Shown here piece after piece: positions 1-64,000 of a stretch of 64,000 nucleotides of DNA. The DNA comes from Parcubacteria group bacterium Gr01-1014_31. GTDB taxonomy: Bacteria > Patescibacteriota > Patescibacteriia > Buchananbacterales > GWA2-38-13. The stretch lies in assembly GCA_007376135.1 (NCBI GenBank), contig VMFR01000001.1, positions 379,016 through 443,015 of the forward strand, in the 5' to 3' direction. Below the pieces are notes generated by a model, which made no database searches, was not told the origin of the DNA, and worked only from the letters and a program-made list of their open reading frames with translations. How positions within the stretch are numbered: position 1 is the stretch's first letter; each line of letters opens with the position of its first letter. Made by a program: the position numbers and the translations under genes.

Positions 1-574
1 CCTCGTGATACATGAACATTGCGGCATCCAATAGGCCGACCCGGCGCAACACCGCGCACCGCAACAGCACGGCCGCGCCTGACGGATAGGCGATATCGCG
101 CACCGTCAACGGCACATCGGGCATCCCGTTCCCGCCGGCGTAGCCGAACCCCATAAAATGAATGGCATTGCCCCAGCTATTGATCTTGGCCGTGCCGTGC
201 AGCAGAAGCTTGGATTGCACCGCCGCGATCCGCGCATCCGTTTCCGCCACCTGCAAAGCTTGCCGCAAAAACCCGGGGTGGACGGCCGTATCCTGGTTCA
301 GAAGATAGGCAAAATCAAAACCGCGGTCCAGCGCATATTGGAGCCCGCGGTTGTTGGCACCCGTAAATCCCGTATTGATATCCTGCACCAGTACGGTCGC
401 GTGCGGAAACTTTTGCCGGATGTATTCCACCGTGCCGTCGGCCGACGCGTTGTCGACGACGACCGTCTCCCACCGGTCGGCGGGATAATCAACCGCCTGC
501 AACGACGACAAACAATCCGGCACATACTGCCGGCCCTGGTACGTGACGATGATGACCGCAACGCGAGGCAGCAT
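1..574 (-). CDS. Glycosyltransferase family 2 (partial; runs off the window start)
   Basis: Manual minus-strand translation from ATG at 574: MLPRVAVIIVTYQGRQYVPDCLSSLQAVDYP...WETVVVDNASADGTVEYIRQKFPH...DINTGFTGANNRG. GT2 N-terminal motifs are present. Absent from the ORF track because there is no stop codon inside the window. Confidence 0.6.
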   Translation of the reverse strand, partial: MLPRVAVIIVTYQGRQYVPDCLSSLQAVDYPADRWETVVVDNASADGTVEYIRQKFPHATVLVQDINTGFTGANNRGLQYALDRGFDFAYLLNQDTAVHPGFLRQALQVAETDARIAAVQSKLLLHGTAKINSWGNAIHFMGFGYAGGNGMPDVPLTVRDIAYPSGAAVLLRCAVLRRVGLLDAAMFMYHE

Positions 575-598
575 GGTCGAGGAATGAGGGACCATGAA

Positions 599-982
599 TC
601 ATGGGGTCGGGCCGGCCGAATCGATCCGCTCTCCTGATTCCTTATTCTTTATTCCCAATTCTCCGGTCCGCAACGCTTCATGCCGCACGATCTCGGTGAT
701 CTCGCGCTCGACCCGCTCCACCCGGGCCAGCAGCCAGGACACGAGAACGAAAAGCGCGACGATGGAGGCAAAGATGAGCAAGTCCGCGCCCCGGCCCACG
801 CCGACAGATCGCGCCACCACGTCGGTCGCATGCGGAAACCAGGCGGCGGAAAGCACTGCCACCCACAGTACCGACCACAACACCGCCTCTCCCCCGCCCA
901 ACTCATGCCGGTGCTGCCGCCGCCAAACTTTGGCCAACAGCCAGACAACGACCAGCGCGGTGATGACCTTCAGGATACTCAT
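599..982 (-). CDS. Small membrane protein, DUF2304-like (GT2-associated)
   Basis: ORF 599..1036; likely start at MSILKVITALVVVWLLAKVW (ATG 982..980), overlapping the upstream GT2 stop as ATGA. About 127 aa with two hydrophobic helices. DUF2304 proteins typically sit beside GT2 genes. Confidence 0.5.
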   Translation of the reverse strand: MSILKVITALVVVWLLAKVWRRQHRHELGGGEAVLWSVLWVAVLSAAWFPHATDVVARSVGVGRGADLLIFASIVALFVLVSWLLARVERVEREITEIVRHEALRTGELGIKNKESGERIDSAGPTP

Positions 983-1653
983 CGAAAGAGACGTGAGAAC
1001 AGCAGATCGCGAACGATCTTCCCCGCCTGCCACCACCCCTGGCCCTTGGCGCGCGAGTAGTCGGTATATCGGATGCGAACGGGGACCTCAACGAACTGCA
1101 ACTGGCAACGGACGACCTCGTCGAGCAGCTCGGACGCGTGCGCCATGCCGTCCTGGCGGATCGTGATGGCCCGTGCCGCGTCGGCACGCAACGCGCGCAA
1201 ACCGTTGTGCGTGTCGGTCAGCGGCAACCCCGTGCGCAGACGATCAAACCAAACGGCGATGCGTAACAGCATACGGCGCGCGGGCGGAACGTACCGCGCT
1301 CCGTCACCCAAGAACCGCGACCCGAAGACCACATCGGCCAACCCCTGACGGATCGGCGCCACCAGCGCGGGAATATCACCGGCTTCGTGCTGGCCATCGG
1401 CGTCCACCGTCACCACCGCATCGGCGCCCAACCCAAGGGCATAGGTGATCCCGGTCTGCAACGCCGCCCCCTGGCCGCGGTTCAAAAAATGCCGCACGAT
1501 GGCGGCACCCTCCGCCAGCGCGGCATCGGACGTCGCATCGACAGAACCGTCATCCACCACCACAACGGCAGTAACATTCTGGCGCAGCCCCCGTATGACT
1601 GCGCCCACGGTCGCCTCTTCGTTGTACGCGGGAACCACCGCCACCACTCTCAT
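979..1653 (-). CDS. Glycosyltransferase family 2 (DPM1/GtrB-like catalytic domain, soluble)
   Basis: MRVVAVVPAYNEEATVGAVI...VVVVDDGSVDATSDAA...; GT2 motifs (VVPAYNEE, DDGSxD, VTVDADGQH). Confidence 0.85.
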   Translation of the reverse strand: MRVVAVVPAYNEEATVGAVIRGLRQNVTAVVVVDDGSVDATSDAALAEGAAIVRHFLNRGQGAALQTGITYALGLGADAVVTVDADGQHEAGDIPALVAPIRQGLADVVFGSRFLGDGARYVPPARRMLLRIAVWFDRLRTGLPLTDTHNGLRALRADAARAITIRQDGMAHASELLDEVVRCQLQFVEVPVRIRYTDYSRAKGQGWWQAGKIVRDLLFSRLFR

Positions 1654-1744
1654 ATTAAAGCCAGGGGGGTTGTAGTTGGGTAGTTAAGTAGATTTAATAA
1701 CCGGCTGCGCTGCTACCAACTACGTACTACAAACTACGAACGGG

Positions 1745-2773
1745 CTAGAGTGCCTGACGCTCCATGCCCACCAGCGGTTTGTTCGCTTTGGTGTATTCGA
1801 TGATCTCCTTCAATCCTTCCTCCAACATCACGACCGGGAACCAGCCCAATTTTTCGCGCGCCTGCTGGATATCCGGCATCCCTTGCGGCGACATGAACAG
1901 CAGCGGCTCTTCATAGACCACCTTGGAACGGCTCTCGGTCAGTTCAATGATCTTTTTTGCCACGTCCGCGATCTTATACTCCAGGTCGGAACCGAAGTTC
2001 ATCGGACCGGTCTCGCCGCTGCGCATGAATTTCACCAGGCCGCTCACCAGATCATTGACGTGGCAGAACGACGATGAGAAATCCTCGCTGCCGTAGACGA
2101 TCAGGTCCTTGTTATCCAGCGCGGCCGCGACGAAATCCGGCAGCATTTGGCCGTCCTTCAGCCGCATCCGCGAGCCATAGGTCCGGAAGATACGGGCGAT
2201 CTTGGCATCCAGGTTATGCACTTCGCGGTACGTCGTGACCAGGGTCTCCGCGAACCGCTTACCCTCGTCATAGCAGGCGCGGGGACTGATCGGATCCACA
2301 TAGCCCCAGTATTCCTCCTGAAAAACCTTGAGATCATCGCGGCGCGGCCCGTAGATGACCGCGGATGACGCGTGCAGCAGCTTGGCCTGGTATTTGACGG
2401 CTAGGTCCAGGACGGTTTTTACGCCCAGTGAATTCGCCAGCGCCGTCTCCACCCGCCGCGTCTCGAACTGTTTGGGCGAGGTCGGGCACGCCAGGTGGTA
2501 GATCTCCTGGATACCCTGGAACTGGACTCGAAAGCGCTCCAACTCCCGCCGTTCATCCAGCGCCAACGGTTCGGTCAGGTCGACCCGCAGAAAAACGAAA
2601 TTCGGATTGGACAAGAGGTGGTCGATGTTGCGCTCGTCGCCGGAGCTGAAATTATCGACGCAAATGACCTTGGCGGTCTTGACCAGCTCATCGCACAAAT
2701 GCGAACCGATGAAACCGGCGCCGCCGGTTACCAGGATGTTCTTTTGGTCGAAAATCGGCTTGGTTGCAGGCAT
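1745..2773 (-). CDS. UDP-glucuronate decarboxylase (UDP-xylose synthase, UXS family SDR)
   Basis: ILVTGGAGFIGSHL...YHLACPTSP...GPRACYDEGKRFAET...RIFRTYGSRM...LGWFPVVMLEEGL matches UXS1 signatures. The ORF-track start at 2824 carries a 17-aa extension; ATG at 2773 (MPATKPIFDQKNILVTGG) is preferred. Confidence 0.8.
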   Translation of the reverse strand: MPATKPIFDQKNILVTGGAGFIGSHLCDELVKTAKVICVDNFSSGDERNIDHLLSNPNFVFLRVDLTEPLALDERRELERFRVQFQGIQEIYHLACPTSPKQFETRRVETALANSLGVKTVLDLAVKYQAKLLHASSAVIYGPRRDDLKVFQEEYWGYVDPISPRACYDEGKRFAETLVTTYREVHNLDAKIARIFRTYGSRMRLKDGQMLPDFVAAALDNKDLIVYGSEDFSSSFCHVNDLVSGLVKFMRSGETGPMNFGSDLEYKIADVAKKIIELTESRSKVVYEEPLLFMSPQGMPDIQQAREKLGWFPVVMLEEGLKEIIEYTKANKPLVGMERQAL

Positions 2774-2839
2774 AGATCGTATTTTCACAGGGCCACTATA
2801 CCACGCGTGCGCACTGGGGAGCAACGCCCGCGCACGATC

Positions 2840-3298
2840 TTAATGGCGAAAGGCCCAGAATTTGGTCACGGTAAAATTCCAGATCGTCGTGAATCCGATG
2901 GTCACGATATTGGCCGCAATGTCATGCCAGCCGAACTGCTCGACCAGGATGAAGAGCGCAATGTTCGAGCCCACCCCGCTGACGACGTTGGTGACGATGA
3001 ATCGGCGGTAGTGGTCCTGGGAATCTCCGCCGCCGACGCGGAAAGTCCAGCGCCGGTTCCAATAGAAGCTCCAGGTGACGGCGACCAGGAACGACAGAAT
3101 GCTCCCGGCCAGGAAATACCAGCGCAATCCGCGCGTCAACAACAGGTAGATGGTAAAGTAGACCGCGACATTGCTGGCGCCGACCAGACAAAATTTAATG
3201 AACTGGCGCGCCCCCCGATGACGATCGAGGACCGGAAACCAGCGCGTGATGACGCGCCGCACCGCCGTTACGCCCAAACGCACGTGATCAGCGAGCAT
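2840..3298 (-). CDS. GtrA-family polysaccharide biosynthesis membrane protein
   Basis: About 150 aa, four hydrophobic helices: FIKFCLVGASNVAVYFTIYLLL...WSFYWNRRWTF, typical of the GtrA family. Confidence 0.7.
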   Translation of the reverse strand: MLADHVRLGVTAVRRVITRWFPVLDRHRGARQFIKFCLVGASNVAVYFTIYLLLTRGLRWYFLAGSILSFLVAVTWSFYWNRRWTFRVGGGDSQDHYRRFIVTNVVSGVGSNIALFILVEQFGWHDIAANIVTIGFTTIWNFTVTKFWAFRH

Positions 3299-3305
3299 AC
3301 CGAGC

Positions 3306-5594
3306 TCAGCGGCCGGGGTTAGCCAGGAAAGTCACTCGCACGCCGCCGCGGAACGTCGCTGCATGCGCAAAGTACTCTCCCTTGAGGACGCCATCCATCG
3401 TCAGTATGCGTACGTGCGGACCGCCGCCCGGTCCAACGCCCGTAATGATCTCGACTTTTCCGTCGTCATCGACATCGCCCGCCGCCAGCGTCAGTCCTGC
3501 CTGCATATTCGTCGCATAGGCGTAAAATTCGGATATCCGTGTGTAGCCCGGGGCGTGGAACACCCGCACCAACGGCGGGCCTGAACGCGCAACGCTCGCG
3601 AGCACCTCGTCGAGGCCGTCCCCGTCGACATCGCCGGCGGCGACCGTCACCCCGGTGCGCGACAACGCATTATACGCGAAAAACTGTCCCCGCTGGTTAC
3701 CGTTGCCGGAAAATATCCGCACCTGCGGCCCACCCCCCGGCCCGGCGCCGGTGACCACCTCATCGATACCATCGCCGTCGACGTCGCCGGCCGCCACGGT
3801 CACGCCCCCGCGAAAGCCGGGCTCATACGCGTACCAACTGGCGATCTTTTCGCCAGCGGCAGTGAATACGGCGACTTGCGGCGCCGCATTGCCGGCGACC
3901 GCCACGATGATCTCGGCGGGACCCTTGCCGTCGACATTGCCGACCGCTACGTTCACGCCATGCCTGGTCCTGGAGTCAAAGGCGAAGAATTGCCCCCGGA
4001 CCTGGCCTTCACGGCTGAAAATCCGCACGTGCGGCCCACCCCCCGGCCCGGCGCCGGTGACCACCTCATCGATACCATCGCCGTCGACGTCGCCGGCCGC
4101 CACGGTGATGCTGCCGTTGAACGTCGGCGCGTAGGCAAAAAACGATTTCAATTCCTTGAAGGCGGAGGTGTGTAACTTGATCTGCGGGAACGAGCCGAAA
4201 CCAAGCGCCGATACGACCAGCCCCGATGGCTGTGCCGACGCCGGCGCAGAAGGACCGCGATACGCGACCGTTCGCGTCACAACCTTGGCGAGATTGATCT
4301 GGCCGCGGCCGACGCGGCCAATATGGCGGGGGTTGGCGGTTGTAATATCGTCGACGCTGGTCAATAGGATCTCGCGCACCGCCGCGGCGCTCAATTCCGG
4401 ACGCAGCGACCGGACGATCGCGGCCGCGCCGGAAATGATAGGTGTGGCCACCGAGGTGCCGGCCCACGAACCGCCGTACGGCTGCGTGTAGCCCGGACGC
4501 GCCGAATCGACATACAAAAGCCCGTAGAACTCCTGTCCGGGCGCCGCCAGATCGACGCAGTCCTTCCCGTAGTTAGAAAAACTGGACAGTTGCCGCTGGC
4601 GATTGAGCGCGACCACCCCAAGGATGAAATTATCCTTTTCGCCCGCATCCAAGCAGATCGGGTATGACGGGGTGAGTTCCAGATCCTTACCTGGCGTGCC
4701 GTCGGTGGTGTTGCCGGCCGCTGCGACGATAATGACGTTTTTGTCGGCCGCCGCCTTCAGCCCGTCATGGAGCGCCTGGCTGAAATCAACGCCGACGAAG
4801 CTCAAATTGACAATATCCGCCCGTTGGTTCACGGCGTATTCAACGGCGCGCAGCACATCATACACCGTGCCGTTGCCCTCCGAGTCCAGCACCCGCAGCG
4901 CCATGATCTTGGCCTTCCAGCTCACGCCGGTGATGCCGACGGCGTTATGGCTGTCGGCGGCCGCAACTCCGGCGACGATGGTGCCGTGATGGATAGCCTC
5001 AGGAAGGAATGCACCGTCGAACCGAGGGTTCGGATCGGGCGTGTTGCCGACGAAATCCCATCCTTGCCAGTCATCGATGAAGCCGTTCTGGTCGTTATCG
5101 ATGCGGTCACCCGCGCGTTCCGACGGATTGGTCCACAGCTTGCCGACCAACTCGGGCTGATCCGTATCGACACCGGTGTCTACCACGGCAATGACCGGCA
5201 CCTTCACCTGCCGATCCTCTTCCTCCAGCAGTTCGGCTGACCACGCGTCGCGCGCTTGAATGGCCGCCAGATACCATTGCTTGGCATAGTCCGGGTCGCT
5301 GGGGAACGCGCTGGCCTTGACGCGAAAATTCGGTTCCACATACGCGACGTCCGTACGCTGCCGGTATTCTTCCGCGACGGCGGCGAGACTGACATCGTCG
5401 GCAAAACGCAAACGCAGCACGCTGCCCGAACGCAAGCCGACCAGCAATTCCGCCGGCTGCGGATGGCTGACGGCCGTTGGCGCAGCCGCCGGCCAGACGC
5501 CAAGGATGATCGCGCACGCCGCCACCACCCACCGCCACGGACGGACCGAGGCGGGCGCGGTGTTGAGGTGCGGCGAATACGGCGCCATGATCAC
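3306..5594 (-). CDS. Secreted subtilisin-like serine protease (S8) with C-terminal FG-GAP/VCBS-type repeats
   Basis: N-terminal signal-like hydrophobic segment. Catalytic triad contexts VAVVDTGVD, HGTIVAGVAA and GTSVATPIISGAAAIV. Five or six C-terminal repeats of the form AAGDVDGDGIDEVVTGAGPGGGPHVRIF. Confidence 0.85.
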   Translation of the reverse strand: MIMAPYSPHLNTAPASVRPWRWVVAACAIILGVWPAAAPTAVSHPQPAELLVGLRSGSVLRLRFADDVSLAAVAEEYRQRTDVAYVEPNFRVKASAFPSDPDYAKQWYLAAIQARDAWSAELLEEEDRQVKVPVIAVVDTGVDTDQPELVGKLWTNPSERAGDRIDNDQNGFIDDWQGWDFVGNTPDPNPRFDGAFLPEAIHHGTIVAGVAAADSHNAVGITGVSWKAKIMALRVLDSEGNGTVYDVLRAVEYAVNQRADIVNLSFVGVDFSQALHDGLKAAADKNVIIVAAAGNTTDGTPGKDLELTPSYPICLDAGEKDNFILGVVALNRQRQLSSFSNYGKDCVDLAAPGQEFYGLLYVDSARPGYTQPYGGSWAGTSVATPIISGAAAIVRSLRPELSAAAVREILLTSVDDITTANPRHIGRVGRGQINLAKVVTRTVAYRGPSAPASAQPSGLVVSALGFGSFPQIKLHTSAFKELKSFFAYAPTFNGSITVAAGDVDGDGIDEVVTGAGPGGGPHVRIFSREGQVRGQFFAFDSRTRHGVNVAVGNVDGKGPAEIIVAVAGNAAPQVAVFTAAGEKIASWYAYEPGFRGGVTVAAGDVDGDGIDEVVTGAGPGGGPQVRIFSGNGNQRGQFFAYNALSRTGVTVAAGDVDGDGLDEVLASVARSGPPLVRVFHAPGYTRISEFYAYATNMQAGLTLAAGDVDDDGKVEIITGVGPGGGPHVRILTMDGVLKGEYFAHAATFRGGVRVTFLANPGR
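3708..4107. repeat. Intragenic near-identical direct repeat (about 90 bp, copies at 3708-3800 and 4015-4107) encoding FG-GAP repeat units
   Basis: gaaaatatccgcacctgcggcccaccccccggcccggcgccggtgaccacctcatcgataccatcgccgtcgacgtcgccggccgccacggt recurs almost exactly about 307 bp downstream. Confidence 0.8.
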
Positions 5595-8056
5595 TCGGGC
5601 TTACCTTCAAGCTGCTTGATGAAGGCATCAAATTCGGATTGTATCCCGGGGTCAAGCTGTAAAGCGCGCTCAGCCGCCTGCCGCGCCTTGGCTTTGTCGC
5701 CGTTGCGGGCGTAGGCCGTGGCGAGCTTGGCGTAGTGGTCGGCGGCCGGCGGATGCACGGTCAGCAGCTCTTCGTAGAGGGCGATCATCACCCCCCATTG
5801 GGATACGCTTTCGGCGGCGCGGATGACCCGCAGGTACTGGTCTTCCGGCACGACGCGCTTCAGCTGGTCTTTGATGATGCGAAATTCATTGCGCGCGTCA
5901 TCGGGACGATTCGCCAGCACGAACGCGACGGCCATATCGATGTGCGACTCCATGACGGTACCGGAAAGCGCGAGGCCCTGGCGGTAGTACTCCAACCCCT
6001 GCGTGATGTTGCCATCCATCAGGTAGGCTTGGCCGAGTTCGAAATACAGCTGCGGCCGCGTCGGGCTCAAGCTGATGGACTGCTCCACCAGCCGCGCGGC
6101 ATCGCGGGGAGCGTCGGCAATGACGGCCCGTGCACGATTAGCCACGCTCAAGTAGAACAAATGGTTCCGGATGTTGGTCGGCTCCTCGTCGACGCTTTTC
6201 CGCAGCTCCACGAGCGAATCGCGCACCACCTCCCCGACCGCAGCGCGGGGAACGCCGGAAACGCCCGCCAAACCCAGCGCATAGGTGGCGTACTGCTGAC
6301 GGGCCTCCATCCGGCCCGTGTAGGATCCGGCGATCGCCTCATGGAACAGCACACTTTGCTTTTCGGTATCCGGCTCCGAGAAAGTGAGCAACGCCTGATA
6401 GATCTTATGATTGGTGGCCAGGAGCTGATAGTTGAACAGGTAAAGCGAGCCGAGCATCGCCACGCCCAGCGCCACAAGCCCCGCGCTCTGCATCGAGGTC
6501 ATGACCGCGGCGCCGCGACCGGCCGGGAGCGGATGCTCATCGCCACGGACAACGATGGCCGCTAACACCAGGTGCGACAGTAGGTAGGACTCCAACGTGT
6601 CGAACACGAACATGTTCTGCACCAGATAGCCGACCAAGGCTGCCCCCAGCAGCGTGGCGCAAAACAGGTCATTGGCACGCCGCACGTAGCGAACGAGCCA
6701 CCAACCGGCCACGACGAACATCGCGATAAACCCGGCCAGCCCCAGCAGCCCGGTGGTAACGGCCGTATCCAGGATGACGTTATGCGCGCGGTCGAACCAG
6801 ATCTGCGAACCCAGGTCCTTGAAGATCCGCGCCGGGAAATGCGAATTGAATACCTGCGAATAATTCTCAAGGCCGTACCCAATGATGAACCGCACGGGTT
6901 CCTCGGCCCAGCCCTGCCAGCTCGCCCGCCAGGTGTCCAGCCGCGACTGGGAGGTCACATCTTCCAGCGAGATGGAGGCTAAGCGCGCCAAGGTCATGTC
7001 GTTCTTTACGAACGTGGTGTCGCGCGCAAAATAGAGGAACAGGGGCGCCAACAGCCCTGCGGCCAGCAACCCCAGGCTGATCTTGCCGGAGAGCGTTTTA
7101 CGACGGAAGAAGGAAAACAGCGCGCCGACCATCAACAATCCGGCCAACAGCCCGATAAGTGCGCCGCGCGTCTGCGTCTGATAGAAAATGAAAAAATCAA
7201 GCGCCGCCAATCCGGCAATGACACCGCGGATGACCCAGCGGTTCTGACGAAGGAAATATCCCGCCAAAGCCGCGGCCTGCGTCGCCAGGAGCGCGGTCAT
7301 TAAGCTGGGCGAGGCAGCCAGCTGAGTCAGCAAGGTGGTTTGCGCCTGCGGGTCCAATCTGGTCACCACGTCGTACCCGATCATGAACGCGTCAAAACCC
7401 AGAAAACTCCACCACAACAGCTTGGCGTCGAATTCGCGGTCACGGACGAAGAAATACGCTAGAAAGAACAGATGGAACAGGAGGTAGCCGGCCAGATAGG
7501 TCGCGTTCCCGATGGAGCCGGTCAACCGGGCGCCGCCCGATGACTTAAGCAGGAACGGGATCTGCAGCCACTGCCCCAGTGAGAACAGGCTCATCAGCGT
7601 GCTGACGAAGATGGAAAAGGTCAACAGCGACCGCCAATCTTCCCAGCGCCGGAACGTATTGGCAACGACAAAGAAAAAAGCGCCAACGTGCAGGTAGCCG
7701 AACAATCCGCCCATCCGTTCGTAGTTGCCCCAGAACCCCCAAGTCGGCTCGATGCCGGTGAGCGTGGTCAAAGCGGCGATGCCGACGAAGCTCAGCACCG
7801 CAATGGTCAGCGGCGTCCAACGCGGCCGGAATCTCGGGTCGCGGATGGCCAACGCCGCATAGGCGACGACCAATACTTCCACGATGGAACGGAAGAGAAC
7901 GTTCTTGAGGACGATGAACGGAAAGAAAAATTGGCTCCCCACGACCAGCGGTAACAAGAGCGTAGCGAGCGTGCCGAATCGGATGACCCACCACAGTAAT
8001 TCCGCGACGGGATCTTCGGTCCGCCGCCATAACCAGGATGGAAACTTGATAACCAT
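5591..8056 (-). CDS. O-antigen ligase (Wzy_C)-domain polytopic membrane protein fused to C-terminal TPR repeats
   Basis: About 500 aa with many TM helices, followed by about 300 aa of TPR-like repeats (ALQLDPGIQSEFDAFIKQLEG, MDGNITQGLEYYRQGLAL). 4-nt overlap with the downstream protease gene. Confidence 0.65.
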   Translation of the reverse strand: MVIKFPSWLWRRTEDPVAELLWWVIRFGTLATLLLPLVVGSQFFFPFIVLKNVLFRSIVEVLVVAYAALAIRDPRFRPRWTPLTIAVLSFVGIAALTTLTGIEPTWGFWGNYERMGGLFGYLHVGAFFFVVANTFRRWEDWRSLLTFSIFVSTLMSLFSLGQWLQIPFLLKSSGGARLTGSIGNATYLAGYLLFHLFFLAYFFVRDREFDAKLLWWSFLGFDAFMIGYDVVTRLDPQAQTTLLTQLAASPSLMTALLATQAAALAGYFLRQNRWVIRGVIAGLAALDFFIFYQTQTRGALIGLLAGLLMVGALFSFFRRKTLSGKISLGLLAAGLLAPLFLYFARDTTFVKNDMTLARLASISLEDVTSQSRLDTWRASWQGWAEEPVRFIIGYGLENYSQVFNSHFPARIFKDLGSQIWFDRAHNVILDTAVTTGLLGLAGFIAMFVVAGWWLVRYVRRANDLFCATLLGAALVGYLVQNMFVFDTLESYLLSHLVLAAIVVRGDEHPLPAGRGAAVMTSMQSAGLVALGVAMLGSLYLFNYQLLATNHKIYQALLTFSEPDTEKQSVLFHEAIAGSYTGRMEARQQYATYALGLAGVSGVPRAAVGEVVRDSLVELRKSVDEEPTNIRNHLFYLSVANRARAVIADAPRDAARLVEQSISLSPTRPQLYFELGQAYLMDGNITQGLEYYRQGLALSGTVMESHIDMAVAFVLANRPDDARNEFRIIKDQLKRVVPEDQYLRVIRAAESVSQWGVMIALYEELLTVHPPAADHYAKLATAYARNGDKAKARQAAERALQLDPGIQSEFDAFIKQLEGKPE

Positions 8057-8240
8057 AGTTCGCGGGATGACAAAAAATGAAACGGAGTAAGCGGAAACGT
8101 AACGCCGCGTAAAAAACGGCGTGGTTACGCCACTCTACAGTATTCGCACTCTACCATACCGCTCCATGACGGACAAGGGTGGAGATTTGCAAAAAACCAT
8201 AAATTACGCTAAAATTCCGGCCATCTGTAAAGAGCTGCCT

Positions 8241-9641
8241 ATGGACCGCGCTAACCGTCGCATGCGAACAACGATACTCGTCATCGGCGACATTGTCTGG
8301 TTGTACCTGGCGCTGTTTGCGACGCTTCAACTCCGTTACGGGGCCGTGGACGCAACGCTTTGGTGGGAACACTTCGGGCCGTTCACCATCGTCTTTGCGC
8401 TGTGGCTGGTCGTGTTCACGGTCTCGCGCTTGTACGACCTCAGCGCCAGCGGCGGACGGACCGATCTGGGCTTCCGGCTGTTCGGCGCACTGCTGGCTTC
8501 GGGCACGATCGCCGCCGCATTCTTCTACCTTGGGCACAACCGGCTGTTCACGCTGCGGCCGCAAAAAGTGCTGGCCTTGGTGCTGGTCGCAAGCTTCGTG
8601 GCGCTCTATGTCTGGCGGCTGCTCCTGCTGACGGCGCTGCGGTCGCAAGCGCTCTCGCGCCGCGTGGTATTCGTCGGCATCCAGCCGATCATCCCGCAGC
8701 TGATCGCGGAACTGGTCGCCAAACCGCAACTGGGGTTCACCCCGGCCGCCTGGATCAAGGTCAACGGCAACGCGGCGCAAAATATCGAAATTTCGAAATT
8801 TCGAAATATTGATGTGCCAACCTACCATGAAGTCACGGGTCTGCCCGATCTGTGCCAACGCCACGGCGCCGATCTCATTGTCTCGGGCATCAGCCCGCGC
8901 CAGCATACCACCCTGCTCAAAGAGCTGGTGGCGTGCCTGCCGCTGAGGATCGATTTCTCCGACCTTTCCACGTTCTACGAACGCATCACGGGGAAAGTGC
9001 CCGTCGACGCCATCGAGCAGGTCTGGTTCCTGGAAAACCTTCAGGAGGGCACCAAACGGCCGTATGAATCCATCAAGTGGATCACCGACCTGGCCCTGGC
9101 GGCCGTGCTGTTGGCGCTCACGCTGCCCATCCTTCCTCTGCTGTATATTCTGGTGAGGTTCACCAGCCCCGGCCCGTTCCTCTTCAAGCAGACCCGCGTC
9201 GGCCAGGCCGGACGCAAATTCACGGCGATGAAGATCCGCACCATGGTGGTGGACGCTGAAAAGCACGGGCCGCAGTGGGCCAGCCACAACGATGCGCGCG
9301 TCACCACCGTCGGCCGCTTTTTGCGCCAGATCCGGCTGGACGAGATCCCGCAGCTCGTCAACGTCCTGCGCAGCGAGATGAGCCTGATCGGTCCGCGTCC
9401 GGAGCGGCCGGAGTTCATCGAGCAGCTCAAACAAAGCATCCCCTTTTACGAGGAACGGCTGCTGGTCAAACCCGGCCTGACCGGCTGGGCGCAGGTGAAT
9501 TTTCCGTACGGCGCTTCGGTGCAAGACGCGCTGGAAAAACTGCAGTACGACCTCTTCTATATCAAACACCGCTCACTCGGACTGGACCTGAGCATTGTGC
9601 TGCGCACGATCGGCACGATGCTTGCCCACAGCGGCCGCTAA
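8241..9641 (+). CDS. Polyprenyl-phosphate hexose-1-phosphate transferase (WbaP/WcaJ-type priming phosphoglycosyltransferase)
   Basis: C-terminal bacterial sugar transferase domain ILVRFTSPGPFLFKQTRVGQAGRKFTAMKIRTMVVDAE...IRLDEIPQLVNVLRSEMSLIGPRPERPEF; N-terminal TM helices. ORF-track GTG at 8121 rejected; ATG 8241 (MDRANRRMRTTILVIGD) is preferred, and ATG 8166 is also possible. Confidence 0.85.
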   Translation: MDRANRRMRTTILVIGDIVWLYLALFATLQLRYGAVDATLWWEHFGPFTIVFALWLVVFTVSRLYDLSASGGRTDLGFRLFGALLASGTIAAAFFYLGHNRLFTLRPQKVLALVLVASFVALYVWRLLLLTALRSQALSRRVVFVGIQPIIPQLIAELVAKPQLGFTPAAWIKVNGNAAQNIEISKFRNIDVPTYHEVTGLPDLCQRHGADLIVSGISPRQHTTLLKELVACLPLRIDFSDLSTFYERITGKVPVDAIEQVWFLENLQEGTKRPYESIKWITDLALAAVLLALTLPILPLLYILVRFTSPGPFLFKQTRVGQAGRKFTAMKIRTMVVDAEKHGPQWASHNDARVTTVGRFLRQIRLDEIPQLVNVLRSEMSLIGPRPERPEFIEQLKQSIPFYEERLLVKPGLTGWAQVNFPYGASVQDALEKLQYDLFYIKHRSLGLDLSIVLRTIGTMLAHSGR

Positions 9642-10955
9642 TCCGAATATTCCCGCGACGGCCAGCGCGAACAGCTGCGGCTGCACCGGCTGGCGGTAGC
9701 GCGCGTGCGACAACGGACTGGAAAGCAACGCGGTCAGCACAATGGCTGCCGCGAACAGGAAAGCAAATGTCCTGGCCGGCGGAGACAGACGACGGGCCGC
9801 AAAGGTTCCCGCCAGGGCCAGCAGCGTGATGACCGCGCCGAATACCATGCCGGCCAGATGCGCCAGGGAAGGCGCGTCGGTTCTGGTCAACGCCCCGACC
9901 ACGGTCCCCCACTGCCGACGCGTCAATGCCGTGGTAATATCGACCGGCCGTTCCCCGCTGGGTAATCCGACCGATTCGGCCACGTCCCGCCACCCCGACT
10001 GCAAAAAGAACGGGGTGGTTTTTATGATATACAGCGGCACATACGACCGCCACTCGGAAAGCAGGATCTCGCGCGCCCGGCGCCCGGCAAACGCATCCCG
10101 CACGCGTTCGTCGTTCGGCAGCGCTTCCCACTCGCGGATCAGTTCCCCGCGCACCTGCCCCGGCGTTTTTCCTTCGCGCAAGGCCTGGGCCTGGTTGGCG
10201 TGGAAAAAGAGCAGCAAAAAATTGCTCTGCATCGTCAATTTCCATAACCCGAACTGGCGTCCGTTGCGGACGATCCACGGGGACAGCAACCCGCCAATCA
10301 CGACCACCATGACCAGCGTGCCTACCAGCGCGCGCCGCAGATCAACCTTACCGTGCCCAAACAACCACCAGACCATCAGCAACCCCGCCAGATAGATGCC
10401 CGAAAAACGCACGTAGGTAGCCGCGGCAAGTGTTACCCCGCACCCCGCGAGCCACGGCCAGCCCCGAGTCCACGCGCGCACGTAACAGTAGAACGCCAGC
10501 ATCAAAAGGGTAACGAACAGCGTATCGCTCATCAAAAGATTTGCCTGCAGCACCGTAAACGGTTCCAGGCCATAGAGCAAAGATGACCAGAATGCGACGC
10601 GGCGTCCGAACACCGCATCCATCACAAGGAACGCGAGCGCAATGGTCGCCAGGGAAAGCAGCTGCTGGACCAGGGCGGTGAACCAAGGCGCCGCATTGGC
10701 CGCCATCGTTGCCGCCAGAAACAGCGGGTAACCGGGCAGGTGCAGCATCGTGGGCGTCGGCGGATCCCCGGGGTACTCGGAAAATACGCCGTACTGTCGC
10801 AGATTTTGCGCTGCGGTCAGATACAGCGGCGAGTCATTGGAGCGCAAAAAAACCGCGTCTCCCTGCGTGACGGCGGAAACGAACAGGGCGGCGCGCAGCG
10901 CGACGCCAAAGATCAGCACGATGAGCAGCGGGCGGGAAACGGCGGGCCACACCAT
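9573..10955 (-). CDS. GT-C fold glycosyltransferase, ArnT/PMT-like (GT39/GT83 family)
   Basis: 460 aa polytopic membrane protein: PGYPLFLAATMA...LVMDAVFGRRVAFWSSLLYGLEPFTV...LMSDTLFVTLLMLAFY, typical of 4-amino-arabinose/mannosyl transferase superfamily N-termini. Converges with and overlaps the phosphoglycosyltransferase gene by 69 nt. Confidence 0.7.
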   Translation of the reverse strand: MVWPAVSRPLLIVLIFGVALRAALFVSAVTQGDAVFLRSNDSPLYLTAAQNLRQYGVFSEYPGDPPTPTMLHLPGYPLFLAATMAANAAPWFTALVQQLLSLATIALAFLVMDAVFGRRVAFWSSLLYGLEPFTVLQANLLMSDTLFVTLLMLAFYCYVRAWTRGWPWLAGCGVTLAAATYVRFSGIYLAGLLMVWWLFGHGKVDLRRALVGTLVMVVVIGGLLSPWIVRNGRQFGLWKLTMQSNFLLLFFHANQAQALREGKTPGQVRGELIREWEALPNDERVRDAFAGRRAREILLSEWRSYVPLYIIKTTPFFLQSGWRDVAESVGLPSGERPVDITTALTRRQWGTVVGALTRTDAPSLAHLAGMVFGAVITLLALAGTFAARRLSPPARTFAFLFAAAIVLTALLSSPLSHARYRQPVQPQLFALAVAGIFGLAAAVGKHRADRAQHNAQVQSE

Positions 10956-10958
10956 AGA

Positions 10959-14318
<3,360 letters not shown>

Positions 14319-14319
14319 A

Positions 14320-15279
14320 TCAGACGCTGTGGCGCGGGCCGTTGAGCACCTCGCGCACGACGTACTTGGGCCGCCGCTTAACCTCTTCGAAAATGCGCCC
14401 CAGATACTCGCCAATGAATGACAGCGACAGGAGCTGCACGGTGCCGAAGAACAACACGAGCAGAATGATGGTACGGATGCCCCGCTGGCCGGCCGGCAGG
14501 TACCCAAAGATATAGCCGCCGAGGTAAAACAGGATCGCCAGCGACGTCACGGCGACTAAAATGCCGGAGAGCGTCGTGATCCATTCCAGCGGCGCATAGG
14601 AGAACGAGAACAGTCCTTTGCGCGCGGTGCGCAGGTACCCCAACATTGTGAACTTGGTCGTGCCGGCGGTCCGCTCGCCGCGATGGTACGGAATGCCCGT
14701 GTGCTTGAACCCCACCCAGGCGCGTAACCCCCGCACGAAGCGGTTGCGCTCGGGCATGGCGTTGATGACGTCCACCACCTTGCGGTCCATCAGGGAAAAT
14801 TCCGAAACGTCCAGCGGAATATCCAGGTACGACGTTGATTTCATCAAACGGTAGAACAGTTTGTACCCGGCACGCCGCAGCACGCTCCCCTGGCGGCGTT
14901 TCCGAATGCCGTAGACGATGTCGTAACCTTCCTGCCACTTGCGGACGAACTCGGGGATCATTTCCGGCGGGTCCTGCAGGTCGGCGTCGATCCACACCAC
15001 CGCGTCCCCCGTCGCATACTCGGTGCCCGCCGAATAGGTGTGGTCCGGGGAACCGAAATTCCGCGACAGCAGCACGACCACGACGTTCGGGTCGGCTTTG
15101 GCCAGCTCGCGGTAGACGGTTTCCGAACCGTCGGTGGAACCGTTGTCGGCAAAGACGATCTCGTAGCGGGTGCTGACCTGAGCGAGCACTTCGCGCAGCC
15201 GCTGGTAGGTGCGCCGCAAATTCTCCTGCTCGTTGTAGCAGGGCACGACGACGGATATCTTTTTGTCGGTCAGCGGCAT
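14320..15279 (-). CDS. GT2 polyprenyl-phosphate sugar synthase (GtrB/ArnC/DPM1-like, C-terminal TM helices), paralog 1
   Basis: [14 protein letters not shown]...[11 protein letters not shown]...[36 protein letters not shown] plus two C-terminal hydrophobic helices. Confidence 0.8.
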
Positions 15280-15282
15280 AGA

Positions 15283-16587
15283 TTATGGGTAACGGGAAAA
15301 GAATTCCTTGAACACGGAGATCTCATAATCCATTTCCTCGTCGCCCAGGCCATGGAAACAGCCAACCCAGAAGGAGTTGCGCATGATGGCGTCGGTGTTG
15401 TCCAGACTTTCCGCGATGCGGTGCGGCACGCCGTAGGTTTGCAGGTAGGGCTGCTTGGCAAGGTTGCCCGCGAGGATGAGGCGCGTCACCACCTTGCGCG
15501 ATTCCAAGTAGTTGACCAATTCTTCGCGCGTGAAGGGTGAGCCCGGCTTGACCGTCAGATAAAAACCAAACCAGCTGGGAACCGTATTGGCGGGCGCTTC
15601 GGGCAGCTGCAGAAATTTCGTGAACGGTAGCAATCCCGCGTGCAAACGCCCGGCGTTGCGGCGCCGTTGCGCGGTGAACTCGGGCAATTTCTTGAACTGG
15701 GTGATGCCGGCGGCGATCTGGATGTCGGTAATTTTCAAGTTATACCCGATCTCGGTGAAGATGTACTTGTGGTCGTAGCCGGCCGGCATCTGCCCGAACT
15801 GGAAGGCAAAGCGCCTGCGGCACACATTGTCCTCGCCGGTGCGGCACCAGCAGTCGCGGCCCCAATCGCGGAAACGGCGCACCAGCTGCGCGAGTTCCTT
15901 GGTCTTGGCGACCACCGCTCCCCCCTCGCCCATGGTCATGTGGTGGCCGGCGTAGAAACTGAACGTCGCCAGGTCGCCGAAACTGCCGACCGGCTTGCCC
16001 GCGACCGTGCTGCCAATGGCGTCGCAACAGTCCTCTACCAGCCACAGCTTGTGCTGGTCGCAGAACGCGCGCACGGCGGGCGCATCGAACGGCACGCCCA
16101 AACTGTGCGGCATGAAGACCGCCTTTGTTTTGGGTGAATAGGCCTGGCGCAGTCGCTCCACGGTCGTGTTCATCGTCGCCAATTCTACGTCCACGAATAC
16201 CGGTATGGCGCCGTACAGGATAAGCGGATTGATGGTCGTCGGAAATCCGGCGGCAATGGTGATGACCTCGTCGCCGGGTTTCAGCCGCCGTTCGCCCAGC
16301 TTTTCCGACGTCAGCGCAGCTGTGGCTAAAAGGTTGGCGGAACTTCCCGACGTGGTCGTGATGCAGCTGGCAGCGCTAAAGTGCACGGCAAACATTTTTT
16401 CAAACACGGTGGCGTTCTTGCCTTCGGTCCACCAGCCTTCCAGCACCGCCTCAACCATGGCCGCCATATCGTCGGCGTCAATGCGCTTGCCCGACGCGGA
16501 AACCGGCGTCTCACCGGGGATGAATTTCTTGGCGCCGTAATTTTTACGGTAGTGTTCGTCGATGTACTGGCGCAACTGGTCGTCCAT
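15283..16587 (-). CDS. rfbH: CDP-6-deoxy-D-xylo-4-hexulose-3-dehydrase (E1; RfbH/DdhC/AscC, PMP-dependent DegT-family)
   Basis: TTTSGSSANLLATAALTSEKLGERRLKPGDEVITIAAGFPTTINP...IPVFVDV; active-site His pair FSFYAGHHMTMGEGG (His in the Lys position); Cys-rich FRDWGRDCWCRTGEDNVCRRRF; GYDHKYIFTEIGYNLKITDIQAA. About 434 aa like E1, longer than ColD. Confidence 0.85.
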   Translation of the reverse strand: MDDQLRQYIDEHYRKNYGAKKFIPGETPVSASGKRIDADDMAAMVEAVLEGWWTEGKNATVFEKMFAVHFSAASCITTTSGSSANLLATAALTSEKLGERRLKPGDEVITIAAGFPTTINPLILYGAIPVFVDVELATMNTTVERLRQAYSPKTKAVFMPHSLGVPFDAPAVRAFCDQHKLWLVEDCCDAIGSTVAGKPVGSFGDLATFSFYAGHHMTMGEGGAVVAKTKELAQLVRRFRDWGRDCWCRTGEDNVCRRRFAFQFGQMPAGYDHKYIFTEIGYNLKITDIQIAAGITQFKKLPEFTAQRRRNAGRLHAGLLPFTKFLQLPEAPANTVPSWFGFYLTVKPGSPFTREELVNYLESRKVVTRLILAGNLAKQPYLQTYGVPHRIAESLDNTDAIMRNSFWVGCFHGLGDEEMDYEISVFKEFFSRYP

Positions 16588-16590
16588 ACG

Positions 16591-16619
16591 TTGACAAAAA
16601 CTGAAAAAAATGATACTGT
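16591..16619 (+). promoter_or_regulatory. Possible sigma70-type promoter (TTGACA-N17-TACTGT with an upstream TG) in the divergent rfbH / HAD intergenic region
   Basis: AT-rich 120-bp intergenic region; consensus -35 hexamer ttgaca at 16591-16596. A strong RBS AAGGAGG sits 6 nt before the TTG start of the HAD gene. Confidence 0.3.
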
Positions 16620-16709
16620 CCTGCCTTACGTTCTTTTGCCGCGCGTCGTTGATTTAGTGTAAACTACGCGCAATTTTTTGACAACCAACCCCCAACAAGG
16701 AGGTTCCGC

Positions 16710-17453
16710 TTGGGAAAAACAAAGATTCGCGCAGTCTTTTCCGACCTGGGCAATGTGGTGCTGCGATTCTGCCCTCGCAACGAACGCCTGTGGCAATTAG
16801 CGCAGCTCGCCAACCCCGGCCGGTTCGGCCAGCCGGGGACCCTCTCCCTCTGTTCCCTGGAGCGGGCTGCCTTCAACGCGTCGCTTCAACAGTCGGAAAT
16901 CCTGGACTTCTCCCGTCCGGGCGAGGACGCAGCCTGGCGGATGGACGTCGGCCAGGTCTCGCACGGAGAATTCTACCGCGCGTTCCTCGCGGCCGTGGGC
17001 TGCAGCGAAGGCGACTTTCCGCCGGCACGCTTCTGGATGGCCTATTCGGCCGACCTGGTGGCCGTCCACCCGGTCGCCAACCTGCTGCGGCAGCTCCAAC
17101 ACCGCGGGACGAAGATCATCGCGGCCACCAACACTGAGATGTGGCCGACCGACCTGGTGTGGCGCCAGACCGGACTGCGCTTCGATGGCGAAGTCTACTC
17201 CTGGCGCGTCGGGCACAAGAAGCCCCGCCGCGAGTTTTACGAAGCGTGCCGGGCAACGGCGCGCGAGGCACTCTCCGAGCCGACGCTGGATTATCCGGCC
17301 TGCGTGCTCATCGACGATATCGCCGCCAACTGCGACAGCATCCGGCGCCTCGGCGGCCACGCCATCCGGTTCAAGGCCAGCGCCTGCCCACTAACGCTGG
17401 CCTGGCAGCTGCAAAAGCTGCGGCAGCAACTCTCCGAACTCAAGCTGCTATGA
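16710..17453 (+). CDS. HAD-superfamily sugar-phosphate phosphatase (YihX-like, DLGNV variant motif I)
   Basis: VFSDLGNVVLRF resembles YihX IFDLGNVIVDI; C-terminal motif IV LIDDIAANCDSIRRLG. TTG start preceded by AAGGAGG. Confidence 0.55.
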   Translation: MGKTKIRAVFSDLGNVVLRFCPRNERLWQLAQLANPGRFGQPGTLSLCSLERAAFNASLQQSEILDFSRPGEDAAWRMDVGQVSHGEFYRAFLAAVGCSEGDFPPARFWMAYSADLVAVHPVANLLRQLQHRGTKIIAATNTEMWPTDLVWRQTGLRFDGEVYSWRVGHKKPRREFYEACRATAREALSEPTLDYPACVLIDDIAANCDSIRRLGGHAIRFKASACPLTLAWQLQKLRQQLSELKLL

Positions 17454-17506
17454 GCAGCCGGCGTTTCACCGATGTGAACACCAACCCCAAAGAAGGAGGA
17501 TGAACC

Positions 17507-18058
17507 TTGAACGCGAACGACAAAACAGAGCTCCTGCGACTGTTCGGCATCCTGGTGGACGAACGGCGGCAGGGCATCCCGATGGACGGCCAAGTCTGGG
17601 AGGCAAGCCTCCAGATCTTCCCGCAGGTGGCCATCGAAACGGTCTTCCTGCGCCGCGTCGACGATGGCACTGCCGGCGGCACCATCGAGGTACTGCTCAC
17701 CAAACGGCCGCCCGACGACCGGTGGTTCGCCAACCAGGTGCATTCGCCCGGCAGCATCAACCGCGCCCGCGAGCGTACCGACGTCACCATCGCGCGGGTG
17801 GTCAAACGGGAGCTGGGCGGTTCCGCCAAGCTGATCTCAGCGCGGCAGGTAGCAGCGCTGAACTTTTGGGACGAGCCGCGCGGCTGTGGCTGGAGCGTGG
17901 TGTACTGCTGCGAGGTGGAAGGCGACCCGACCAACGGGACGTGGTACCCCATCACGCAGCTGCCGGAAAACCTCATCTACGGCCACTTCAACGTCATCAT
18001 GGTGGCCGCCTCCGTGCTCCTTGCCGAACCCCGCCCGTTCGGAAAGTGGTCGTGGTGA
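17507..18058 (+). CDS. Nudix hydrolase, GDP-mannose mannosyl hydrolase (Gmm/NudD)-like, paralog A
   Basis: VAIETVFLRRV...EVLLTKRPPDDRWFANQVHSPGS...ARVVKRELGG follows the Gmm pattern (PLVSLDFIV...LLGKR...GYWFVPGG...ELG). Confidence 0.55.
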   Translation: MNANDKTELLRLFGILVDERRQGIPMDGQVWEASLQIFPQVAIETVFLRRVDDGTAGGTIEVLLTKRPPDDRWFANQVHSPGSINRARERTDVTIARVVKRELGGSAKLISARQVAALNFWDEPRGCGWSVVYCCEVEGDPTNGTWYPITQLPENLIYGHFNVIMVAASVLLAEPRPFGKWSW

Positions 18059-18166
18059 ACGGCCGCTGAACAACCACTGCTCTTCCCTCTCCCCCGCATT
18101 CCGGCGACAGGCCCAGATCCCTTGGCCTGTCTTTTTTTACCCCTGCGGCTCGTGTACAATGCCAGC

Positions 18167-18655
18167 ATGCAACCGAATGACGAGCAGGTCCTGTTGCGAC
18201 TGCTAAAAAAACTTGCTGTCGCACAGCGGCAACGGCGGCCAATGCCGCCGGCAGTATTTGACGCGCTCCTCAAAGTCGTTCCGTTGGTCACCGTGGAAAC
18301 CGTCATTACTCGCACCGTGAAAGGAAAAACGCAGGTGCTGCTGACCCGCCGCTCAAAAAATGAAACCCGCTACCCGGGCATCTGGCACGTGCCCGGTTCG
18401 TTCCTGCGGAACCTCGAGCAGACCAAGGACGTACTTTCTCGCATCGCAAAAAAAGAACTTGGAGTACCCAAGTTCACCGAAGCAAAATTCGTCACCTGGC
18501 TGAACGTCTACGACTGTCCTGTCGGACATTTCGTGTCCATCTTCTACCGTTGCGAGCTGGGAAAAGCTACCACGCGGGGCCGGTGGTTCTCGCCAACGAA
18601 ACTGCCGGCCGGTGTCCTTGCTTACCACCGCGACATCGTCGCGGCCGTTGCCTAG
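18167..18655 (+). CDS. Nudix hydrolase, Gmm-like, tandem paralog B
   Basis: Collinear with paralog A (LLRLLKKLAV...VPLVTVETVITRTV...QVLLTRRSKNETRYPGIWHVPGSFL...RIAKKELG). ATG 18167 is preferred over ORF-track 18122. Confidence 0.5.
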   Translation: MQPNDEQVLLRLLKKLAVAQRQRRPMPPAVFDALLKVVPLVTVETVITRTVKGKTQVLLTRRSKNETRYPGIWHVPGSFLRNLEQTKDVLSRIAKKELGVPKFTEAKFVTWLNVYDCPVGHFVSIFYRCELGKATTRGRWFSPTKLPAGVLAYHRDIVAAVA

Positions 18656-19626
18656 GGTTCCAGCCGCCGCCCAATGGTCGCCGCAGGAAGTTGGCGGTCG
18701 TCGTTCAGGATCTCCCGCACAATGAACCGCGGACGGGCTTTCACTTCCACGAACATCCGCCGCAGGTACTCGCCGATGATGGCAATGCCCAGCAGCTGCA
18801 CGCCGCCCAAAAACAGCATTAAAAGCACGATGGTGGGCACGCCGCGCGGCGCGTCGGGATTGATGAAGTAGGCGACCAGGTACGCGATGATGAGCAAGGC
18901 GGAACCCGCCACCACTGTCAGCGCGATCTTGGACAGCCACTCCAAGGGCTTGAAAGAAAAATTGATGATGAGGGTGAGCGCCCAGTAGAGGTCTTTGAGC
19001 CAGTTGGTATCCGATACACCGGCCTCGCGATTTTTGCGCTCGTACGGCACGCCGGCCTGGCGGAATCCCACGTACGCGCGCATGCCGCGGATATACAGGT
19101 CGCGTTCGGTGACGTACGCGACCGCATCAATTGCCTTGCGGTCCAACAGCGAGAAATCACCGGCATCCAGCGGAATGGTGATGTAGGCCAATCGTTTGAA
19201 CAGCCGATAGAACGCCTTGTAGGACAGCCGGCGCAGCCATGTGCCCTGGCGGCGCACCCGCACGCCGTAGACGACCTCAAAACCCTGGCGCCATTTTTCC
19301 ACCAGCTGCGGGATGAGCTCGGGCGGGTCCTGTAGGTCGGCGTCTAAGAGCACCGCACAGTCGCCGTTGCAGTATTGCAGCCCGGCCAAGTACGACGGTT
19401 GCGGCGAACCGCCATTGCGTGCCATTAGGATGACGCGCACACGCGAGTCGGCCGCGATCAGCTCGCGGTAGATTGTCTCCGAGGTATCGGTGGACGCGTT
19501 GTCCACGTAGATGAGTTCGTACGGCATCCCCAATTGCCGCAACACCGCGCTGACGCGTTCATAGTTGCGCTTGAGGTTTGGCGCTTCGTTGTAGCAGGGA
19601 ATGATGGCCGAGATCTTTTTCTCCAT
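18652..19626 (-). CDS. GT2 polyprenyl-phosphate sugar synthase (GtrB/ArnC-like), paralog 2
   Basis: ISAIIPCYNEAPNL...YVDNASTDTSE...[36 protein letters not shown] plus C-terminal TM helices. Confidence 0.8.
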   Translation of the reverse strand: MEKKISAIIPCYNEAPNLKRNYERVSAVLRQLGMPYELIYVDNASTDTSETIYRELIAADSRVRVILMARNGGSPQPSYLAGLQYCNGDCAVLLDADLQDPPELIPQLVEKWRQGFEVVYGVRVRRQGTWLRRLSYKAFYRLFKRLAYITIPLDAGDFSLLDRKAIDAVAYVTERDLYIRGMRAYVGFRQAGVPYERKNREAGVSDTNWLKDLYWALTLIINFSFKPLEWLSKIALTVVAGSALLIIAYLVAYFINPDAPRGVPTIVLLMLFLGGVQLLGIAIIGEYLRRMFVEVKARPRFIVREILNDDRQLPAATIGRRLEP

Positions 19627-19632
19627 ACACCG

Positions 19633-20388
19633 TTATTTAGGAGGCTGGCGCAGCCCACCCAGCCGGGCCAGCCGGGGGCAACGCATCACCGTATAGGAAC
19701 GGTCGCTGTCCTGGCCGGGAGTTTGTCGTTCCTCCACCCAGCGCAGCGTGCCGTCCGGCAGCGTCTTTTTATATAAAGGAATAACTCCGGTCGGCGTGAA
19801 TCCTGTGCGCTCGTACAAACGGATGGCGCGCGGATTGTCGGTCATCACCTTCAAACGCAACTCATGCAAATCCAGTGCGGTGAACGCCCAATCCATCAGT
19901 GTTTGCACCGCTGGGGTCATCGCGCCCGGCAGGAGGTCGGCGCGGCCGCGCAGGATGCTGTCGATCTCGCAGTGCCGTTCGGCAAAGTTGCAGCGGAACA
20001 ACCCCAAATGTCCGACGTACTCCCCCGCCGGAGTCTGCAGCCACGCCAGCAGCCGGTCGGGAGCCTGCAACACCGCGTTGCGCAGCCAACGCGTCGTGCC
20101 TTCTACCGTAATTTCAAAACGTTCCGGATACCAACGCTGATTTTCCTGGCGCCAGCGCGCCAGGTATTCCACGTGCGCCGGGTCATCCAGCGACGCGGCA
20201 GTGACCGGCGAAATTTCGGCAACTCGAACGCCTGACATGACGACCGGCAACGGAGCACCCCCGAACGCCGCCAAATCACCGCGCTTCAAGGCGGAGAACA
20301 CCCCCGTGACGTACTGTTCGTACGTCGCTGCCATAGCGATTGCGTTACCCGCCCGCACGGCTGCCGTGCCGGGCCAGGTAATCATCAT
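19633..20388 (-). CDS. GNAT-family N-acetyltransferase with N-terminal extension (WecD/RffC-like architecture)
   Basis: C-terminal GNAT core LHELRLKVMTDNPRAIRLYERTGF. Start may be the internal Met at 20334 (MAATYEQY), which removes the 44-nt overlap with rfbG. Confidence 0.6.
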   Translation of the reverse strand: MMITWPGTAAVRAGNAIAMAATYEQYVTGVFSALKRGDLAAFGGAPLPVVMSGVRVAEISPVTAASLDDPAHVEYLARWRQENQRWYPERFEITVEGTTRWLRNAVLQAPDRLLAWLQTPAGEYVGHLGLFRCNFAERHCEIDSILRGRADLLPGAMTPAVQTLMDWAFTALDLHELRLKVMTDNPRAIRLYERTGFTPTGVIPLYKKTLPDGTLRWVEERQTPGQDSDRSYTVMRCPRLARLGGLRQPPK

Positions 20389-21373
20389 ACCACGCGATCG
20401 TCCGCTTGAGGCCCTCCTCCAGCGTGATTCCCGGCGTCCAACCCAATACCTGGCGCGCCTTCTCCGAAGACAGGTACTGCGCGGGAATTTCGTTGGTCGC
20501 CGTATTGAGGATGCGCGGCGGCAGGGGTTTCCCCATCAATTCGGTTATCTTTGCCACCAGCTGCAGCACGGTCTGCGGCTCGCCGCTGGCGAAGTTGAAT
20601 GCCTGTCCTTCCAGGCGCTTTTCGCGCAAATGTTGGGCCAGCGTCAGATAGGCGTTCGCCACGTCTTCAATGTAGAAATAATCGCGGACCAATTGGCCGT
20701 TGCTCCTGACGATCGGGTGCTCATCATGCCACAGCGACTGGATGGTGCCCGGCACGATGCGGTTGAAGTTCAGGTCGCCGCCGCCGAAAAAGTTGCCGCA
20801 GCGGACGATGCCGACCGGCAACCGATAGGTATGCCAATAGCTCTGCGTGATAAGGTCGACGCAGCTTTTGCTCACGTCGTAGGGATAGCGGCCGACCAGC
20901 GGCGTGTCCTCGGTGTAGGGAAGCTGGTCCTGGTTGCCGTAGGCCTTGTCGGACGACGCGACCAGCACCCGCTGCACGTGCGGGTTGCGCCGCGCGGATT
21001 CCAGCAGGTTCCAGGTGCCGCGGATGTTAGATTCCAGCGTGGAGAGCGGATTACGGTTGGCAATGCCGACGATCGCCTGCGCGCCAAGATGGAACACCGT
21101 ATCGATCTCGTGTTCGTTGAGCACGCGTTCCAGCAGGTCGCGGTCCAAAAGGTCGCCAAAGACCTGCGCCACGTGCGGCAGATACCCGCAGGTGTACAGG
21201 TGCGAACGCGGAGGAATATCGCGCACCAGCACCGTGACATTGGCGCCGCAGTCCACCAGCTGCTTGATCAGCCAGGGTCCCAGCAGCCCGGTCGGACCGG
21301 TAACAAAAACGCGGCGGTCATACCAAAAACCGCGCGCTGCTGCTGGATTGCTGTCCGTCAATGGAGTGCTCAT
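20345..21373 (-). CDS. rfbG: CDP-glucose 4,6-dehydratase
   Basis: RRVFVTGPTGLLGPWL...VFHLGAQAIVG...SSDKAYGN...YPYDVSKSCVDL...VRCGNFFGGGD, collinear with RfbG/DdhB. Confidence 0.85.
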   Translation of the reverse strand: MSTPLTDSNPAAARGFWYDRRVFVTGPTGLLGPWLIKQLVDCGANVTVLVRDIPPRSHLYTCGYLPHVAQVFGDLLDRDLLERVLNEHEIDTVFHLGAQAIVGIANRNPLSTLESNIRGTWNLLESARRNPHVQRVLVASSDKAYGNQDQLPYTEDTPLVGRYPYDVSKSCVDLITQSYWHTYRLPVGIVRCGNFFGGGDLNFNRIVPGTIQSLWHDEHPIVRSNGQLVRDYFYIEDVANAYLTLAQHLREKRLEGQAFNFASGEPQTVLQLVAKITELMGKPLPPRILNTATNEIPAQYLSSEKARQVLGWTPGITLEEGLKRTIAWYDDYLARHGSRAGG

Positions 21374-21450
21374 GCGATGAAAAAATCCCTTGAAAGCCGG
21401 GGTTTACCGTACAAAATTTTCCGTCAGATGTCAACTCTCCGGCCGGCCAG

Positions 21451-22617
21451 CTACCCCGCGCCGAACGCCCGCTGCAGGCGCGAAATTCCCTCCCGGCAAT
21501 TGGCCAGACTGGTTGCGAAACACAACCGCACGTACCCTTCGCCGGCCGGACCGAAGGCGGTACCCGGCAGCAGGGCGACATTGGCGCGCTGCAACGCCGC
21601 TGCAGTGAACTCCGCCGAGGTCATACCTGTGCCAGTAATGTTGGGAAACGCGTAGAGCGCCCCCGCCGGCTTCACGCAAGTAACGCCGGGCAATATACCC
21701 AGCCCCGCCGCGATAACATCCCGCCGCTGACGGTATTCGGCGACTTGACCGGCCACCCATTTACTCCCCTGCTGGAGGGCAACCGCGCCGGCTTCCTGAA
21801 TGAACGGTGGCACGGTGGAAATGAGCATTTGCAGCAGCTGCCCGACTTTTTGCATCAGCGGTGATGGGCCGATCCCCCACCCCAGACGCCAGCCGGTCAT
21901 CGCGTAGGTCTTGGAAAAACTGCGGATGATGATGGAGGACAACTGGCAGCGGTCGATGGCCGCGGGGCTGGAAAATGGCGTATCGTAACACAGTTGCGCG
22001 TAGGTCTCATCGGACAATAAATAAATGCCGCGCTGCGTGCACAGCTCCGAAAGTGCGCGGATCTCGTTGGCAGACATCACCGCGCCGGTGGGGTTACCGG
22101 GGGAGTTGATGATTACCAGGCGCGTTTTGCCGGTGCAGACGGCCGCTACGTCGCGCGGGTCCAAGCGAAAACCATTTTCCTCGCGCGCGGCAACGGGCAC
22201 CGGACGCACCGACTGAAACTCGCACACCGAGGCGTACGTGGGGTACGCCGGCTCCGGAATAATGACCTCGTCGCCGGGGTTGGCAACGCACCGGATGACC
22301 GTGTACAAAAAAGAAACCGCCGGAGCGATGACGATCTGCTCCCGCGCAGGATGAAAACCAAGTTCGCTTTTGGTCGCCGCGGCGATCGCCTGGGGCAGAT
22401 TGCCGCTGCCCGTGTAGTGCGTCTCGCCCCGCCGCAGCGCGTCAACCGCGGCGTCTACGATGAGCGGCGGCGTCACCGCGTCGGGCTCGCCCAATTCAAA
22501 ATGGATAATGGAACGCCCGGCCGCTTCCAGCTTCTTCACCTGGTCATGGAACGCGAACGTCGCGCGGGACCTCAGACTGCCGGCAGCAGCCGAAAGCGGC
22601 GGCATAGGAATCAACAC
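21451..22617 (-). CDS. Class I/II pyridoxal-phosphate aminotransferase (AspC-like)
   Basis: IIHFELGEPDAVTPP...NSPGNPTGAV...RSFSKTYAMTGWRLGWGIG; the SFSK PLP-lysine motif is present. Confidence 0.75.
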   Translation of the reverse strand: MLIPMPPLSAAAGSLRSRATFAFHDQVKKLEAAGRSIIHFELGEPDAVTPPLIVDAAVDALRRGETHYTGSGNLPQAIAAATKSELGFHPAREQIVIAPAVSFLYTVIRCVANPGDEVIIPEPAYPTYASVCEFQSVRPVPVAAREENGFRLDPRDVAAVCTGKTRLVIINSPGNPTGAVMSANEIRALSELCTQRGIYLLSDETYAQLCYDTPFSSPAAIDRCQLSSIIIRSFSKTYAMTGWRLGWGIGPSPLMQKVGQLLQMLISTVPPFIQEAGAVALQQGSKWVAGQVAEYRQRRDVIAAGLGILPGVTCVKPAGALYAFPNITGTGMTSAEFTAAALQRANVALLPGTAFGPAGEGYVRLCFATSLANCREGISRLQRAFGAG

Positions 22618-22621
22618 GGTA

Positions 22622-23419
22622 CTACTTTGCCCCCGCGTCCCACGATACCCACGGCCGGACGCCGCGGTCCCACATTTTGTTCAACTCCTCGTAGTGAAGG
22701 TACGTATCCATGGCATAGAAAAAGCCTTCGTGCTTGTAGACCGCCAGCTGCCGTTCAGCGGCCAACTGCCGCAACGGCTGCTGCTCCAGGATGCAGTTGC
22801 CGTCCGGGGACAGGTAGCGAAAGATGCCGCGGTTGAAGACAGCAAATCCCCCATTGACGTAGCCTTCCAGCTGCGGTTTCTCGCTGAAACTGGTCACCAG
22901 GTTGCCGTCTATTTCCAGGATGCCGAACCGCGAATTCGGATGCACGCCGCTCAAGGTGGCGATCTTTCCCTGCTGACGGTGAAATTCCACGACCTTGGGG
23001 ATGTTGACGTCCGAGACCCCGTCGCCGTAGGTCATGAGGAACGTCTCGTCATTGCCCAGGTACGGCTCGATACGGGCGATGCGCGAGCCCGTCAGCGTCT
23101 CCTGCCCGGTATCCACGAACGTAATGGTCCAATCCTCCAGCATCGCGGGCTTGTGAAAGCTGACGCGCTCACGCCCGTCCCCGCGCAGTTTCACCGTCAC
23201 GTCGTTGACCATTTCCTCGAATTTGAGGAAATAGTCGCGGATCATGTCGCCCTTGTAGCCCAAGCAGAGGACGAAATCCTTGTACCCGTACTGCGAGTAG
23301 AGCTTCATAATATGCCACAAAATGGGCCGGCCGCCGACCGACACCAAAGGCTTGGGCTTGTATTCGGTTTCCTCGCGCAGGCGGGTGCCCTTGCCGCCGC
23401 ATAACAAGACGACTTTCAT
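22622..23419 (-). CDS. rfbF: Glucose-1-phosphate cytidylyltransferase
   Basis: MKVVLLCGGKGTRLREETEYKPKPLVSVGGRPILWHIMKLYSQYGYKDFVLCLGYKG...LTGSRIAR...TYGDGVSDVNI...HPNSRFG, near-collinear with Salmonella RfbF/DdhA. Confidence 0.9.
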   Translation of the reverse strand: MKVVLLCGGKGTRLREETEYKPKPLVSVGGRPILWHIMKLYSQYGYKDFVLCLGYKGDMIRDYFLKFEEMVNDVTVKLRGDGRERVSFHKPAMLEDWTITFVDTGQETLTGSRIARIEPYLGNDETFLMTYGDGVSDVNIPKVVEFHRQQGKIATLSGVHPNSRFGILEIDGNLVTSFSEKPQLEGYVNGGFAVFNRGIFRYLSPDGNCILEQQPLRQLAAERQLAVYKHEGFFYAMDTYLHYEELNKMWDRGVRPWVSWDAGAK

Positions 23420-23619
23420 ACGTTTAAAATACTAGGGGAAATCGTACCATTGGTCAATGAATCACGTTTTTTGAAAAACGCAGCATTTTGGAATGGAACA
23501 AACCCCGCACCCCTTCCTCACCGGCGGTCGCGGACTCCCTTGTTGCGGAGGCAGGAGAATGAAAAAATGCCCATCGGTCAACGCCGACGGGCATTCGCAT
23601 CAGGGCGACGACTCGCGCT

Positions 23620-24183
23620 CTAGACTGGAAAGACCCCCAACGCCCGCTGGACCGCTTCCCGTTCATCGGGAAACATGGTAGTCAACTTGCCGAGACAGGC
23701 GAACGGCGCCGAGTCTTGGTAAATCCTTGTCGTGACGCCGTGGACCTTATCGGTCCGGTACAGTTCGTTGATCTTTTTCGCCTCATCGGCGGTCACCAGA
23801 CGGAGCCCGCCGGACGCGGGTCCCAGACGAACCTCCTACAGAAACTGCCACGGCAGTTCCAGATGGTATGTTGCCACCGGCTTGGACGGGTCATCCACCT
23901 GAGTCAGCACGACCTTCTGATCGACCTGGGCGCGCACTCGGCACGCCACTCCGGACCCAAGTTCCTCGGACACCTCGCGGATGAGCGCTTCATCATCGTT
24001 GCGCTCATAGTCCTTGAGCCGTCCGTGGGCGGTCACCTGGCAACCGCCGGGAAACGATTCATTGATGCCATCCGGCAAGTTCGCCGGATTTATCTCCCCG
24101 CGGATCTGCAGCACGGCGACCCTGGTGCCATCGGGTAACACGGTGGTCACCACCAGCCCCACCGAACGTTTTTGGTCGGCCAA
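23620..24183 (-). pseudogene. Nudix hydrolase interrupted by an in-frame TAG (codon on + strand 23836-23838)
   Basis: ORF 23836..24183 carries the Nudix box GGCQVTAHGRLKDYERNDDEALIREVSEELG but ends 40 aa later. The same frame stays open for 72 more codons after the TAG (EVRLGPASGGLRLVTADEAKKINELYRTDKVHGVTTRIYQDSAPFACLGKLTTMFPDEREAVQRALGVFPV*), giving a normal Nudix length of about 188 aa. Confidence 0.5.
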
Positions 24184-24300
24184 GGCATGTTCCTTTCAAA
24201 GAATGTCCTCCGGAAATGCGAACGCGGCCGGACCAGCCGTGGCCGCAATGGAAAAGAACCGACTTCCCAGGGTAGCCGAGACTTCGGTCTTTGTCAATGC

Positions 24301-24326
24301 AAAAAAACCGCGGCCTTCTGCCGCAG
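24301..24326 (-). terminator. Rho-independent terminator after the amidotransferase gene
   Basis: Minus-strand reading: GCGGCagaagGCCGC hairpin followed by an eight-U run. Confidence 0.5.
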
Positions 24327-24345
24327 TTGCTCGCTGGTCCTGCAG

Positions 24346-26211
24346 CTATTTCAACCACCGCCGGTGCCAGAGCTGAAAGCACATCAGCGTCCAGAGCTCC
24401 TTGTAGCGATTGGCGCGGCCGCTCTGGTGGTCGGACATCAACCGGGCAACCGCGGCGGGCTGGAAAATATTTTGGCGCTTGAGCGCGTCGGCGGACAAAA
24501 GTTCCTGTGCCAATGGTTTGAGGTCGGTGCGCAGCCAGGAACCGATGGGCACGGCAAACCCCTGCTTGCGCCGCGCCCCGATACCGGCCGGCAGGCGGTC
24601 GGCCATCAGGCGCTTCAGCAGGTACTTGGTCGTGAAGCGGCGCAGCCGCAACGAGGGCGGCAAGCTGGCGACGAACTCCACGATGCGGTAATCCAAAAGC
24701 GGGGCGCGCACCTCGAGCGACGAATACATCGAGGCACGGTCCACCTTGGCGAGGATATCATCCTGCAGGTAGCCCTTGAGGTACCAGTACGTCAGCCGCG
24801 TCCAGTGCTCCAGCGCGGCGCGGCCGGTCAATTGCCCGGTGGGGTCGGCGATCGCGTCCCCGCGGCACTGCTCGCGCGCGTCGTCGGTCAACAGTTTGGA
24901 CAGCTGATCATTCCGGAACGACCCGATCCACGCCTGATGCCACTGGTCGTGCGGGTACTGCAGTCCGGCAATGAACCGCTGGGCTTTGTAGCGCCAAGTC
25001 AGGTAATCGTACGAACGCGGACGCATACGCTCGGCCAGCTCATTGAGCCTCCGCCACAGCAACGGCATCGGCGGCAGCGCGTGCGCGATACGCTCGGCCT
25101 GGAACGTCGGATAGCCCAGGAAAAGTTCATCGCCGCCATCGCCGCCCAGCACCACCGTCACCTGGCGGCGCGCGAATTGCGACAGCAGGTAGGTGGGAAT
25201 GAGCGACGGATCGGCGAACGGTTCGTCGGTCAGGTCCGCCAGCTTGGGCACCAGCTCCAACGCCTGCGCGGGTCGCAACACCTGCTCGTAGTGTTCCGTG
25301 CCGAGGTGCTGCGCCACCCGCCGGGCGAAACTTGACTCATCGAACGTCGCTTCGGTGAACCCGATGGAGAACGTTTTGACGGGGCGCGAGCTTGCCGCCT
25401 GCGCGTAGTAGGCAATGGTGCTCGAGTCAATGCCGCCGGACAGGAAAATGCCCAGCGGCACGTCGGAAACCAAACGGCGCTTCACGGCATCGGCGAGCAA
25501 CGTATCCAACCGCGGCAGGGCTTCGGCCAGGGTGATACGCTCGGTATGCAGCGGTACGTCCCAATAGCGGGCGACCTGCGGCTCGCGCCCGGACTGGTAC
25601 TCCAAGTAACTTCCCTCCGGCAGCTTGCGCATGCCGGCAAATATCGCGCGAGGCGTAGGCACGTACTCGCGCAGAAGATACTGCGCCAGGCTCAACCAGT
25701 CCAGCTCGCGGGGGACCAACGGGTGCTGCAACAGCGCCTTGGGCTCGGAGCCATACACCATTGTTCCCTGCCATAGCCCCCAGTACAGCGGCTTTTTCCC
25801 CAGGCGGTCACGGGCCAAAACGATCCGCTGGCTCTTTCCATCCCACAGAGCGACGGCGAACATCCCGTTCATTTTTGCGAACACTTCGCTCCCCCACTGC
25901 TCATACCCGTGCACGATAACCTCGGTGTCCGATTGCGTTGCAAAATGGTGTCCGGCACGCTGCAACTCCGTTTTCAGCTCGCGGTAGTTGTAGATCTCGC
26001 CATTGAAGGTGACCGCAACGGATTTGTCCTCGTTGAACATCGGCTGATGGCCGCCAGCGAGGTCAATGATGGACAATCGGCGGAACCCCAGGCCCACGCC
26101 CTCACTAATAAAAAAACCGTCGTCATCGGGCCCGCGATGGGCAATGACGTCGGTCATCCGCTTCAGGATGGGCTGGTCACCCTGGCCAACGTAGCCGGCA
26201 ATGCCGCACAT
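24346..26211 (-). CDS. Asparagine synthetase B-family glutamine amidotransferase (WbpS-like sugar amidotransferase candidate)
   Basis: N-terminal MCGIAGYVG (Cys nucleophile), SIIDLAGGHQPM, PP-loop SGGIDSS. Confidence 0.85.
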   Translation of the reverse strand: MCGIAGYVGQGDQPILKRMTDVIAHRGPDDDGFFISEGVGLGFRRLSIIDLAGGHQPMFNEDKSVAVTFNGEIYNYRELKTELQRAGHHFATQSDTEVIVHGYEQWGSEVFAKMNGMFAVALWDGKSQRIVLARDRLGKKPLYWGLWQGTMVYGSEPKALLQHPLVPRELDWLSLAQYLLREYVPTPRAIFAGMRKLPEGSYLEYQSGREPQVARYWDVPLHTERITLAEALPRLDTLLADAVKRRLVSDVPLGIFLSGGIDSSTIAYYAQAASSRPVKTFSIGFTEATFDESSFARRVAQHLGTEHYEQVLRPAQALELVPKLADLTDEPFADPSLIPTYLLSQFARRQVTVVLGGDGGDELFLGYPTFQAERIAHALPPMPLLWRRLNELAERMRPRSYDYLTWRYKAQRFIAGLQYPHDQWHQAWIGSFRNDQLSKLLTDDAREQCRGDAIADPTGQLTGRAALEHWTRLTYWYLKGYLQDDILAKVDRASMYSSLEVRAPLLDYRIVEFVASLPPSLRLRRFTTKYLLKRLMADRLPAGIGARRKQGFAVPIGSWLRTDLKPLAQELLSADALKRQNIFQPAAVARLMSDHQSGRANRYKELWTLMCFQLWHRRWLK

Positions 26212-26295
26212 AGAATTCGTGCTCTGTGCTCAGTTCCCTGTGCACCGTACCGCCGAACGTACCGTCACGGAGCAGTGAGCACTGTGCACGGAGCA

Positions 26296-27249
26296 CTAAA
26301 AATTAATCTCTTCTTTCACCGCGTAGATCGGCTTATTCTGCGCCTCGTGGTGCATGCGCATCACCAGTTCCGCCAGCAGCCCGATGAGCACGAGCAGCAC
26401 CCCGACCAGCACGAACAGCGCGGTCAGCACCGGCAGCGGTGTTTCCACGAAATCTTTCTGACCGGTGGCCTTGAAGTAGACGGCAATCGCTGCCGCCAGC
26501 ACGCCGACGGCAAACGACCAAAACCCGATCTTGCCGAAGAAGTACATCGGCTTGGCCGAATAGTCGTTGAGGAACTTCAGGGTCACCAAGTCCAGCAAGA
26601 CTTTCGGGATGCGCGAAATGCCATACTTGGACGCACCGAACTGCCGCGGCCGGTAGGCAACGGACAGTTCCGCCACGCGCGCGCCCTGCCAGCCTGCCAG
26701 GGCGGGGATGAAACGGTGCATTTCGCCGTACAGGCGCACGCCCTTGATAATATCGGCGCGGTAGGCCTTCATCGTGCAGCCGTAGTCGTGGAGGTGGACC
26801 TTGGACACCCGCGAGATGAGCCAGTTGGCAGCTAGGGACGTCAGACGGCGCGTGACCGGGTTTTCCGTCCAGCGCTCCTGCCGCCAGCCCGACACGATGT
26901 CATAACCTTCATCCAATTTCGCAATGAGTTTCGGAATATCCGCTGGGTCATTCTCCAAGTCCGCGTCCATCGGCACGATAACTTCGCCATGCGCGCGGTC
27001 CACGCCGGCGGCAATCGCGGCGGTTTGCCCGAAGTTGCGACGAAAGGTTACGACCTTCACGCGCCGGTCGGCGGCTGCCAGTTTCCGCAGGACCTCAAGG
27101 CTCCCGTCGGTGGAGCCGTCGTTGACAAAGACTGCTTCAAATTCACCGGCGGCAGCCAAGGCCGCCGTTATCTTTTCCCACAGCGGAGGCAAAGATTCGG
27201 CCTCATTGAAGACCGGGATGACGAGAGAAATGCGCATAGCTTCAGACAA
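26296..27249 (-). CDS. GT2 polyprenyl-phosphate sugar synthase (GtrB/ArnC-like), paralog 3
   Basis: ISLVIPVFNEAESL...FVNDGSTDGS...VPMDADLENDPADIPKLIAKLDEGYDIVSGWRQER plus C-terminal TM helices. Confidence 0.8.
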   Translation of the reverse strand: MSEAMRISLVIPVFNEAESLPPLWEKITAALAAAGEFEAVFVNDGSTDGSLEVLRKLAAADRRVKVVTFRRNFGQTAAIAAGVDRAHGEVIVPMDADLENDPADIPKLIAKLDEGYDIVSGWRQERWTENPVTRRLTSLAANWLISRVSKVHLHDYGCTMKAYRADIIKGVRLYGEMHRFIPALAGWQGARVAELSVAYRPRQFGASKYGISRIPKVLLDLVTLKFLNDYSAKPMYFFGKIGFWSFAVGVLAAAIAVYFKATGQKDFVETPLPVLTALFVLVGVLLVLIGLLAELVMRMHHEAQNKPIYAVKEEINF

Positions 27250-27269
27250 CCAAACAACCTACCAGAAAA

Positions 27270-28409
27270 TCACGCTTTTGGCAATGCGTTCAGGGCGGCA
27301 AGGATAGTCGTTGCGCGCCCGTCCCACGTGTAGCGCTCCGCGAGTTTTTTTGCCGCGCCCTCGCGCGCGGACTGGTCATACTCCCCTGCTTCGCGGATGG
27401 CGCGCGCCAGATCCTGCGGGTCGTCGGGTTTGGCAAACACGACTTCCTTTTCGCTGACGATCTCACGGATGCTGGACAGGTCCGACGCGACAATGGGCCG
27501 TCCCGCCGCCAGATACTCGAACAACTTCAGCGGTGACGTGTAAAGGCGGGAGCGTTCGGTTTTCGCAGAATTGGGAATGACCAACACGTCAGCGGCGGCC
27601 AGCCAAAGCGGCACTTGGGTACGCGGTTGGTGGGTAACCACCTTGACGTTGGTAACTCCGATTTTTTGGCAATAGGACTGCAAAGCCGCCGCGTCCGGAC
27701 CCAGACCACCGACCATGACCACGAGCCAATCTTTAGCGGGCAGGCCGCCAGCCGCCTCGGCTAATGCTTGAACCCCTTTCCACTCATAGAAATGACCGAC
27801 ATACACCGCGATCTTCCGATCGCGGGGCAGGTAAAGCTGGTCGCGGGATGCGTCTTGGGATGGGAAAAACTCGACCACATCGCTTGCGTCCGGCGTGAGA
27901 ACCAACTTGCCCGCCGGTACCGAATATTGCCGCGCCACGCCAACTCCAAGGGCGCGCGAGATGACCGCGATGAGGGCCGCGCGCGTAAGTAATGAACGAT
28001 ATTTTCGCTTGGGCAGGCTATGTAGCTCTACTCCCACCCGCATCGGGAGCGGTCCGAGCAACCATAGAATAAGTTCATCACGACCCCACACGAAGTCGGC
28101 AGGATGCGAACGCAAATATTTCTTGACCGCGCGGGCAAAGGTGAATGACTCGATCCAAAACCCCAGGGAGCCAACCAGCCGCCGCGCGACCCCAACCAAG
28201 TCAACCACAGGCAGGCGCACAATGGGAAAGCGCTGCGCGATGCCGTAGCACGTGAACGGGTCGGTTTTTCCTAACGGATTACGGCGTGCCGGAACCACCA
28301 GCGTCACCTCCGCGCCTTGGGCCGTAAGTGCCGCGCAGGTGCGCATGATCTGATAGCCGTGCGCTTTTTCGGTCGGCAACCGGATGTTGGCGATGTAGGC
28401 GATTTTCAT
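27270..28409 (-). CDS. Glycosyltransferase family 4
   Basis: GT-B C-terminal motif LKLFEYLAAGRPIVASDLSSIREIV. Confidence 0.75.
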   Translation of the reverse strand: MKIAYIANIRLPTEKAHGYQIMRTCAALTAQGAEVTLVVPARRNPLGKTDPFTCYGIAQRFPIVRLPVVDLVGVARRLVGSLGFWIESFTFARAVKKYLRSHPADFVWGRDELILWLLGPLPMRVGVELHSLPKRKYRSLLTRAALIAVISRALGVGVARQYSVPAGKLVLTPDASDVVEFFPSQDASRDQLYLPRDRKIAVYVGHFYEWKGVQALAEAAGGLPAKDWLVVMVGGLGPDAAALQSYCQKIGVTNVKVVTHQPRTQVPLWLAAADVLVIPNSAKTERSRLYTSPLKLFEYLAAGRPIVASDLSSIREIVSEKEVVFAKPDDPQDLARAIREAGEYDQSAREGAAKKLAERYTWDGRATTILAALNALPKA

Positions 28410-30067
28410 AGCGACGAAATAGGGATCTCAAAGACCGTCACCGTCGGGCCGAGATTGCGAGCCGGAAAAATAGTGTACACGGGCTGGAGGAAATTACCGT
28501 TGACGTCGGAAATCTGTGCGGGGAATCGCTGCACTACGCGCGCGCCCGCCGCAATGAGCGCCGTTGTTTCCAGGCGCACGGTCGGCGCGTCCTCAACGAT
28601 CAGGAAACGAAAACCCGCGCGTTCCAGTGTTGGCGCGCTCAAGTCCGCCGCAAGGTCCACGGACAGAAAATGCAGCGGCAGAATTTCATACGAAGGTTGC
28701 GGGTAGCGTTCGTCGGGTACTTCCAAAAGCGTTCGGTCTTCCTGGCGCAACGATGCCGCGTCCAGCTCACGCTGCTGCGTGATGGAATCCTTCGTCGGCG
28801 TCAAGCGGAAGGTGGTGACGTCGGTGACGACCCGCGTCCCGGCGGGGATATTGTCCTGCACCCATGCGACCGCCTGCTGCCGAGTGTCCGGCTGGGTCAG
28901 GAGCCACAGGTACTTGCCGCTGACAGCGAGCGGGAACGCGAATACCAGCGCCAGCAGGCTCAGCGCGCTCGATTGCGCGAACGCCTTGGCACGGCCGTAG
29001 AGTTCGCTTAAGCCAAACCCGGCGACCACGGAAAGCAGCGGCAGGATGAGGAGCAGGTAGCGCACCTCGTCGTGGAAAATAAGGTACAACACCGTCAAGT
29101 ACGCGAACGGCATCACCGTCAGGAGCGCGAACGCCCGGCGTGATGCGCGCCAGACGAACGGCAGCCCCAGCAGCGTCAAAATGAACAGCGCCGGTTCCAA
29201 TTGCCAGTAATTGCGCAGGTGAAAGCCGTAGGACGCCAGCAGCCCGAACAAACTCTTGCTCGATCCGGCGCCGGAATCCTCGCCGAACGCGATGCGCCAG
29301 AACTCCTGCGGATGCAGAGCGACGAATAGGACGGCGATTCCTGCCGCGATACCCACCGACCACAGCAGGTCGCGATGAAGTATTCTTTTCCGGGTCTGCG
29401 GGTTGAGCCAATGCGCGATGCCGATCAGCAGCAGCGCGAGCAGCGGGATGTAACTGACGCCAAATCCCAACCCCGCGGCAACGCCGGCAAGCACGTAATC
29501 GCGCCGGCTCCCGCCGCGCGCGATGCGGGCGGCAAAGATGGCGACTACCGTAACGGCCAGCGTCGCCCCCACCCAATGCCGGATGAAGTGCGACAGCTGC
29601 ACATGCAGGAACGAAACGCTCAAAAGCGCGGCGGAAAGCAAGCCGGCGCGGCGGTCGAAAAATTCGCGCGCCAGGCGGTAGGTCGCGTACACCGTGACGG
29701 TGCCGAGCATCGCGGCAACCACCCGAGCGGTTACCCAGATCAGCGTCGGGTCTAACACCATACCCTGCACGAACGTAGCAACGTCGGCAGCGCCAGAGAA
29801 CAGATAGCCCACGCCCAAAGTCGTTCCCAACGGCGCCAAAACCAGGTACGGAAGCAACGGCGGGTAGTAGAGCGGACGGAACGCTTCCGGGTGCAGCACG
29901 GGAAGCAGGGTCTTTAACTGCAGCATTTTGAGAGCGCCCAGCACCATCGCCGGCTCATCGCCGACGAACACGTATGGCAAGCCGTAGGCAATACCCACCA
30001 TGCGCAGCAACAGTGCCGCCGCTATGATGGTAGTCAACACTCGATGTCGTCGCACCCAGGGCCACAT
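28406..30067 (-). CDS. GT-C fold glycosyltransferase, ArnT/PMT-like, with C-terminal soluble domain
   Basis: 553 aa; about 11 TM helices (LLRMVGIAYGLPYVFVGDEPAMVLGALKM) followed by about 150 aa of non-hydrophobic C-terminus. 4-nt overlap with the upstream GT4. Confidence 0.7.
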   Translation of the reverse strand: MWPWVRRHRVLTTIIAAALLLRMVGIAYGLPYVFVGDEPAMVLGALKMLQLKTLLPVLHPEAFRPLYYPPLLPYLVLAPLGTTLGVGYLFSGAADVATFVQGMVLDPTLIWVTARVVAAMLGTVTVYATYRLAREFFDRRAGLLSAALLSVSFLHVQLSHFIRHWVGATLAVTVVAIFAARIARGGSRRDYVLAGVAAGLGFGVSYIPLLALLLIGIAHWLNPQTRKRILHRDLLWSVGIAAGIAVLFVALHPQEFWRIAFGEDSGAGSSKSLFGLLASYGFHLRNYWQLEPALFILTLLGLPFVWRASRRAFALLTVMPFAYLTVLYLIFHDEVRYLLLILPLLSVVAGFGLSELYGRAKAFAQSSALSLLALVFAFPLAVSGKYLWLLTQPDTRQQAVAWVQDNIPAGTRVVTDVTTFRLTPTKDSITQQRELDAASLRQEDRTLLEVPDERYPQPSYEILPLHFLSVDLAADLSAPTLERAGFRFLIVEDAPTVRLETTALIAAGARVVQRFPAQISDVNGNFLQPVYTIFPARNLGPTVTVFEIPISSL

Positions 30068-30072
30068 AGTAT

Positions 30073-31140
30073 TTACGCGTTCGCTATTCCGCGCTCCCGC
30101 AACGCACTCAGGAGTGTAGCGCCGATCGTTAGCGGAGTTAAACGCTCGGCCACCAGACGACGGGCCTGCTCCCCGAGCCGATTTCGCAACGGCGCATCCG
30201 CGAATAACCTCCGAATGCTGGCAGCCAAGTCCTCTGGATCATTGGCGCGGCAAAACACAACTTCCTGGCGGTCGGTCAAAAGCTCCTCCATCCCGGGCAA
30301 ACGGGCGGTCAACACCGGCTTGCCGACCGCCATGGCTTCAAAAATTTTATTAGGGATGACCGGCCGGTCGCCGGAGCCAAAGACCCCCAGGCACAGGTCG
30401 GCCCGCTCCAGATACCCCCGCAGCGTCGGGTAATCCACGTCGTCGAGGAATTCCACGTTGGCGAGGTGCAACTCCTTGGCCAATGCCGCCACGCGCGGAT
30501 ATTCCTGGCCGCGGCCGATCAGCGTGAAGCGTACGGGCAGATCGGCAAGCTTCGCTGCCGCGCGCACGATGACGTCGGCCCCCTGGAACGGCGAATAATG
30601 GCCATGGAAATGCACGGCGAATTTTTCGGCGGCTTTTGGCGGAACCGGGACAGCCGAAAAATCCTGCAGGTCACAGCCGACATACACGACCGCAAAGCGG
30701 TTCCGCGGCACGCGCGTGATCCGCGCCAGGTAATCGGCGTGCGCTACTGTGTCCATCAACACCACGCGCGCCAGCCGGCACGACAGCCAGTCAAGAAAAA
30801 AATAGTACGCCGCGCGGAAGCTCAACGGCCTGACCTGCCGCCGCGCGACGACCAGCGCCTGGTACTGGGATGTGAACGCGTCGAACACCACCGGCACGCC
30901 GAGACGCTTGCCGATAACCCACGCCAACGGCATCACCGTGTGGCCGGGAAAACCGACCAGCAGAAGGTCAATGCGTCCGCGCAACCCGCGGCTCCCACGC
31001 CACAAGGCAAACCACTTGCGCACGCCGTGTTCCCGCGTGTGGCAATCCAACACCGCCACACCGTGCTGCTGCAGGCCCTTGCGCAGGATGCGCTGACGAG
31101 GGTAGTCCAACTTGTAGGTGCCAAAGAACCCGATGGTCAT
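30073..31140 (-). CDS. Glycosyltransferase family 4
   Basis: NKIFEAMAVGKPVLTARLPGMEELL. Start moved to the ATG at 31140 (MTIGFFGTY), which forms an ATGA overlap with the upstream GT4 stop; ORF-track start is 31167. Confidence 0.65.
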   Translation of the reverse strand: MTIGFFGTYKLDYPRQRILRKGLQQHGVAVLDCHTREHGVRKWFALWRGSRGLRGRIDLLLVGFPGHTVMPLAWVIGKRLGVPVVFDAFTSQYQALVVARRQVRPLSFRAAYYFFLDWLSCRLARVVLMDTVAHADYLARITRVPRNRFAVVYVGCDLQDFSAVPVPPKAAEKFAVHFHGHYSPFQGADVIVRAAAKLADLPVRFTLIGRGQEYPRVAALAKELHLANVEFLDDVDYPTLRGYLERADLCLGVFGSGDRPVIPNKIFEAMAVGKPVLTARLPGMEELLTDRQEVVFCRANDPEDLAASIRRLFADAPLRNRLGEQARRLVAERLTPLTIGATLLSALRERGIANA

Positions 31141-32213
31141 ACTGCCGAAGTACTTCCGCCACGACACGCGGCAACGATCTTAACGGCCAACGCCGGCAGA
31201 CTGTGGTCGCGCGCGACGGCGGCGCGCAAGCGCTCCCCCAGCGCACGGCGTTGCAATACGTCCCACCCCTGCACGCGGCGCAGGGCATCCGCCAAAAGTT
31301 GAGGGTTATTGGGCACTACCAGCAAGTCGGATGGCACCAGCGTGCGGAACGCGGCATTGGAGGTCACCAACGGCAACCCGCAGGCCATCGCTTCCAAACC
31401 GGCTTTGTCCACGCTGCCGGTTCCGCTCAAATTCACCATGACATCGGCGCGCTGATAATGAGCGGCGACGCGCTCGTTGGCCACCGGCCCAGGAAAGCGC
31501 ACCGCGTCCTTCAGCCCCAAACGCTGGGTCATGGAACGCAAACTTTCAAAATACTCCTGATGTTGCGGCAGTCCGGGACCGCCAACGATCTCGCAGATCA
31601 CCCCTGCAAGCCCCGCCTTTCGCAGTACTGCGACGGCTTGGATCAACGTTTCATAATCCTTGGTCGGCGAGATGCGGCCGACCGACACGATGCGAAATTG
31701 GCCGTCCGGCTGGCGAGGCTGCGGCCGGAACATATCCAGATCGATACCGTGGCCGGTCACCCTTACCTTGCGCGAATGCACGCGAAAACTCTCCGGGGAT
31801 GCCGTCAGCACCGCGTCCACGAGGTGCGCCATCAGACGCGTCTTCCACGTTACCGTGCCGTGGACATACCAGGCCACGACCCGCCGACCAAGCAGCTTGG
31901 CGATCGGCCACACCGCCAGCGCGTACTCCGGATTCTGATGACAGAACACCGCATGGCTGCGGGCGACCAGCGGCCAAGCCGCCGCAGGAAAACGCCCCCA
32001 GCGACGGAGGCGGGAAACCCCGCGCTCCTTTCCCAACGAGTGGACGGAAACGTTCTCCGGCAGTCCGCTGACGTCCCCCTGCTGCAGACAGAGCACCGAC
32101 AGGTGACCGTGGGTGCGTGCGACCTCCTGCGCCAAGGCCTGGACCCAGCGGTGCGTGTGCCCGGCATGGGAATCGAGGCGGTCAACCTTGCGCGTGATCA
32201 TCAACAAGTTCAT
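31137..32213 (-). CDS. Glycosyltransferase family 4
   Basis: DKAGLEAMACGLPLVTSNAAFRTLV, GT-B fold. Confidence 0.7.
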   Translation of the reverse strand: MNLLMITRKVDRLDSHAGHTHRWVQALAQEVARTHGHLSVLCLQQGDVSGLPENVSVHSLGKERGVSRLRRWGRFPAAAWPLVARSHAVFCHQNPEYALAVWPIAKLLGRRVVAWYVHGTVTWKTRLMAHLVDAVLTASPESFRVHSRKVRVTGHGIDLDMFRPQPRQPDGQFRIVSVGRISPTKDYETLIQAVAVLRKAGLAGVICEIVGGPGLPQHQEYFESLRSMTQRLGLKDAVRFPGPVANERVAAHYQRADVMVNLSGTGSVDKAGLEAMACGLPLVTSNAAFRTLVPSDLLVVPNNPQLLADALRRVQGWDVLQRRALGERLRAAVARDHSLPALAVKIVAACRGGSTSAV

Positions 32214-33373
32214 GGCGTTGGTGCGGTCAGCTCGCGCCAGAACTGGGTGACGGCGCGCAAGCTGGTGGCGCCATCGAACCGCTCGGCCACGAGCGCCTGG
32301 CCGCGCTCGCCCATCGCGCGCGCCAGGTCGGGATTTTCCAGCAGGTGAACGATCTTTTCCGCCAGCGCTTCGGGGTCCCCGATCGGCGCCAGGTACCCGT
32401 TCACGCCGGGCCGCACGATCTCCTTGCTCCCGGTGGTGTCGGTCGCGACGAGCGGCACGCCGGCGGCGTTCGCCTCGATGAGCACTTTACCGAAACTCTC
32501 ATGCCGCGAAGAGGAGACAAAGACGTTGGCGGCATGGTAGGCCGCGATCAATTGGTCCTGCGGCAGACGGGCGCGGGCGCTGACCGTGAGGCGGGCGGAC
32601 GGCGATGCGATCTTGGCGGCGATATCCTCGGCCGGCAAGCCCGCGCCCAACTGCGCCAGATGCACCACGCCCTCGTAGCGACGGCACACGGCAGCGATCG
32701 CCGCAAAGAGCGTCGGGTAATCCTTGGCGGGGTCATTGCGCCCGACCGACAGCAGCACCTTGGCGCCGTCCGGGATGCCATGTTCGCGCCGGAACTGGGC
32801 CACCGCCTCCGGCGCGACCGCGCTGAATTTACTCGCGTCCACGGGCGTGGGAATGACGCGGATGCGGTTGCGCGGGATGCCGAAACGCACCAGCTTGTCG
32901 GCGATGCCCTGGCTGACGGCGCGCAGCCCGTCAGCCTGGCGCACCACGGACTTCGCGAACGGCAGGAGAAACCGGTTCATCACGGCATCGGCCATCCAGT
33001 GGGGATTGTCAAAAAAATCGCCGTGGAAATGCACCAACAGCTTGCTGGCATGACGGCGCTTCATATGCGCGCCGATCAGTCCGGTCAGGAACGGGTCCTG
33101 CGTCACGACCAGGTCGTAGTTATGCCGGGCAAACAGCCCATCCGCCAGCCGGATACCGTCGGTCAAATAGAGCCAAGGTGAAATGGAATTCGTGGGGTGC
33201 GTTTGCACGTTCGGGGAGAGCGCGAACGGCGCACAACCCCGGCCGGACAGCACAACAATATCGAGCCGCTCTACTCCCGGTTGTTCTCCGTAGGCGCGGT
33301 GGCGGGCAACCACGTCGCCCAGCTGTCCCCGACCCAATAGTCCCTTGTCCAGACTCACCATGAGGATCTTCAT
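32210..33373 (-). CDS. Glycosyltransferase family 4
   Basis: ESFGKVLIEANAAGVPLVATDTTGSKEIV. Confidence 0.75.
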   Translation of the reverse strand: MKILMVSLDKGLLGRGQLGDVVARHRAYGEQPGVERLDIVVLSGRGCAPFALSPNVQTHPTNSISPWLYLTDGIRLADGLFARHNYDLVVTQDPFLTGLIGAHMKRRHASKLLVHFHGDFFDNPHWMADAVMNRFLLPFAKSVVRQADGLRAVSQGIADKLVRFGIPRNRIRVIPTPVDASKFSAVAPEAVAQFRREHGIPDGAKVLLSVGRNDPAKDYPTLFAAIAAVCRRYEGVVHLAQLGAGLPAEDIAAKIASPSARLTVSARARLPQDQLIAAYHAANVFVSSSRHESFGKVLIEANAAGVPLVATDTTGSKEIVRPGVNGYLAPIGDPEALAEKIVHLLENPDLARAMGERGQALVAERFDGATSLRAVTQFWRELTAPTP

Positions 33374-34542
33374 AGGCGCTCCAACTGAACAACCGTTGCC
33401 TCCAGCATGGCGGGCAGCGAAAATTTCTTCAACTCCTCCTGCGCCCGCTGCGCCAACGAAGCATACGCCCGGCGGTCCTGCGCCAGCGCCGCGATGGCCT
33501 GTTTGATCTTTCCCACGTCATTATACGGGATCAGCACACCCGTTTCCCCATCCCGGATCAATTCGCGGTTACCGCCGACCGTGGTCGTGATGACCGGCAC
33601 GCCGGCGTACATTGCCTCCAGGATGATGTGCGAGAGCCCCTCGTACGCGGTATTGAGCACGAACGCGTCGGCCGCCCGCAGCCAGTCGAAAACACGGCTA
33701 CTGTTCGTTACGCCAAGGCCGACGATCCTGCGTTCGGTCAACGCCAGGTCGGGCGCGTCGGCATCCGCCATCATCGCGCGTAGTTCCTCGTCGGTGATGC
33801 CGATACACACCAGCCGGATATTCCGGCCGGCGATCAGCAATTCCGCCACGGCGCGACCGAGCGCCCCGAACCCCTTCCACGGCACGGGGCGTCCGACGCT
33901 GACCACCAGCGTGTCGTTTGCAGCAATGTTGAACTGGGCGCGCAATTGATCCTTATCGCCCGCGACGATCGGAAAACTCGGCGCATTGTACACCACGGCG
34001 ATCCTTTCGTCCGGCACGCCCCAGCCGCGCACGATCGTTTTCAAAAACACGCTGGGGGTGATGACCAGGTCGGCATGGCGGCACACCAGGCGTTCGATGA
34101 ACCGCAGAAGCGCGTATTTCCCGCGGACCGACTGACGCTGGAATTCCTCGATGAACGCGCCCGTCGCGCCGGCGCGAAACGCCTGCTCCCAGGCGTAATC
34201 ACCCGTCACCTTGACCACCAATTTCTTGCGCCGAAGTTTGGTAACCACCAGCGCCGGCAGCCCGGAGCTGACCGTCCCCTGGGCGTACACGGCGCGAAAA
34301 TGCTTCGCCTCTTTCCAGATGGTAAAAAAATACCGGCAGTAGCGGGCCAGGGGCCCGCCGCGACGCGGCACGGCAATGACCGGGTCGGGGTACTCCCCCG
34401 CCACCTGGTCGGCATAGCAGACGACCGTCACCTCCCAGCCGAGGGCAGGCAGTTCGCGCGCCAATGTCGCCGCGTACGTCGCCGGCCCGCCGATGGCCGG
34501 CGGGAAGATCTCTGCGGCGATAAGAAGCCGGTGATCGCTCAT
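33370..34542 (-). CDS. Glycosyltransferase family 4
   Basis: EGLSHIILEAMYAGVPVITTTVGGNRELI. Confidence 0.75.
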   Translation of the reverse strand: MSDHRLLIAAEIFPPAIGGPATYAATLARELPALGWEVTVVCYADQVAGEYPDPVIAVPRRGGPLARYCRYFFTIWKEAKHFRAVYAQGTVSSGLPALVVTKLRRKKLVVKVTGDYAWEQAFRAGATGAFIEEFQRQSVRGKYALLRFIERLVCRHADLVITPSVFLKTIVRGWGVPDERIAVVYNAPSFPIVAGDKDQLRAQFNIAANDTLVVSVGRPVPWKGFGALGRAVAELLIAGRNIRLVCIGITDEELRAMMADADAPDLALTERRIVGLGVTNSSRVFDWLRAADAFVLNTAYEGLSHIILEAMYAGVPVITTTVGGNRELIRDGETGVLIPYNDVGKIKQAIAALAQDRRAYASLAQRAQEELKKFSLPAMLEATVVQLERL

Positions 34543-35681
34543 GGTCGTGCAAGAGATTGAAAAATATCGCCCATCTGCCGGGCAACATGGTCCCAGTCGT
34601 AGCGGCGGGCGGTTTCGCGACCGCTGTTGATCAGCCGCTCGCGTAAAAATCGCTCGTTGATGGCGCGGGAGAGCGCCGTCGACAGCATCGCGGGGTCATC
34701 GGGCGCGACCAATAATCCGTTCCTTTCGTGCTCCATGAAATCCGGAATGCCGCCGACGGGGGTCGCGACGACCGGCAGGCCGGCAGCCATCGCCTCGACG
34801 AATACGTTGCCGAATCCCTCGGTCCGCGAAGGCCGGCAAAACACGTGCGCGACCGACAACAGCGATGGCAGCTGGTCGTGGCTGACCTGACCGGCGAACC
34901 GGACCTGCGGCGCGATCCCCAGGGTTTCGGCCTGACGGCGCAGCGTCGCTTCCATCTGACCGGTGCCAGCGACCACCAGCGTCACCATTTCCCCGCGCCC
35001 CTTGAGCTGCGCCACTGCGGCGATGAGGTCGTCAACTGCGTTCTTGGCGACCAGCCGCGAGACGGTCACCACCACCGACTCGCTGCCCGACAGTTGCAAC
35101 CGTCGCAGCCAGGCTTCCCGCTCGACATTTGGGACCGCCCGGCTGAAGTGCGCCCCATCGACGCCGTTGGGAACGACCGTTACCTGGCGCGCACCGTAGC
35201 GCTTGGCCCGGTCCGCCAGATACCGGCTGATGGCAGAAACGGCGTCCGCCCGGCGGTAGATCTGCCGGTAGCGCCGGGCCCAAAACCAGGTACGGCGCCG
35301 AATGAACGCTTCGCTGTCGCCGCTCTGTTCCGACAGCACGTACGGCACCTGCGGGAAACGCTCTTTGAATTTCAACGCCGCCCAACCGCCCCAGCTGCCC
35401 ATCATTCCCCAGCACAACAAGAACGGCGCATGGACCTGCACCTCAGCTGCCGCGGCCATTGCCAGCCAAGGGTAGCGGTACTTATCCCAACGCGTACCGC
35501 GGCCGACCCGAACCACCGTCACGGCGCCGATCTGTTCGCGCGCCGGTAGGTCCGGCCGCAGACGGGCCGTGAAGACCGTCCAGGCATACTGCGGCAAACG
35601 CCGCGCGATCTGGTCGATCGCAACCTCCGCCCCGCCGACGAACGGCGGGTACGTCAAACTGAATACGGCAACGCGGGACAT
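34539..35681 (-). CDS. Glycosyltransferase family 4
   Basis: EGFGNVFVEAMAAGLPVVATPVGGIPDFM. Confidence 0.75.
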   Translation of the reverse strand: MSRVAVFSLTYPPFVGGAEVAIDQIARRLPQYAWTVFTARLRPDLPAREQIGAVTVVRVGRGTRWDKYRYPWLAMAAAAEVQVHAPFLLCWGMMGSWGGWAALKFKERFPQVPYVLSEQSGDSEAFIRRRTWFWARRYRQIYRRADAVSAISRYLADRAKRYGARQVTVVPNGVDGAHFSRAVPNVEREAWLRRLQLSGSESVVVTVSRLVAKNAVDDLIAAVAQLKGRGEMVTLVVAGTGQMEATLRRQAETLGIAPQVRFAGQVSHDQLPSLLSVAHVFCRPSRTEGFGNVFVEAMAAGLPVVATPVGGIPDFMEHERNGLLVAPDDPAMLSTALSRAINERFLRERLINSGRETARRYDWDHVARQMGDIFQSLARP

Positions 35682-35738
35682 CGTTGGCGCTTAGGGCTTG
35701 GGAATAAATAACTTGCGCAAGTCGCGCCCAGCGTGCGG

Positions 35739-37022
35739 TCAGATTTCGTCGCTCCGACCGAGCGGAACCGGAAACGTAGCCGCGCTACGGTGAGGATTGC
35801 GCGACCGCCTGCACACCGCGGCGAGCTTGGACGGCGGAAGTTCCAAAAAAACGCGGTGTGGGCTCACCACGACCACGGCGTCAAAACGAAGCGCGGTCTT
35901 CCTTGGATCGGCCACGCCCGCGATCCCCGGGTGGTGGGACAGCTCCTGTTCGGTCAGCAGCGGATCGTAGGCATACACCTTGGCCTTCAGCTTGGCAAAA
36001 CCTTCGACCAACTCGAACGCCCGACTGTTGCGCGTGTCATTGACGTTCTCCTTGAAGGTCAGCCCGAGCATCAGGACCATGGCGTCGCCAATACCGCGGC
36101 CGGCGGCATGCAGCATCGTCACCACCTGGCGCACGATGAACTTGGGCATGTAGTTATTGATCTCGCGCGCGCCCAGAATGAGTTTTGGTTCCAGCCCCTT
36201 GCGCAGCGCTTCATGCACCAGATAGTACGGGTCCACCGCGATGCAGTGGCCGCCCACCAGCCCGGGCGTGAACCGCTGGAAATTCCACTTGGTCGCCGCC
36301 GCCGCGATGACGTCGCGCGTGTCCAGTCCAAGCTTGTCGAATACCAGGGCGAGCTCGTTCATCAGGGCGATGTTGACGTCGCGCTGGATATTTTCCACCA
36401 CCTTGGCTGCTTCCGCGACCTTGATTCCCGGCGCGCGGTAGACCGTGGTGATCTGGCCGTAGACGGCCGCGATCCGTTCCAACGCCGCCGCATCGCGGCC
36501 CGCGACGATCTTCACGATACGATCGATGGCATGCTCGCGGTCGCCCGGGTTGACGCGCTCGGGGGAATAGCCGAGCTGGAAATCCTTGTCCGCGGTGAAC
36601 CCCGACTCCCGTTCCAGGATCGGCAGGCAGATATCCTCCGTGCAGCCCGGGTGCACCGTGCTCTCGTAGACCACCATCGCCCCGCGCTGCAAATACTTGC
36701 CGACCATGGCCGAGGCCTGCTCGACAAAACTGAAGTCCGGCACGTTGTTGACCGTCACGGGGGTCGGCACCGCGATGATGATGAAACTGGCCTTGGCAAT
36801 AACCGCAGGGTCGGCGCTGAACTGTACCGCGCATTCCTTCAGATCGCCGACCTCGCCGGTCGGGTCAATGCCCTGGCGGAGCTTGGCGATCTTTTCCTTA
36901 TTGCTGTCATACCCGTGCACCTTGAACTTACGGGAAAGCAGGGACGCCAGCGGCAGCCCGACGTAGCCCAAACCGACCACGCACACGGTTTCCGGTCCTC
37001 GCTGCGGTGGATTTTTTGGCAT
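35739..37022 (-). CDS. Nucleotide-sugar 6-dehydrogenase (UDP-glucose / UDP-GlcNAc 6-dehydrogenase, TviB/WbpA/Ugd family)
   Basis: VCVVGLGYVGLPLASLL...VHGYDSNKEKIAKLRQGIDP...IIIAVPTPV. ORF-track start 37133 is a spurious extension; ATG 37022 (MPKNPPQRG) is preferred. Confidence 0.85.
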   Translation of the reverse strand: MPKNPPQRGPETVCVVGLGYVGLPLASLLSRKFKVHGYDSNKEKIAKLRQGIDPTGEVGDLKECAVQFSADPAVIAKASFIIIAVPTPVTVNNVPDFSFVEQASAMVGKYLQRGAMVVYESTVHPGCTEDICLPILERESGFTADKDFQLGYSPERVNPGDREHAIDRIVKIVAGRDAAALERIAAVYGQITTVYRAPGIKVAEAAKVVENIQRDVNIALMNELALVFDKLGLDTRDVIAAAATKWNFQRFTPGLVGGHCIAVDPYYLVHEALRKGLEPKLILGAREINNYMPKFIVRQVVTMLHAAGRGIGDAMVLMLGLTFKENVNDTRNSRAFELVEGFAKLKAKVYAYDPLLTEQELSHHPGIAGVADPRKTALRFDAVVVVSPHRVFLELPPSKLAAVCRRSRNPHRSAATFPVPLGRSDEI

Positions 37023-37046
37023 ATACAAAAAAGGCTTTTCGGCCAA

Positions 37047-37076
37047 ACTATACCACAAAACCGATAAGTTTTGCAA
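37047..37076 (-). promoter_or_regulatory. Sigma70-like promoter (TTGCAA-N18-TATAGT) upstream of the sugar dehydrogenase gene
   Basis: Minus-strand reading cTTGCAAaacttatcggttttgtggTATAGTttgg, about 25 nt upstream of ATG 37022. Confidence 0.4.
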
Positions 37077-37093
37077 GATTAAGCCGAAATCAG

Positions 37094-37127
37094 AAAACCG
37101 CCGCCCACGGGATATGGACGGCGGCTC
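37094..37127 (-). terminator. Probable rho-independent terminator after the 700-aa hypothetical gene
   Basis: Minus-strand reading CCGCCG...(14 nt)...CGGCGG followed by TTTT. Confidence 0.35.
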
Positions 37128-37144
37128 ATTCATCCTCCCACTAC

Positions 37145-39247
37145 CTATGGTGACCCAAATCCACCAAAGCCTCCGCTCGGCGGCTGAAACCCTGGTCCCA
37201 TAGTATTGCCCGGCATGCCAGTATTCCCAAACCCTTCCGTCGGAGCAAGCCCCTCGGGGGCTGCGCCGCTCCTGCTAGGACCGCGGAATGCATCGGGCAC
37301 ATCGTACTGATACGGCTTTTCATTGACCTTTATCTCCGTTTCGTACTCATGCAGACCGGTGATCTCCGCCAGAGCGTCGCGGAGTTCCTCGCGGGTCAGG
37401 TACACATCCTCCACCAGCGCCACCAGATCTTCGCCGCTCGCACCGTCTTTGAGCGCCTGCTGCACGGCCGCAATATCTTCCTTGAGCTGGGCAACGAGCG
37501 CTTTCGCCGCACTGACATCTTCGCCCTTTTTCTCGTAGCCGGTCAGCTGCCGTTCAATGGTGCGCAGTTCGCGGTTCAAAACCGTCATCCCCTGCCGGGC
37601 GTTGAGTGCGGCCTCCACCGCCGCAAGGGTATTGTGCGCCTCCTCCACTGCCGCGTGGAACTCATCCAACGAGTCTTCCGCTTTCTCCACGTCGGTCGTC
37701 GCCAGCCCCGGGAGCTGGTCGGCCAGTTGCTGGGCGGCGTTCATTTTCTCTTCCGCGGCCTTGGCCAGCGCGATAACCGAGTCGTTCTTGCTGCGCTGGG
37801 CTTTGCCGTTGACGGTCTTGAACCGCCGCTGCAGGTTCTTCATCACCGTCTTTACCCGCTTGAGCTGCTCGCAGACCATGATGCGCTGCGGTATCTCCTC
37901 ACCCGCCTGTTGCATCCGCTCGCCGGCTTCCTGCGCCGTTTCCATCGCCTCCATGACCTCGTCAAAGCTCTGCGCAGCTTTGATCTTCGGAATGGCCTGT
38001 TCCATGGCGGCAAGTGCTTCCTCCAGCCCTTCCGGGAGCGACATCTTGCAGGCCTGCAGTTTCTTAACCGCCAGCCTCATCCCTTGGCGCATGAACTTCA
38101 CCCCCTGCTGCATACCCTTGGCTCCCTGCTGCATCTGCTTAAGTTGGTCGGTCTGCATGCGCTGGAAATCCTCTTCGCTCGGTCCCTGGAATCCCGGCCC
38201 GCCGGGACCAAACCCACCGGGACCTCCCGGACCGCCCGGGAACTGTCCCGGTTGCCCCTGAAATCCGCCGGGGGCTTGCCCCGGATACTGACTGCCAGGG
38301 CTGCCGGGAGGAGTGCTGCCGCCGCAATCCTTGGGACAATTCGACTGATTTTCACCCTTCCCCTCATCGCACATCGTATCGCCGCAGATCAACACCTGGC
38401 CGCCCTGACCCAGCAAGGGTATTTGACCGCTGCGCAGCTGTAGGCAGCCGCCGTTCGGGTCACGATAGCCGTTCTCGCCGCACGCGGGGTCGGCGAACAG
38501 CGTGCCGATGCTACCCCCGGGCGGAGGTGTCTGGTACTGGCCCCCGAAGGTCGGCTGCGAATACGGACTTCCCGACGGTATCGCAGCGCCGGAAGGGTAC
38601 GGGCTACCGCCGGGCATCGGGGGTTGCGGGTACGAACCCTCGGGCGGCATCGGGTAATAGTCTGGCGGGGGCGGTGGCACGGGGTAATCACCCGGGGTCG
38701 GCGTTGGTGATGGCGTCGCCTGGCTATCCTGGGCCAGCAGCGTGCTTACGCCGCGTACCTGCCCAAGCCTGGTACCGAGCACCTGGTAATCGACGGAGGA
38801 GCGGTTCTCCTCCGACTGCTGGGCAACGGCGATCCGCAACGACTGCCCGTCCCGCGCCCACAACGCTTCCGTGTCCTGCTGCACCACCGGTTCCCAACAA
38901 TCCGCCGCCAGCTCCGCCGCATAGTAGGCCATCACCTGCTCGGCCTGGGAGCGTACGGTGTACTGGCTGAAGCCACCGCCTTGATAATTCAACCGGACCG
39001 CATCCGGCAACCGCGGTACGGCAACCCCTAGGCCGCCGACGGTCAGTCCCTGCGTTGACCTGGGTACGCACACCCGCTCGGCCACGGCTGCAGGTTCAGG
39101 ACGGAAGAACACCAGGACGAACACGCGCGGACGGCTCGCGCTGGCATGGTCGGCGGCCGTCATCCCCATGGAGATGGTGATAACCGCGAGACCAACCGCC
39201 GCAACCACCCCCATATAGGCCTTCAGCAATACGTGCGTCCCGTGCAT
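37145..39247 (-). CDS. Secreted/membrane-anchored modular protein of unknown function (Pro-rich linker, 8-Cys module, Gly/Pro-rich segments, long coiled-coil)
   Basis: N-terminal hydrophobic anchor; PSPTPTPGDYPVPPPPPDYYPMPP; CGENGYRDPNGGCLQ...ICGDTMCDEGKGENQSNCPKDCGG; then about 300 aa of helical heptad-like Ala/Glu/Gln/Lys-rich sequence; G/P-rich C-terminus. Confidence 0.5.
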   Translation of the reverse strand: MHGTHVLLKAYMGVVAAVGLAVITISMGMTAADHASASRPRVFVLVFFRPEPAAVAERVCVPRSTQGLTVGGLGVAVPRLPDAVRLNYQGGGFSQYTVRSQAEQVMAYYAAELAADCWEPVVQQDTEALWARDGQSLRIAVAQQSEENRSSVDYQVLGTRLGQVRGVSTLLAQDSQATPSPTPTPGDYPVPPPPPDYYPMPPEGSYPQPPMPGGSPYPSGAAIPSGSPYSQPTFGGQYQTPPPGGSIGTLFADPACGENGYRDPNGGCLQLRSGQIPLLGQGGQVLICGDTMCDEGKGENQSNCPKDCGGSTPPGSPGSQYPGQAPGGFQGQPGQFPGGPGGPGGFGPGGPGFQGPSEEDFQRMQTDQLKQMQQGAKGMQQGVKFMRQGMRLAVKKLQACKMSLPEGLEEALAAMEQAIPKIKAAQSFDEVMEAMETAQEAGERMQQAGEEIPQRIMVCEQLKRVKTVMKNLQRRFKTVNGKAQRSKNDSVIALAKAAEEKMNAAQQLADQLPGLATTDVEKAEDSLDEFHAAVEEAHNTLAAVEAALNARQGMTVLNRELRTIERQLTGYEKKGEDVSAAKALVAQLKEDIAAVQQALKDGASGEDLVALVEDVYLTREELRDALAEITGLHEYETEIKVNEKPYQYDVPDAFRGPSRSGAAPEGLAPTEGFGNTGMPGNTMGPGFQPPSGGFGGFGSP

Positions 39248-39497
39248 AAAAAAATTGCGAAAAACAAAACCCCCGCCAATAGCAGGGGTCTATTTAAAGA
39301 CAGCGAAAGACAAGGTGTATACTGCAGCAAGGCACTGTGGATAACCACCTTGCATAAATTTAATTACAGTATAGCATTTTTTTTCACCGCATAGTAGCGA
39401 AGCTACGCGAATAATTACGCCATATTTTTCCTCTCACGGATACCGCTGCCAGCTCTTACGGTCCGGCCGCGCCCGTGCGATACTACCTCTATCGATT

Positions 39498-40649
39498 ATG
39501 CCTGCAAAGATCCTCTTCGTCGTCACCCAGTCGGAAATGGGCGGCGCTCAGCGGTATGTGCGCGACCTGGCAACTGCGCTGGGCCGCCATGACTTTATGG
39601 TCGGCGTTGCCGCAGGCGAGGGCGGCCCGTTGCTCGCCCAGCTGGCGGCAGTGAACGTCGCTACGTTCCCGCTCAAACACTTGCAGCGGCGTATCGCGCC
39701 GTTCAATGACCTCAAGGCCGTCGCGGAGCTTGCCAATCTCATCAAACGCTGGCAGCCCGACCTGGTCCACCTCAACTCATCCAAAGCGGGGGTGATCGGC
39801 GGACTGGCAGCCCGACGCTCCGGCACGCGCTGCCGGGTCGTCTATACGGCGCATGGATTCGTTTTTAATGAACCGCTCCCCGGGTGGCAACGCGTGCTCT
39901 ACCGGGTGGCGGAACGTCGCAGCGCATCGTGGAAGGATGTCATCCTGTGCGTTTCGGAAGCCGACCGGCAATCGGCCATTGCCGCCCGCATTGCTCCGCC
40001 CGGCAAGCTCGTCACCATCCACCTCGGCATTGGCGCTGCTGCCGGAGAGCGTGCACCGGCTGAAGCCCGCGATCGTTTGCGGGAACGGGGGGTCCCGCCG
40101 GAAGGCTTGCTGGTCGGCACCATCGCCCACCTCTATCCGACCAAGGGTTTGTTGGATCTCATTTCCGCTGCTGCGCAAACGGTCCGCCAAACCCCGGCAA
40201 CGTTTCTCATCATCGGCGAAGGTACACAACGCACTCTCCTGACCGAAAAGATCCGCGCCGCGGGGCTGCAACGTTCCGTGCTGCTGCTGGGAGAGATCCC
40301 CGATGCGGCTCGCCTGTTGCCGGCCATAGACGTCTACGCCAGCTCGTCGGTCAAAGAAGGATTCCCGTACGCGCTCTTGGAAGCGATGCTTGCGGCGCGA
40401 GCGATCGTGGCCACCGCGGTCGGCGGCGTGCCGGAAATGATCGGAGACAACCAGCACGGCCTGCTGGTACCCGCCGGCAACCCGGCCGCGCTCGCTGCCG
40501 TCGTCGCACGACTCTTGAGATCACCGGAAGAACGCGAACGCCTGGGCCAGGCCGCCCTGAATCGCGTCCGGCAAACCTTCACCCTGGACTCCATGGTGGA
40601 GGCGACCGTCAGCGCCTACCGCATCCTGCTGCCGCGGTCGACGCGATGA
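39498..40649 (+). CDS. Glycosyltransferase family 4
   Basis: MPAKILFVVTQSEMGGAQRYV... EGFPYALLEAMLAARAIVATAVGGVPEMI. Confidence 0.8.
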   Translation: MPAKILFVVTQSEMGGAQRYVRDLATALGRHDFMVGVAAGEGGPLLAQLAAVNVATFPLKHLQRRIAPFNDLKAVAELANLIKRWQPDLVHLNSSKAGVIGGLAARRSGTRCRVVYTAHGFVFNEPLPGWQRVLYRVAERRSASWKDVILCVSEADRQSAIAARIAPPGKLVTIHLGIGAAAGERAPAEARDRLRERGVPPEGLLVGTIAHLYPTKGLLDLISAAAQTVRQTPATFLIIGEGTQRTLLTEKIRAAGLQRSVLLLGEIPDAARLLPAIDVYASSSVKEGFPYALLEAMLAARAIVATAVGGVPEMIGDNQHGLLVPAGNPAALAAVVARLLRSPEERERLGQAALNRVRQTFTLDSMVEATVSAYRILLPRSTR

Positions 40650-40728
40650 ATTACCACCCCGCAAGCGGGCGGGTAGGCTGGAGGTGGGAAAATAAAAAAC
40701 CCGGCCGTCAGGCCGGGCGCGATGGTCC

Positions 40729-41451
40729 TCACTTCCCTTCCCGCCGGTAGCGCCACAATAGCCACAACGCCTGGACGCCGTCGCGCCAGGTGATCTTTTT
40801 GCCCTGAGAGAACCGCCGCGGATGGTAGCTGATGGGCACCTCCACCAAACGGAACTTGCGCTGCAGCACGCGGGCGGTGAATTCCACTTCAAAATCAAAA
40901 CGGTCGGCGTGGAGCTCCAGCCCATCCGCCAGCTCGCGCCGAAAAGCCTTAAAACCCGTCTCCACGTCGTGCACGCGGCGATAGAACAGCAGGCTGCACC
41001 ACCAGGAAATGAAAAAATTGCCGAACCAATACCGCCAGTAGCCGACGGGGTTGCCGTCGTGCATGCGATTGCCGTAAACTACGTCGGCGTAGCCCTCACG
41101 CAGCGGCGCAATCAACTGGTCGTGCTCCTGCGGGTCATACTCGGCGTCCGCGTCCTGGATAACGAGGTACTGCCCGCGGGCGGCCGCAATTCCCGTGCGC
41201 AACGCCGCACCCTTGCCGCGGTTCTTCTCATGAACGTACAGCCGCAGTATACCGCGCGACGCCGACTCTTGCAGCACCGCGCGACTGCCGTCCGTTGAAC
41301 CATCGTCCACGGCAACGAGCTCGAACGCGGGCCCATGCCGGTAGGCGCGCTGCAACGCCTCGATGGTCGCGCCCACGGTTGCCGCCTCGTTATAGACGGG
41401 CATGACCACGGTGACGACCGGAGCGACGGGTAACGGAGATTTCTGCTGCAT
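40729..41451 (-). CDS. Glycosyltransferase family 2 (soluble)
   Basis: VVTVVMPVYNEAATV...VAVDDGSTDGS...LVIQDADAEYDPQE. Confidence 0.8.
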   Translation of the reverse strand: MQQKSPLPVAPVVTVVMPVYNEAATVGATIEALQRAYRHGPAFELVAVDDGSTDGSRAVLQESASRGILRLYVHEKNRGKGAALRTGIAAARGQYLVIQDADAEYDPQEHDQLIAPLREGYADVVYGNRMHDGNPVGYWRYWFGNFFISWWCSLLFYRRVHDVETGFKAFRRELADGLELHADRFDFEVEFTARVLQRKFRLVEVPISYHPRRFSQGKKITWRDGVQALWLLWRYRREGK

Positions 41452-41465
41452 GCGGTCACGAACAA

Positions 41466-42209
41466 CTAGCGGCTGTCACGGTACTGGCGGTATTCTTGCT
41501 GCACGGCAGCATCGTTGGGGGTGAGGCGCAAGGCCTGTTGGTAGTACGCCAAGGCCTTGGCGCGCTCCCCGATCTGGGCGGCGTGGCGCGCGGCGCGTAA
41601 TGGCAGTTCTACCCGCGCGGGGTTCGCAGCGATCCCTTCGTCAATGACGGCGAACGCCTTGTCCTGGTCGTTGATCTTGTACCGGTAGAGGTCGAACAGG
41701 TTGGCCCAGAAAAAGGTGTTGCGGTCCTCACCGGCGGAATTGCTGATGGCCTGACGGTAGGCGGCCTCCGCCTGCACCGGGTCATAGAGAAAATTCGTGT
41801 ACAGGTCGCCCAGATTATTGAAGGACAAGCTGTTGGCCGGCCGTATTTGGCCGGCGTAATCCCACACCTCGGCCGCGCCCTCGAAATCGCCCATCGCCTT
41901 TTTGATGCCGCCGATGGTTATCCAGCCGTCGAAAAAATCCGGGTCCTCCCGCAACATTTTGACGGCCGAATCGAACACCCCCCGCTCGCGCTCCACCACA
42001 ATTGGGTCGATGTTCTTACTAACCACCTTGAAGGTGAAATAGCGTTCCAAGCCGGTGGGGGTCGGCGTCGCGGTGGGCACGGGCCCGCCACCAGACAGCG
42101 AGAACCGCAGCACAAACACCAGCACGATGAGGCCGATGCCGATACCGACGGCGACCAGCTTGCCGTTGCCGCGGGAAGCGTTGGGAACGGACGTTTCGTT
42201 GTTCGTCAT
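41466..42209 (-). CDS. TPR-repeat protein with N-terminal membrane anchor
   Basis: LVAVGIGIGLIVLVFVL TM segment; TPR-like AEAAYRQAISN, KALAYYQQALRLTPNDAAV. 4-nt overlap with the downstream GT-C gene. Confidence 0.55.
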   Translation of the reverse strand: MTNNETSVPNASRGNGKLVAVGIGIGLIVLVFVLRFSLSGGGPVPTATPTPTGLERYFTFKVVSKNIDPIVVERERGVFDSAVKMLREDPDFFDGWITIGGIKKAMGDFEGAAEVWDYAGQIRPANSLSFNNLGDLYTNFLYDPVQAEAAYRQAISNSAGEDRNTFFWANLFDLYRYKINDQDKAFAVIDEGIAANPARVELPLRAARHAAQIGERAKALAYYQQALRLTPNDAAVQQEYRQYRDSR

Positions 42210-43987
42210 AATGATGATGGCGTTGTGGTTACCTTCGGCTGCCCCTCCCCCGCCGGATTAAGAAACAGTTCGTAGACCTTGAACGCGGGTTGACCGTCCG
42301 CTGCGACAATCTCCGTGACTCTCCCCGGCGCTCCCCCGTCAAGCATTCGCTGCAGACCGGCTCCGATCTTTTTGCTTGCCAACTGCTCCCCCTCCTGGGC
42401 GGCCCACGGGTCGTAGACGCGGGGGTTGTTGCCGATCACCACGTAGGCGGTGCGAATGCCGGCCCGCGCCAGCCGCGGCAGCCAATCCTCCCCGAGACCG
42501 ACGACCACGTCGGTCGGCAGCAACAGCGCATCAACATCGTGGTACACGCGGTAACGCCGCAGATACCAAAAGGCCGAAAACCACGTCAGCCCGTCGTCGT
42601 ACAGCAGGACGTCCTCGCCGGCCGTGAGATGAATATTCTGCCACTCTTCGTAGGTGGCAAACGACCGCACGGCGGGCCGGTAGGTCGGGCTTTGCGCCAA
42701 TTTTGGCAGCAGGTAAGCGACCAATTCCTGAAAACCCAAGCGCTCCTGGCGGTAGGCGGCAAAATGGCGGCCGCGGGTACCGTAGGCTGCCAGGACGAGA
42801 TTGGTATTCCAATTAAACAGGAGTTCGACTCCGGCGGCAACTGCCGCCAAGACAATGATGGCAAGGGCCGCGTTCTTTCTTGACCCGCTGTTCCAGCGCG
42901 CGATCGCGGCAAGCGCCGCTGCGGAAGGCAGCACCAGCCATGGCACCAGAATGGGCAGATAGCGCAAACTGGGCGCCGTCAGCGCGAAGAACGCGGTTGC
43001 TGAAACCAGGGTGAAGAGCGGCAGCAGGTCGCGATTGCGGCGGCTGCCGCGCACCACGCTCCAGGCCGAGAACGCAAGCCCGGCGGCCAGCAGCAGGACG
43101 AACGGCGGCGAGAAAGCTTTGCTAAGGCTCAACCCCAGGTCGCGCAAATTCACGGCGATATTTCTCGTCCGCGGCCCGTCGAACAAGAGCGGCCAATCGC
43201 GGCTGGCCGCTTCCAACGACGAAGGCACCAAGGTCGTGAGCTGCACGTCCAGGTGGCCGCGGGCAAGCCACATCTGCCAGTTGTAGGTGACTACGGGCGA
43301 CAACAGCGCCACAACCACCCCCAAGGAAAGCCAGAACCGACGGTCAGAGAGCCACGCGCGGTGCCGCAGCAGCAGCAACGCGCCAAAGACGGGGATGAGG
43401 ATGAGCGCGCTGTACTTGGAAAGAATGGCCAGCGCCAGTCCCGCTCCCCAGACCGGGAGGAATCGCGAATCGCTTTCTGCTTTCAGCCACAGCCAGACGG
43501 CCAACAAAATGAACGCCTGCGTAACGCCCTCGAGGTAGCCGATACGGCTGGACCAGGTGAAGAACGTGGACACGGAAAGCAACGCGGCGGCAAGCAGCCC
43601 CATGGCCGGTCCGCCGCAGCGCCGGCCAATGCCATAAATGAGCAGCACCGACCATACGCCAGCGAGGGCGAACGGCAGCAGCGCGACCACATCGCTCTCG
43701 CCCAACAGCCGGAAGAACGCGTGCTGGATGAGAAAGACCAGCGGCGGGTGGTCGTGCATGGAAAACTTGGTCCACAACGGCGGTGCGATGGGTGCAAACC
43801 ACTGCAGCGGCGTGGTCTGGCGCGCCGAATCCAAGAAATCAAAGTACCCGAGCGCGCGCAGCGCGTAGTGGCCGGCATCCGTCTGCACGTCGGCGCGGTT
43901 CAACCGAAAAAAAATCAGCCCGCCGGCGATTACCGCGATTACCAACAGCACGAGGTGTTCCCGCCGTATGCGGAACGTTGATTTCAT
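42206..43987 (-). CDS. GT-C fold glycosyltransferase, ArnT/PMT-like (third copy)
   Basis: 593 aa polytopic: FRLNRADVQTDAGHYALRALGYF...HDHPPLVFLIQHAFFRLLGESD...LSKYSALILIPVFGALLLL. Confidence 0.7.
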   Translation of the reverse strand: MKSTFRIRREHLVLLVIAVIAGGLIFFRLNRADVQTDAGHYALRALGYFDFLDSARQTTPLQWFAPIAPPLWTKFSMHDHPPLVFLIQHAFFRLLGESDVVALLPFALAGVWSVLLIYGIGRRCGGPAMGLLAAALLSVSTFFTWSSRIGYLEGVTQAFILLAVWLWLKAESDSRFLPVWGAGLALAILSKYSALILIPVFGALLLLRHRAWLSDRRFWLSLGVVVALLSPVVTYNWQMWLARGHLDVQLTTLVPSSLEAASRDWPLLFDGPRTRNIAVNLRDLGLSLSKAFSPPFVLLLAAGLAFSAWSVVRGSRRNRDLLPLFTLVSATAFFALTAPSLRYLPILVPWLVLPSAAALAAIARWNSGSRKNAALAIIVLAAVAAGVELLFNWNTNLVLAAYGTRGRHFAAYRQERLGFQELVAYLLPKLAQSPTYRPAVRSFATYEEWQNIHLTAGEDVLLYDDGLTWFSAFWYLRRYRVYHDVDALLLPTDVVVGLGEDWLPRLARAGIRTAYVVIGNNPRVYDPWAAQEGEQLASKKIGAGLQRMLDGGAPGRVTEIVAADGQPAFKVYELFLNPAGEGQPKVTTTPSSL

Positions 43988-44036
43988 GAACGTATCCTAG
44001 CGAAAAAAACGGTCTGCGGCAAGGGACAATCCCGGT

Positions 44037-44072
44037 AAAAAACATTCCCCCGGGGGCGTATGCCCCCGGGGG
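44037..44072 (-). terminator. Rho-independent terminator after the giant surface-protein gene
   Basis: Minus-strand reading CCCCCGGGGGcatacgCCCCCGGGGG (10-bp GC stem) followed by aatgTTTTTT. Confidence 0.55.
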
Positions 44073-44117
44073 AAATGTGCTCCGCGAACGGTCCGACCGT
44101 TCAGCTAGTCCCTACGA

Positions 44118-47100
44118 TTAGGGGTAGTTGAAGGTGGCGTCCGTCGAGGTGGCGTTCAAACGCGAGGTCGCGCTGGCGCCACTCTTGACGCGGTAACCGT
44201 TGAACCATTGCTCGGAAGTGGTCGCCGTGCCCGAGGCAACGCCGACTGCCCCCATGATGGAGGCATCACTCCAGATGAAGTGGTTCTTGTTGTCCTGGTT
44301 ACCGGTGTAGAGCAGCAATGCGCTGTCCGGGTAGGTGGACGTCGCGTTGGACGCGCCGCCCGGGAAAGCCGCATCGCCGAGGAACGACAGTTCCAACACA
44401 CCGAAGCCGCTGGTCCCACCGCAACCGCCATCAGCCCAGCAGGCCAAGTCACCCTTGAGGGTGAAGACCTTGGACTGACCGGCGATGACGCGGTAGGGAG
44501 AAACGGTCAGGTTGCCCGCCGCCGGCGCATTGCCGTCGGAGGTGAACCACAGCAGGAACACATCGTCCCGGCGGGAGTTCGTGACCGTCATGGTCTGCGC
44601 AGCGGTCGTCGTCGCGGCGATCTGCTGCGAACCATCCACGTAGATCTTCGGATTGGTCAACGTCGCGCGCTGCTGCGAGACCAGGAAGCCGACCTGGAAC
44701 AGGTAGACGTCACCGGCCGAGTCAGCCGCCACGCGGAACTTGTACAGGTCCTTGTTGGACCCGGACGTCAGCTTGCCCGGCACCAGTTTGTCGGAGCCGA
44801 GGTCGCCGTTGACCGTGACGGTCGGGACAGTGTGCATCACCGCCCAGTCGTTCAGGGTCGCACCACTCAAGGTGATCGCGGACGCAGCCAGCGTGGTGCC
44901 CGACTGGGCGCCTTTGGCCGTAACGTCCAAGGCGGCGTTGACCGTGAGCGTGAAGCCCTGGCCCGGGTCGCCGGTGGACGCCTGCGGATACCGCGTCACA
45001 GCGTTGGTGTCGATCTTGACCAAGATGTCCTTGGCCGCCGACGTCGTGACCATGATCGGGTTGGAGGTCACGTCGATGAGGACGGTGACGCGGCCCGAGA
45101 CGTTGGTCGTGGTCGGTTGCACGCCGCCCTCCGGGGTCAATCGGGTGCCACCATCGTACAGGTGGATGGCCCGGATCTGGTTGAAGGCGCTCTTGGTATT
45201 GCCCGTCGTGAGGTTGCGGGTCGAGGTGGCAGAAAGGTAGATCTTTTCCACCTTAATGGTCTCGCGCACCGACGTCATGCGGAAGATACCGGCCTCCAGA
45301 CCGGAGGTGTTGGCCGGCATCAGGCCAGCCTGGTAGTTCTGCGTCAACGCGGCAATCGTCAGGGTGCCGCCCGACTGCAGGGTCATGGTCTGACCGTCAC
45401 CCACGCTCAGCGTCACGGTCGCCGACTGGCCCGAGTCCTTGCCCGTGGCCGAGAACTGGCTGCCGGTCGCGTGCGGGGTAGGCAAACCAACGCGGATGCT
45501 GCCGGAGGTTGCCGCCGAGCTGACGTTGGCAATGACCTTGATGGTCTTGACCGTGCCCTTCGTCAGGATGAGCGGGTTGACGAACACGAACGTGGTCGTC
45601 GCGCCGCCAGCGGTTGCGCCGGTCGGGTCCGGGCTGGACGAGGTCTGCAGCGTAGTGGAGCCGTCCATGATGCGCCAGTTGGTGAAACCGTTGGGCGCCT
45701 GCGTCACGGTGAACAGCTCGGACTTCATCTGCGTGACCTTGATGTCCTCGCCGGAATCCGCGGCATCAAGCCGGAATTCGGCAAAGACCCAGTCCTGCGA
45801 ACCGCCAACGACGTTCTGCGCCACCGGCGTGTTGGAGACGGATACCGCCATCGCCGCGGTCTTCACCGTGTAGATGGCAGAGGTCTGCACGCCTGCCGGC
45901 GTCTTGTCGGCGGCCACCAGCGTTTCCCCCGTGTCCTGACCCTTGACGGTCATGGCGGTCGGGTGAATGCGCGCGCGGATCGTGTCATTCGCGCCGAAGT
46001 CTGCGTTCAGATCACCCTTAACGGTGATCGTGTGCACGCCCGGCGGCAGAATGAAGTTATCCGTGATGGTGGCAGTACCATATTCATCGGTCGCGGTATC
46101 CTCACCGATGTGGTCGGACGTCGGATCCACCGGACCACCGAGGACTTTGCCGGCGGAGTCCACCAGCTTGACCGAGGTGATGTCGCTGATCCGGGCGCCG
46201 GCCGTGGAGGTAGCCAGACGGAACTGGATACCGACCGACTCGAACGACAGCGATTCACCACGCACGTCAAAGTCGAACTTACCCAAGGTCACCTCTTTGG
46301 TGTCCTCGGCAATGTTCGAGTTGGTTGTGCCCGCAGTGGAACTCACCGCAACCGTCCCGCGGCTGATGGTGATGGTCGCCCCCTGGTTGTGGTAGGGCTC
46401 GCTGCTGTTGTTGAACGTCGGCGTCGGAGAGAACCCGAAGGTCTTGCCGATCGCAATGACGTCGTCCTGCTTCTTGATGTCCCAGCGAATCGTGCGGGCC
46501 GAACCGCTGACGATGTCGCCGCGCAGGTTGACCTGCTTGGACTTGCCCTTGGTCAGGACGATGGGGTTGGCGCGCAGGTCGAACGCGGCATCCTTGCTGG
46601 TTGCCTTGGCGACCGTCGCCACCACTACGCCGTCAATGACCAGATCGAGGTTGGTGACATCGCTGTCACCGGCCGTGCCGCCCTGGTTAAAGACGATGCG
46701 GGTCACATTGACGTCTTCGGCCGAACCGGCGGTTACCCGCAGGCCGGTGAAGATGAAGTCGGTGGTGCCGATCTTCTGCGTCGAATTGGACGGATTGTCC
46801 GAACCCGTCGTGACCGTCAGCGAACCGATGACCACGGTGTTATTCAACGTCTGGTAGTTGCCAAACAGCGGCAAGCCCGCACCGACCTGCACCGTGGAGC
46901 CCTTCATGACGATGGACCTGATGCCCAAGGTCGGGACTTCACCGGCGTAGTTGGTGAGCGCTGCCGCCATGTTGCCGGCAATGATGATCCGGCGGGTCGT
47001 ACCAGCCTTGACCACGATGTCTTCGTTGAAGACCGCCTGGTGGTCAGTGTTGAGGGTCTTGGAGGTGTTGGACAAGCGTGAGTCCGTGTCGGCATCCCAC

Positions 47101-47927
47101 AAAAGGATACCGGCGAACGCGCCGTCCTGGGCCGCGCCGCCGCCGCGCTCCACGACCACCTGATCGATGGTGGCATCACCGTCCGAAGAGGCGGTGAAGT
47201 TCACGATGGTGAACGGGACGCGGATGGCGTTCTGGACCACGATGCCCGAGGCCGGCGTATCCGACGCCAGGGCCAGGGTCAGCGTGGAGCCGACCGGACC
47301 GGTCGGAACGGTGACCGTGCCAGACAGACCCTTATCCGTGCTGATGTCCGGGGACGAAGCCTGCTGTGCCACCCGGTCGAACTCCGAAGCGGAATTGACC
47401 TTCTTGGGGGTCACTCCGTCGGTCTCGACGGCGACGCTGTAGTTGGCGAAGAACGCATCCGGCAGGTCGTTGATCTCCTTGTTCCACATGCTGCCGTACA
47501 GCGCGGTCGCAACGGCTTCCGTGGCGACATGCCACAGGACGCCGCCCTTGGCGACGACGTAGACGCGCGGGTCGGTCGTCACCTTCAACATCTTCGTGCC
47601 GGGCCGGTAGTTGACGTTCCCGCCGATCAAGTAGGATTCCAATTCGGTCTTGGCGATCTCCTTGACGGTCGAGAAGTTGGCGTACCAGGTTTTGTACGTT
47701 TTTTCATCCGGGAAAACGTAACGCTTCCCATTGCTCGCCAGGTAGTAGACCGAACGGCAAGGATCGGTCGGACCGGCAACGCCGACGCACTTGAGTTTGA
47801 TCAAGTCGCCTGGCATTGCCGCGCCCAAGGCGATGGAAACGCCCATCACCCCTACCGACCATGCGATGGTCGTACCGGCTACGGTGTAGGTAAGCGCACG
47901 CTTTACCCGCTTGGTAAAGTTGCTCAT
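44118..47927 (-). CDS. Giant secreted Ser/Thr/Gly/Val-rich beta-repeat surface protein (S-layer/adhesin-like, unknown function)
   Basis: 1269 aa; N-terminal signal/anchor KRALTYTVAGTTIAWSVGVMGVSIALGAAMPG; distinct N-terminal domain (CRSVYYLASNGKRYVFPDEKTYKTWY); then low-Cys Thr/Ser-rich repeated beta-type modules with many N-x-S/T sequons and Thr/Ser clusters. Confidence 0.6.
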   Translation of the reverse strand: MSNFTKRVKRALTYTVAGTTIAWSVGVMGVSIALGAAMPGDLIKLKCVGVAGPTDPCRSVYYLASNGKRYVFPDEKTYKTWYANFSTVKEIAKTELESYLIGGNVNYRPGTKMLKVTTDPRVYVVAKGGVLWHVATEAVATALYGSMWNKEINDLPDAFFANYSVAVETDGVTPKKVNSASEFDRVAQQASSPDISTDKGLSGTVTVPTGPVGSTLTLALASDTPASGIVVQNAIRVPFTIVNFTASSDGDATIDQVVVERGGGAAQDGAFAGILLWDADTDSRLSNTSKTLNTDHQAVFNEDIVVKAGTTRRIIIAGNMAAALTNYAGEVPTLGIRSIVMKGSTVQVGAGLPLFGNYQTLNNTVVIGSLTVTTGSDNPSNSTQKIGTTDFIFTGLRVTAGSAEDVNVTRIVFNQGGTAGDSDVTNLDLVIDGVVVATVAKATSKDAAFDLRANPIVLTKGKSKQVNLRGDIVSGSARTIRWDIKKQDDVIAIGKTFGFSPTPTFNNSSEPYHNQGATITISRGTVAVSSTAGTTNSNIAEDTKEVTLGKFDFDVRGESLSFESVGIQFRLATSTAGARISDITSVKLVDSAGKVLGGPVDPTSDHIGEDTATDEYGTATITDNFILPPGVHTITVKGDLNADFGANDTIRARIHPTAMTVKGQDTGETLVAADKTPAGVQTSAIYTVKTAAMAVSVSNTPVAQNVVGGSQDWVFAEFRLDAADSGEDIKVTQMKSELFTVTQAPNGFTNWRIMDGSTTLQTSSSPDPTGATAGGATTTFVFVNPLILTKGTVKTIKVIANVSSAATSGSIRVGLPTPHATGSQFSATGKDSGQSATVTLSVGDGQTMTLQSGGTLTIAALTQNYQAGLMPANTSGLEAGIFRMTSVRETIKVEKIYLSATSTRNLTTGNTKSAFNQIRAIHLYDGGTRLTPEGGVQPTTTNVSGRVTVLIDVTSNPIMVTTSAAKDILVKIDTNAVTRYPQASTGDPGQGFTLTVNAALDVTAKGAQSGTTLAASAITLSGATLNDWAVMHTVPTVTVNGDLGSDKLVPGKLTSGSNKDLYKFRVAADSAGDVYLFQVGFLVSQQRATLTNPKIYVDGSQQIAATTTAAQTMTVTNSRRDDVFLLWFTSDGNAPAAGNLTVSPYRVIAGQSKVFTLKGDLACWADGGCGGTSGFGVLELSFLGDAAFPGGASNATSTYPDSALLLYTGNQDNKNHFIWSDASIMGAVGVASGTATTSEQWFNGYRVKSGASATSRLNATSTDATFNYP

Positions 47928-48191
47928 TACAATGATTATTGGTTACGTTCCTCCGCCGCACGGAAGTGGACCGACAACCGATTTGGAATACTGCCGGGCG
48001 CTGCCGTCCTCCGGGGGTTAAACCGGAATCGACCTTTGACGGTACGCCGGACAGCTCGGCTGCTGCCCTGCATCCCACGCAACGGATGAACTGTTAAAAC
48101 AACGACCGGGTTGCCAACGCCTGCAGTCCCCTTTCAGGCCGCCGGCGCCGATATCGTTCGTGCTCGCCCCAAATAGCGACACGATGACCAG

Positions 48192-48222
48192 AAAAAACCG
48201 ACGGCTTTCGCAAGCTGTCGTG
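48192..48222 (-). terminator. Probable terminator of the sigma/anti-sigma operon
   Basis: Minus-strand reading GACAGCttgcgaaaGCCGTC followed by ggTTTTTT. Confidence 0.4.
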
Positions 48223-48290
48223 TCGCCATTGTACCAGGAGAATTAACATTCATAAAACAAACCCTCTTGTGGATAATGGAATATCTCGGC

Positions 48291-49343
48291 TTACGGCAGC
48301 AGCCCCTGGGTCGTCTCACCGGCCAGGTTGTTATCACCGGCGGTCGGCACCGTTTCCGCGGTTGTGGAAGACGTGCCGCCATCGGTTGCCGCCTCCGGGG
48401 CCGCCGCGGGCTTGGCGGGCTCCAACTGCTGGCGCACGCTGTTGATGATACCAAGTGCTTCCGTGAAATTCCCGGCGGCAAGAGCTGCCTGGGCGGTGTC
48501 CAGCGCGTGGGCAAGCGTTGGCGCTGCCACCGCAACGGTGGTCGTCGCAACAGGATCAACTTGCGGTAGTTGCGCGCGCAGACGCTCCACTTTTTCGTTC
48601 AAATAGCGGCGCACGTCATCGGTCGGCAACTCCTGGCTGCTGCTGGCCGTGGCGCTGATGGCCGCCTCCAGGGTGCTGAAACTCGTTTGTTCCGCTGCCA
48701 TTAACGCTTCGTGGACGACCTGGTTCACCTCGTCGCCGCTGCCGCCGTCATTTTGCAGCTGCTGGGCAAGCTCAGTGCCGGCCTGCTCCACGGATACGGC
48801 CATCTTGAACGCGGCGCGCTGGTCGGCCGGCAAGCGCTGCAAGTCCTTCCGCATGGACGCAACCTCCTCGGCAAACCGCGTCACTACGCGGGAAACTTCT
48901 TTGGGCGTACTGCGACGATCGGCCTGGCGGGAGACCAGGTGGCCAAGTTCTTTGACGCGGTTACGCGCGAATTCCAGCTTCAATTCCGCCTTGCGGGTGG
49001 TGTCGCTGACCATCGCCAGCTGGGTGCGCTCGAACGCCAATTTCATCCGGTAGAGCGGCTCGCCCGGCAGGCTATAGAAGGCCGCATTGACCATCAGGCT
49101 ACTGACCATGACCGCGCCCAGCACCGCCACGAAGCTGACCACCGGCTGGCGGACGAACTGGGTAACGGACTGCCAGAACCGCGTCGTCACGCTCCAGGTT
49201 GCGGCTGGCAGCACCACCGGCATTACCTCGCCCTGACGCCGGACTTCCGCCAACAGCAGATCGTGGGTAGCCGAAACCCAGTCGGCCCGAGGGGCGACTT
49301 TTTGCAGCTGACGCAGGGAATCGATGACGTTACGACGGTTCAT
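48291..49343 (-). CDS. Putative anti-sigma factor (single-pass membrane protein downstream of and overlapping the ECF sigma gene)
   Basis: Cytoplasmic N-terminus, one TM helix (VVSFVAVLGAVMVSSLMVNAAFY), Ala/Gln-rich extracytoplasmic domain. 14-nt overlap with the sigma gene. Confidence 0.5.
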   Translation of the reverse strand: MNRRNVIDSLRQLQKVAPRADWVSATHDLLLAEVRRQGEVMPVVLPAATWSVTTRFWQSVTQFVRQPVVSFVAVLGAVMVSSLMVNAAFYSLPGEPLYRMKLAFERTQLAMVSDTTRKAELKLEFARNRVKELGHLVSRQADRRSTPKEVSRVVTRFAEEVASMRKDLQRLPADQRAAFKMAVSVEQAGTELAQQLQNDGGSGDEVNQVVHEALMAAEQTSFSTLEAAISATASSSQELPTDDVRRYLNEKVERLRAQLPQVDPVATTTVAVAAPTLAHALDTAQAALAAGNFTEALGIINSVRQQLEPAKPAAAPEAATDGGTSSTTAETVPTAGDNNLAGETTQGLLP

Positions 49344-49914
49344 GGGTGGATGGGGTCGTAGTTGCGGGATCGTTGAACTGCGTGCGAATTATTTGGAGGG
49401 CTCGGAAGAGGATGACTCGGACCGCCCCTTTTGATTTACCGACGATATCGGCAATCTCACCGATGGAGAGTTCTTCCACGTACCGCAGCAGCACGACATC
49501 CTTGTACTCGTCCTTGAGCTGCCGAACGGCGTTGGCAATGTCGACCAGTTCCACCGAGCGTTCGATCTGCTGGAACAGACGCTGCTGATGGTGGTCGACC
49601 GCATCCAGCAGAACGTCGGTGTCCAGGCTGACATCCTGGCTGGCGCGCTGCCGGTAATGGTCGATGACCAGGTTCCTCGCGATCTGGTACAGCAGCGCCC
49701 CAATACTCTGAACGCTGCGTTGCTGCTGGTACAGGTATTGCCACGCGCGCAGGAAAACGTCCGCGCTCAGGTCTTCCGCCTCTTCATGGGTTCTCACCTT
49801 GAAGAGGATGAAGCGGTAGATCCTTGCAATGTACTCGTTGTAGAGCTCACTGAAAGCGGCACTGTCGCCGGAGGCGATCCTGTGCGCCAGGTGATGCTGC
49901 TGAATCTTGTTCAT
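49330..49914 (-). CDS. ECF (sigma-70 family group IV) RNA polymerase sigma factor
   Basis: Region 2 FSELYNEYIARIYRFILFKVRTHEEAEDLSADVFLRAWQ; region 4 ELSIGEIADIVGKSKGAVRVILFRALQ. Confidence 0.85.
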   Translation of the reverse strand: MNKIQQHHLAHRIASGDSAAFSELYNEYIARIYRFILFKVRTHEEAEDLSADVFLRAWQYLYQQQRSVQSIGALLYQIARNLVIDHYRQRASQDVSLDTDVLLDAVDHHQQRLFQQIERSVELVDIANAVRQLKDEYKDVVLLRYVEELSIGEIADIVGKSKGAVRVILFRALQIIRTQFNDPATTTPSTHEPS

Positions 49915-49920
49915 CTAAAC

Positions 49921-49947
49921 AGACGTAACCAGCGAAAAAACGTTACA
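49921..49947 (-). promoter_or_regulatory. Candidate ECF-type autoregulatory promoter TGTAAC-N16-CGTCT, ending 6 nt before the sigma start codon (leaderless?)
   Basis: Minus-strand reading cgTGTAACgttttttcgctggttaCGTCTgtttagATG; resembles sigX/sigW-class AAC-N16/17-CGT promoters. Confidence 0.4.
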
Positions 49948-50057
49948 CGCGGTAGGGGTAACAATACTTATTTTTATTGATTTTGTCAAAAGGGGACTTA
50001 ACAAGGCCAATTTTCAATGAACGGATCCACAAAATCGATGAATCATAGTACTGAAAC

Positions 50058-50100
50058 TGGACAAGATAGTAACTATATGTCTACAATATTCTAGACATAT
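50058..50100 (+). promoter_or_regulatory. Promoter TGGACA-N18-TACAAT with a 9-bp perfect inverted-repeat operator (ATATGTCTA-N8-TAGACATAT) overlapping the -10
   Basis: Lies in a 250-bp AT-rich island immediately upstream of the HTH gene. IR arms at 50075-50083 and 50092-50100. Confidence 0.45.
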
Positions 50101-50103
50101 ACA

Positions 50104-50391
50104 GTGGATATGGCAGATGAAATACTAAGGGTTTCTATCTCTGAAGCGGCAAAATTCTTTGGCATTGACCAACGAACGATTCGGCGCGCGATCAAATCCG
50201 GCGAACTTTCGTATGTCATCGTGCGCGGCCGCTATCGCATTACCTTCAAGAGCCTGCTGCAGTGGTCGCAGGGAAAGCCGGCCGTGCGCAACAAGCTGAC
50301 CTCCCGCGGCGTGGGGCAATTCGTTGACCGCTGGAAGATAACCAACACGCACTTCAGCCCCAACCCGGCGCTGCTCAAACCGCGCCAATAA
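50104..50391 (+). CDS. Excisionase-family helix-turn-helix DNA-binding protein (HTH_17-like)
   Basis: ISEAAKFFGIDQRTIRRAIKSGELSYVIVRGRYRI matches the excisionase/MerR-like HTH signature. The first 60 nt of the gene are AT-rich, unlike the surrounding sequence. Confidence 0.7.
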   Translation: MDMADEILRVSISEAAKFFGIDQRTIRRAIKSGELSYVIVRGRYRITFKSLLQWSQGKPAVRNKLTSRGVGQFVDRWKITNTHFSPNPALLKPRQ

Positions 50392-50395
50392 CCGA

Positions 50396-50427
50396 ACAAA
50401 AAAAACCGGCCTACCGCCGGTTTTTTT
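50396..50427. terminator. Bidirectional rho-independent terminator (A7-CCGGC-ctacc-GCCGG-T7)
   Basis: aaaaaaaccggcctaccgccggttttttt lies between the convergent HTH gene and the membrane-protein gene. Confidence 0.5.
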
Positions 50428-50441
50428 CGTTGCCGAAAATG

Positions 50442-51458
50442 TTATTGGGTGAGCGCGGGAAAACGAATGATCATCTCCACGCAGGAGATCGCAACGTCGC
50501 ACTTGGCCGTCAACAGCACCACGGCAAGCGATGCGACGCTGATGACCACGTACCGCAGCACGACCCGACGGTCCAGGCTGCCCAGCAGCTGGTTGCGGCT
50601 GCACCCTGACGCCACGTACCATCCGGCGGTCAGCACGAGTGAGCCGACATACACGCTGGTGGGCAGGAAACTGACGGCCCACAGCAGCTCCATGGTCAAG
50701 AGCGGCATGACGACCAGGTATGGCCAGCCACGCTCCATCGCTATCCCCAGCGCCCACAGCCCCTGGTACGTCAAGAGCAGCGCAATGCCGGCCAACAGCA
50801 GCGCTGCCAGCCACAGGGGGAACGAAAAAAATACCATCAGCCAGAGCAGTCCGGCGGCGTAGAGAAAGTACGTCACCATCGAAAGGTAGCTGGCGATGTT
50901 CACGGGCGCATAGTCCTGATGTTTCTCGGGCTCATGGAATGCGAGGTACAGGTCCTCCAGCGCAACGAACAGCAACAGGGCGAACACCCCCGCCACCAAA
51001 CGGCGGAACCAATACCCTTCCAGTGCCAACAACAGCAGCACTTCCCCCGCCGCCAGGTACACGGGAGTGAGCGTCTGCGGCAGCAAAGTGATGCGGCGCG
51101 CCGCAAAGACAACCAGCGTCCCCGCGGATATCAGAACGACTGCCGTGACCACCCATGGCAGCTGCGTCACGCTGGTGTCGCCTTCCGCCTCCGTCACCGT
51201 CAGTACCTGCTGGAATCCGAGCAGCGGCGTACTGATGACCAGCAGCACGCCACCCAACAGTAAGCCGGCGCTGGTCAGCGGCCGCGCGGCCAGGCGGGTG
51301 AGGCCCGGCCGCACCAGCATCACCGTCACTCCCGACACCAGCAACCCAACGACAGTAACCACCCACGGCAGGCTATCGGGCACCGCGAACAGATGCCCCA
51401 TCAGCACCAGCACGGCCAATGGCGTCAAAAGCGTCGCAAAATGGACCAGCTTGCGCAT
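50442..51458 (-). CDS. Polytopic membrane protein of unknown function
   Basis: 338 aa, about 10 predicted TM helices, no recognisable catalytic motif. Confidence 0.45.
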   Translation of the reverse strand: MRKLVHFATLLTPLAVLVLMGHLFAVPDSLPWVVTVVGLLVSGVTVMLVRPGLTRLAARPLTSAGLLLGGVLLVISTPLLGFQQVLTVTEAEGDTSVTQLPWVVTAVVLISAGTLVVFAARRITLLPQTLTPVYLAAGEVLLLLALEGYWFRRLVAGVFALLLFVALEDLYLAFHEPEKHQDYAPVNIASYLSMVTYFLYAAGLLWLMVFFSFPLWLAALLLAGIALLLTYQGLWALGIAMERGWPYLVVMPLLTMELLWAVSFLPTSVYVGSLVLTAGWYVASGCSRNQLLGSLDRRVVLRYVVISVASLAVVLLTAKCDVAISCVEMIIRFPALTQ

Positions 51459-51464
51459 AGCAGG

Positions 51465-52133
51465 CTACTGCGGTCGCGGATAACCGCTGACGCGCAGCGT
51501 TCCCGCGTCGATCTGCAATCCGGTAATGACATACGCGGCGTTCCATTGCCCCGCGTACTGCGACAGTATCGGCTCAAGTATTGGACGCGCCACGGCGTCC
51601 GCCGCGACGGAAGGCAATACCCCGACGCGGATATCCTGAAGACTGACCACCATGCCCTGCCCCTCAAGACGCGGCACCACCCGGACTTCAATAGGTAATG
51701 AGGCTTGGCCGACCAGGGTGGCGGAGACCAGCGCGGCACCCTGCAGGAAACGAACCGCGGGTTCCTGCAGCTGGGGGTATGCGGCGGCGGCCGTGCGCAC
51801 CCAAACGGTTGCCTGCGCGTCCGTGAACGTCATGACCTCGTCGGCGTGCGTTTTCGGAGCCGACGTCGGGATGACCACCGTTTCCGCCGGGCGCGGCGCC
51901 CAGGGAAGCACCGTTGGCCGCTGCAGCATGCCGCTGCGCCACAGTACGATCCCGACGACCACCCATGGACCGACCAAAAAGAACGCCAGCGCCCCGTTAT
52001 ACGCGATGGCGAACGACACCCGCCGTACCGTCCAGTAGCGGCGGCGCAGCAACCGCAACGCCGCCTCAGCGTCGTGCAGCGACGGCGCGCGGCGCGGCAG
52101 ATCGTGCCGGGGTTTGGGTTTAATCGTTGCCAT
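51465..52133 (-). CDS. Hypothetical membrane-anchored protein
   Basis: ORF 51465..52205; one TM (FAIAYNGALAFFLVGPWVVVGIVLW); start probably MATIKPKP at 52133. Confidence 0.35.
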   Translation of the reverse strand: MATIKPKPRHDLPRRAPSLHDAEAALRLLRRRYWTVRRVSFAIAYNGALAFFLVGPWVVVGIVLWRSGMLQRPTVLPWAPRPAETVVIPTSAPKTHADEVMTFTDAQATVWVRTAAAAYPQLQEPAVRFLQGAALVSATLVGQASLPIEVRVVPRLEGQGMVVSLQDIRVGVLPSVAADAVARPILEPILSQYAGQWNAAYVITGLQIDAGTLRVSGYPRPQ

Positions 52134-52563
52134 CGGGAGCAGTGAACGAAAAACGCTCGAGCGCCCGCGTGAACTCCTGAGTGGCCGACCTGCGAGCATC
52201 GGCATCGCCGGAACGCTGGGCCTCCTTGAGCGCGGTGGCCGCGATGACGAGATCCAAATGCGGCTGACGGAAACGGCTCGGGACCGTGATATCCATCAGG
52301 CGCTGCTGCATCGCGCCATACTCCGGCGGACGCTCTCCATCATTCCAACCGGCGATGGCCGCCCGCACCTCGTCGCGATACCGGATCTCCGCCGCCAGCA
52401 ACACCGCACTGGAGGTTGCCGTCTCGGTGCCGCCGGAGTTCCCAGGGATGGCCGGAACCGCCGGGGATGCGCCCCGCTGGGCCACGAACACCACCGCCAC
52501 CCCCCCGGCGATGATCACGCCGACCCCGAGCCATTGGATCAACCATTTTGGTGCCTGCGGCAT
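52120..52563 (-). CDS. Hypothetical protein with N-terminal TM anchor
   Basis: MPQAPKWLIQWLGVGVIIAGGVAVVFVA... 147 aa. Confidence 0.35.
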   Translation of the reverse strand: MPQAPKWLIQWLGVGVIIAGGVAVVFVAQRGASPAVPAIPGNSGGTETATSSAVLLAAEIRYRDEVRAAIAGWNDGERPPEYGAMQQRLMDITVPSRFRQPHLDLVIAATALKEAQRSGDADARRSATQEFTRALERFSFTAPDGND

Positions 52564-52569
52564 ACGGAC

Positions 52570-52905
52570 CTACGCCAGCGTATCCAGGGCATCGCCGCGC
52601 ATCTCCACCCAGCGGCTCCCCGGAGCGTCCCATCGGTAGGCGGCGAAACGGTGCACCCGTTCGTGCTCATCGTACTGGTGAACGACGGTCACGTCGCTGC
52701 CGATGCGCTTGGACGCGAACGCACGGGTTTCCAGCTTCAATGGCTCGTCGCTCCACTCCAGGCGCATCCGGCCCGCGGGGGTCGCAAATTCCAACACCTC
52801 CAGCGTTCCGGGCCCGCCATGCGGCATCGGGTCCTGGCGTTCGGCAAGCACGGTGAATTTATCCTTCACCATACCTTTGACGTCTTCCCAGCGTTCCGGG
52901 CTCAT
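52570..52905 (-). CDS. Hypothetical soluble protein (111 aa)
   Basis: No recognisable motif; 4-nt overlap with the upstream Nudix gene suggests co-translation. Confidence 0.35.
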   Translation of the reverse strand: MSPERWEDVKGMVKDKFTVLAERQDPMPHGGPGTLEVLEFATPAGRMRLEWSDEPLKLETRAFASKRIGSDVTVVHQYDEHERVHRFAAYRWDAPGSRWVEMRGDALDTLA

Positions 52906-53474
52906 ACGCGGGCAGTATACCGTGGAACGACGGAATCGGCCACGTGGCCGGGCGGCGAACGCCGACGTGAACCGCGCCGCCGTGCCGCGGAACGGGAACG
53001 CGCACGGAAGACCGCCCCGACCTGCTGCGCGGGCAAAGAAAGATACGCGGCCGCTGCGGCCAATATTTTCCTCCCCCCCGGATAATAGAGCCGAACTTTG
53101 GCGTCATCGGCATCCACCCAGGCAAATCCAAGATGCTCGTGCGAAACCGCGATCGGCGCGTCGCGCGTCAATTCGCCCAGATAGAAGATCGCCAGCTTGG
53201 TAACGAGTTCAGGCTTGCCGAGCGCGTCATGCCCCCGGAAACGGTAACGATACGTGGCGCGGAAACGAGGCCGCAGCGAAACGGCATCGCGCGGAATGGC
53301 CGTCTCTTCGCGCAGCTCGCGGAAGGCCGTCATCAATTCTTTCCCAGCTTCCCCGGCCTCGATGCGCCCTTTGGGAAAATTCCAATACGGTCCGCGATGG
53401 TGCAGTAGCAAAAACAACGGCCCGTTGGGGGTGCGGCGGTATACTACGACGCCGATGGTCTTGACGAGGGACAT
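52902..53474 (-). CDS. Nudix hydrolase
   Basis: HHRGPYWNFPKGRIEAGEAGKELMTAFRELREETAI Nudix box; start probably MSLVKTIGVVVY at 53474 (ORF track 53513). Confidence 0.6.
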   Translation of the reverse strand: MSLVKTIGVVVYRRTPNGPLFLLLHHRGPYWNFPKGRIEAGEAGKELMTAFRELREETAIPRDAVSLRPRFRATYRYRFRGHDALGKPELVTKLAIFYLGELTRDAPIAVSHEHLGFAWVDADDAKVRLYYPGGRKILAAAAAYLSLPAQQVGAVFRARSRSAARRRGSRRRSPPGHVADSVVPRYTARV

Positions 53475-53535
53475 AGAAAAAACGCAAAGCGTAAAGCGTA
53501 AAATGCAAAGCAATGGAAAATTCTTTTTTCGACCG

Positions 53536-54828
53536 TTATTTTTCGTTTTGCACTTTACGTTTTGCGCTTTCTAAATACCTCCTCCCTCTCAAACTCGGCG
53601 GCAGGTACTCTTGTGTTTCCTGCCAGTCGTGGTCCGGGGAATACTGGTAGCCCTTGCCGTAACCGACCTCGCGCATCAGGCCCGTGGAAGCATTCCGCAA
53701 ATGCAGCGGCACCGGCTCGTTGACCGTGGTTCTCACATCCTGTTTGACCTGGCCGTAGGCGCGGTAGACTTCGACGGACTTGGGCGAACGGGCGAGGTAG
53801 ACGGCGCACTGGGCCAGGATGACGTCGCACTCCGGCATGCCAATGACCTGGCAGGCCTGATAGCACGCCAAGGCCTGCGGCAGCGCTGCGGGGTTGGCCA
53901 GCCCGATATCCTCCACGCTCATCCGGATGAGCCTTCGGGCCACGTACAACGGATCTTCGCCCGCTTCCACCATCCGGCCCAGCCAATAGAGCGCGGCATC
54001 GGCATCCCCGCCGCGGACCGACTTATGCAGCGCCGAAATGATATTGTAGTGCTCCTCGCCCGCCCGGTCGTACATCAGGTGGGTCCGCTGCAGCGCTTCC
54101 TTAATGAGGGCAACCGTCAGCGTCGCCGCATCGCCGGTTTTTTTGGCCTGTGTGCGCACCGCCAGCTCCAAGGCGTTGAGCGCCACCCGCGCATCGCCGG
54201 ACGCCAGGGTGGAAAGCATGGTAATGGCCTGGGGCTGGGCGGTAATTCGGTATTCGCCCAGCCCGCGCTCCCGGTCAGCGATCGCGCGCAGCAGAATACG
54301 GGAAAGCGCGTCCACGGTCAGCTGCTCGAAGACAAAAACCCGGCTGCGCGACAGCAGCGCCGCGTTAACCTCAAAGGATGGGTTCTCGGTGGTCGCCCCG
54401 ATCAGCGTGATCACTCCCCGCTCCACGTACGGCAGAAGCGCATCCTGCTGGGATTTGTTCCAGCGGTGGATCTCATCCAAAAAAAGCACGGTTCTTTCAC
54501 CGTGCAGCTTGCGCCGCTCTTCGGCCTGCGCGACGACCTCCCGCAGCTCCTTCATCCCGGAGGTGACAGCGGAAAACTGTACGAACACCGAGCTGGTCAG
54601 GCGCGCGATGACCGACGCCAGCGTCGTTTTGCCCGACCCCGGCGGACCCCAAAAGATCATAGACGGCAGCTGGTCGGAAACGATCGCCTGCCGCAACAAC
54701 TTCCCCGGGCCGACGATATTCGCCTGCCCCTCGAATTCCTCCAAGGTCTGCGGCCGCACGCGGTCGGCCAGCGGCCCGTGTGCCTTGAGGTCCTGTTCGA
54801 GTTTATGTGTGAACAAGTCGTTGGGCAT
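53536..54828 (-). CDS. rarA: Replication-associated recombination protein A (AAA+ ATPase)
   Basis: MIFWGPPGSGKTTLASVIA (Walker A), LFLDEIHRWNKSQQDALLPYVERG, C-terminal MgsA domain. ORF-track start 55020 rejected; MPNDLFTHK at 54828. Confidence 0.85.
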   Translation of the reverse strand: MPNDLFTHKLEQDLKAHGPLADRVRPQTLEEFEGQANIVGPGKLLRQAIVSDQLPSMIFWGPPGSGKTTLASVIARLTSSVFVQFSAVTSGMKELREVVAQAEERRKLHGERTVLFLDEIHRWNKSQQDALLPYVERGVITLIGATTENPSFEVNAALLSRSRVFVFEQLTVDALSRILLRAIADRERGLGEYRITAQPQAITMLSTLASGDARVALNALELAVRTQAKKTGDAATLTVALIKEALQRTHLMYDRAGEEHYNIISALHKSVRGGDADAALYWLGRMVEAGEDPLYVARRLIRMSVEDIGLANPAALPQALACYQACQVIGMPECDVILAQCAVYLARSPKSVEVYRAYGQVKQDVRTTVNEPVPLHLRNASTGLMREVGYGKGYQYSPDHDWQETQEYLPPSLRGRRYLESAKRKVQNEK

Positions 54829-54913
54829 AGCCAGGGTTCTGCGGCTCAATTCTACGCCAATTTTGTTCCCTCCGCTACCAAAAAAGAAGCCCGCGGGAAC
54901 ACCGTGGGCTTCA

Positions 54914-55612
54914 TCAGCGGCCACCAAAGCGACGCTGACGTTCGGCATAGGCGGCCAAGATCTGGTCCAGCTCGGCCTCGGAAAAATCGGGCCACAACGT
55001 CGGGGTAAAGTACAGCTCACTGTACACCGCCTGGAAGGTCAGGAACCCGGACGTGCGCAGCTCGCCGGAGGTACGCACGATCAGGTCGGGGTCAGGAACC
55101 CCGCTGGTCCACAAATGGGCGGCGACCGTTTCTTCGGTCACCTGGTCGGCGGGAATGCCCGCGCGGATGATTTCCTGCACGGCCGCAACGATCTCGGCGC
55201 GGCCGCCGTAGTCAAGCGCGATCTGCAGTAGCAGATCTCCGGCATCGGCCGTGTGCGCTTCCGCAGCGGTAATCAGGGACACCAGGTCCGGCGGCAGCTT
55301 GGCGTTCCTACGCCCGATGACGCGCAAACGCACGCCTTCCCGCTGCAGCTCCGGCAGGTCGCGCCCCAGCGCCAGGCGGTTAAGGTCCATCAGGTAGCTG
55401 ACTTCTGCCGCGGGACGGCGCCAGTTCTCGGTCGAGAACGCGTAGACGGTCACGACTTTGATGCCGCGACGTTTACACCAGCGCGCGAGGTCCTTGACCT
55501 TTTCGTAGCCACGACGGTGGCCTTCCAGCTGCGGTACATGGTGGGCTTTGGCCCACCGACCATTCCCGTCGATGATGAAACCAACGTGGACGGGTAAAGT
55601 TTTGGACTCCAT
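54914..55612 (-). CDS. uppS: Undecaprenyl-diphosphate synthase (cis-isoprenyl transferase)
   Basis: VGFIIDGNGRWAK...TVYAFSTENWRRP...RTSGELRTSGFL...LWPDF. Confidence 0.9.
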   Translation of the reverse strand: MESKTLPVHVGFIIDGNGRWAKAHHVPQLEGHRRGYEKVKDLARWCKRRGIKVVTVYAFSTENWRRPAAEVSYLMDLNRLALGRDLPELQREGVRLRVIGRRNAKLPPDLVSLITAAEAHTADAGDLLLQIALDYGGRAEIVAAVQEIIRAGIPADQVTEETVAAHLWTSGVPDPDLIVRTSGELRTSGFLTFQAVYSELYFTPTLWPDFSEAELDQILAAYAERQRRFGGR

Positions 55613-55710
55613 AAGCCCACTTCCTTTCAGGTGATAATTCGCTCAAAGGACGACAACGACGCTTGAGATATAAGTCTACGCTTGGGATAAATGACGGTCA
55701 AATGATAATG

Positions 55711-55739
55711 TTGACAAAATAAGTAAAATGTGCTATTAT
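55711..55739 (+). promoter_or_regulatory. Near-consensus sigma70 promoter TTGACA-N17-TATTAT upstream of the amidase gene
   Basis: ttgacaaaataagtaaaatgtgcTATTATtagata; this is why the ORF-track GTG start at 55730 (inside the promoter) is rejected. Confidence 0.5.
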
Positions 55740-55807
55740 TAGATAGTGTTCTTTATCATTTTTTCGCTCAACAAACCAATTTCGGCTATGCCGAGAGAGG
55801 AAGAATC

Positions 55808-56566
55808 GTGAAGAGATCAAAAACGATTGATTTCATCTTCGTGATGACGGCTATCGGCGCGGCATTGGCCACCGCCGGTCTCTACCAGCGGGAGCTGAAT
55901 TCCGAACGCCAGCGCCATCGGGCCTTGGCCCAGGAACATTCCCTGCTTGGGGAAACGCTCGAACAGTGCGGGCAGGAGTTCACGCAGTCCCAGGAAAAAC
56001 TCCTGGAAACGAGCGCCACACTGCAAGCGGCAAGCGGTGAACTCCGCCTCCGCACCGAGCAGGCCAACGGGCTGCTCGCCCGTCTGGAAGCCAGCGAACG
56101 CCTGTGCGCGCTGTTGGAATGCGAAGTGGAGCGCCTTCAGCCCATGCGCAAGGTGGCCACCATCATCGTCCACCATTCCGAAAGTCCCTTTGGGGACGTA
56201 CCGACCGTGGACGCCTGGCACCGCGAGCGCGGGTTTGCGATCGGGTACCATTACCTCATCTGCAACGGCCAAGGCGGCGGCGAGGATGGCGAGATCCAGT
56301 TCGGCCGCAACGAAGACGTCCAGGGAGCCCACGCGAAGGCAAACTACCGCAACGAGGGAACCCTGGGGGTCTGCCTGATCGGCACGGACCAATTCACGGC
56401 GGCGCAAAAAAAGTCGCTGCAGGAGCTCCTACTCCATCTGTGCCGGCGGCACGGGCTCACCCCAGGGACGGGGACCATTCAAAGGCACCATGAGCAGTGC
56501 CCGGGTCCGAACCTGGATCTAGCGGCCATTATCGCCGGAGTCCAGGGCCATCTGGCCCGCAATTGA
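55808..56566 (+). CDS. N-acetylmuramoyl-L-alanine amidase (Amidase_2/PGRP domain) with N-terminal TM and coiled-coil
   Basis: ATIIVHHSESPFGDVPTVDAWHRERGFAIGYHYLICNGQGGGEDGEIQFGRNEDVQGAHAKANYRNEGTLGVCLIG. GTG start at 55808 preceded by GAGAGGAAGAA. Confidence 0.65.
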   Translation: MKRSKTIDFIFVMTAIGAALATAGLYQRELNSERQRHRALAQEHSLLGETLEQCGQEFTQSQEKLLETSATLQAASGELRLRTEQANGLLARLEASERLCALLECEVERLQPMRKVATIIVHHSESPFGDVPTVDAWHRERGFAIGYHYLICNGQGGGEDGEIQFGRNEDVQGAHAKANYRNEGTLGVCLIGTDQFTAAQKKSLQELLLHLCRRHGLTPGTGTIQRHHEQCPGPNLDLAAIIAGVQGHLARN

Positions 56567-56597
56567 GCGAAGCTCGTTCAACACAAGTTCTTTGGAA

Positions 56598-56635
56598 GCC
56601 GTCTGCATCCCTGCAGGCGGCTTTCTCTTGTATTT
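56598..56635 (+). terminator. Rho-independent terminator after the amidase gene
   Basis: gccgtctgca-tccc-tgcaggcggc (10-bp stem with one G-U pair) followed by tttctcttgtattt. Confidence 0.5.
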
Positions 56636-56704
56636 GAGCGAAATATCGGTTATAGTGAAATCCTCCGTCGGCGCGTTGCGCCAACGGCTTCAACACCGCT
56701 TTTT

Positions 56705-56728
56705 CGGGTATTAGCGCAGCGGTAGCTC
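56705..56728 (+). repeat. Partial copy of the tRNA-Pro 5' end (23 of 24 nt identical)
   Basis: cgggtattagcgcagcggtagctc compared with tRNA 5' end cggggattagcgcagcggtagcgc; no matching 3' acceptor strand follows. Confidence 0.5.
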
Positions 56729-56813
56729 CGCCATTCGACGGGGCAGGCGGACTTGGCTTGCCCCACACCTTTCCTGAATCTTTTATCCACTCTTTTCTTT
56801 TTTCGCTCTGACT

Positions 56814-56885
56814 CGGGGATTAGCGCAGCGGTAGCGCGCTTGGTTCGGGACCAAGAGGCCGGGGGTTCGAATCCCCCATCCCCGA
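56814..56885 (+). tRNA. tRNA-Pro: tRNA-Pro (anticodon CGG)
   Basis: Cloverleaf folded by hand: acceptor CGGGGAT/ATCCCCG, D stem GCGC/GCGC, anticodon stem CTTGG/CCAAG with loop TTCGGGA, T stem GGGGG/CCCCC with loop TTCGAAT, discriminator A; CCA not encoded. Confidence 0.85.
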
Positions 56886-56963
56886 GCAAGAGCGAAAACA
56901 AAACTTCCGTTTTCTGCTCCAAAACTTAAACCCCGTTGGAAAATAAGAAAGGTGTGGGGTGAA

Positions 56964-57058
56964 GGACCAAGAGGCCGGGGGTTTCCCGCCACCGAAATAT
57001 TTCTTTAAAAAGATGGGCGGGATCCCGCCGCAGGCGATGACGAATCCCCCATCCCCGA
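56964..57058 (+). repeat. Duplicated 3' half of tRNA-Pro (anticodon-stem 3' strand to acceptor end plus cccgag), interrupted by a 57-nt insertion with its own hairpin
   Basis: ggaccaagaggccgggggtt [tcccgccaccgaaatatttctttaaaaagatgggcgggatcccgccgcaggcgatgac] gaatcccccatccccgag; the flanks are identical to tRNA positions 39-73. Resembles att-site remnants of integration at a tRNA 3' end. Confidence 0.5.
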
Positions 57059-57099
57059 GAGAACGGTGATTTTTCTTGGCACGACGGGCTCAACAAGGT

Positions 57100-57993
57100 A
57101 TGTCCAACCAAGGAACGCACAACACCATCCCGGTCGCCATCATCGGCACGGGCAACATCGGCAGCGACCTGCTGGTGAAGGTCCTGCGTTCCCCGTACCT
57201 GACCTGCGCAATGTTCACCGGCCAGCATCCTGACTCGCCGGGCATCGCCAGGGCGCGGGAACTCAATATCCCCACCTCGGCGGATTCCATTGCCGCCATT
57301 GAACGCGACCCTGGTTGCTGCGACATCGTGTTCGACGCGACTACCGCCGAGGCCCATCGTCGCCACGCCACGGTCCTCGCCCGCCTGAAAAAATTCGTGA
57401 TCGACATGACCCCGTCGCAAGCCGGCGGGATGTGCGTGCCGCTCCTCAATCTGGAAGACAGCCTTGCCAAACAGAACGTCAACATGGTGACGTGCGGCGG
57501 CCAGGCCAACGCCCCCATCGCGCGCGCCATCATGGCGGTGCACCCGGACATCCAGTACATGGAAGTCGTTTCCAGCATCGCCTCCAAGTCGGCCGGCATC
57601 GGCACGCGTAACAACATCGACGAGTACACGCAGACGACCAGCGACGGCATCCGCGCGCTGGCGGGCGTGCCGCAGGTGAAAACCATCATCATCCTCAACC
57701 CCGCCGACCCGCCCTACCTGATGCACAACACCCTCTACGCCGAGATCGAACGACCCGACCTGCCAGCGCTGGAACGTTCCATCAAGCACACGGTGGAAAA
57801 GATCCGGGAGTACGTGCCCGGTTTCAGATTGCTCTACGGGCCCGTGCAGGAAAGCGGGCGCGTCACCACTATCACCGAGGTGGTCGGCCGCGGGGACTAC
57901 CTGCCCGCCTACGCCGGCAACCTGGATATCATCAACTGCGCGGCCGTGGCGGTCGCCGAACGCTACGCGAAAAAAAAACTGGGGCTGCACTAA
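57100..57993 (+). CDS. Acetaldehyde dehydrogenase (acetylating), DmpF/MhpF/BphJ family
   Basis: VAIIGTGNIGSDLLVKVLR...VNMVTCGGQA...SIASKSAGIGTRNNIDEYT...ILNPADPP...YLPAYAGNLDI, collinear with MhpF. ATG at 57100 is preferred over the TTG at 57076. Confidence 0.85.
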   Translation: MSNQGTHNTIPVAIIGTGNIGSDLLVKVLRSPYLTCAMFTGQHPDSPGIARARELNIPTSADSIAAIERDPGCCDIVFDATTAEAHRRHATVLARLKKFVIDMTPSQAGGMCVPLLNLEDSLAKQNVNMVTCGGQANAPIARAIMAVHPDIQYMEVVSSIASKSAGIGTRNNIDEYTQTTSDGIRALAGVPQVKTIIILNPADPPYLMHNTLYAEIERPDLPALERSIKHTVEKIREYVPGFRLLYGPVQESGRVTTITEVVGRGDYLPAYAGNLDIINCAAVAVAERYAKKKLGLH

Positions 57994-57996
57994 CCT

Positions 57997-59043
57997 ATGG
58001 AACGCCGCATCTTCATCGTTGATTCCACGCTGCGCGACGGCTCCCACGCCGTTTCCCACCAGCTCAACGCCGACCAGGTGCGCGGCTATGCGCAGCGCGC
58101 CGAGGCCGCCAATATCCCCCTGGTGATGGTGGGCCACGGCAACGGCCTGGGCGCGTCGAGCCTACAGCTGGGCCGTTCGCTGCTCCCCGACCGCGAAATG
58201 CTGGCAATCGCCCGGCAGGAACTGAAGCGTTCCAAACTGGGGGCGTTCCTCATCCCGGGATTCGGCACCATCAAAAACGACATCGGCCCCGCCATTGACG
58301 CCGGCATCGACGCGCTGATGGTCGCCTGCCACTGCACGGAGGCCAACATCACACGCCAGCACCTCCAGTATGCCGCCAGCCGCGGGGTTACCGCCTACGG
58401 CGTGCTGATGATGACCCACATGGCAACGCCCGGCGAGCTGCTGGAGCAAGCCAAGCTGATGGAATCCTACGGCGTCCAGGGAGTGCTCCTGATGGATTCG
58501 GCCGGCGCCTACCTGCAACGCGACGTGACCGAAAAGGTCGGCACCCTCGTTGCCGGCCTGCGGACCGCGGTCGGCTTTCATCCCCACAACAACCTCGGGC
58601 TGGCGGTCGCCAATGCGGTTGCCGCCGTCGAGGCGGGCGCCAGCATCATTGATGGAACTGCGCGCGGCTTTGGCGCCGGCGCGGGCAACGTCCAACTGGA
58701 GGTCATCATCGCCGTCCTCCACCGCCTGGGCTACCCGACCGGCGTGGACCTCTATCGCCTCATGGATGCATCCGAGTACGTCGCGCGCGAGGTGATGAAA
58801 AAACCCATTGCTATCAATGCCGTGACCCTCACCAGCGGACTGGCCGGGGTGTTCTCGGGATTCGCGCCGCACGCCATCCGCGCCGCGGAACGCTTCGATG
58901 TGGACGTACGCGACATCCTGATGGAATTGGGACGCCGCAAAGCCGTCGGCGGCCAGGAAGACCTCATCTTGGACGTGGCGATGAACCTGAAACAGAAGAA
59001 AGAACAACGGCCTGAGGATTTTCAATTGGAATCCCTGTCATAA
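57997..59043 (+). CDS. 4-hydroxy-2-oxovalerate aldolase family (DmpG/MhpE/BphI-like, HMGL-like TIM barrel)
   Basis: IVDSTLRDGSHAVSHQ...VGHGNGLGASS...HPHNNLGLAVANAVAAVEAGASIIDGTARGFGAGAGNVQLEV...GRRKAVGGQEDLILDVA. Confidence 0.85.
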   Translation: MERRIFIVDSTLRDGSHAVSHQLNADQVRGYAQRAEAANIPLVMVGHGNGLGASSLQLGRSLLPDREMLAIARQELKRSKLGAFLIPGFGTIKNDIGPAIDAGIDALMVACHCTEANITRQHLQYAASRGVTAYGVLMMTHMATPGELLEQAKLMESYGVQGVLLMDSAGAYLQRDVTEKVGTLVAGLRTAVGFHPHNNLGLAVANAVAAVEAGASIIDGTARGFGAGAGNVQLEVIIAVLHRLGYPTGVDLYRLMDASEYVAREVMKKPIAINAVTLTSGLAGVFSGFAPHAIRAAERFDVDVRDILMELGRRKAVGGQEDLILDVAMNLKQKKEQRPEDFQLESLS

Positions 59044-59052
59044 CTTCAGCCT

Positions 59053-60843
59053 ATGCGCGTTGCCGACTACATCGTCAAATTCCTGGAAGACCAGGGGGTC
59101 CGCACGATCTTCATGATCGCCGGCGGGCAGGCAATGTGGCTCAACGACGCGCTGCAGCGCAGCGGAATCTCCCCCGTCTGCACCCACCACGAACAAGCCG
59201 CGGCCATGGCCGCGGAAGCGTACGGCCGCATCTCCGGAAAACTCGGCGTCTGCATGGTCACCGCCGGCCCGGCCGGCGTCAACGCGCTCAACGGCGTGGT
59301 CGGCGCCTACGTGGATTCGTCGCCAATGCTGGTCATCTCGGGCCAGTCGGCGCTGCCGAACGTCGAGTACATGAAACAGAGCGGCATCCGCCAGTACGGC
59401 CTGCAAGGCATCTTGCTCGAACCGATGATCAAGCCCGTGACCAAATACTTCGTCACGGTGGACGACGCGGCGTCGATCGCCTACTACCTGGAGAAAGCGG
59501 TCTGGGAGGCGACCACCGGACGACCCGGCCCGGCCTGGATAGAAGTGCCGCTGGACGTGCAGCGCATGGAGGTGCCGGAAAAATTGCTGCGCCACTTTAC
59601 CCCGCCCCAGCTCCCCGCACCCGCGGCGCAGTTATTCGAGCACGCGGCCGCGACCGCGGCGCTGGTGAGCAAGAGCAAACGCCCGTTGCTGCTCGTCGGC
59701 CAGGGGGTGCGCATCGCCAAGGCGCAGGCGGCGGTCGCCAAACTTTTGGCGCGCGCGCCCATGCCGGTCGCCACCACCCGATTGGCCATTGACGTCGTGG
59801 ACAGCGGTAATCCCCTGTTTGCCGGCCGCCCGGGATTGTACGGCGACCGCTCGGCCAATTTCGCGGTGCAGACCGCCGACGTCATCGTGGCAATCGGCGC
59901 GCGGCTGGATCCGGGGATCGTCGGCTACGACGCCAAAGACTGGGGTCGGCGTGCCCAAAAGGTCATCGTGGACCTCGACGACAAGGAGCTACACAAGCCA
60001 GGCCTTGAGCGCGCCACCCGCTACCGCCATGACGCGCGCGCGTTCCTGGAGGCTTTGGAGGGGGCGCTGGCCACGACCGCCTGGCCCGACCGGCAGCGCT
60101 GGATCACCCGCTGCCAAACGTGGCGGCGCGACTATCCCACCGTCAGTCCCGCCTATCAAAAAGAAACCCCGGTGAATTCCTACTATCTTGCCGAACGCCT
60201 GTCCCACGCGGCCGACGTTGGTGACGTCGTCGTGGTCGACACCAGTTCTCCGTTCCACGTCGTCTGCCAAGCCTGGCATCTAAAACTCGGCCAGCGCTTC
60301 CTTACCACCGGCGGCATCTCCACCATGGGCTACTGGGCGGCGGGCATCGGCGCGTGCCTCGGCGACGGCAAACGGCGCACCATCATCGTCACGGGCGACG
60401 GCTGCCTGCAGATGAACCTCCAGGAACTGGCGACCATCAAGCACCATCAGCTCCCCATTAAACTGTTCGTCATCAACAATAACGGTTACCTGCTCATCCG
60501 CCACACGCAGAAAACCCACATGGAAGGCCGCATGATCGGGGAGAGCCCGGCCTCGGGCCTGTGGTGCCCCGACAGCACCAAGATCGCGGGGGCCTACGGC
60601 ATACCGGCGGTACGGATTGCCTCGCCCGAGGGCATTGACGACAAGATCCGGCAAGTGCTGAACACCGACGGACCGGTCATCTGCGACGTCCTCTCCCCCG
60701 AATGGCAAATGATCGTACCCCGCGTCGCGTCCGAAAAGCGGCCGGACGGCTCGATGGTATCGCGGCCGTACGAAGACCTCTTCCCATTCCTTCCCCCCGA
60801 CGAACTGCGGCGCACGCTCGCCGTGGATGACCCCGCGCAGTAA
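59053..60843 (+). CDS. Thiamine-diphosphate-dependent enzyme, acetolactate-synthase large-subunit family (YerE-like candidate for 2-carbon branch attachment)
   Basis: N-terminal Pyr domain TIFMIAGGQAMWLNDAL...HHEQAAAMAAEAYGRISGKLGVCMVTAGPAGVNALNGVVGAY; C-terminal ThDP-binding GDGCLQMNLQELATI...FVINNNGY. Confidence 0.75.
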   Translation: MRVADYIVKFLEDQGVRTIFMIAGGQAMWLNDALQRSGISPVCTHHEQAAAMAAEAYGRISGKLGVCMVTAGPAGVNALNGVVGAYVDSSPMLVISGQSALPNVEYMKQSGIRQYGLQGILLEPMIKPVTKYFVTVDDAASIAYYLEKAVWEATTGRPGPAWIEVPLDVQRMEVPEKLLRHFTPPQLPAPAAQLFEHAAATAALVSKSKRPLLLVGQGVRIAKAQAAVAKLLARAPMPVATTRLAIDVVDSGNPLFAGRPGLYGDRSANFAVQTADVIVAIGARLDPGIVGYDAKDWGRRAQKVIVDLDDKELHKPGLERATRYRHDARAFLEALEGALATTAWPDRQRWITRCQTWRRDYPTVSPAYQKETPVNSYYLAERLSHAADVGDVVVVDTSSPFHVVCQAWHLKLGQRFLTTGGISTMGYWAAGIGACLGDGKRRTIIVTGDGCLQMNLQELATIKHHQLPIKLFVINNNGYLLIRHTQKTHMEGRMIGESPASGLWCPDSTKIAGAYGIPAVRIASPEGIDDKIRQVLNTDGPVICDVLSPEWQMIVPRVASEKRPDGSMVSRPYEDLFPFLPPDELRRTLAVDDPAQ

Positions 60844-60849
60844 TTCTCT

Positions 60850-61971
60850 ATGCCGCTCAAACCCTCAAAGAAAAAGATCGCGTTTGCCGGCTCCTCCATG
60901 ACCCAAAAAGAGGTCGACTACGTCGTCGACGCGGTCAAGCACGGCTGGTACGACACTTTTGACAAGGATACCAAACTGTTCGAACAAGGAATTGCCGCCT
61001 ATACCGGACGCGCCTACGCGCTGGCCGGTTTTTGCTGCACCCATTCCATGCACCTGGGGTGTCTGGTCTCGGGCTTCGGACCCGGGGACGAGGTCATCTG
61101 CACCGATTTTTCCTGGGCGGCCACCGCGCACGTCATTGCCTACACGGGGGCCACTCCCGTGTTCGTGGACATCGACCCCGATACCTGGTGCATCGACCCC
61201 AAAGCGATCGCCGATGCCATCACGCCAAAGACCAAGGGCATCATGCTGGTGCACAGCTTCGGCCAGCCGGCGGATATGGATGCTATCATGCGAATCGCGC
61301 GCGAGCACAACCTGCGTGTGGTGGAGGATGCCGCGCCGTCACTCGGCTCGATGTACCACGGGAAAAGCGTCGGCAGCTTCGGCGACGTCGGATGTTTTTC
61401 CTTCCATGGCGCCAAGATCGCGGTCAGCGGCGAAGGCGGGGTATTTCTGACCGACCGCAAGGAGATGTACGACCAGGCGGTGTTACAATCCAACATGGGA
61501 CGCACGAACCGTTTGGCGAACTTCTGGTGCGATTCCATGGGCTACGAATACCAAATGGCCAATGTCGTCGCGGCCCTGTGTCGCGCCCAGGTAGAACGCA
61601 TCGAAGAATTGGTTGCCATGAAACGCCGGATCTTTGACTGGTACTGGGAACGGCTCAAGAACGTGCCGGAGCTCAAACTCCTGCGCGAAAAACCCGATAC
61701 CCGCTGCAATTACGCCTACCCGGCGGTGCTGCTGCAGACCGACGAGATCAGCCGCAACGACCTTGTTTCCCAGTTAAAAACTCTCAACATCCACGCCCGC
61801 GCGGCCTTTCCGCGTATGAGCAAATTCCCGATGTACCAGGCGCGCTTCAAAAATCCGGTCGCCAGCCTCGTGGAAACCCATGGCTTTAATCTGCCGTCCG
61901 CGCTTAATATCACGGAAGCGGACGCGGACTTCGTATGCACCGCCGTCAAACACCTGCTGGGCCGCAGCTAA
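60850..61971 (+). CDS. DegT/DnrJ/EryC1/StrS-family PLP-dependent sugar aminotransferase
   Basis: DVGCFSFHGAKIAVSGEGG (catalytic Lys present, unlike rfbH), DEVICTDFSWAATAHVIAY, RVVEDAAPSLGS. Confidence 0.85.
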   Translation: MPLKPSKKKIAFAGSSMTQKEVDYVVDAVKHGWYDTFDKDTKLFEQGIAAYTGRAYALAGFCCTHSMHLGCLVSGFGPGDEVICTDFSWAATAHVIAYTGATPVFVDIDPDTWCIDPKAIADAITPKTKGIMLVHSFGQPADMDAIMRIAREHNLRVVEDAAPSLGSMYHGKSVGSFGDVGCFSFHGAKIAVSGEGGVFLTDRKEMYDQAVLQSNMGRTNRLANFWCDSMGYEYQMANVVAALCRAQVERIEELVAMKRRIFDWYWERLKNVPELKLLREKPDTRCNYAYPAVLLQTDEISRNDLVSQLKTLNIHARAAFPRMSKFPMYQARFKNPVASLVETHGFNLPSALNITEADADFVCTAVKHLLGRS

Positions 61972-63152
61972 AAAAAATCGGCTCGCCGATATCCTGCCTG
62001 CGGCCGCTGCCGGAGGACGAGATCTTCGGTCTCCAACGGGCCTTTGCCGCCGACCCGCGACCGGAAAAACTGAACGGCGCCATTGGCGTATACACCGACG
62101 AGACCGGCAAACCCTTCGTCCTGCCGGTCGTTCGTCAGGCGTTCGAGCATTTACAGGCGTCCAATTTCAACTACCTGCCCATTAGCGGCGACCCGCGATT
62201 CTTGGAACTGACCGCAAAGCTGGTATTCGGCGAGCAGCGGTACGCCACCCTCGCGCCAACCTTGGCGGCCCAAGGCGTTTCCGGCGGCACCAACGCGCTG
62301 TCGCTGTTCGGGAGTCTGGCAAAAGCCGCCGACCGGCGGCCGACCCTGATCATCGGCGAACCGACCTGGGAAAACCACAAAAAGATCTTCGACCACCTGG
62401 GCTTTGCCTGGAAAATATTTCCGCACCTGACCGCGGCGTACACCTTCAACCTGACGGCAGCCCTCGCGGCGCTCAAAACGCGGCGGCCGTCATGGGTGCT
62501 GCTGCACGGCGGAGCAACGCACAACCCGACCGGCGTGAACCCGGCCCAACAGGAATGGCAGATCCTTGCCCGCACCATGGCCGAGTATGGCCACACGGCC
62601 TGCGTGGACCACGCCTATACGGGTTTGGGCGACGGACTGATTGAGGACTCCGCGCCCATTCACCAGTTGATTGCCGCCGGCGTGCCCACGTTCATCGCCG
62701 TCTCTTTTTCAAAAAATATGACTCTCTACCAGCACCGCGCCGGTGCGCTGCTGTATGCGGGTAAAACCGCCAAGGAAAAAACCGCCGTTGCCAGCCATCT
62801 GGAGCACCTGTTCCGGGCAACGAACTCCAACCCGCCGGCGGCCGGCGAACTGGTGGTCGGCAAGATCCTCTCCGAACCGCAGCTCCGGCGGCAGTGGGAG
62901 GGAGAACTGGCCGCAATGCGCTCCAGCATCAATGAACGGCGCGCGCAGTTCATAAAACTCGCCGGCGCACCCTACGGCTACCTGGCGCGATGCCGCGGGC
63001 TGTTCTCCCTACTGCAGCTTGGAATCAAGCGCATCCGAGCACTGCGGGAACAGCAGGGCATTTACCTGCTGTCCAGCGGCCGCGTGAACTGGGGCGGCAT
63101 CGCCAGTGCCGACCTGCCGCGACTGGCCGAGGTCGTCCGTACCGCCGATTGA
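61935..63152 (+). CDS. Class I aminotransferase, AspC/TyrB-like
   Basis: Collinear with E. coli AspC: LNGAIGVYTDETGKPFVLPVV, HGGATHNPTGVNP, SFSKNMTLYQHRAGAL, NSNPPAAG, SGRVNWGG. Only ATG is at 61935, overlapping the DegT gene by 37 nt; start uncertain. Confidence 0.75.
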   Translation: MHRRQTPAGPQLKKIGSPISCLRPLPEDEIFGLQRAFAADPRPEKLNGAIGVYTDETGKPFVLPVVRQAFEHLQASNFNYLPISGDPRFLELTAKLVFGEQRYATLAPTLAAQGVSGGTNALSLFGSLAKAADRRPTLIIGEPTWENHKKIFDHLGFAWKIFPHLTAAYTFNLTAALAALKTRRPSWVLLHGGATHNPTGVNPAQQEWQILARTMAEYGHTACVDHAYTGLGDGLIEDSAPIHQLIAAGVPTFIAVSFSKNMTLYQHRAGALLYAGKTAKEKTAVASHLEHLFRATNSNPPAAGELVVGKILSEPQLRRQWEGELAAMRSSINERRAQFIKLAGAPYGYLARCRGLFSLLQLGIKRIRALREQQGIYLLSSGRVNWGGIASADLPRLAEVVRTAD

Positions 63153-63316
63153 TCTGCCTGCCGGTTCCGGAGAGTATTGCCCGAAGAGCGTTGACCGGAA
63201 GAACCTCCCGGTTGACCCATTGACTGACCAATAGTGTTCCACTGTCCGTTGAAAATTAAGCGTCCGTTTCCATATTGCACATTCTACAGCGGTGATCATT
63301 CACCAAGGAGTCAAAC

Positions 63317-64000
63317 GTGCCCCAGAACAAAGTAGTGTTGTCCCCCCGTACGCCGCAGTCCCTGCGAAAGGTCGTGGTCATCCTCATCAAACCGACGAGC
63401 TACGATGATGAGGGCTTCCCGCTCCGCTTCCTGCGCGGCGTGCTGCCATCCAACGGCCTGGCTGCCATGTACGCCCTGACAAAACAAGCCCTGTCGCAAG
63501 TGGTACCTGCGGGCGTGACGACCGAAGTCTACATGCTCGAAGACGGCATCCGCCGCCACGCCAAGACGCTTACCCGTCTGTACCGGCGGTTCCCTGAAAC
63601 GGGGGCCAAGCTGATCGTGGGGCTCGCCACGGTACAAACGGCGCAATTCCCCCGCGCCTGCGACCTCATTGACCGCTGGCAGGCGGTGGGCGCAACGTGC
63701 GTCATCGGCGGCTTCCATGTGTCCGGCTCCATTTCCGTCATGACCGACGGCGTCAGCGACCCGCGGCGACCGGGTATCCCCTGTCCGCACCGCATGCCCG
63801 CCGAAATTCAGGCGCTCATGGATCGAGGGGTGGTCGTTTTCCACGGCGAGGCCGAGGAGAAATGGCCGACGGTGCTGGGCGACATCCTGCGGAACGACCC
63901 ACAACCGCTCTACCGCGGCGGGCTACCCGACCTCCGTCAGGCGCCGCTGCCCGAGTACACACCGGACTACTTCCGTAGTAGCTTCGCGACCGCCATCGGC
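63317..64000 (+). CDS. B12-binding-domain radical-SAM-type protein (partial; N-terminal cobalamin-binding domain only, runs off window end)
   Basis: GTG start 6 nt after AAGGAG. VVVILIKPTSYDDEGFPLRF...GLAAMYAL...IVGLATVQTAQFPRACDLIDRWQAVGATCVIGGFHVS...VVVFHGEAEEKWPTVL matches the class-B rSAM B12-binding domain pattern; CxxxCxxC would lie beyond the window. Confidence 0.4.
   Translation, partial: MPQNKVVLSPRTPQSLRKVVVILIKPTSYDDEGFPLRFLRGVLPSNGLAAMYALTKQALSQVVPAGVTTEVYMLEDGIRRHAKTLTRLYRRFPETGAKLIVGLATVQTAQFPRACDLIDRWQAVGATCVIGGFHVSGSISVMTDGVSDPRRPGIPCPHRMPAEIQALMDRGVVVFHGEAEEKWPTVLGDILRNDPQPLYRGGLPDLRQAPLPEYTPDYFRSSFATAIG

Follow-up and report, generated by a model that had tools for sequence, protein, structure and literature searches.

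The window analyzed here, a 64,000-nucleotide stretch of DNA from an uncultivated Parcubacteria (CPR) bacterium, is best explained as a cell-envelope locus; the host is a monoderm Patescibacterium without periplasm, so "periplasmic", the label used in a preliminary description of this DNA, is a misnomer. All the open reading frames named in that description were present on the minus strand, and coordinates and families (ORFs, Pfam) held for its GtrA protein, three GtrB-type GT2s, three GT-C enzymes, TPR protein, ECF sigma factor and 1269-aa protein (hereafter BIG). BIG and the elements around it were as follows:

49330..49914, minus strand: ECF-type sigma factor (Pfam Sigma70_r2, r4_2, ECF)
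48291..49343, minus strand: putative anti-sigma factor that crosses the membrane once, with DUF5667 (PF18915, E 3e-9) on the extracytoplasmic side and a Ser/Thr-rich C-terminal tail
48009..48060, minus strand: conserved element in the 5' leader of the BIG mRNA (hairpin P1, 48060-48046; 8-mer AAAGGTCG, 48037-48030; hairpin P2, 48028-48009)
44118..47927, minus strand: BIG, secreted or anchored surface protein, candidate S-layer protein and candidate glycan acceptor (own family, AF2 model)
44045..44074, minus strand: intrinsic terminator after BIG (13-bp stem with 11 GC pairs, T tract)
42206..43987, minus strand: GT-C3, polytopic glycosyltransferase of GT-C fold (PMT_2, PF13231, 86.7 bits)
41466..42209, minus strand: membrane-anchored TPR protein with N-terminal TM helix, Pro/Thr linker and extracytoplasmic TPR domain (Pfam TPR)
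40729..41451, minus strand: TM-less GT2 of the polyprenyl-phosphate-sugar synthase type (DPM1/AglJ/PpgS-like; NCBIfam AglJ, 122 bits), last gene of GT-C3-TPR-GT2
40718-40699, minus strand: predicted terminator after this GT2

BIG belongs to a family without Pfam domain that is conserved over its full length across Parcubacteria. The protein carries a single N-terminal hydrophobic segment and, in the AF2 model, an N-terminal alpha/beta domain, its most conserved portion, followed by about eight beta-sandwich (cohesin/Ig-like) domains; fold searches returned generic cohesin/Ig arrays, and no SLH or other known S-layer domain was found in BIG. Its description as Thr/Ser-rich with few Cys was borne out (12.9% Thr, 8.3% Ser, 4 Cys), while the claim that it is "full of" N-x-S/T sequons was not, since the 18 observed were not above chance (12.8 ± 3.2 expected from composition, p ~0.08). 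Ser and Thr together make up 21% of BIG, its gene has the lowest ENC of the window and ends at a strong terminator, and its leader is long and conserved, all of them hallmarks of abundant surface proteins. BIG is a giant and probably very abundant cell-surface protein and, judging from these indirect signs, plausibly a major, highly expressed surface-coat (S-layer) protein.

As for the ECF/anti-sigma pair reported upstream, the sigma factor was recovered by Pfam, whereas no recognised anti-sigma domain was detected by Pfam in the DUF5667 protein (TM, residues 63-81); its conserved pairing with the sigma gene and the 14-nt overlap between both genes suggest the anti-sigma role. Of 47 related loci, 32 had an ECF gene in the 3 kb preceding BIG and 33 an upstream DUF5667 gene. 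The conserved 5' leader RNA motif of BIG was an incidental find, without Rfam match: 36 of 37 intergenic regions between the anti-sigma gene and BIG contained the 8-mer, and 29 of 43 an anchored hairpin with a stem of 5 bp or more, the stems comprising 34 distinct sequences; when other offsets were used, such hairpins appeared in 8-21 of 43. The terminator previously assigned to BIG was found as described, and no promoter-like site for GT-C3-TPR-GT2 was found behind it.

Translational coupling of GT-C3 and the TPR gene was also confirmed (4-nt overlap). The TPR protein has its TM helix at residues 18-36, followed by the linker 'PVPTATPTPTG' and a TPR domain predicted outside the membrane, and the GT2 matched the DPMS of P. 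furiosus (PDB 5mlz, E 8e-18). GT-C3 was marginal against PMT (PF02366, 24.1 bits, cutoff 22.7), in contrast to PMT_2 (cutoff 26.1 bits), and had no PDB sequence match. Its fold is of the GT-C type, and two Asp residues that follow TM1, D33 and D37, are invariant, in a D-x3-D-A motif instead of the PMT-type DE. In structure comparisons this fold was equidistant from lipid-, glycan- and protein-directed GT-Cs, and neither fold nor sequence assigns the acceptor.

Gene linkage was evaluated downstream in the 41 genomes where 5 kb or more followed the BIG homologue, and upstream in the 47 loci mentioned above. The order ECF sigma, DUF5667, BIG, TPR was kept across Patescibacteria (41 related genomes). 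The linkage between GT-C and surface-protein genes, on which the preliminary description had staked its proposal beforehand, was conserved: 25 of the 41 genomes had a GT-C or Wzy_C gene in the 5 kb that follow BIG. The other 16 had none in this interval, and 8 of the 41 loci had no recognisable glyco gene within 8 kb of BIG. Altogether, 42 GT-C/Wzy_C genes were counted in 222 kb downstream of BIG and one in the 417 kb on its upstream side. For the entire flanks, downstream/upstream counts were 22/0 for GT-C, 22/1 for Wzy_C, 45/0 for TPR, 63/1 for GT4 and 16/0 for UDP-glucose/GDP-mannose dehydrogenase. A TPR gene was found within 5 kb downstream in 38 of the 41 loci, as immediate neighbour in 24, tracking BIG and not GT-C, even where no GT-C was nearby. 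All BIG-linked GT-Cs were GT-C3-like, none being similar to GT-C1 or GT-C2 (see below), and were placed immediately at BIG/TPR, often between both, not inside the GT4 block. Wzy_C homologues were directly downstream of BIG-TPR in 13 of the 41 loci and directly 3' of BIG in four (L019, L024, L045 and L053), often as two paralogues, taking the GT-C place at the same position. Given that two mechanistically different extracytoplasmic transferases alternate there, the shared element is BIG-TPR.

Many of these loci came from related ABY1/Buchananbacteria-type lineages, so their conservation may partly reflect shared ancestry, as expected of an inherited envelope gene island where GT-C, Wzy_C and BIG act independently. 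Such a lack of functional coupling is very improbable, considering that linkage holds at 25-45% BIG identity (Buchanan-, Falkow-, Magasanik-, Portnoy-, Harrisonbacteria and Paceibacter), with the enzyme-class switch and lineage-specific orders (BIG-GTC-TPR, BIG-TPR-GTC, BIG-WZY-TPR-WZY, BIG-TPR-WZY-WZY); the extreme upstream/downstream asymmetry and the missing promoter-like site behind the BIG terminator also argue against it. With its gene flanked in dozens of related genomes by a sigma/anti-sigma pair of its own and by extracytoplasmic sugar-transfer enzymes, BIG probably forms a glycosylated surface coat.

The remaining genes of the window were distributed as follows:

39498..40649, plus strand: GT4 glycosyltransferase, position kept in related loci (Pfam, synteny)
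37145..39247, minus strand: 700-aa membrane-anchored Pro/Gly-rich coiled-coil protein without family (same-position homologues in L001, L002 and L009)
35739..37133, minus strand: UDP-glucose/GDP-mannose dehydrogenase (UGDH; Pfam)
30073..35681, minus strand: five GT4 glycosyltransferases in a row (Pfam)
26296..30067, minus strand: module of GtrB3 (26296-27249), GT4 (27270-28409) and GT-C2 (28406-30067) (Pfam)
18652..26211, minus strand: GtrB2 (18652-19626) with an amino-sugar pathway (GNAT, 4,6-dehydratase/epimerase, aminotransferase, nucleotidyltransferase, AsnB-type amidotransferase at 24346-26211) (Pfam)
9573..16587, minus strand: DegT aminotransferase, GtrB1 (14320-15279), GDP-mannose 4,6-dehydratase, epimerase/reductase, methyltransferase and GT-C1 (9573-10955) (Pfam)
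8121..9641, plus strand: priming polyprenyl glycosylphosphotransferase (PGT), WbaP/EPS type (PF02397, 209 bits; TIGR03025, 361 bits, cutoff 295)
5591..8056, minus strand: Wzy_C membrane domain (O-antigen ligase / O-oligosaccharyltransferase / polymerase superfamily) fused to a C-terminal TPR (PF04932, 61.7 bits, cutoff 31.7)
3306..5594, minus strand: secreted S8 subtilase with FG-GAP repeats (Pfam), 4-nt overlap with Wzy_C-TPR
979..3298, minus strand: GtrA-family protein (2840-3298), NAD-dependent epimerase/dehydratase (1745-2824) and PpgS-like synthase (979-1653) (Pfam)

A minus-strand ORF at 8151-9569 was rejected as spurious, being antisense to the PGT. The Wzy_C-TPR, the PGT, both TM-less GT2s (40729-41451 and 979-1653), the seven GT4s (Pfam) and the monoderm host were absent from the preliminary description.

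The three GtrB-like GT2s, announced as paralogous, all matched PF00535 (E 1e-30 to 1e-33) and each has two C-terminal TM helices, yet GtrB3 was just 29% identical to the other two. GtrB1 aligned over its full length with Synechocystis GtrB (PDB 5ekp, E 1e-73); GtrB1 and GtrB2 were most similar to PgfS (248 and 218 bits; ArnC, 154 bits for GtrB2), and GtrB3 scored 192 bits against NCBIfam ArnC. GtrA matched PF04138 (E 2e-24), and the TM-less GT2 at 979-1653 matched NCBIfam PpgS over its full length (196 bits); in locus L061 an S8-GtrA-epimerase-GT2 block adjoins BIG-TPR. GT-C1 and GT-C2 also fell in PMT_2 (40.5 and 42.1 bits), so that HMM classification placed all three GT-Cs in one family, while leaving the acceptor type unassigned; no similarity among the three was detectable by BLAST. 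The DE motif after TM1 was recovered in GT-C2 ('VGDEP'). GT-C1, GT-C2 and their GtrB partners are embedded among sugar-nucleotide and GT4 genes, not beside BIG, and could equally serve glycan decoration. Of the three, only GT-C3 is linked to BIG, and the multi-sugar surface-protein O-glycosylation interpretation is partly supported.

A rather unlikely alternative is that these genes make or decorate a cell-wall polysaccharide or exopolysaccharide, with BIG unglycosylated and either binding the polymer as a wall anchor or encoded in a mere cluster of envelope genes. PGT and GT4s would build the polymer, Wzy_C would polymerise it, and GtrB/PpgS and GT-C enzymes would add side-chain sugars outside the membrane. 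This view fits the finding of a PGT that scores over its NCBIfam cutoff, together with seven GT4s, a Wzy_C enzyme, UGDH and several pathways for sugar nucleotides; it also fits the placement of GT-C1 and GT-C2 away from BIG, the strong conservation of the BIG N-terminal domain, expected of an anchoring module, and the PpgS-like GT2 (979-1653). Mycobacterial PpgS supplies sugar for arabinogalactan decoration, and the C. difficile S-layer/cwp locus adjoins the PSII locus. The latter offers a precedent, the PSII polymer being the anchor of S-layer/cwp proteins (PMC4973711). Moreover, O-antigens, teichoic acids and rhamnopolysaccharides are the classical targets of Gtr three-component systems, and SccN and Glc-P-Und side chains have been described (PMC11092751). 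However, profile annotation (Pfam) found no Wzx, ABC exporter, Wzz or LCP ligase in the window, confirming what had been noted for the first three, and no PGT was found in 66 related loci. The GT-C3 family sits at BIG/TPR outside the GT4 block, and Wzy_C with a fused or adjacent TPR is a hallmark of protein O-OTases (WsfB, PglL, WsaA/B).

The folding of BIG bears on another possibility, namely that GT-C3 and its partner GT2 act as a general O-glycosylation system on short disordered Ser/Thr/Pro-rich segments in a range of extracytoplasmic proteins, BIG being a co-regulated neighbour and not the main substrate. Candidate acceptors would be the linker of the TPR protein, the Thr/Ser-rich DUF5667 tail and the 700-aa protein, which contains 'TPSPTPTPG'. 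BIG is nearly without disorder (pLDDT <50 in just 22 of 1200 modelled residues). Streptococcal GtrB/PgtC2 and PgfS/PgfM1 provide a precedent: GtrB and GT-C enzymes O-glycosylate surface proteins, which is equally a precedent for glycosylation of BIG, and the targets are disordered, Ser/Thr-rich parts of numerous proteins associated with the membrane (PMC11092751). This explanation seems improbable, in that a general system need not stay tightly linked to a single gene in many lineages, Wzy_C substitutes for GT-C at the same position, and BIG homologues of some lineages do contain poly-Thr or TTP linkers.

From the identities and operon layout of the genes, the folds and topology of their products and the conserved linkage we infer a surface-protein O-glycosylation locus with BIG as acceptor, a reading whose chances we hold to be about even. 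BIG would be transcribed from its own structured leader under the dedicated ECF sigma/DUF5667 pair and exported by Sec, with a small fraction of transcripts reading through the strong terminator into GT-C3-TPR-GT2. The TM-less DPM1-like GT2 would load one sugar onto polyprenyl phosphate at the cytoplasmic face, and the lipid-linked sugar would be flipped, possibly by GtrA. GT-C3, with its conserved Asp just outside TM1, would then move the sugar to Ser/Thr of BIG as it leaves the membrane, held or presented by the TPR protein. A larger glycan may be built or decorated by the PGT, the seven GT4s, the sugar-nucleotide pathways, GtrB1-3, GT-C1 and GT-C2, and Wzy_C-TPR may transfer it en bloc to BIG, in the manner of S-layer slg systems; the window yielded no flippase for an Und-PP-linked glycan. 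Against this reading, BIG is folded, unlike the Ser/Thr-rich disordered acceptors of Pmt, Pgf and PgtC, and its Ser/Thr content was equal in related loci with or without an adjacent GT-C or Wzy_C gene. Moreover, Gtr-type modules, PpgS-like synthases and PGT+GT4+Wzy_C sets are mainly familiar from the making or decoration of polysaccharides.

Among known systems, those of the Gtr type (GtrA/B/C, ArnC/ArnT, GacI/GacL, CsbB/YfhO, PpgS/Rv3779) modify lipids or polysaccharides. GtrA, GtrB-type and PpgS-type synthases and GT-C enzymes are likewise all present here, but one of the GT-C families is linked to the gene for a protein, not to glycan genes. Actinobacterial Ppm1/Pmt (GT39) performs protein O-mannosylation; as in that system, the gene for a TM-less DPM1-like synthase accompanies that for a GT-C, which would act outside the membrane on proteins exported by Sec, whereas GT-C3 differs in its marginal PF02366 score and its D-x3-D-A motif, and the candidate acceptor is not a disordered Ser/Thr/Pro region. 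In the pilA-tfpO/pilO order, a pilin gene is followed by its own Wzy_C O-oligosaccharyltransferase gene (enzymes named in PMC2943079). The four loci with Wzy_C directly 3' of BIG share this arrangement, with a 1250-aa beta-sandwich protein instead of a pilin and often two Wzy_C paralogues. Eukaryotic TMTC1-4, PMT_2-type GT-Cs fused to TPR, O-mannosylate cadherin beta-sandwich domains (PMC7001481; PMC7801869), thus combining, like this locus, PMT_2, a lumenal/extracytoplasmic TPR and tandem folded beta-sandwich domains as (here candidate) acceptor. In contrast, the TPR is here a separate, translationally coupled gene that tracks BIG without a nearby GT-C, and no homology is demonstrated beyond domain families.

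The Pgf system of S. mutans comprises PgfS (GT-A), PgfM1/PgfM2 (GT-C type) and PgfE and modifies the adhesins Cnm and WapA (PMC5856776; PMC11092751); cnm, a terminator and pgfS-pgfM1 (PMT_2) are co-transcribed, and Cnm is glycosylated (PMC5856776), PgfM1 and PgfM2 being later described as YfhO-domain proteins (PMC11092751). Both loci pair a membrane GT2 producing a polyprenyl-phosphate sugar with a polytopic PMT_2 enzyme outside a monoderm membrane, and have the surface-protein gene directly upstream across a terminator, for which Pgf gives a read-through precedent. They differ in that GtrB1 and GtrB2 fall well short of the cutoff of 500 for a PgfS equivalog, GT-C3 and PgfM1 share nothing detectable in sequence except PMT_2, and Pgf targets Thr-rich repeats or disordered regions, not a folded beta-sandwich array; this locus also has a TPR partner, an ECF/anti-sigma pair and Wzy_C.

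The slg clusters of Geobacillus stearothermophilus and Paenibacillus alvei encode a WsaP/WsfP PGT, glycosyltransferases, the S-layer O-OTases WsaB/WsfB, which carry Wzy_C with TPR fused or provided by the neighbouring gene wsaA, and the AsnB homologue WsfA, with the S-layer genes sgsE and sgtA close to their own clusters (PMC2943079). Compared with them, the window lacks an ABC or Wzx exporter and contains extra Gtr-type modules, its Wzy_C-TPR gene is 36 kb from BIG, though adjacent in 13 of 41 relatives, and neither SLH nor any other S-layer domain known is present in BIG. At the level of genes, both share a WbaP-type PGT, an AsnB homologue, Wzy_C with fused TPR and a small separate TPR protein, as well as a surface-protein gene transcribed alone near the cluster in a monoderm envelope. 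By this analogy, the PGT and Wzy_C-TPR route is an equally good candidate for modifying BIG.

The window (62% G+C) holds one long gene cluster, lying mostly on the minus strand. The gene assignments made in the preliminary description, namely a GtrA-family protein, three PMT_2 GT-C enzymes (GT-C1 to GT-C3), three GT2 enzymes (GtrB1 to GtrB3), a TPR protein and an ECF sigma factor, were all recovered with Pfam. That description had missed a Wzy_C-TPR protein, a priming phosphoglycosyl transferase (PGT), two GT2s without TM helices, and, also found with Pfam, seven GT4s, one UDP-sugar dehydrogenase and one AsnB-type amidotransferase, together with several amino- and deoxy-sugar pathways.

Features of the window
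979-1653: GT2 without TM helices, polyprenyl-phosphate-sugar synthase type (PpgS-like, 196 bits)
2840-3298: GtrA-family small membrane protein, putative flippase (PF04138, 86.5 bits, whole profile covered)
5591-8056: Wzy_C membrane domain with fused C-terminal TPR (PF04932, 61.7 bits)
8121-9641, plus strand: WbaP/EPS-type PGT (PF02397, 209 bits; TIGR03025, 361 bits, cutoff 295.6)
9573-10955: GT-C1 (PMT_2, Pfam)
14320-15279, 18652-19626 and 26296-27249: GtrB1, GtrB2 and GtrB3, GT2 enzymes, each with PF00535 and two C-terminal TM helices
16710-17453, plus strand: small gene, no Pfam match
17507-18058, plus strand: NUDIX-like paralogue, no Pfam match
18122-18655, plus strand: NUDIX-domain gene
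28406-30067: GT-C2 (PMT_2, Pfam)
40729-41451: GT2 without TM helices, polyprenyl-phosphate-sugar synthase type (AglJ/DPMS-like)
41466-42209: TPR protein (Pfam)
42206-43987: GT-C3 (PMT_2, Pfam)
44118-47927, minus strand: BIG, a secreted 1269-aa beta-sandwich protein
48291-49343: single-pass DUF5667 protein (Pfam), putative anti-sigma factor
49330-49914: ECF sigma factor with sigma-70 regions 2 and 4 only (PF04542, PF08281, PF07638)

The small plus-strand genes at 16710-18655 break up the minus-strand cluster (23836-24183, on the minus strand, is listed alongside) and could be insertions or housekeeping genes for sugar nucleotides. A minus-strand ORF at 8151-9569 (472 aa), which shares the orientation of the cluster and has an Arg/Gln-rich translation that matched no family, was rejected as spurious antisense; the true gene at 8121-9641 is the PGT, convergent with GT-C1. 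Further left, a secreted S8 subtilase with FG-GAP repeats (3306-5594) overlaps the Wzy_C-TPR gene by 4 nt, indicating translational coupling, and in one related locus (L061) an S8-GtrA-epimerase-GT2 block directly follows BIG-TPR; the far-left window genes thus belong to the same neighbourhood. Speculatively, the protease might process BIG. At 37145-39247 (minus strand) a 700-aa protein of no family combines an N-terminal TM helix, a long coiled coil, long Pro/Gly/Tyr-rich low-complexity regions and a Cys-rich motif, CGDTMCDEGKGENQSNCPKDCGG; only the closest relatives (L001, L002 and L009) have it at this position. Apart from these genes, a plus-strand block at 57997-63152 encodes an HMGL/DmpG-like aldolase, a thiamine-pyrophosphate enzyme, and DegT-type and class I/II aminotransferases, and may represent a further modified-sugar or phosphonate-type pathway.

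No Pfam domain was detected in BIG at E-values up to 1, S-layer and anchoring domains (SLH, CWB2, others) included, and fold searches returned generic Ig/cohesin/Calx-beta arrays. The AF2 model has a pLDDT of 86; 22 of its 1200 residues fall under 50. More than 500 homologues were found, nearly all of them 1130-1300 aa long and aligning over their whole length; those with a name all come from Patescibacteria (Buchananbacteria, Uhrbacteria and other Parcubacteria) and are all annotated as hypothetical. MAG records of several BIG loci (L008, L015, L017, L022, L024, L028 and others) bear the titles 'uncultured Gammaproteobacteria', 'Candidatus Saccharibacteria' or 'archaeon'; judging by locus content these titles are probably wrong, and they were left out of the taxonomy. 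Indirect signs bearing on the abundance of BIG are its effective number of codons (ENC 34.6, the lowest among 42 window genes and thus the strongest codon bias), a strong terminator of its own, as previously noted (13-bp stem, 44074-44045), and a long conserved leader. The protein is indeed rich in Thr (12.9%) and Ser (8.3%) and nearly Cys-free (4 residues), but the N-x-S/T sequons of which it was said to be full are not enriched (18 vs. 12.8 ± 3.2 expected from composition, p 0.08). Short BIG paralogues (420-506 aa) lie a few genes downstream of full-length BIG in L019, L021, L024 and L048. Four loci of Paceibacteria/Yanofskybacteria type (L025, L034, L049 and L060), which have no nearby GT-C or Wzy_C, no ECF pair and no leader motif, encode BIG proteins with poly-Thr or (TTP)n linkers, e.g. 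TTTTTTTTTTTTTTP and TTPTTPTTPTTPATP, that look like classic O-glycosylation linkers.

Gene context was read for five BIG homologues and 59 loci from species-representative genomes. ORFs were assigned by HMMs for which the window proteins served as seeds; divergent GT-C and Wzy_C genes of Paceibacteria-type loci may escape these models. In 41 loci BIG is full-length and no less than 5 kb of sequence follows it; 38 of these encode a TPR protein of about 230 aa within 5 kb downstream of BIG, and in 24 the two genes directly adjoin. Over the same distance a GT-C was found in 13/41 loci, a Wzy_C protein (700-870 aa, often TPR-fused and often in two copies) in 13/41, and one or the other in 25/41, while 33 of the 41 have some glycosylation gene within 8 kb of BIG. 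Gene order depends on lineage (BIG-GTC-TPR-GTC, BIG-TPR-GTC, BIG-TPR-WZY-WZY or BIG-WZY-TPR-WZY). GT-C and Wzy_C genes numbered 42 in the 222 kb of 5-kb downstream stretches vs. 1 in 417 kb of upstream flanks; counts over the full flanks are given by family.

Genes downstream and upstream of BIG, full flanks
TPR: downstream 45, upstream 0
GT4: downstream 63, upstream 1
GT-C: downstream 22, upstream 0
Wzy_C: downstream 22, upstream 1
UGDH: downstream 16, upstream 0
ECF sigma: downstream 0, upstream 35
DUF5667: downstream 0, upstream 36
DUF5656: downstream 0, upstream 17

The counted loci are not phylogenetically independent. Inherited co-location, with no coupling between BIG and its neighbours, is considered very improbable, and a real functional link between BIG and the neighbouring extracytoplasmic transferases highly probable. 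The linkage proposed earlier between all three GT-Cs and the surface-protein gene stood in part: every GT-C in the BIG loci is GT-C3-like, and GT-C1- or GT-C2-like proteins never occur there. Most loci without a nearby GT-C or Wzy_C still have the TPR protein, which argues that its primary partner is BIG and not the enzyme. Upstream, a DUF5656 protein with 9 TM helices (50442-51458, minus strand) is kept a few genes before the ECF/anti-sigma/BIG unit in 17 related loci, usually separated from it by an HtrA/PDZ-type protein; as no other unassigned polytopic protein is encoded close to the cluster, it might, speculatively, be a flippase.

Two terminators, at 44074-44045 and 40718-40699, delimit a compact unit of three genes, those for GT-C3, the TPR protein and the DPMS-like GT2. 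Translational coupling of GT-C3 and the TPR gene, as described before, agrees with a 4-nt gene overlap. As assigned by sequence, the unit comprises a donor synthase (40729-41451, DPMS/AglJ/PpgS-like), a transferase and a TPR protein, whose N-terminal TM helix and Pro/Thr linker place the repeats outside the membrane. No promoter-like site was seen behind the first terminator, and the unit is probably expressed by read-through from BIG.

GT-C3 scored 86.7 bits with PMT_2, 27.2 with STT3 and 24.1 with PF02366 (PMT; cutoff 22.7), so that PMT is not its best family; GT-C1 fell under the PF02366 cutoff and GT-C2 had no match. A protein of a MAG labelled 'Parcubacteria group bacterium' is 100% identical to GT-C3. 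The family-profile search for GT-C3 relatives found close relatives and, beyond these, nothing but distant PMT_2 proteins from outside the CPR, and sequence and profile searches of the PDB gave no relative, PMT chains included. Comparison values were 20.5 with ALG12, 19.4 with ArnT, 18.7 with STT3B, 17.8 with ALG9, 17.5 with Pmt2, 17.3 with AglB and 16.3 with PglB. Neither fold nor sequence separates the acceptor classes; with identities of 11-16% throughout and no PDB relative, the acceptor class of GT-C3 is not readable from homology. The DE motif of the PMT-type loop raised in the preliminary description is present in GT-C2, which is not BIG-linked, but not in GT-C3, whose loop 1 reads R-A-D33-V-Q-T-D37-A-G-H-Y. 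In the first loop after TM1, D33, D37, D50 and an HDHPP motif are invariant across the GT-C3 family, which fits an active extracytoplasmic site. N-glycosylation was considered and rejected: GT-C3 passes the STT3 N-terminal threshold, yet PMT_2 is a far better match, and the sequons of BIG are not enriched and few are conserved. Acceptors of PMT/GT39 enzymes are Ser/Thr-rich unstructured segments, whereas BIG is folded in its AF2 model. Short S/T/P linkers do occur in proteins neighbouring BIG, and general O-glycosylation of such Ser/Thr-rich linkers, as in streptococci, would be an alternative, albeit quite an unlikely one; in the locus types compared, the Ser+Thr content of BIG and its richest S/T/P window are the same whether or not a GT-C or Wzy_C gene adjoins.

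As for the remaining enzymes, the GtrB-like label given earlier suits GtrB1, which matches Synechocystis GtrB (5ekp) over its full length (E 1e-73). The ArnC and PgfS models also match the GtrB proteins at full length, PgfS of S. mutans being the best model for GtrB1 and GtrB2 and ArnC for GtrB3. In the Wzy_C-TPR protein only the TPR part matches solved structures, and sequence does not separate OTase, ligase and polymerase. The absence of Wzx, Wzz and an ABC exporter (Wzm/Wzt) noted previously was reproduced in the Pfam scan of the window ORFs, as was that of LCP genes; an exporter for a lipid-linked glycan could sit elsewhere in the genome. In the strongest rival reading, a wall polysaccharide is made and decorated with side chains while BIG merely neighbours or binds the polymer. 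This is the usual job of Gtr-type, PpgS-type and PGT/GT4/Wzy_C sets, but the window lacks an exporter or LCP ligase, a PGT is found in none of the related loci, GT-C3 sits at BIG/TPR and not inside the GT4 block, and Wzy_C plus TPR is the signature of protein O-oligosaccharyltransferases (O-OTases); we consider the rival rather unlikely.

The DUF5667 gene overlaps the ECF sigma gene and is conserved beside it, although its product matches no anti-sigma domain model. Between it and BIG lie 364 nt, where the leader (48009-48060, minus strand) is composed of a hairpin P1 (48060-48046), the 8-mer AAAGGTCG (48037-48030) and, one base later, a hairpin P2 (48028-48009). Allowing one mismatch, the 8-mer was found in 36 of the 37 regions between the anti-sigma gene and BIG (about 0.13 expected by chance per region), and 35-36 of its 50 exact copies in 1.08 Mb of loci are upstream of BIG. 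Hairpins were tested by an anchored count with shuffle and positional controls: a stem of at least 5 bp starts 0-3 nt after the 8-mer in 29/43 cases, vs. 8-21/43 at other offsets. With 34 distinct arm sequences in related loci (L003-L065), the stems are taken as covarying, and P1 is variable. RNAalifold predicted no structure on the MAFFT alignment of leaders because loop lengths differ, and no Rfam match was obtained. The motif is absent from BIG loci lacking the ECF/DUF5667 pair. An autoregulated ECF promoter was rejected as the identity of the 8-mer: there is no conserved -35 element upstream, and the ECF genes themselves are not preceded by the 8-mer, which makes an RNA element more likely; our guess is that it is stabilising or regulatory. 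GC3 in the window is 0.75-0.85 at 62% G+C and related loci are mostly AT-rich; protein order, the 8-mer and hairpin geometry are all kept across that range.

In the explanation we favour, BIG would be exported to form a surface coat. The GT2 beside GT-C3 would make a polyprenyl-phosphate sugar, flipped possibly by GtrA, which GT-C3 would then move onto BIG as presented by the TPR protein. A larger glycan would be built by the PGT, the GT4s and the sugar pathways, may be transferred en bloc by Wzy_C-TPR, and would be decorated by the GtrB/GT-C1/GT-C2 modules. Acceptor, sugars, flipping and read-through, like every functional statement made here, we infer, and the chances that BIG is a covalent glycan acceptor are about even. 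Since CPR bacteria lack LPS genes and the formation and structure of their envelope are called unclear (PMC5220378), the glycosylation termed 'periplasmic' in the preliminary description should read 'extracytoplasmic'.

The CPR/Patescibacteria envelope is essentially uncharacterised at the molecular level. S-layers have been seen by microscopy on some Patescibacteria, with no gene named (PMC13293708), and no published description of the BIG family, the locus, DUF5667 or DUF5656 was found in the literature searched. The surface coat is what these episymbionts show to hosts and phages, and with BIG the locus supplies a concrete candidate for it in Parcubacteria, one that is widely conserved. It also points to the gene pair that likely regulates BIG, to a leader RNA that is conserved, to a TPR protein as partner and to the enzymes that would most probably glycosylate BIG. 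Its distinctive traits are a phylum-wide cassette, two transferase classes alternating beside one acceptor/TPR pair, and a dedicated ECF/anti-sigma pair. A broader picture is possible, though doubtful: a cassette common to much of Parcubacteria (ECF sigma, DUF5667 anti-sigma, structured AAAGGUCG leader, beta-sandwich protein of about 1250 aa, anchored TPR, and GT-C or Wzy_C) would encode the S-layer glycoprotein of these ultra-small bacteria and a machinery dedicated to its assembly and O-glycosylation; the mechanistically unrelated single-sugar GT-C and en-bloc Wzy_C would have been repeatedly swapped onto the same acceptor/TPR pair; and coat synthesis would be tied to envelope state via leader RNA and anti-sigma factor. 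Should BIG prove unglycosylated, the locus would still be a conserved envelope gene neighbourhood with an unreported RNA element.

Two experimentally studied systems, the Pgf system of S. mutans and the slg clusters of S-layers, match the locus closely. A terminator separates cnm of S. mutans from the genes downstream of it, pgfS-pgfM1 (PMT_2-type)-pgfE; all are co-transcribed, and Cnm is glycosylated by the Pgf machinery (PMC5856776; PMC11092751). The Wzy_C domain in slg clusters belongs to the O-OTases WsaB and WsfB; C-terminal TPRs are present in WsfB and PglL, and WsaB has none, but a small TPR protein, WsaA, is encoded beside it. A WbaP-type PGT is also encoded in these clusters, joined in P. 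alvei by an AsnB homologue; nearby are the S-layer genes sgsE and sgtA (PMC2943079). The locus shares with the slg clusters a WbaP-type PGT and Wzy_C with TPR, whereas an exporter was not found in the window; a Wzy_C gene adjoins BIG-TPR in 13/41 related loci. The components of a Gtr-type system are likewise all present: GtrB/ArnC-type GT2s, GtrA and a polytopic transferase with acidic, putatively catalytic residues in its first extracytoplasmic loop. Among eukaryotes, each of TMTC1-4 joins a PMT-clan GT-C to TPRs, and the substrates that they O-mannosylate are the beta-sandwich domains of cadherins (PMC7001481, PMC7801869); such enzymes can therefore act on folded-domain proteins. Because scores fall under equivalog cutoffs, the DE motif is missing from GT-C3 and the window has no exporter, the locus is not a demonstrated member of the Pgf, slg or TMTC systems; most plausibly, by analogy, it works like a combination of the three.

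Follow-up and report, generated by a model that had tools for sequence, protein, structure and literature searches.

What does a CDP-3,6-dideoxyhexose gene set produce when it is accompanied by a class-I aminotransferase and a GNAT N-acetyltransferase, with no dedicated E3 reductase nearby? A sequence-only reading of this locus had proposed a new CDP-linked amino or acetamido deoxysugar. The window, i.e. the whole 64-kb stretch of DNA analysed here, was covered by Pfam scans that took in essentially all long ORFs, and coverage beyond it comprised only ~5.8 kb past its right end. For comparison, 83 loci carrying the ThDP-dependent enzyme family of the window (TPP-B) were surveyed. Judging from gene content and synteny, we favour the interpretation that the window genes form a pathway to a CDP-activated 3,6-dideoxyhexose with an acyl branch at C-4, similar to erwiniose and yersiniose, and that the rfbF, rfbG and rfbH genes are half of a gene set spread over three transcription units.

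The rfbF and rfbH operons

The ORFs of the sequence-only reading are all present on the minus strand, namely an rfbF/ddhA-like glucose-1-phosphate cytidylyltransferase (22622–23419), the class-I aminotransferase AT1 (21451–22617), an SDR assigned as an rfbG/ddhB-like CDP-glucose 4,6-dehydratase (20345–21373), a GNAT (19633–20388) whose ORF shares 44 nt with the 3′ end of rfbG, and rfbH/ddhC (15283–16587). Together with the glycosyltransferase gene GT2a (18652–19626, minus strand), the first four form one operon of tight spacing, rfbF-AT1-rfbG-GNAT-GT2a. RfbF matches TIGR02623 over its full length with 300.0 bits, just under the cutoff of 300.25, and shares 48% identity with RfbF of a contiguous cassette on a Patescibacteria contig (L091). 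RfbG is divergent; its best NCBIfam match, TIGR02622, reaches 206 bits, below the cutoff of 278, so that the description "near-textbook" is too strong for RfbG, whereas RfbH clearly exceeds its cutoff (596 bits against 423 for NF011936). The top PDB matches of RfbG are CDP-glucose 4,6-dehydratases (1wvg and 1rkx), with which its SSDKAY and YxxxK motifs align, and it is 42% identical to the SDR adjoining RfbF in L091.

The grouping of rfbH with rfbF and rfbG does not hold at the level of transcription. The two operons are divided by three plus-strand genes (16710–18655) with weak PF00702 and PF00293 matches: a HAD-like gene (16710–17453), a Nudix-like gene (17507–18058) and a Nudix gene (18122–18655). 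Nudix-like homologues (30–36%) are found again in cassettes L002, L005, L127 and L149. rfbH is the first gene of its own operon, which also encodes a GT2, a Gmd (TIGR01472, 531 bits, cutoff 415), an Fcl-like SDR (282 bits, below the cutoff of 500), a methyltransferase and a GT-C protein. This co-transcription with Gmd and the Fcl-like SDR, rather than with rfbF and rfbG, counts against the branched-sugar interpretation.

RfbH itself is a true E1-type, PMP- and [2Fe-2S]-dependent CDP-4-keto-6-deoxyglucose 3-dehydrase, as judged from its sequence. In addition to its clear pass against NF011936, it aligns end to end with Yersinia E1 (PDB 3bcx; 474 bits, 49.5% identity) and scores 166 bits with ColD. 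Its sequence includes YAGHHMTMGEGG and DCWCRTGEDNVC, and both the His-for-Lys substitution and the Cys-rich segment described earlier are seen. The catalytic His (His220 equivalent) is kept, as are all four Fe-S cysteines, arranged as C-X57-C-X1-C-X7-C with spacing identical to that of 3bcx; the earlier count of three Cys had missed the one located 57 residues upstream (EDCCDA). The four ligands and the catalytic His point to an E1/SpnQ-type enzyme requiring an electron donor, which argues against the suggested ColD-like mode of action.

No FNR/ferredoxin-type E3 was detected by Pfam scans of the window ORFs, by a six-frame motif scan or in the ~5.8 kb past the right end, and the claim of its absence nearby is thus borne out over this range. 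E3 is also missing from cassettes L003, L088, L089 and L091; its absence is the rule among such cassettes, with SpnQ as a precedent. Likewise, as stated earlier, no CDP-sugar 4-reductase or epimerase that could serve as an alternative consumer of the E1 product is recognised in the window.

The ThDP module at 57–63 kb

A set of plus-strand genes that the earlier analysis had missed lies at 57–63 kb of the window. Its first three genes, spanning 57076–60843, constitute by sequence a complete ErwJ-ErwI-ErwE-like module: an acetylating acetaldehyde dehydrogenase (57076–57993; PF09290, 156 bits; 65% identity to the L091 gene), an ErwI/BphI-like 4-hydroxy-2-oxovalerate aldolase (57997–59043; TIGR03217, 398 bits, cutoff 286; PF00682 and PF07836) and a YerE/ErwE-like ThDP-dependent carboligase (59053–60843) with the N, M and C domains of TPP enzymes. 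The top PDB match of the carboligase is the YerE-like JanthE (8rph, 397 bits). Acetolactate synthases (ALS) match it with at most 228 bits, and it lies under all ALS cutoffs.

Two aminotransferase genes follow. The first (60850–61971; PF01041, E 1e-97) encodes a DegT-family sugar aminotransferase with Lys at the position of the E1 His; its top PDB match is perosamine synthetase, a C-4 aminotransferase (225 bits), and it is 72% identical to the DegT after ThDP-GNAT in L091. The second, AT2 (61935–63152), is a TyrB/AspC-like class-I enzyme (PF00155; 316 bits against PRK09257, cutoff 377); in L094 and L121, a homologue of it is encoded right after the ThDP gene. The emphasis placed earlier on a class-I rather than a DegT aminotransferase is therefore correct for the gene between rfbF and rfbG, but not for the window, which encodes a DegT as well.

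A distance of 36 kb and a change of strand separate the module from rfbF, which counts against the branched-sugar interpretation: in this genome, the link between the two comes from comparative synteny alone. Among the 83 TPP-B loci, the aldolase is encoded in 73, in each case directly upstream of the ThDP gene, and acetaldehyde dehydrogenase in 64, E1-type RfbH in 52, a GT2a homologue in 49, RfbF in 39, RfbG in 31, GNAT in 11 and DegT in 9; dozens of loci have homologues of the module next to rfbF, rfbG and rfbH. L091 carries RfbF-RfbG-GT2-AcDH-aldolase-ThDP-GNAT-DegT...RfbH contiguously, and every one of these is the top match for its dispersed counterpart in the window (39–72% identity). 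This co-location, together with the contiguous cassette, suggests that CDP-4-keto-3,6-dideoxyglucose made by the core is most likely the substrate for acyl branching at C-4. In most cases an SDR gene comes next after the ThDP gene (39 of 41 fall in one cluster); where it is missing, GNAT plus DegT, GNAT plus a class-I aminotransferase, or a class-I aminotransferase is found instead. No ErwF-type reductase adjoins the ThDP gene of the window, which counts against the branched-sugar interpretation, and the sole ErwF-type candidate in the window is an SDR at 1745–2824 (27–29% identity).

The GNAT (PF13302/PF00583) belongs to a cassette-specific family. It had been assigned a WecD architecture; a sequence link to WecD is absent, and its matches are to Acetyltransf_3 and, weakly, to PseH and SpeG-like proteins. 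It aligns lengthwise with DegT-paired GNATs encoded immediately after the ThDP gene in L091, L096, L100, L102, L159 and L160, and elsewhere the family occurs only downstream of the ThDP gene. Conversely, of the nine loci that encode a close DegT homologue, eight contain the GNAT too. DegT is thus its usual partner, but in L124 and L157, whose GNATs align with it in the same way, the partner is a class-I aminotransferase, so the GNAT–AT1 pairing proposed earlier is still tenable.

GT2a (PF00535) resembles the polyprenyl-phosphate glycosyltransferases ArnC, GtrB and PgfS (PgfS 218 bits, ArnC 154 bits, both under cutoff) and is 53% identical to the GT2 of the L091 cassette. A second such enzyme, GT2b (14320–15279, minus strand; PF00535, PgfS-like, 248 bits), is encoded directly downstream of rfbH and is the top match for the GT2 genes of many TPP-B cassettes. 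In total, two ArnC-like GT2s are encoded in the window, alongside three PMT_2 proteins.

AT1 and alternative products

AT1 matches PF00155 (E 8.5e-54) and lies under all NCBIfam cutoffs. In a neighbour-joining tree it groups with 13 homologues, all of which have a YerE-like ThDP gene 12–4421 bp away, whereas none of ~70 AT1 homologues outside the clade has such a neighbour; the PLP Lys236 and Arg364 are invariant across the clade. These findings, based on sequence comparison, support assigning AT1 to the sugar cluster instead of regarding it as a housekeeping aspartate aminotransferase. However, the ThDP partners of all 13 belong to a second YerE-like family distinct from that of the window, of which the window has no member, and none of the 83 TPP-B loci contains an AT1-clade gene; the lack of the usual partner counts against the branched-sugar interpretation.

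An alternative, which we consider improbable, is that AT1 aminates CDP-4-keto-6-deoxyglucose or its 3,6-dideoxy counterpart at C-4, with acetylation by the GNAT and transfer to polyprenyl phosphate by GT2a giving an unbranched acetamido sugar, following the ArnB/ArnA/ArnC logic with a class-I enzyme replacing DegT. The tight operon speaks for it, as do the order AsnB-x-RfbF-AT-RfbG, conserved in a relative with 86% identity, and the GNAT–class-I pairs of L157 and L124. On the other hand, the cassettes of the other 13 clade members lack the GNAT and contain an SDR at the ErwF position, the GNAT family elsewhere follows the ThDP gene, and the aldolase–ThDP module would be left without an acceptor sugar. 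Additionally, we found no earlier example of a nucleotide-sugar ring ketone as the substrate of a class-I enzyme; the candidate KdnA proved to belong to the DegT family.

Less probable still is an ordinary CDP-3,6-dideoxyhexose of the abequose/paratose type, whose E3 and last reductase would be encoded elsewhere, while the aminotransferases and the GNAT would serve unrelated sugars of a large glycan island. The window is a 64-kb mosaic of glycan genes, which makes adjacency alone weak evidence, and coverage outside it comprises ~5.8 kb; yet no RfbS/RfbJ/Prt-like or RfbE-like match is found in the window, and the E1 genes accompanying the ThDP/aldolase module in the 52 loci and in L091 speak for one pathway. 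The idea that RfbH acts with Gmd and the Fcl-like SDR toward a colitose-like GDP-3,6-dideoxyhexose, leaving rfbF and rfbG to another product, matches the gene content of the ColD/ColC pathway but is very unlikely given the similarity of RfbH to CDP-specific Yersinia E1, its Fe-S motif, which ColD lacks, and its orthologues, which in other loci accompany RfbF/RfbG and the ThDP module.

Proposed branched-sugar pathway and comparison with known systems

From the gene identities, motifs and synteny observed here, we infer all chemical steps, the amination site and the role of AT1. In the proposed C-4-branched route, RfbF would form CDP-glucose, the RfbG-like SDR would convert it to CDP-4-keto-6-deoxyglucose, and RfbH would remove the 3-OH using PMP and its [2Fe-2S] cluster, with electrons presumably provided by a reductase encoded outside the window, perhaps a general ferredoxin/flavodoxin system by analogy with SpnQ. 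Acetaldehyde dehydrogenase and aldolase would supply 4-hydroxy-2-oxopentanoate, which the ThDP enzyme would decarboxylate and whose acyl unit it would attach at the C-4 ketone. The ErwF-type ketoreductase step of most related cassettes appears to be replaced here: the DegT and AT2 genes adjoining the ThDP gene, plus the cassette GNAT, suggest that it probably gives way to amination of the side-chain ketone, followed by N-acetylation. Ring ketones are the normal substrates of DegT enzymes, and the nearest structural match is to a C-4 aminotransferase, so side-chain amination is a guess. AT1, which would derive from a second cassette type where it is always beside a different YerE-like enzyme, may either provide a 2-oxo acid, derived from an amino acid, as donor or aminate the branch. 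Finally, GT2a would load the sugar onto polyprenyl phosphate for a GT-C enzyme of the window. The product is thus probably an erwiniose-like branched sugar, aminated and acetylated; an amino/acetamido CDP-sugar was a reasonable proposal, but the encoded ErwJ-ErwI-ErwE-like module argues against a route ending at a simple amino-dideoxyhexose.

A close parallel is erwiniose biosynthesis in Pectobacterium atrosepticum, for which the ErwI/ErwJ/ErwE trio was shown to underlie the pathway (Steitz et al. 2022, PMC9306805) and whose genes encode the ErwE ThDP carboligase, ErwF reductase, ErwI aldolase and ErwJ acetaldehyde dehydrogenase in addition to the enzymes for CDP-4-keto-3,6-dideoxyglucose (PMC9306805). 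Both parts lists contain glucose-1-phosphate cytidylyltransferase, CDP-glucose 4,6-dehydratase and E1, and in both a BphI/BphJ-like pair of aldolase and dehydrogenase immediately precedes a YerE-like ThDP enzyme. Unlike in the erwiniose pathway, no ErwF-type gene adjoins the ThDP gene of the window, and its place is taken by a DegT and a class-I aminotransferase, together with a GNAT encoded elsewhere; the window lacks E3, the genes fall into three units separated by 36 kb, rfbF and rfbG have an additional class-I aminotransferase between them, and a polyprenyl-phosphate GT2 suggests lipid-carrier delivery. For yersiniose A, Yersinia pseudotuberculosis (DdhA-D, YerE, YerF) likewise has an E1-type 3-dehydrase that feeds a ThDP-dependent C-4 branching enzyme, but there E3 (DdhD/AscD) is dedicated, pyruvate is the direct donor and the acetyl branch is reduced by YerF.

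SpnQ, the TDP-4-keto-2,6-dideoxyglucose 3-dehydrase of the spinosyn pathway, is also an E1-type enzyme with a [2Fe-2S] cluster and no dedicated E3 in its gene cluster, and works with general ferredoxin or flavodoxin reductase pairs (PMC8987622), although it acts on a TDP sugar of secondary metabolism, whereas RfbH is nearer to CDP-specific E1. ColD, the GDP-4-keto-6-deoxymannose 3-dehydratase, shares the fold of RfbH and the replacement of the PLP lysine by His, but lacks an Fe-S cluster and uses glutamate to regenerate PMP; two CPR homologues, those of L002 and L005, resemble ColD in that the Cys motif is missing. The Arn system (ArnB, ArnA formyltransferase, ArnC Und-P transferase and the GT-C enzyme ArnT) follows the same logic of amination and N-acylation of a nucleotide sugar, loading onto polyprenyl phosphate by an ArnC-like GT2 and transfer by a GT-C enzyme, with a UDP-pentose and a formyltransferase where the proposed route has a CDP-hexose, a GNAT and an intervening branching step. 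Overall, the pathway is a putative variant of the known branched-sugar route rather than a new type.

Core genes and the aldolase–ThDP module

The window, whose G+C content is ~62%, is a dense glycan-biosynthesis island. Pfam and NCBIfam annotation of its ORFs reveals many GT2 and GT4 proteins, three GT-C (PMT_2) proteins, a Wzy_C/TPR protein, a Bac_transf initiating transferase, GtrA, UppS, a TviB-like dehydrogenase, AsnB, Gmd and an Fcl-like SDR. All ORFs named in the sequence-only reading are present on the minus strand, namely rfbF (22622-23419), the class-I aminotransferase AT1 (21451-22617), an RfbG-like SDR (20345-21373), a GNAT (19633-20388) that overlaps rfbG by 44 nt, and rfbH (15283-16587). 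The last gene of the rfbF operon encodes a GT2 of the ArnC/GtrB/PgfS type (18652-19626, minus strand). The core, previously taken as a single cluster, is split by three plus-strand genes, one HAD-like (16710-17453) and two Nudix-like (17507-18058 and 18122-18655), so that rfbH opens a separate operon (rfbH, GT2, gmd, Fcl-like SDR, methyltransferase, GT-C) and the core is not one transcription unit.

RfbF matches the glucose-1-phosphate cytidylyltransferase equivalog TIGR02623 over its full length with 300.0 bits, at the edge of the cutoff (300.25). The best family of the RfbG-like SDR is the CDP-glucose 4,6-dehydratase equivalog TIGR02622, at 206 bits and below the cutoff of 278. Its best PDB matches are the CDP-glucose 4,6-dehydratases 1wvg and 1rkx, with which the SDK and YxxxK motifs align, and we take the Asp-Lys of SDK to be typical of CDP enzymes; the only sign of a CDP-tyvelose 2-epimerase is a weak PDB match.

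A five-gene module on the plus strand (57076-63152), which the sequence-only reading missed, encodes an acetylating acetaldehyde dehydrogenase (57076-57993; PF09290), a 4-hydroxy-2-oxovalerate aldolase (57997-59043; TIGR03217, 398 bits versus a cutoff of 286) and a 596-aa YerE/ErwE-like ThDP enzyme (59053-60843), followed in turn by a Lys-type DegT aminotransferase (60850-61971) and AT2, a second class-I aminotransferase (61935-63152). The ThDP enzyme scores below all acetolactate synthase (ALS) equivalog cutoffs, and its closest solved relative is 8rph (397 bits, versus at most 228 for ALS), the YerE-like carboligase JanthE (PMC12188165). It is a predicted YerE-like carboligase distinct from acetolactate synthase, with both the aldolase and the acetaldehyde dehydrogenase (ErwI/ErwJ, BphI/BphJ-like) encoded directly upstream. 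In the erwiniose pathway, ErwJ and ErwI make 4-hydroxy-2-oxopentanoate, ErwE couples it to the E1 product CDP-4-keto-3,6-dideoxyglucose, and ErwF then reduces the branch ketone (Steitz et al. 2022, PMC9306805). The acetaldehyde dehydrogenase, aldolase and ThDP enzyme of the window correspond to the ErwJ/ErwI/ErwE trio.

In the window, the core genes lie 36-44 kb from the ThDP module on the opposite strand; in L091, a Patescibacteria contig, and in many other loci, the two are contiguous. Specifically, L091 carries the row RfbF-RfbG-GT2-AcDH-aldolase-ThDP-GNAT-DegT...RfbH, where AcDH is acetaldehyde dehydrogenase, and the best window match of each of these genes is the corresponding dispersed window gene (identities: RfbF 48%, RfbG 42%, GT2 53%, AcDH 65%, aldolase 68%, ThDP 64%, GNAT 39%, DegT 72%, RfbH 45%). 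Among 83 collected loci with the same ThDP family (TPP-B; 51-90% identity), counting neighbours within 10 kb, the aldolase is encoded directly upstream of the ThDP gene in 73, and acetaldehyde dehydrogenase occurs in 64, E1-type RfbH in 52, GT2 in 49, RfbF in 39, RfbG in 31, a GNAT in 11 and a close DegT homologue in nine. On these comparative grounds, the contiguity in L091 and the counts speak strongly for a pathway in which rfbF, rfbG and rfbH of the window probably provide the acceptor to the ThDP enzyme encoded there. Such a supply would explain why no NCBIfam match to a final CDP-sugar 4-reductase or epimerase (RfbS/RfbJ/RfbE type) is found among the window SDRs. Taken together, the gene content of the region is best explained by an erwiniose-type pathway to a branched sugar, of which it would form the half for acceptor supply and tailoring; pathways of this type are a known kind. 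The earlier proposal of a possibly new CDP-linked amino/acetamido deoxysugar pathway at 15283-23419 was largely right in its observations and partly right in its interpretation.

Several neighbouring genes deserve mention. The HAD-like gene and the two tandem, diverged Nudix-like genes (16710-18655, plus strand) are transcribed towards the rfbF operon and away from rfbH; homologues of the Nudix-like genes (30-36%) also lie inside four compared cassettes (L002, L005, L127 and L149), and the products of 17507-18655 might hydrolyse a nucleotide sugar. The rfbH operon (9573-16587, minus strand) has its own ArnC/GtrB-like GT2, a bona fide Gmd, a divergent Fcl-like SDR (282 bits versus a cutoff of 500), a 471-aa methyltransferase and a GT-C, a set that resembles a second route running through a lipid carrier, with a GDP-6-deoxyhexose as the sugar and a promoter in common with rfbH. 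Additionally, an AsnB-type amidotransferase gene (24346-26211, minus strand) lies just upstream of rfbF, a position kept in the compared locus L087, and a TviB-like UDP-sugar 6-dehydrogenase is encoded further on (35739-37133, minus strand); the pair suggests that this glycan also contains a uronic acid in amidated form. Two very large ORFs of the island (44118-47927 and 37145-39247, minus strand; 1269 and 700 aa) have zero Pfam matches.

An E1-type RfbH and its electron supply

RfbH matches NF011936 with 596 bits (cutoff 423) and aligns end to end with E1 of Yersinia pseudotuberculosis (PDB 3bcx) at 474 bits and 49.5% identity. The equivalent of E1 His220, a residue identified via the H220K mutant entry 3bb8, is the first His of a GHH motif. 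The cysteines follow the pattern C-X57-C-X1-C-X7-C, with spacing identical to that in 3bcx; the fourth Cys, which the sequence-only reading had doubted after counting three, lies 57 residues upstream in EDCCDA. RfbH carries the features that define E1, which are a DegT fold, a His in place of the PLP Lys and a four-Cys [2Fe-2S] motif, and this motif is present in E1 and SpnQ and absent from ColD (PMC8987622, a review of nucleotide-sugar dehydratases). The assignment of RfbH as E1/SpnQ-type rather than ColD-like, drawn from this motif, is solid. A ColD-like mode of action, earlier considered as an option, was rejected on account of the complete Fe-S motif with all four Cys ligands kept (ColD scores 166 bits versus 474 for E1).

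Two RfbH homologues from CPR loci (L002:546-1838 and L005:1858-3096; 35-36% identical) keep the His and are devoid of the whole C-x-C-x7-C segment, for which reason they look like ColD-type, reductase-independent 3-dehydratases. Both are located in AT1-type cassettes.

No ORF with a PF00175, PF00970 or PF00111-type domain (FNR-like or plant-ferredoxin), as expected of E3, an NADH-dependent flavin/[2Fe-2S] reductase encoded with E1, was found by Pfam scans of the window, and a six-frame motif scan of the window returned nothing beyond a chance Cys pattern where the gmd ORF is extended out of frame. In line with the sequence-only reading, neither the 64-kb window nor ~5.8 kb past its right end yielded an E3. 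Both the His and the Cys motif are conserved in the E1-type proteins of L091 and of four further loci (L003, L018, L088 and L089), and no E3 was found in the neighbourhoods of those E1 loci for which Pfam lists exist. Across 173 loci and the window, the motif scan yielded one FNR-like ORF, in locus L152, and otherwise chance Cys patterns; because these scans used crude regular expressions, their negative result is weak evidence. An E1 without a dedicated E3 appears to be the rule in these cassettes, with hardly any exception. For SpnQ, a general ferredoxin or flavodoxin reductase pair takes the place of E3 (PMC8987622).

The FNR-like ORF, L152:6253-6987, encodes a 245-aa reductase with PF00175 and no ferredoxin domain, between rfbH and an acetaldehyde dehydrogenase gene. 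In L173, a locus that reaches past the window's right end, AT2 is followed directly (L173:10980-15668) by genes for a 650-aa radical SAM protein, a PurM-like protein and the beta subunit of a 2-oxoacid:ferredoxin oxidoreductase, and the relative L090 has the same order. This nearby oxidoreductase might be relevant to the missing electron donor of E1.

The class-I aminotransferase between rfbF and rfbG

AT1 scores below every NCBIfam cutoff, its best match being PRK06108 (306 bits versus 422). The equivalents of Lys109 and Trp125 of Thermus AspAT are presumably replaced in AT1, a point too uncertain to decide its substrate. All five AT1 database homologues with readable context (46-52% identity) lie in sugar clusters, and next to an 86%-identical relative the order AsnB-x-RfbF-AT-RfbG is conserved, on a contig too short to show more. 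In a neighbour-joining tree of 87 homologues, AT1 falls into a clade of 15. An ALS-like ThDP gene lies 12-4421 bp away in 13/13 other clade members with enough flanking sequence, and within 100 bp in 10 of the 13; an adjoining ThDP gene occurs in none of the ~70 homologues outside the clade. This adjoining family (TPP-A) is also YerE-like, with 471 bits to JanthE. The typical TPP-A cassette, as in L003, L018, L088 and L089, reads RfbF-RfbG-RfbH-AT-ThDP-SDR-GT2, has an SDR 36-44% identical to those in the ErwF position, and contains no aldolase, acetaldehyde dehydrogenase or GNAT; conversely, an AT1-clade gene is found in 0/83 of the aldolase-type (TPP-B) loci.

For the clade, the simplest reading is that the aminotransferase replaces the aldolase and would make the 2-oxo-acid donor from an amino acid. 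Transamination has been mentioned as a route to such 2-oxo acids (Steitz et al., PMC9306805). The window itself is a hybrid, in which AT1 occurs without TPP-A and beside the GNAT, in an operon conserved around the 86%-identical enzyme, and here AT1 may instead aminate the sugar directly. Donor supply and direct sugar amination are about equally likely as roles of AT1. A partnership of AT1 with the window's own ThDP enzyme is unsupported, given that this enzyme belongs to a different family without AT1-clade genes in its loci (33-42% identical to TPP-A, versus 55-67% within its own family). A housekeeping aspartate aminotransferase is rejected from the tree and synteny, and AT1 passes no AspAT equivalog cutoff.

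Proposed tailoring of the branch and comparison with described pathways

The gene usually found behind the ThDP gene encodes an SDR of ~300 aa of the Pfam Epimerase family, and 39 of 41 such SDRs fall into one cluster; this slot is the ErwF position. No YerF/ErwF-type ketoreductase lies next to the ThDP gene of the window, where DegT and AT2 occupy the slot instead, and the closest window match to the SDR cluster, an SDR at 1745-2824, is just 27-29% identical. Other loci without the slot SDR carry either a GNAT with DegT or a GNAT with a class-I aminotransferase (L157 and L124), and a class-I aminotransferase stands alone in the slot in L094, L095, L121 and L144. Over its length, the window GNAT can be aligned with those encoded directly behind ThDP genes. 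Nine loci have a close DegT homologue, and in eight of them it lies beside a GNAT of this family. The window GNAT was previously described as WecD-like; no WecD model appears among its NCBIfam matches at E<=1e-3, which comprise a weak PseH match (39 bits, cutoff 93), and its PDB matches are SpeG-like. In this arrangement, the branch ketone would be aminated instead of reduced, and then N-acetylated. Among solved structures, the one nearest to the window's DegT belongs to an aminotransferase that acts on C-4 of the ring.

In at least five separate lineages (the AT1 clade, the AT2 group, the L157/L124 pair, L144 and L095), class-I/II aminotransferases are encoded directly next to YerE-like ThDP genes. 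Such an enzyme takes the place of DegT as partner of the cassette GNAT in L157 and L124. KdnA, considered as a precedent for a class-I enzyme acting on a sugar, proved in a PDB search to belong to the DegT family.

The joint reading, which we put forward tentatively and consider rather unlikely to hold in full, is that a class-I (AspC-fold) aminotransferase directly aminates the ThDP-made side-chain ketone of the nucleotide sugar and, with the GNAT, yields a 1'-acetamido acyl-branched 3,6-dideoxy-octose, that E1 works without a dedicated E3, and that YerE-like enzymes of uncultured bacteria and DPANN archaea have acquired class-I enzymes, for tailoring or donor supply, on at least five separate occasions. 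No description of such an octose was found in the literature searched. Krug et al. (2024) reportedly surveyed more than 200 YerE-like clusters, and this survey may already list aminotransferase-bearing variants.

Acyl-branched deoxysugars such as yersiniose, erwiniose and caryophyllose are rare surface antigens, and a unified logic of their biosynthesis dates only from 2022. Judging from the window and ~100 related loci, this logic extends widely through uncultured lineages, among them Patescibacteria/CPR, Armatimonadota, Chloroflexota and DPANN archaea. Several cassette variants are predicted to use an aminotransferase and a GNAT for the usual ketoreductase, and an entire clade of AspC-type aminotransferases is linked to YerE-like enzymes. 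If the branch is indeed aminated, class-I aminotransferases would have a new function, and a new class of amino-branched sugars would be expected. For biocatalysis, the ThDP enzymes are of interest as a route to tertiary alcohols.

A second YerE-like ThDP gene occurs in L101 and L109, and also in L094, L108, L114, L116, L122, L143, L162 and L163. The second gene of L101 and L109 follows a gene of ~250 aa, whose L109 copy encodes an HpcH/HpaI aldolase; the two genes together resemble the caryophyllose pair of M. marinum, which hints at two branched sugars or a single, doubly elaborated one.

Compared with the described pathways, the window lacks E3, encodes a lipid-carrier GT2 and an extra ThDP-linked class-I aminotransferase, and would use tailoring by an aminotransferase and a GNAT in place of ketoreduction.

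Follow-up and report, generated by a model that had tools for sequence, protein, structure and literature searches.

A protein with an N-terminal export signal and three predicted helical repeats as a candidate envelope stalk or tether in Parcubacteria-type Patescibacteria

The 700-aa product of a gene in the window (the whole 64,000-nt stretch of DNA analysed) is explained best, with somewhat less than even confidence, as an exported structural protein of the cell envelope in a very small bacterium from groundwater, e.g., a stalk, spacer, or tether built around a stiff rod. The core of this protein is predicted to consist of three tandem homologous repeats of ~93 aa, whose helices continue across the repeat junctions in a spectrin-like manner. 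Judging by homology, the helical domain appears to define a large unnamed family restricted to Patescibacteria but for one named member. The sequence-only reading of this DNA had already proposed a structural envelope or scaffold protein, and this proposal is supported by the export signals and by the non-enzymatic helical repeat core.

The ORF (37145..39247 on the minus strand, like every element of the gene located below; 700 aa plus a stop codon, with an ATG start in the ORF list) is a genuine gene. Its GC content by codon position (0.69, 0.48, and 0.75) follows a coding-type pattern, its product is identical to an NCBI protein from the MAG “Parcubacteria group bacterium Gr01-1014_31”, and its homologs reach an E-value of 1.8e-163 in the homolog search. 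The concern that the frame could be an artefact of a conserved gene on the opposite strand was not borne out: the antisense ORFs (37349-38443 and 37557-38261) lack a Pfam family match.

The gene forms a monocistronic unit and has a strong terminator of its own. An intrinsic-terminator-like hairpin with a T-run (37095..37127; a 14-bp stem with eight GC pairs) sits just 3' of the stop codon, reading from 37127 to 37095, and the syntenic locus L001 has an equivalent hairpin behind its homolog. Flanking by a promoter as well as a terminator had been claimed earlier. The terminator stands; the putative promoter is an extended -10-like element, TGCTATACT (39368..39376), read from the sequence by eye and not called by a consensus promoter scan, which returned no sigma-70-type site upstream of the gene. 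The L001 and L008 homologs are each preceded by a similar TGnTATAnT. The 5' leader contains a hairpin with a U-run (39267..39291; fold z-score -2.3) that lies 20 nt before the ATG; its region matched no Rfam family at gathering or permissive thresholds, and no obvious Shine-Dalgarno sequence was seen before the start codon.

The chain begins with an export signal or anchor (aa 1-37; 39137..39247) comprising K9, a hydrophobic core of ~21 aa (aa 12-32), and A35-S36-A37 ahead of S38. The transmembrane or signal anchor recognized by eye is thereby confirmed, being the lone Kyte-Doolittle segment above 1.5 in the whole protein (aa 4-33). The ~21-aa core is long, and this Sec-type signal is possibly retained as a membrane anchor. 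Next comes a small N-domain (aa ~58-160; 38768..39076) of beta-beta-alpha-beta4 order, hallmarked by the invariant pair C60/C117. Neither a Pfam match nor a meaningful PDB sequence match was obtained for this domain, and a word-indexed search with its alignment returned zero relatives; its resemblance to the periplasmic lipoprotein fold of DcrB and PA1624 (PDB 6e8a and 6td9), which makes it a candidate DcrB/Mog1/PsbP-like fold, is at the fold level only, with a sequence identity of 6-13%. The functions of the DcrB and PA1624 proteins themselves are poorly defined. The N-domain is followed by a Pro/Tyr/Ser-rich linker (aa 176-250; 38498..38722), delimited by composition, the length and content of which differ among homologs. 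The presence of a Pro-rich linker had been noted before, and the count agrees: 25 Pro, 15 Ser plus Thr, and seven Tyr among the 81 residues of aa 170-250.

Beyond the linker lies a module with six Cys residues (positions 256, 268, 288, 293, 304, and 308), which spans aa 254-310 (38318..38488) and contains the motif CGDTMCDEGKGENQSNCPKDCG. A Cys module was thus rightly spotted in the sequence-only reading, where it was called cysteine-knot-like and credited with eight Cys; six were counted between aa 256 and 308, out of ten in the entire protein. The module is common to the target and three homologs (P0002, P0003, and P0006), its motif occurs in 7 of 156 representatives, and no sequence match to it was found in Pfam or PDB. 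It gives way to a low-complexity segment rich in Gly, Pro, Gln, and Phe (aa 311-355; 38183..38317; 19 Gly, 12 Pro, and six Gln in 47 aa), whose “GQPGQFPGGPGG” stretch is kept in homologs. A Gly-rich tail (aa 656-700; 37148..37282; 14 Gly and eight Pro in 46 aa) ends the protein, and Gly/Pro-rich tails are common across the family. The earlier description of collagen-like G-P-G-G runs holds as far as the Gly/Pro-rich segments are concerned; the collagen-like label itself was rejected, the longest G-X-Y run being five triplets (aa 338-352) and Pfam Collagen (PF01391) giving no match at E<=1 in the target. An origin of the low-complexity segments from DNA tandem repeats was rejected likewise, given that the sole DNA-level repeat there is a 9-nt unit in 2.2 copies.

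The helical region (aa ~356-632) was modelled by AF2 with a pLDDT of 86.4 and a pTM of just 0.64, as seven helices, each 17-58 residues long and set apart from the next by a turn that contains Gly/Pro. Based on hhalign and the AF2 helices, it is divided into the repeats R1 (aa 368-453; 37889..38146), R2 (aa 454-547; 37607..37888), and R3 (aa 548-632; 37352..37606), capped by aa 633-655 (37283..37351). The AF2 confidence is low over this C-terminal cap, although its columns P651 and F654, in “DVPDAFR”, show family-wide conservation of 0.65 and 0.63, respectively. Homology of the repeats is documented by hhalign E-values of 1.4e-10 for R1 vs. R2, 2.2e-12 for R1 vs. R3, and 1.3e-13 for R2 vs. R3, with probabilities of 97-98%; the scores of 56-72 compare with at most 17 for column-shuffled and at most 19 for reversed controls. 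In the DSSP assignment of the AF2 model, the helices at domain residues 76-133 (58 residues) and 168-221 (54 residues) cross from R1 into R2 and from R2 into R3, respectively, and short helices lie in between, and each repeat maps to three predicted helices. A PDB search by the helical profile gave weak matches to short designed coiled coils alone.

These features modify the earlier claim of about 300 aa of coiled coil. The helical region is there, but a single long coiled coil is rejected, since seven helices of 17-58 residues in three homologous repeats differ from hundreds of continuous heptad residues. The first junction may also be covalently reinforced. C400 lies in the loop joining helices A and B of R1, and C459 is in the R1/R2 junction helix; across the representatives, both are present in 50, neither in 103, and a single one in 3. 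Because of this co-variation, the pair is best explained as a putative disulfide staple at the first repeat junction.

The helical domain has no Pfam model, and no description of the family was found in the literature searched. A word-indexed search with the whole protein returned 11 relatives (the identical protein and ten homologs), probably as low-complexity words swamped the candidates; the true family size emerged from the exhaustive profile search, with 632 representative clusters matched by the domain at E<=1e-3, of which 263 remain at E<=1e-30. Almost all of the matches are full length and lie close to the C-terminus, and the domain nearly always sits behind a signal peptide. Source-named members are labelled Parcubacteria group, Uhrbacteria, or Patescibacteria group. 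At the level of genome loci, 13 of 15 carry Patescibacteria-type labels, one is named “bacterium” only, and one is a 7-kb contig labelled Gammaproteobacteria, which is probably misbinned; the locus labels include Uhrbacteria, Falkowbacteria, Kuenenbacteria, Magasanikbacteria, Parcubacteria group, and Patescibacteria group. The name “SH3 type 3” (PF08239) in the NCBI record was rejected for the target, as no SH3 family was matched at E<=1 in Pfam or NCBIfam.

Export of the 700-aa protein is supported by several sequence features. The net charge of the N-flank of the hydrophobic segment exceeds that of the C-flank in the target (+1.7 vs. -0.4) and in 79 of 105 family members, and textbook AxA|Q signal peptides are present in many of them. 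The co-varying pair of the helical core and the pair C60/C117 point in the same direction, as do the Cys counts: of the 119 representatives with Cys, 101 have an even number and 18 an odd one. Some family members harbor Cys-rich modules with up to 60 Cys. In two relatives, recognizable domains follow the rod, namely a Laminin_G_3/ConA-like lectin domain in P0112 (E 6e-27) and a bacterial TSP3 repeat in P0082.

The genomic context of the gene is rich in genes of surface-glycan biosynthesis, at least locally. As had been pointed out from the sequence, the target lies between a GT4 array and a divergent GT4: six GT4 genes and a UDP-sugar dehydrogenase gene are on one side, with the divergent GT4 on the other, and GT2, TPR, and two PMT_2 genes are nearby in the cluster. 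The arrangement is repeated in L001 and, in part, in L008 and L009. Both the window and L001 encode a surface protein (1,269 aa, at 44118-47927, and 1,266 aa, respectively, without a Pfam match) along with PMT_2, GT2, and GT4 genes. Glycosyltransferase neighbours are limited to this close clade (the window, L001, L008, and L009), and what adjoins the more distant members is unrelated (e.g., RNR, riboflavin synthesis, NUDIX, L31/RF1, and MFS genes). The neighbour analysis of 22 and then 43 dereplicated loci revealed no family-wide conserved partner gene. Five of the 43 loci (L018, L019, L021, L023, and L039) have a gene for a surface protein of ~1,400 aa or more, with the family gene following it on the same strand after 21-92 nt; this arrangement is confined to a subclade of short forms. 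All four of the large upstream proteins scanned (1,782-2,148 aa) contain CarboxypepD_reg repeats, and three of them contain Big_5, fn3, and PG_binding_1, none of which was found in the protein of L018. These large neighbours are not homologous to the 1,269-aa protein of the window. Kinship of the target with the neighbouring DUF5667 (PF18915) protein (48291-49343) was rejected as well (hhalign probability 0.1%, E 0.41; no DUF5667 match in the Pfam scan of the target).

This context, together with the abundance of Ser, Thr, and Pro in the linker, invites the explanation that the protein belongs to the local glycosylation machinery, either as a membrane scaffold for the GT4, GT2, and PMT_2 enzymes or as the dedicated glycoprotein of the cluster. 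The earlier suggestion of a glycosylation target or organiser of the assembly complex was of this kind, and the local synteny, which L001 shares and L008 and L009 share in part, agrees with it. Past this synteny, the suggestion finds no support: the target gene is monocistronic with its own terminator, a separate promoter-like element serves the dehydrogenase gene, and neither relatives at 25-27% identity nor the mainstream family are found beside glycosyltransferases. Moreover, GT4 enzymes are cytoplasmic whereas the bulk of the target is exported; a role within this machinery is considered unlikely. Glycosylation of the target itself in the linker is a separate matter and possible, because the linker is Ser/Thr/Pro-rich and two PMT_2 genes are in the cluster. 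Another explanation takes the protein for a host-attachment adhesin, i.e., a fibril at the surface that would bind a host or partner cell through its distal rod and Gly-rich tail. Patescibacteria are commonly episymbionts, the Cys-rich and Pro-rich modules are highly variable among homologs, as in surface proteins under diversifying pressure, and one relative ends in the ConA-like lectin domain. At the same time, conservation across the 632 clusters is highest in the distal helical domain, which fits binding to a conserved self component better than to variable host ligands, and the target has no recognisable binding domain; an adhesin is regarded as rather unlikely.

Two further explanations concern the nature of the helical domain. 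According to one of them, it is not a structural rod but an extracytoplasmic ligand-binding domain of the HBM/TorS type or a holdase similar to Spy or Skp. It draws on the Pfam HBM (PF16591) match of the target (aa 406-580; E 0.0031, 17.4 bits vs. the cut-off of 29.8 bits) and on the TorS sensor domain, which was among the Foldseek matches (E 0.23) and was matched by Pfam in one of ten family members. Such matches are below the curated thresholds and inconsistent among members, and three homologous ~93-aa repeats are at odds with the double four-helix bundle of HBM. The target also lacks a second TM segment and a signalling output domain; with its single hydrophobic segment and no further Pfam domain, the HBM label was rejected, and this explanation as a whole looks very improbable. 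The other one implies an EzrA-like cytoplasmic regulator of division or the cytoskeleton, with a TM anchor and spectrin-like repeats facing the cytoplasm. Short family members do share this outline, a hydrophobic N-terminal segment followed by helical repeats, and Pfam EzrA (PF06160) was matched in two of the ten mainstream members examined as well as in P0006 (best E 7.3e-5), if always below the cut-off of 39.6 bits. Against it are the charge bias, which is the reverse of that expected for an N-out/C-in anchor, the cleavable AxA|Q signal peptides of many members, the co-varying pair and even Cys counts, and the modules with up to 60 Cys. The EzrA-like explanation is already disfavoured and appears extremely remote.

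In the favoured explanation, that of an envelope stalk, spacer, or tether, the Sec-type N-terminal signal would send the chain outside the cytoplasm, where it would be arranged in the order of a disulfide-bonded alpha/beta domain, Pro linker, 6-Cys module, Gly/Pro/Gln segment, helical core, and Gly-rich tail. The three repeats would form a stiff rod of ~13-15 nm, a length estimated from the usual dimension of three-helix bundles, with both the packing of the repeats and the length deduced from the string of secondary structure together with the mapping of the repeats. Carried on flexible tethers, such a rod may work as a stalk, a spacer, or a tether, either inside the wall and surface layer or past them, positioning whatever sits at its ends or bridging membrane and surface-layer components. 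The stalk role is supported by the lectin-like and TSP3 domains after the rod in P0112 and P0082 and by the giant surface-protein neighbours. In the clade of the target, the protein is encoded inside a surface-glycan and surface-protein cluster, and its linker is perhaps O-glycosylated.

Patescibacteria account for a sizeable part of bacterial diversity and, to our knowledge, the protein components of their envelope are almost entirely unassigned. The analysis converts one odd “hypothetical protein” into a defined and searchable domain family of 632 clusters without a Pfam model and puts right the misleading name “SH3 type 3” of the NCBI record. The members of this family become candidate envelope stalks or tethers, and the giant PG-binding upstream proteins become candidate partners in some lineages. 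Since the function is deduced, the immediate value is in annotation and hypothesis-building and not in a new mechanism. A more far-reaching idea, thought to be rather improbable, is that the exported three-repeat domain is an “extracellular spectrin-like” strut, the missing membrane-to-surface-layer connector in Parcubacteria-type Patescibacteria and an independent analogue of SlaB. If true, the strut would rank among the core factors that determine the unusual cell envelope of CPR bacteria.

Among the known systems, spectrin repeats (PF00435), including those of bacterial EzrA (PDB 4uxv), resemble the target in the tandem arrangement of homologous repeats (~93 aa in the target) and in the predicted continuity of the last helix of one repeat with the first helix of the next. 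The nearest match of the target among spectrin-type models was Spectrin_Anc-1 (E 0.065, 14 bits), below the threshold, and PF00435 itself was matched in 1 of 10 mainstream members (E 0.0013). Unlike the cytoplasmic spectrin and EzrA, the target is apparently exported and likely disulfide-bonded, with three repeats only and Gly/Pro-rich low-complexity flanks. With the HBM and TorS domains (PF16591, PF21689), it shares weak matches and the character of an extracytoplasmic all-helical domain of ~250-300 aa; it differs in the three-repeat organisation of its core, as opposed to the double four-helix bundle of HBM, and has no second TM segment or cytoplasmic signalling module.

Staphylococcal Ebh/Embp and streptococcal Fap1 are extracellular stiff rods of connected three-helix bundles. 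The target is similar to them (PDB 6gv5, 3rgu, 2kub) as a putatively exported surface protein with a string of predicted three-helix bundles. In contrast to these proteins, it would be attached N-terminally, by its signal or anchor, and not by a C-terminal LPXTG or membrane anchor; the number of its repeats is far smaller, and their sequence is unrelated, with no Pfam match to FIVAR or GA in the target. Archaeal SlaB combines a C-terminal TM anchor with a long coiled coil. The slaB gene is described as encoding the membrane anchor of the S-layer (PMC6805947). The likeness of the target to SlaB is a functional analogy only, in that a helical stalk is proposed between the membrane and the surface layer in both cases. 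A surface-layer link of the SlaB kind is also suggested, by adjacency within the subclade only, by the family genes located directly downstream of giant surface proteins.

Sequence analysis and structure prediction show that the gene at 37145..39247 on the minus strand encodes a real, exported protein of 700 aa, which is modular and, by every library searched, non-enzymatic. An identical protein is present in NCBI (from the MAG 'Parcubacteria group bacterium Gr01-1014_31'), the best homolog reaches E 1.8e-163, and the GC fractions at the three codon positions (0.69 / 0.48 / 0.75) are as typically seen in coding frames at a genomic GC content of 61%. The sequence-only reading would have been refuted by an artefactual frame, for example with a conserved protein encoded on the opposite strand; the long antisense plus-strand ORFs (37349-38443 and 37557-38261) lack a Pfam family match, so the gene stands. 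No curated family of Pfam or NCBIfam is matched above threshold. NCBI calls the product 'SH3 type 3 domain-containing protein', a name that is unsupported: neither collection yields an SH3 family at E<=1.

As described from the sequence alone, the protein possesses a single hydrophobic segment of the TM/signal type (aa 4-33) and a Pro-rich linker (25 Pro in aa 170-250). The Cys module described along with them also exists, albeit with six Cys (256, 268, 288, 293, 304, and 308) instead of eight. The Gly/Pro-rich segments were correctly recognized but are not collagen-like, the longest G-X-Y run spanning five triplets and no Collagen hit being obtained, and the helical region of ~300 aa is predicted to comprise seven helices in three repeats rather than a continuous coiled coil. 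The six-Cys module, bearing the motif CGDxMC[DE]xxKGExxxNCPxDCG, is common to the target and the homologs P0002, P0003, and P0006; a less strict version of this motif recurs in 7/156 family representatives, and the module has no counterpart in PDB or Pfam. A two-Cys mini-motif of 12 residues, C-x-V-N-G-V-E-M-P-G-x-C, is absent from the target and present in 12/156 representatives, on the N-terminal side of the helical domain in eight and on the C-terminal side in four; its sites include P0002 (aa 834), P0006 (478), P0009 (275), P0010 (312), and a C-terminal fragment at locus L024.

As judged from sequence and model, the conserved helical core is a spectrin-like arrangement of three repeats with a co-varying Cys pair. 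AlphaFold2 run on the alignment of this domain (pLDDT 86.4, pTM 0.64) predicted helices at domain residues 6-46, 56-72, 76-133, 137-166, 168-221, 227-248, and 253-278. Profile–profile comparison of three segments of the 147-sequence family alignment, corresponding to aa 368-453 (R1), 454-547 (R2), and 548-632 (R3), yielded E values of 1.4e-10 (R1 vs. R2), 2.2e-12 (R1 vs. R3), and 1.3e-13 (R2 vs. R3) at probabilities of 97-98%; the scores were 56-72, as compared with <=17 for 30 column shuffles and <=19 for reversed profiles. Hence, the segments are homologous repeats. Mapping onto the model assigns three helices to each, with the predicted 58- and 54-residue helices crossing the repeat junctions. 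C400 is situated in the A-B loop of R1 and C459 in the R1/R2 junction helix, positions found at the same end of a three-helix bundle. Both Cys are present in 50 representatives and absent in 103, while a single one occurs in only 3, the pattern expected of a disulfide. The rod length can be estimated at about 13-15 nm from the usual length of a three-helix bundle, not from the model coordinates.

The family thus defined is large and unannotated. An exhaustive search of 1.84 billion representatives with the helical-domain profile returned 632 proteins at E<=1e-3, of which 514 had E<=1e-10 and 263 had E<=1e-30, with the match full-length and near the C-terminus in nearly all; every protein name given by the sources is 'hypothetical protein'. 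The 11 homologs from the first pass are built alike: a signal/TM segment, an optional small alpha/beta module (N-domain), a region rich in Pro or Cys that varies between them, the helical domain (starting with 'GPSEEEM' and ending with 'DVPDAFR'), and a Gly-rich tail. Among the 156 representatives, most feature the N-terminal hydrophobic segment, 41 match the N-domain HMM, some have repeated modules holding as many as 60 Cys, and many end in Gly/Pro-rich tails. Pfam searches with ten mainstream members gave scattered, mutually inconsistent sub-threshold matches to helical families. Tandem paralogs of the helical-domain gene occur at two loci (L009, 3-1442 and 1480-3711; L041, 1-2553 and 3113-5122).

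The family appears to be restricted to Patescibacteria. Source-named members are labelled Parcubacteria group, Uhrbacteria, or Patescibacteria group, and 13 of the 15 genome loci carry a label of this type (Uhrbacteria, Falkowbacteria, Kuenenbacteria, Magasanikbacteria, Parcubacteria group, Patescibacteria group); of the other two, one is titled only 'bacterium' and one is a 7-kb contig labelled Gammaproteobacteria. The latter (L021, CAYJLM010000080.1, from an 'uncultured Gammaproteobacteria' MAG) harbors a giant surface protein gene and a family gene, a pair very similar to that of the Uhrbacteria locus L023; this contig probably stems from Patescibacteria and was misbinned.

Charge bias, signal peptides, Cys pairs, and even Cys counts place most of the protein outside the cytoplasm. 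Where an N-terminal hydrophobic segment was present (105 representatives), the net charge was +1.73 for the N-flank and -0.38 for the C-flank (N > C in 79, N < C in 16). Many members possess classic cleavable signal peptides (e.g., ...VLA|QE, ...AFA|QD), Cys pairs co-vary or are invariant, and 101 representatives have an even number of Cys, against 18 with an odd number. This evidence rules out an EzrA-like cytoplasmic protein. In the target, a hydrophobic core of ~21 aa is followed by A35-S36-A37|S38, and the segment may be either cleaved or retained as an anchor.

Of the flanking elements claimed earlier, the terminator was found directly 3' of the stop codon (a hairpin with a 14-bp stem and a T-run, 37127-37095). 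The consensus scan called no promoter 5' of the target, yet an extended -10, TGCTATACT (39376-39368), can be read by eye and recurs 5' of the L001 and L008 homologs. The hairpin is overlapped by the ORF listed as 35739..37133 (-), a UDP-glucose/GDP-mannose dehydrogenase whose Pfam domains begin only at residue 49 and whose internal Met (MPKNPP, ~nt 37022) corresponds to the start of the L001 ortholog (MPKPQK); the ORF is probably 37 codons too long, with the true start at ~37022. Between this Met and the hairpin there is a promoter-like TTGCAA-18-TATAGT (37076-37047), so that hairpin and promoter-like element both fall within the N-terminal extension of the listed ORF, and L001 displays the same order of terminator and promoter 3' of the homolog. 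With its own terminator, an extended -10, and a separate promoter-like element for the dehydrogenase, the target is therefore a monocistronic unit outside the GT4 operon.

The 5' leader contains another terminator-like hairpin with a U-run (39267-39291, minus strand), 20 nt before the ATG, with no Shine-Dalgarno sequence evident. It matches no Rfam family and might serve in attenuation or in the control of translation; a similar 'GGGTTTTTT' element, in part masked by N, is present in L001. At gathering threshold, Rfam matches nothing in the 64-kb window except a single tRNA gene, 56814-56885 (+). The window contains two copies of the DnaA-box consensus 9-mer TTATCCACA (0.12 expected; 3/100 shuffles reach 2), at 39336-39344 (-) and 48268-48276 (-), both intergenic and 5' of large exported-protein genes, i.e., the target and a 1,269-aa protein. 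As GGTTATCCACA(A/G)T, it is found 5' of the homologs in L001 (9869-9877) and L008 (3396-3404); in L003-L006, it precedes the RNR operon instead (L003, 3372-3380). This 9-mer could be a regulator-binding site.

As noted before, the gene is set between a GT4 array and a divergent GT4: beyond the dehydrogenase, six GT4 genes and a PMT_2 gene lie downstream, and the divergent GT4 upstream is followed by GT2, TPR, and PMT_2 genes. The cluster also includes genes for the 1,269-aa Thr/Ser/Gly-rich protein (44118-47927, minus strand) and, directly upstream of it, a DUF5667 protein (48291-49343, minus strand) that comprises, from the N-terminus, a cytoplasmic region, a TM segment, a helical domain unrelated to that of the target, and a Thr/Ala/Pro-rich tail. 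The 1,269-aa protein has a hydrophobic segment at its N-terminus, lacks Pfam matches, and shares 69% identity with its L001 counterpart. Encoded in the same cluster as two PMT_2 genes, it could be a surface-layer glycoprotein, and it shows no homology to the giant neighbors at the Uhrbacteria loci.

The target might also be read as an organiser or substrate of the glycosylation cluster, synteny at the clade level being the one observation in favor of this role. Synteny with the window is complete at L001, the nearest homolog locus, and partial at L008 and L009; homologs at 25-27% identity adjoin ribonucleotide reductase, riboflavin, MFS, NUDIX, and L31/RF1 genes, and 43 dereplicated family loci share no conserved neighbor. 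At five loci (L018, L019, L021, L023, and L039), the gene of a short family member follows, at a distance of 21-92 nt and on the same strand, a large surface-protein gene (284-6730, 36-6326, 11-5359, 553-6561, and upstream of 4301, respectively), and the two are probably co-transcribed. These surface proteins comprise at least ~1,400 aa, as does that of L039; a Pfam scan of the other four (1,782-2,148 aa) revealed CarboxypepD_reg repeats in all and Big_5, fn3, and C-terminal PG_binding_1 in three, L018 lacking all of the latter. Two relatives carry a further module C-terminal to the rod, a Laminin_G_3/ConA-like domain (E 6e-27) in one and a bacterial TSP3 repeat in the other, suggesting the use of the rod as a stalk presenting a distal extracellular module.

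An envelope stalk, spacer, or tether associated with surface-layer components, and possibly glycosylated, would be the preferred reading; the core would act as a stiff rod and the Pro- and Gly-rich segments as flexible tethers. A host adhesin is plausible as well, although conservation within the protein is highest in the distal domain, which argues against this role. An HBM-like sensor or chaperone would draw on matches that are all sub-threshold. Little is known about the envelope proteins of this lineage, and as a putative stalk or tether the protein offers a well-defined and useful candidate for one.

Spectrin, EzrA, Ebh/Embp, and Fap1 already exemplify this type of architecture, an exported or cytoskeletal rod made of linked three-helix bundles. 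The repeat family itself has no sequence match to any of these, no Pfam or NCBIfam model, and no description found in the literature search; it is this family of repeats, built on a familiar architecture, that is new.
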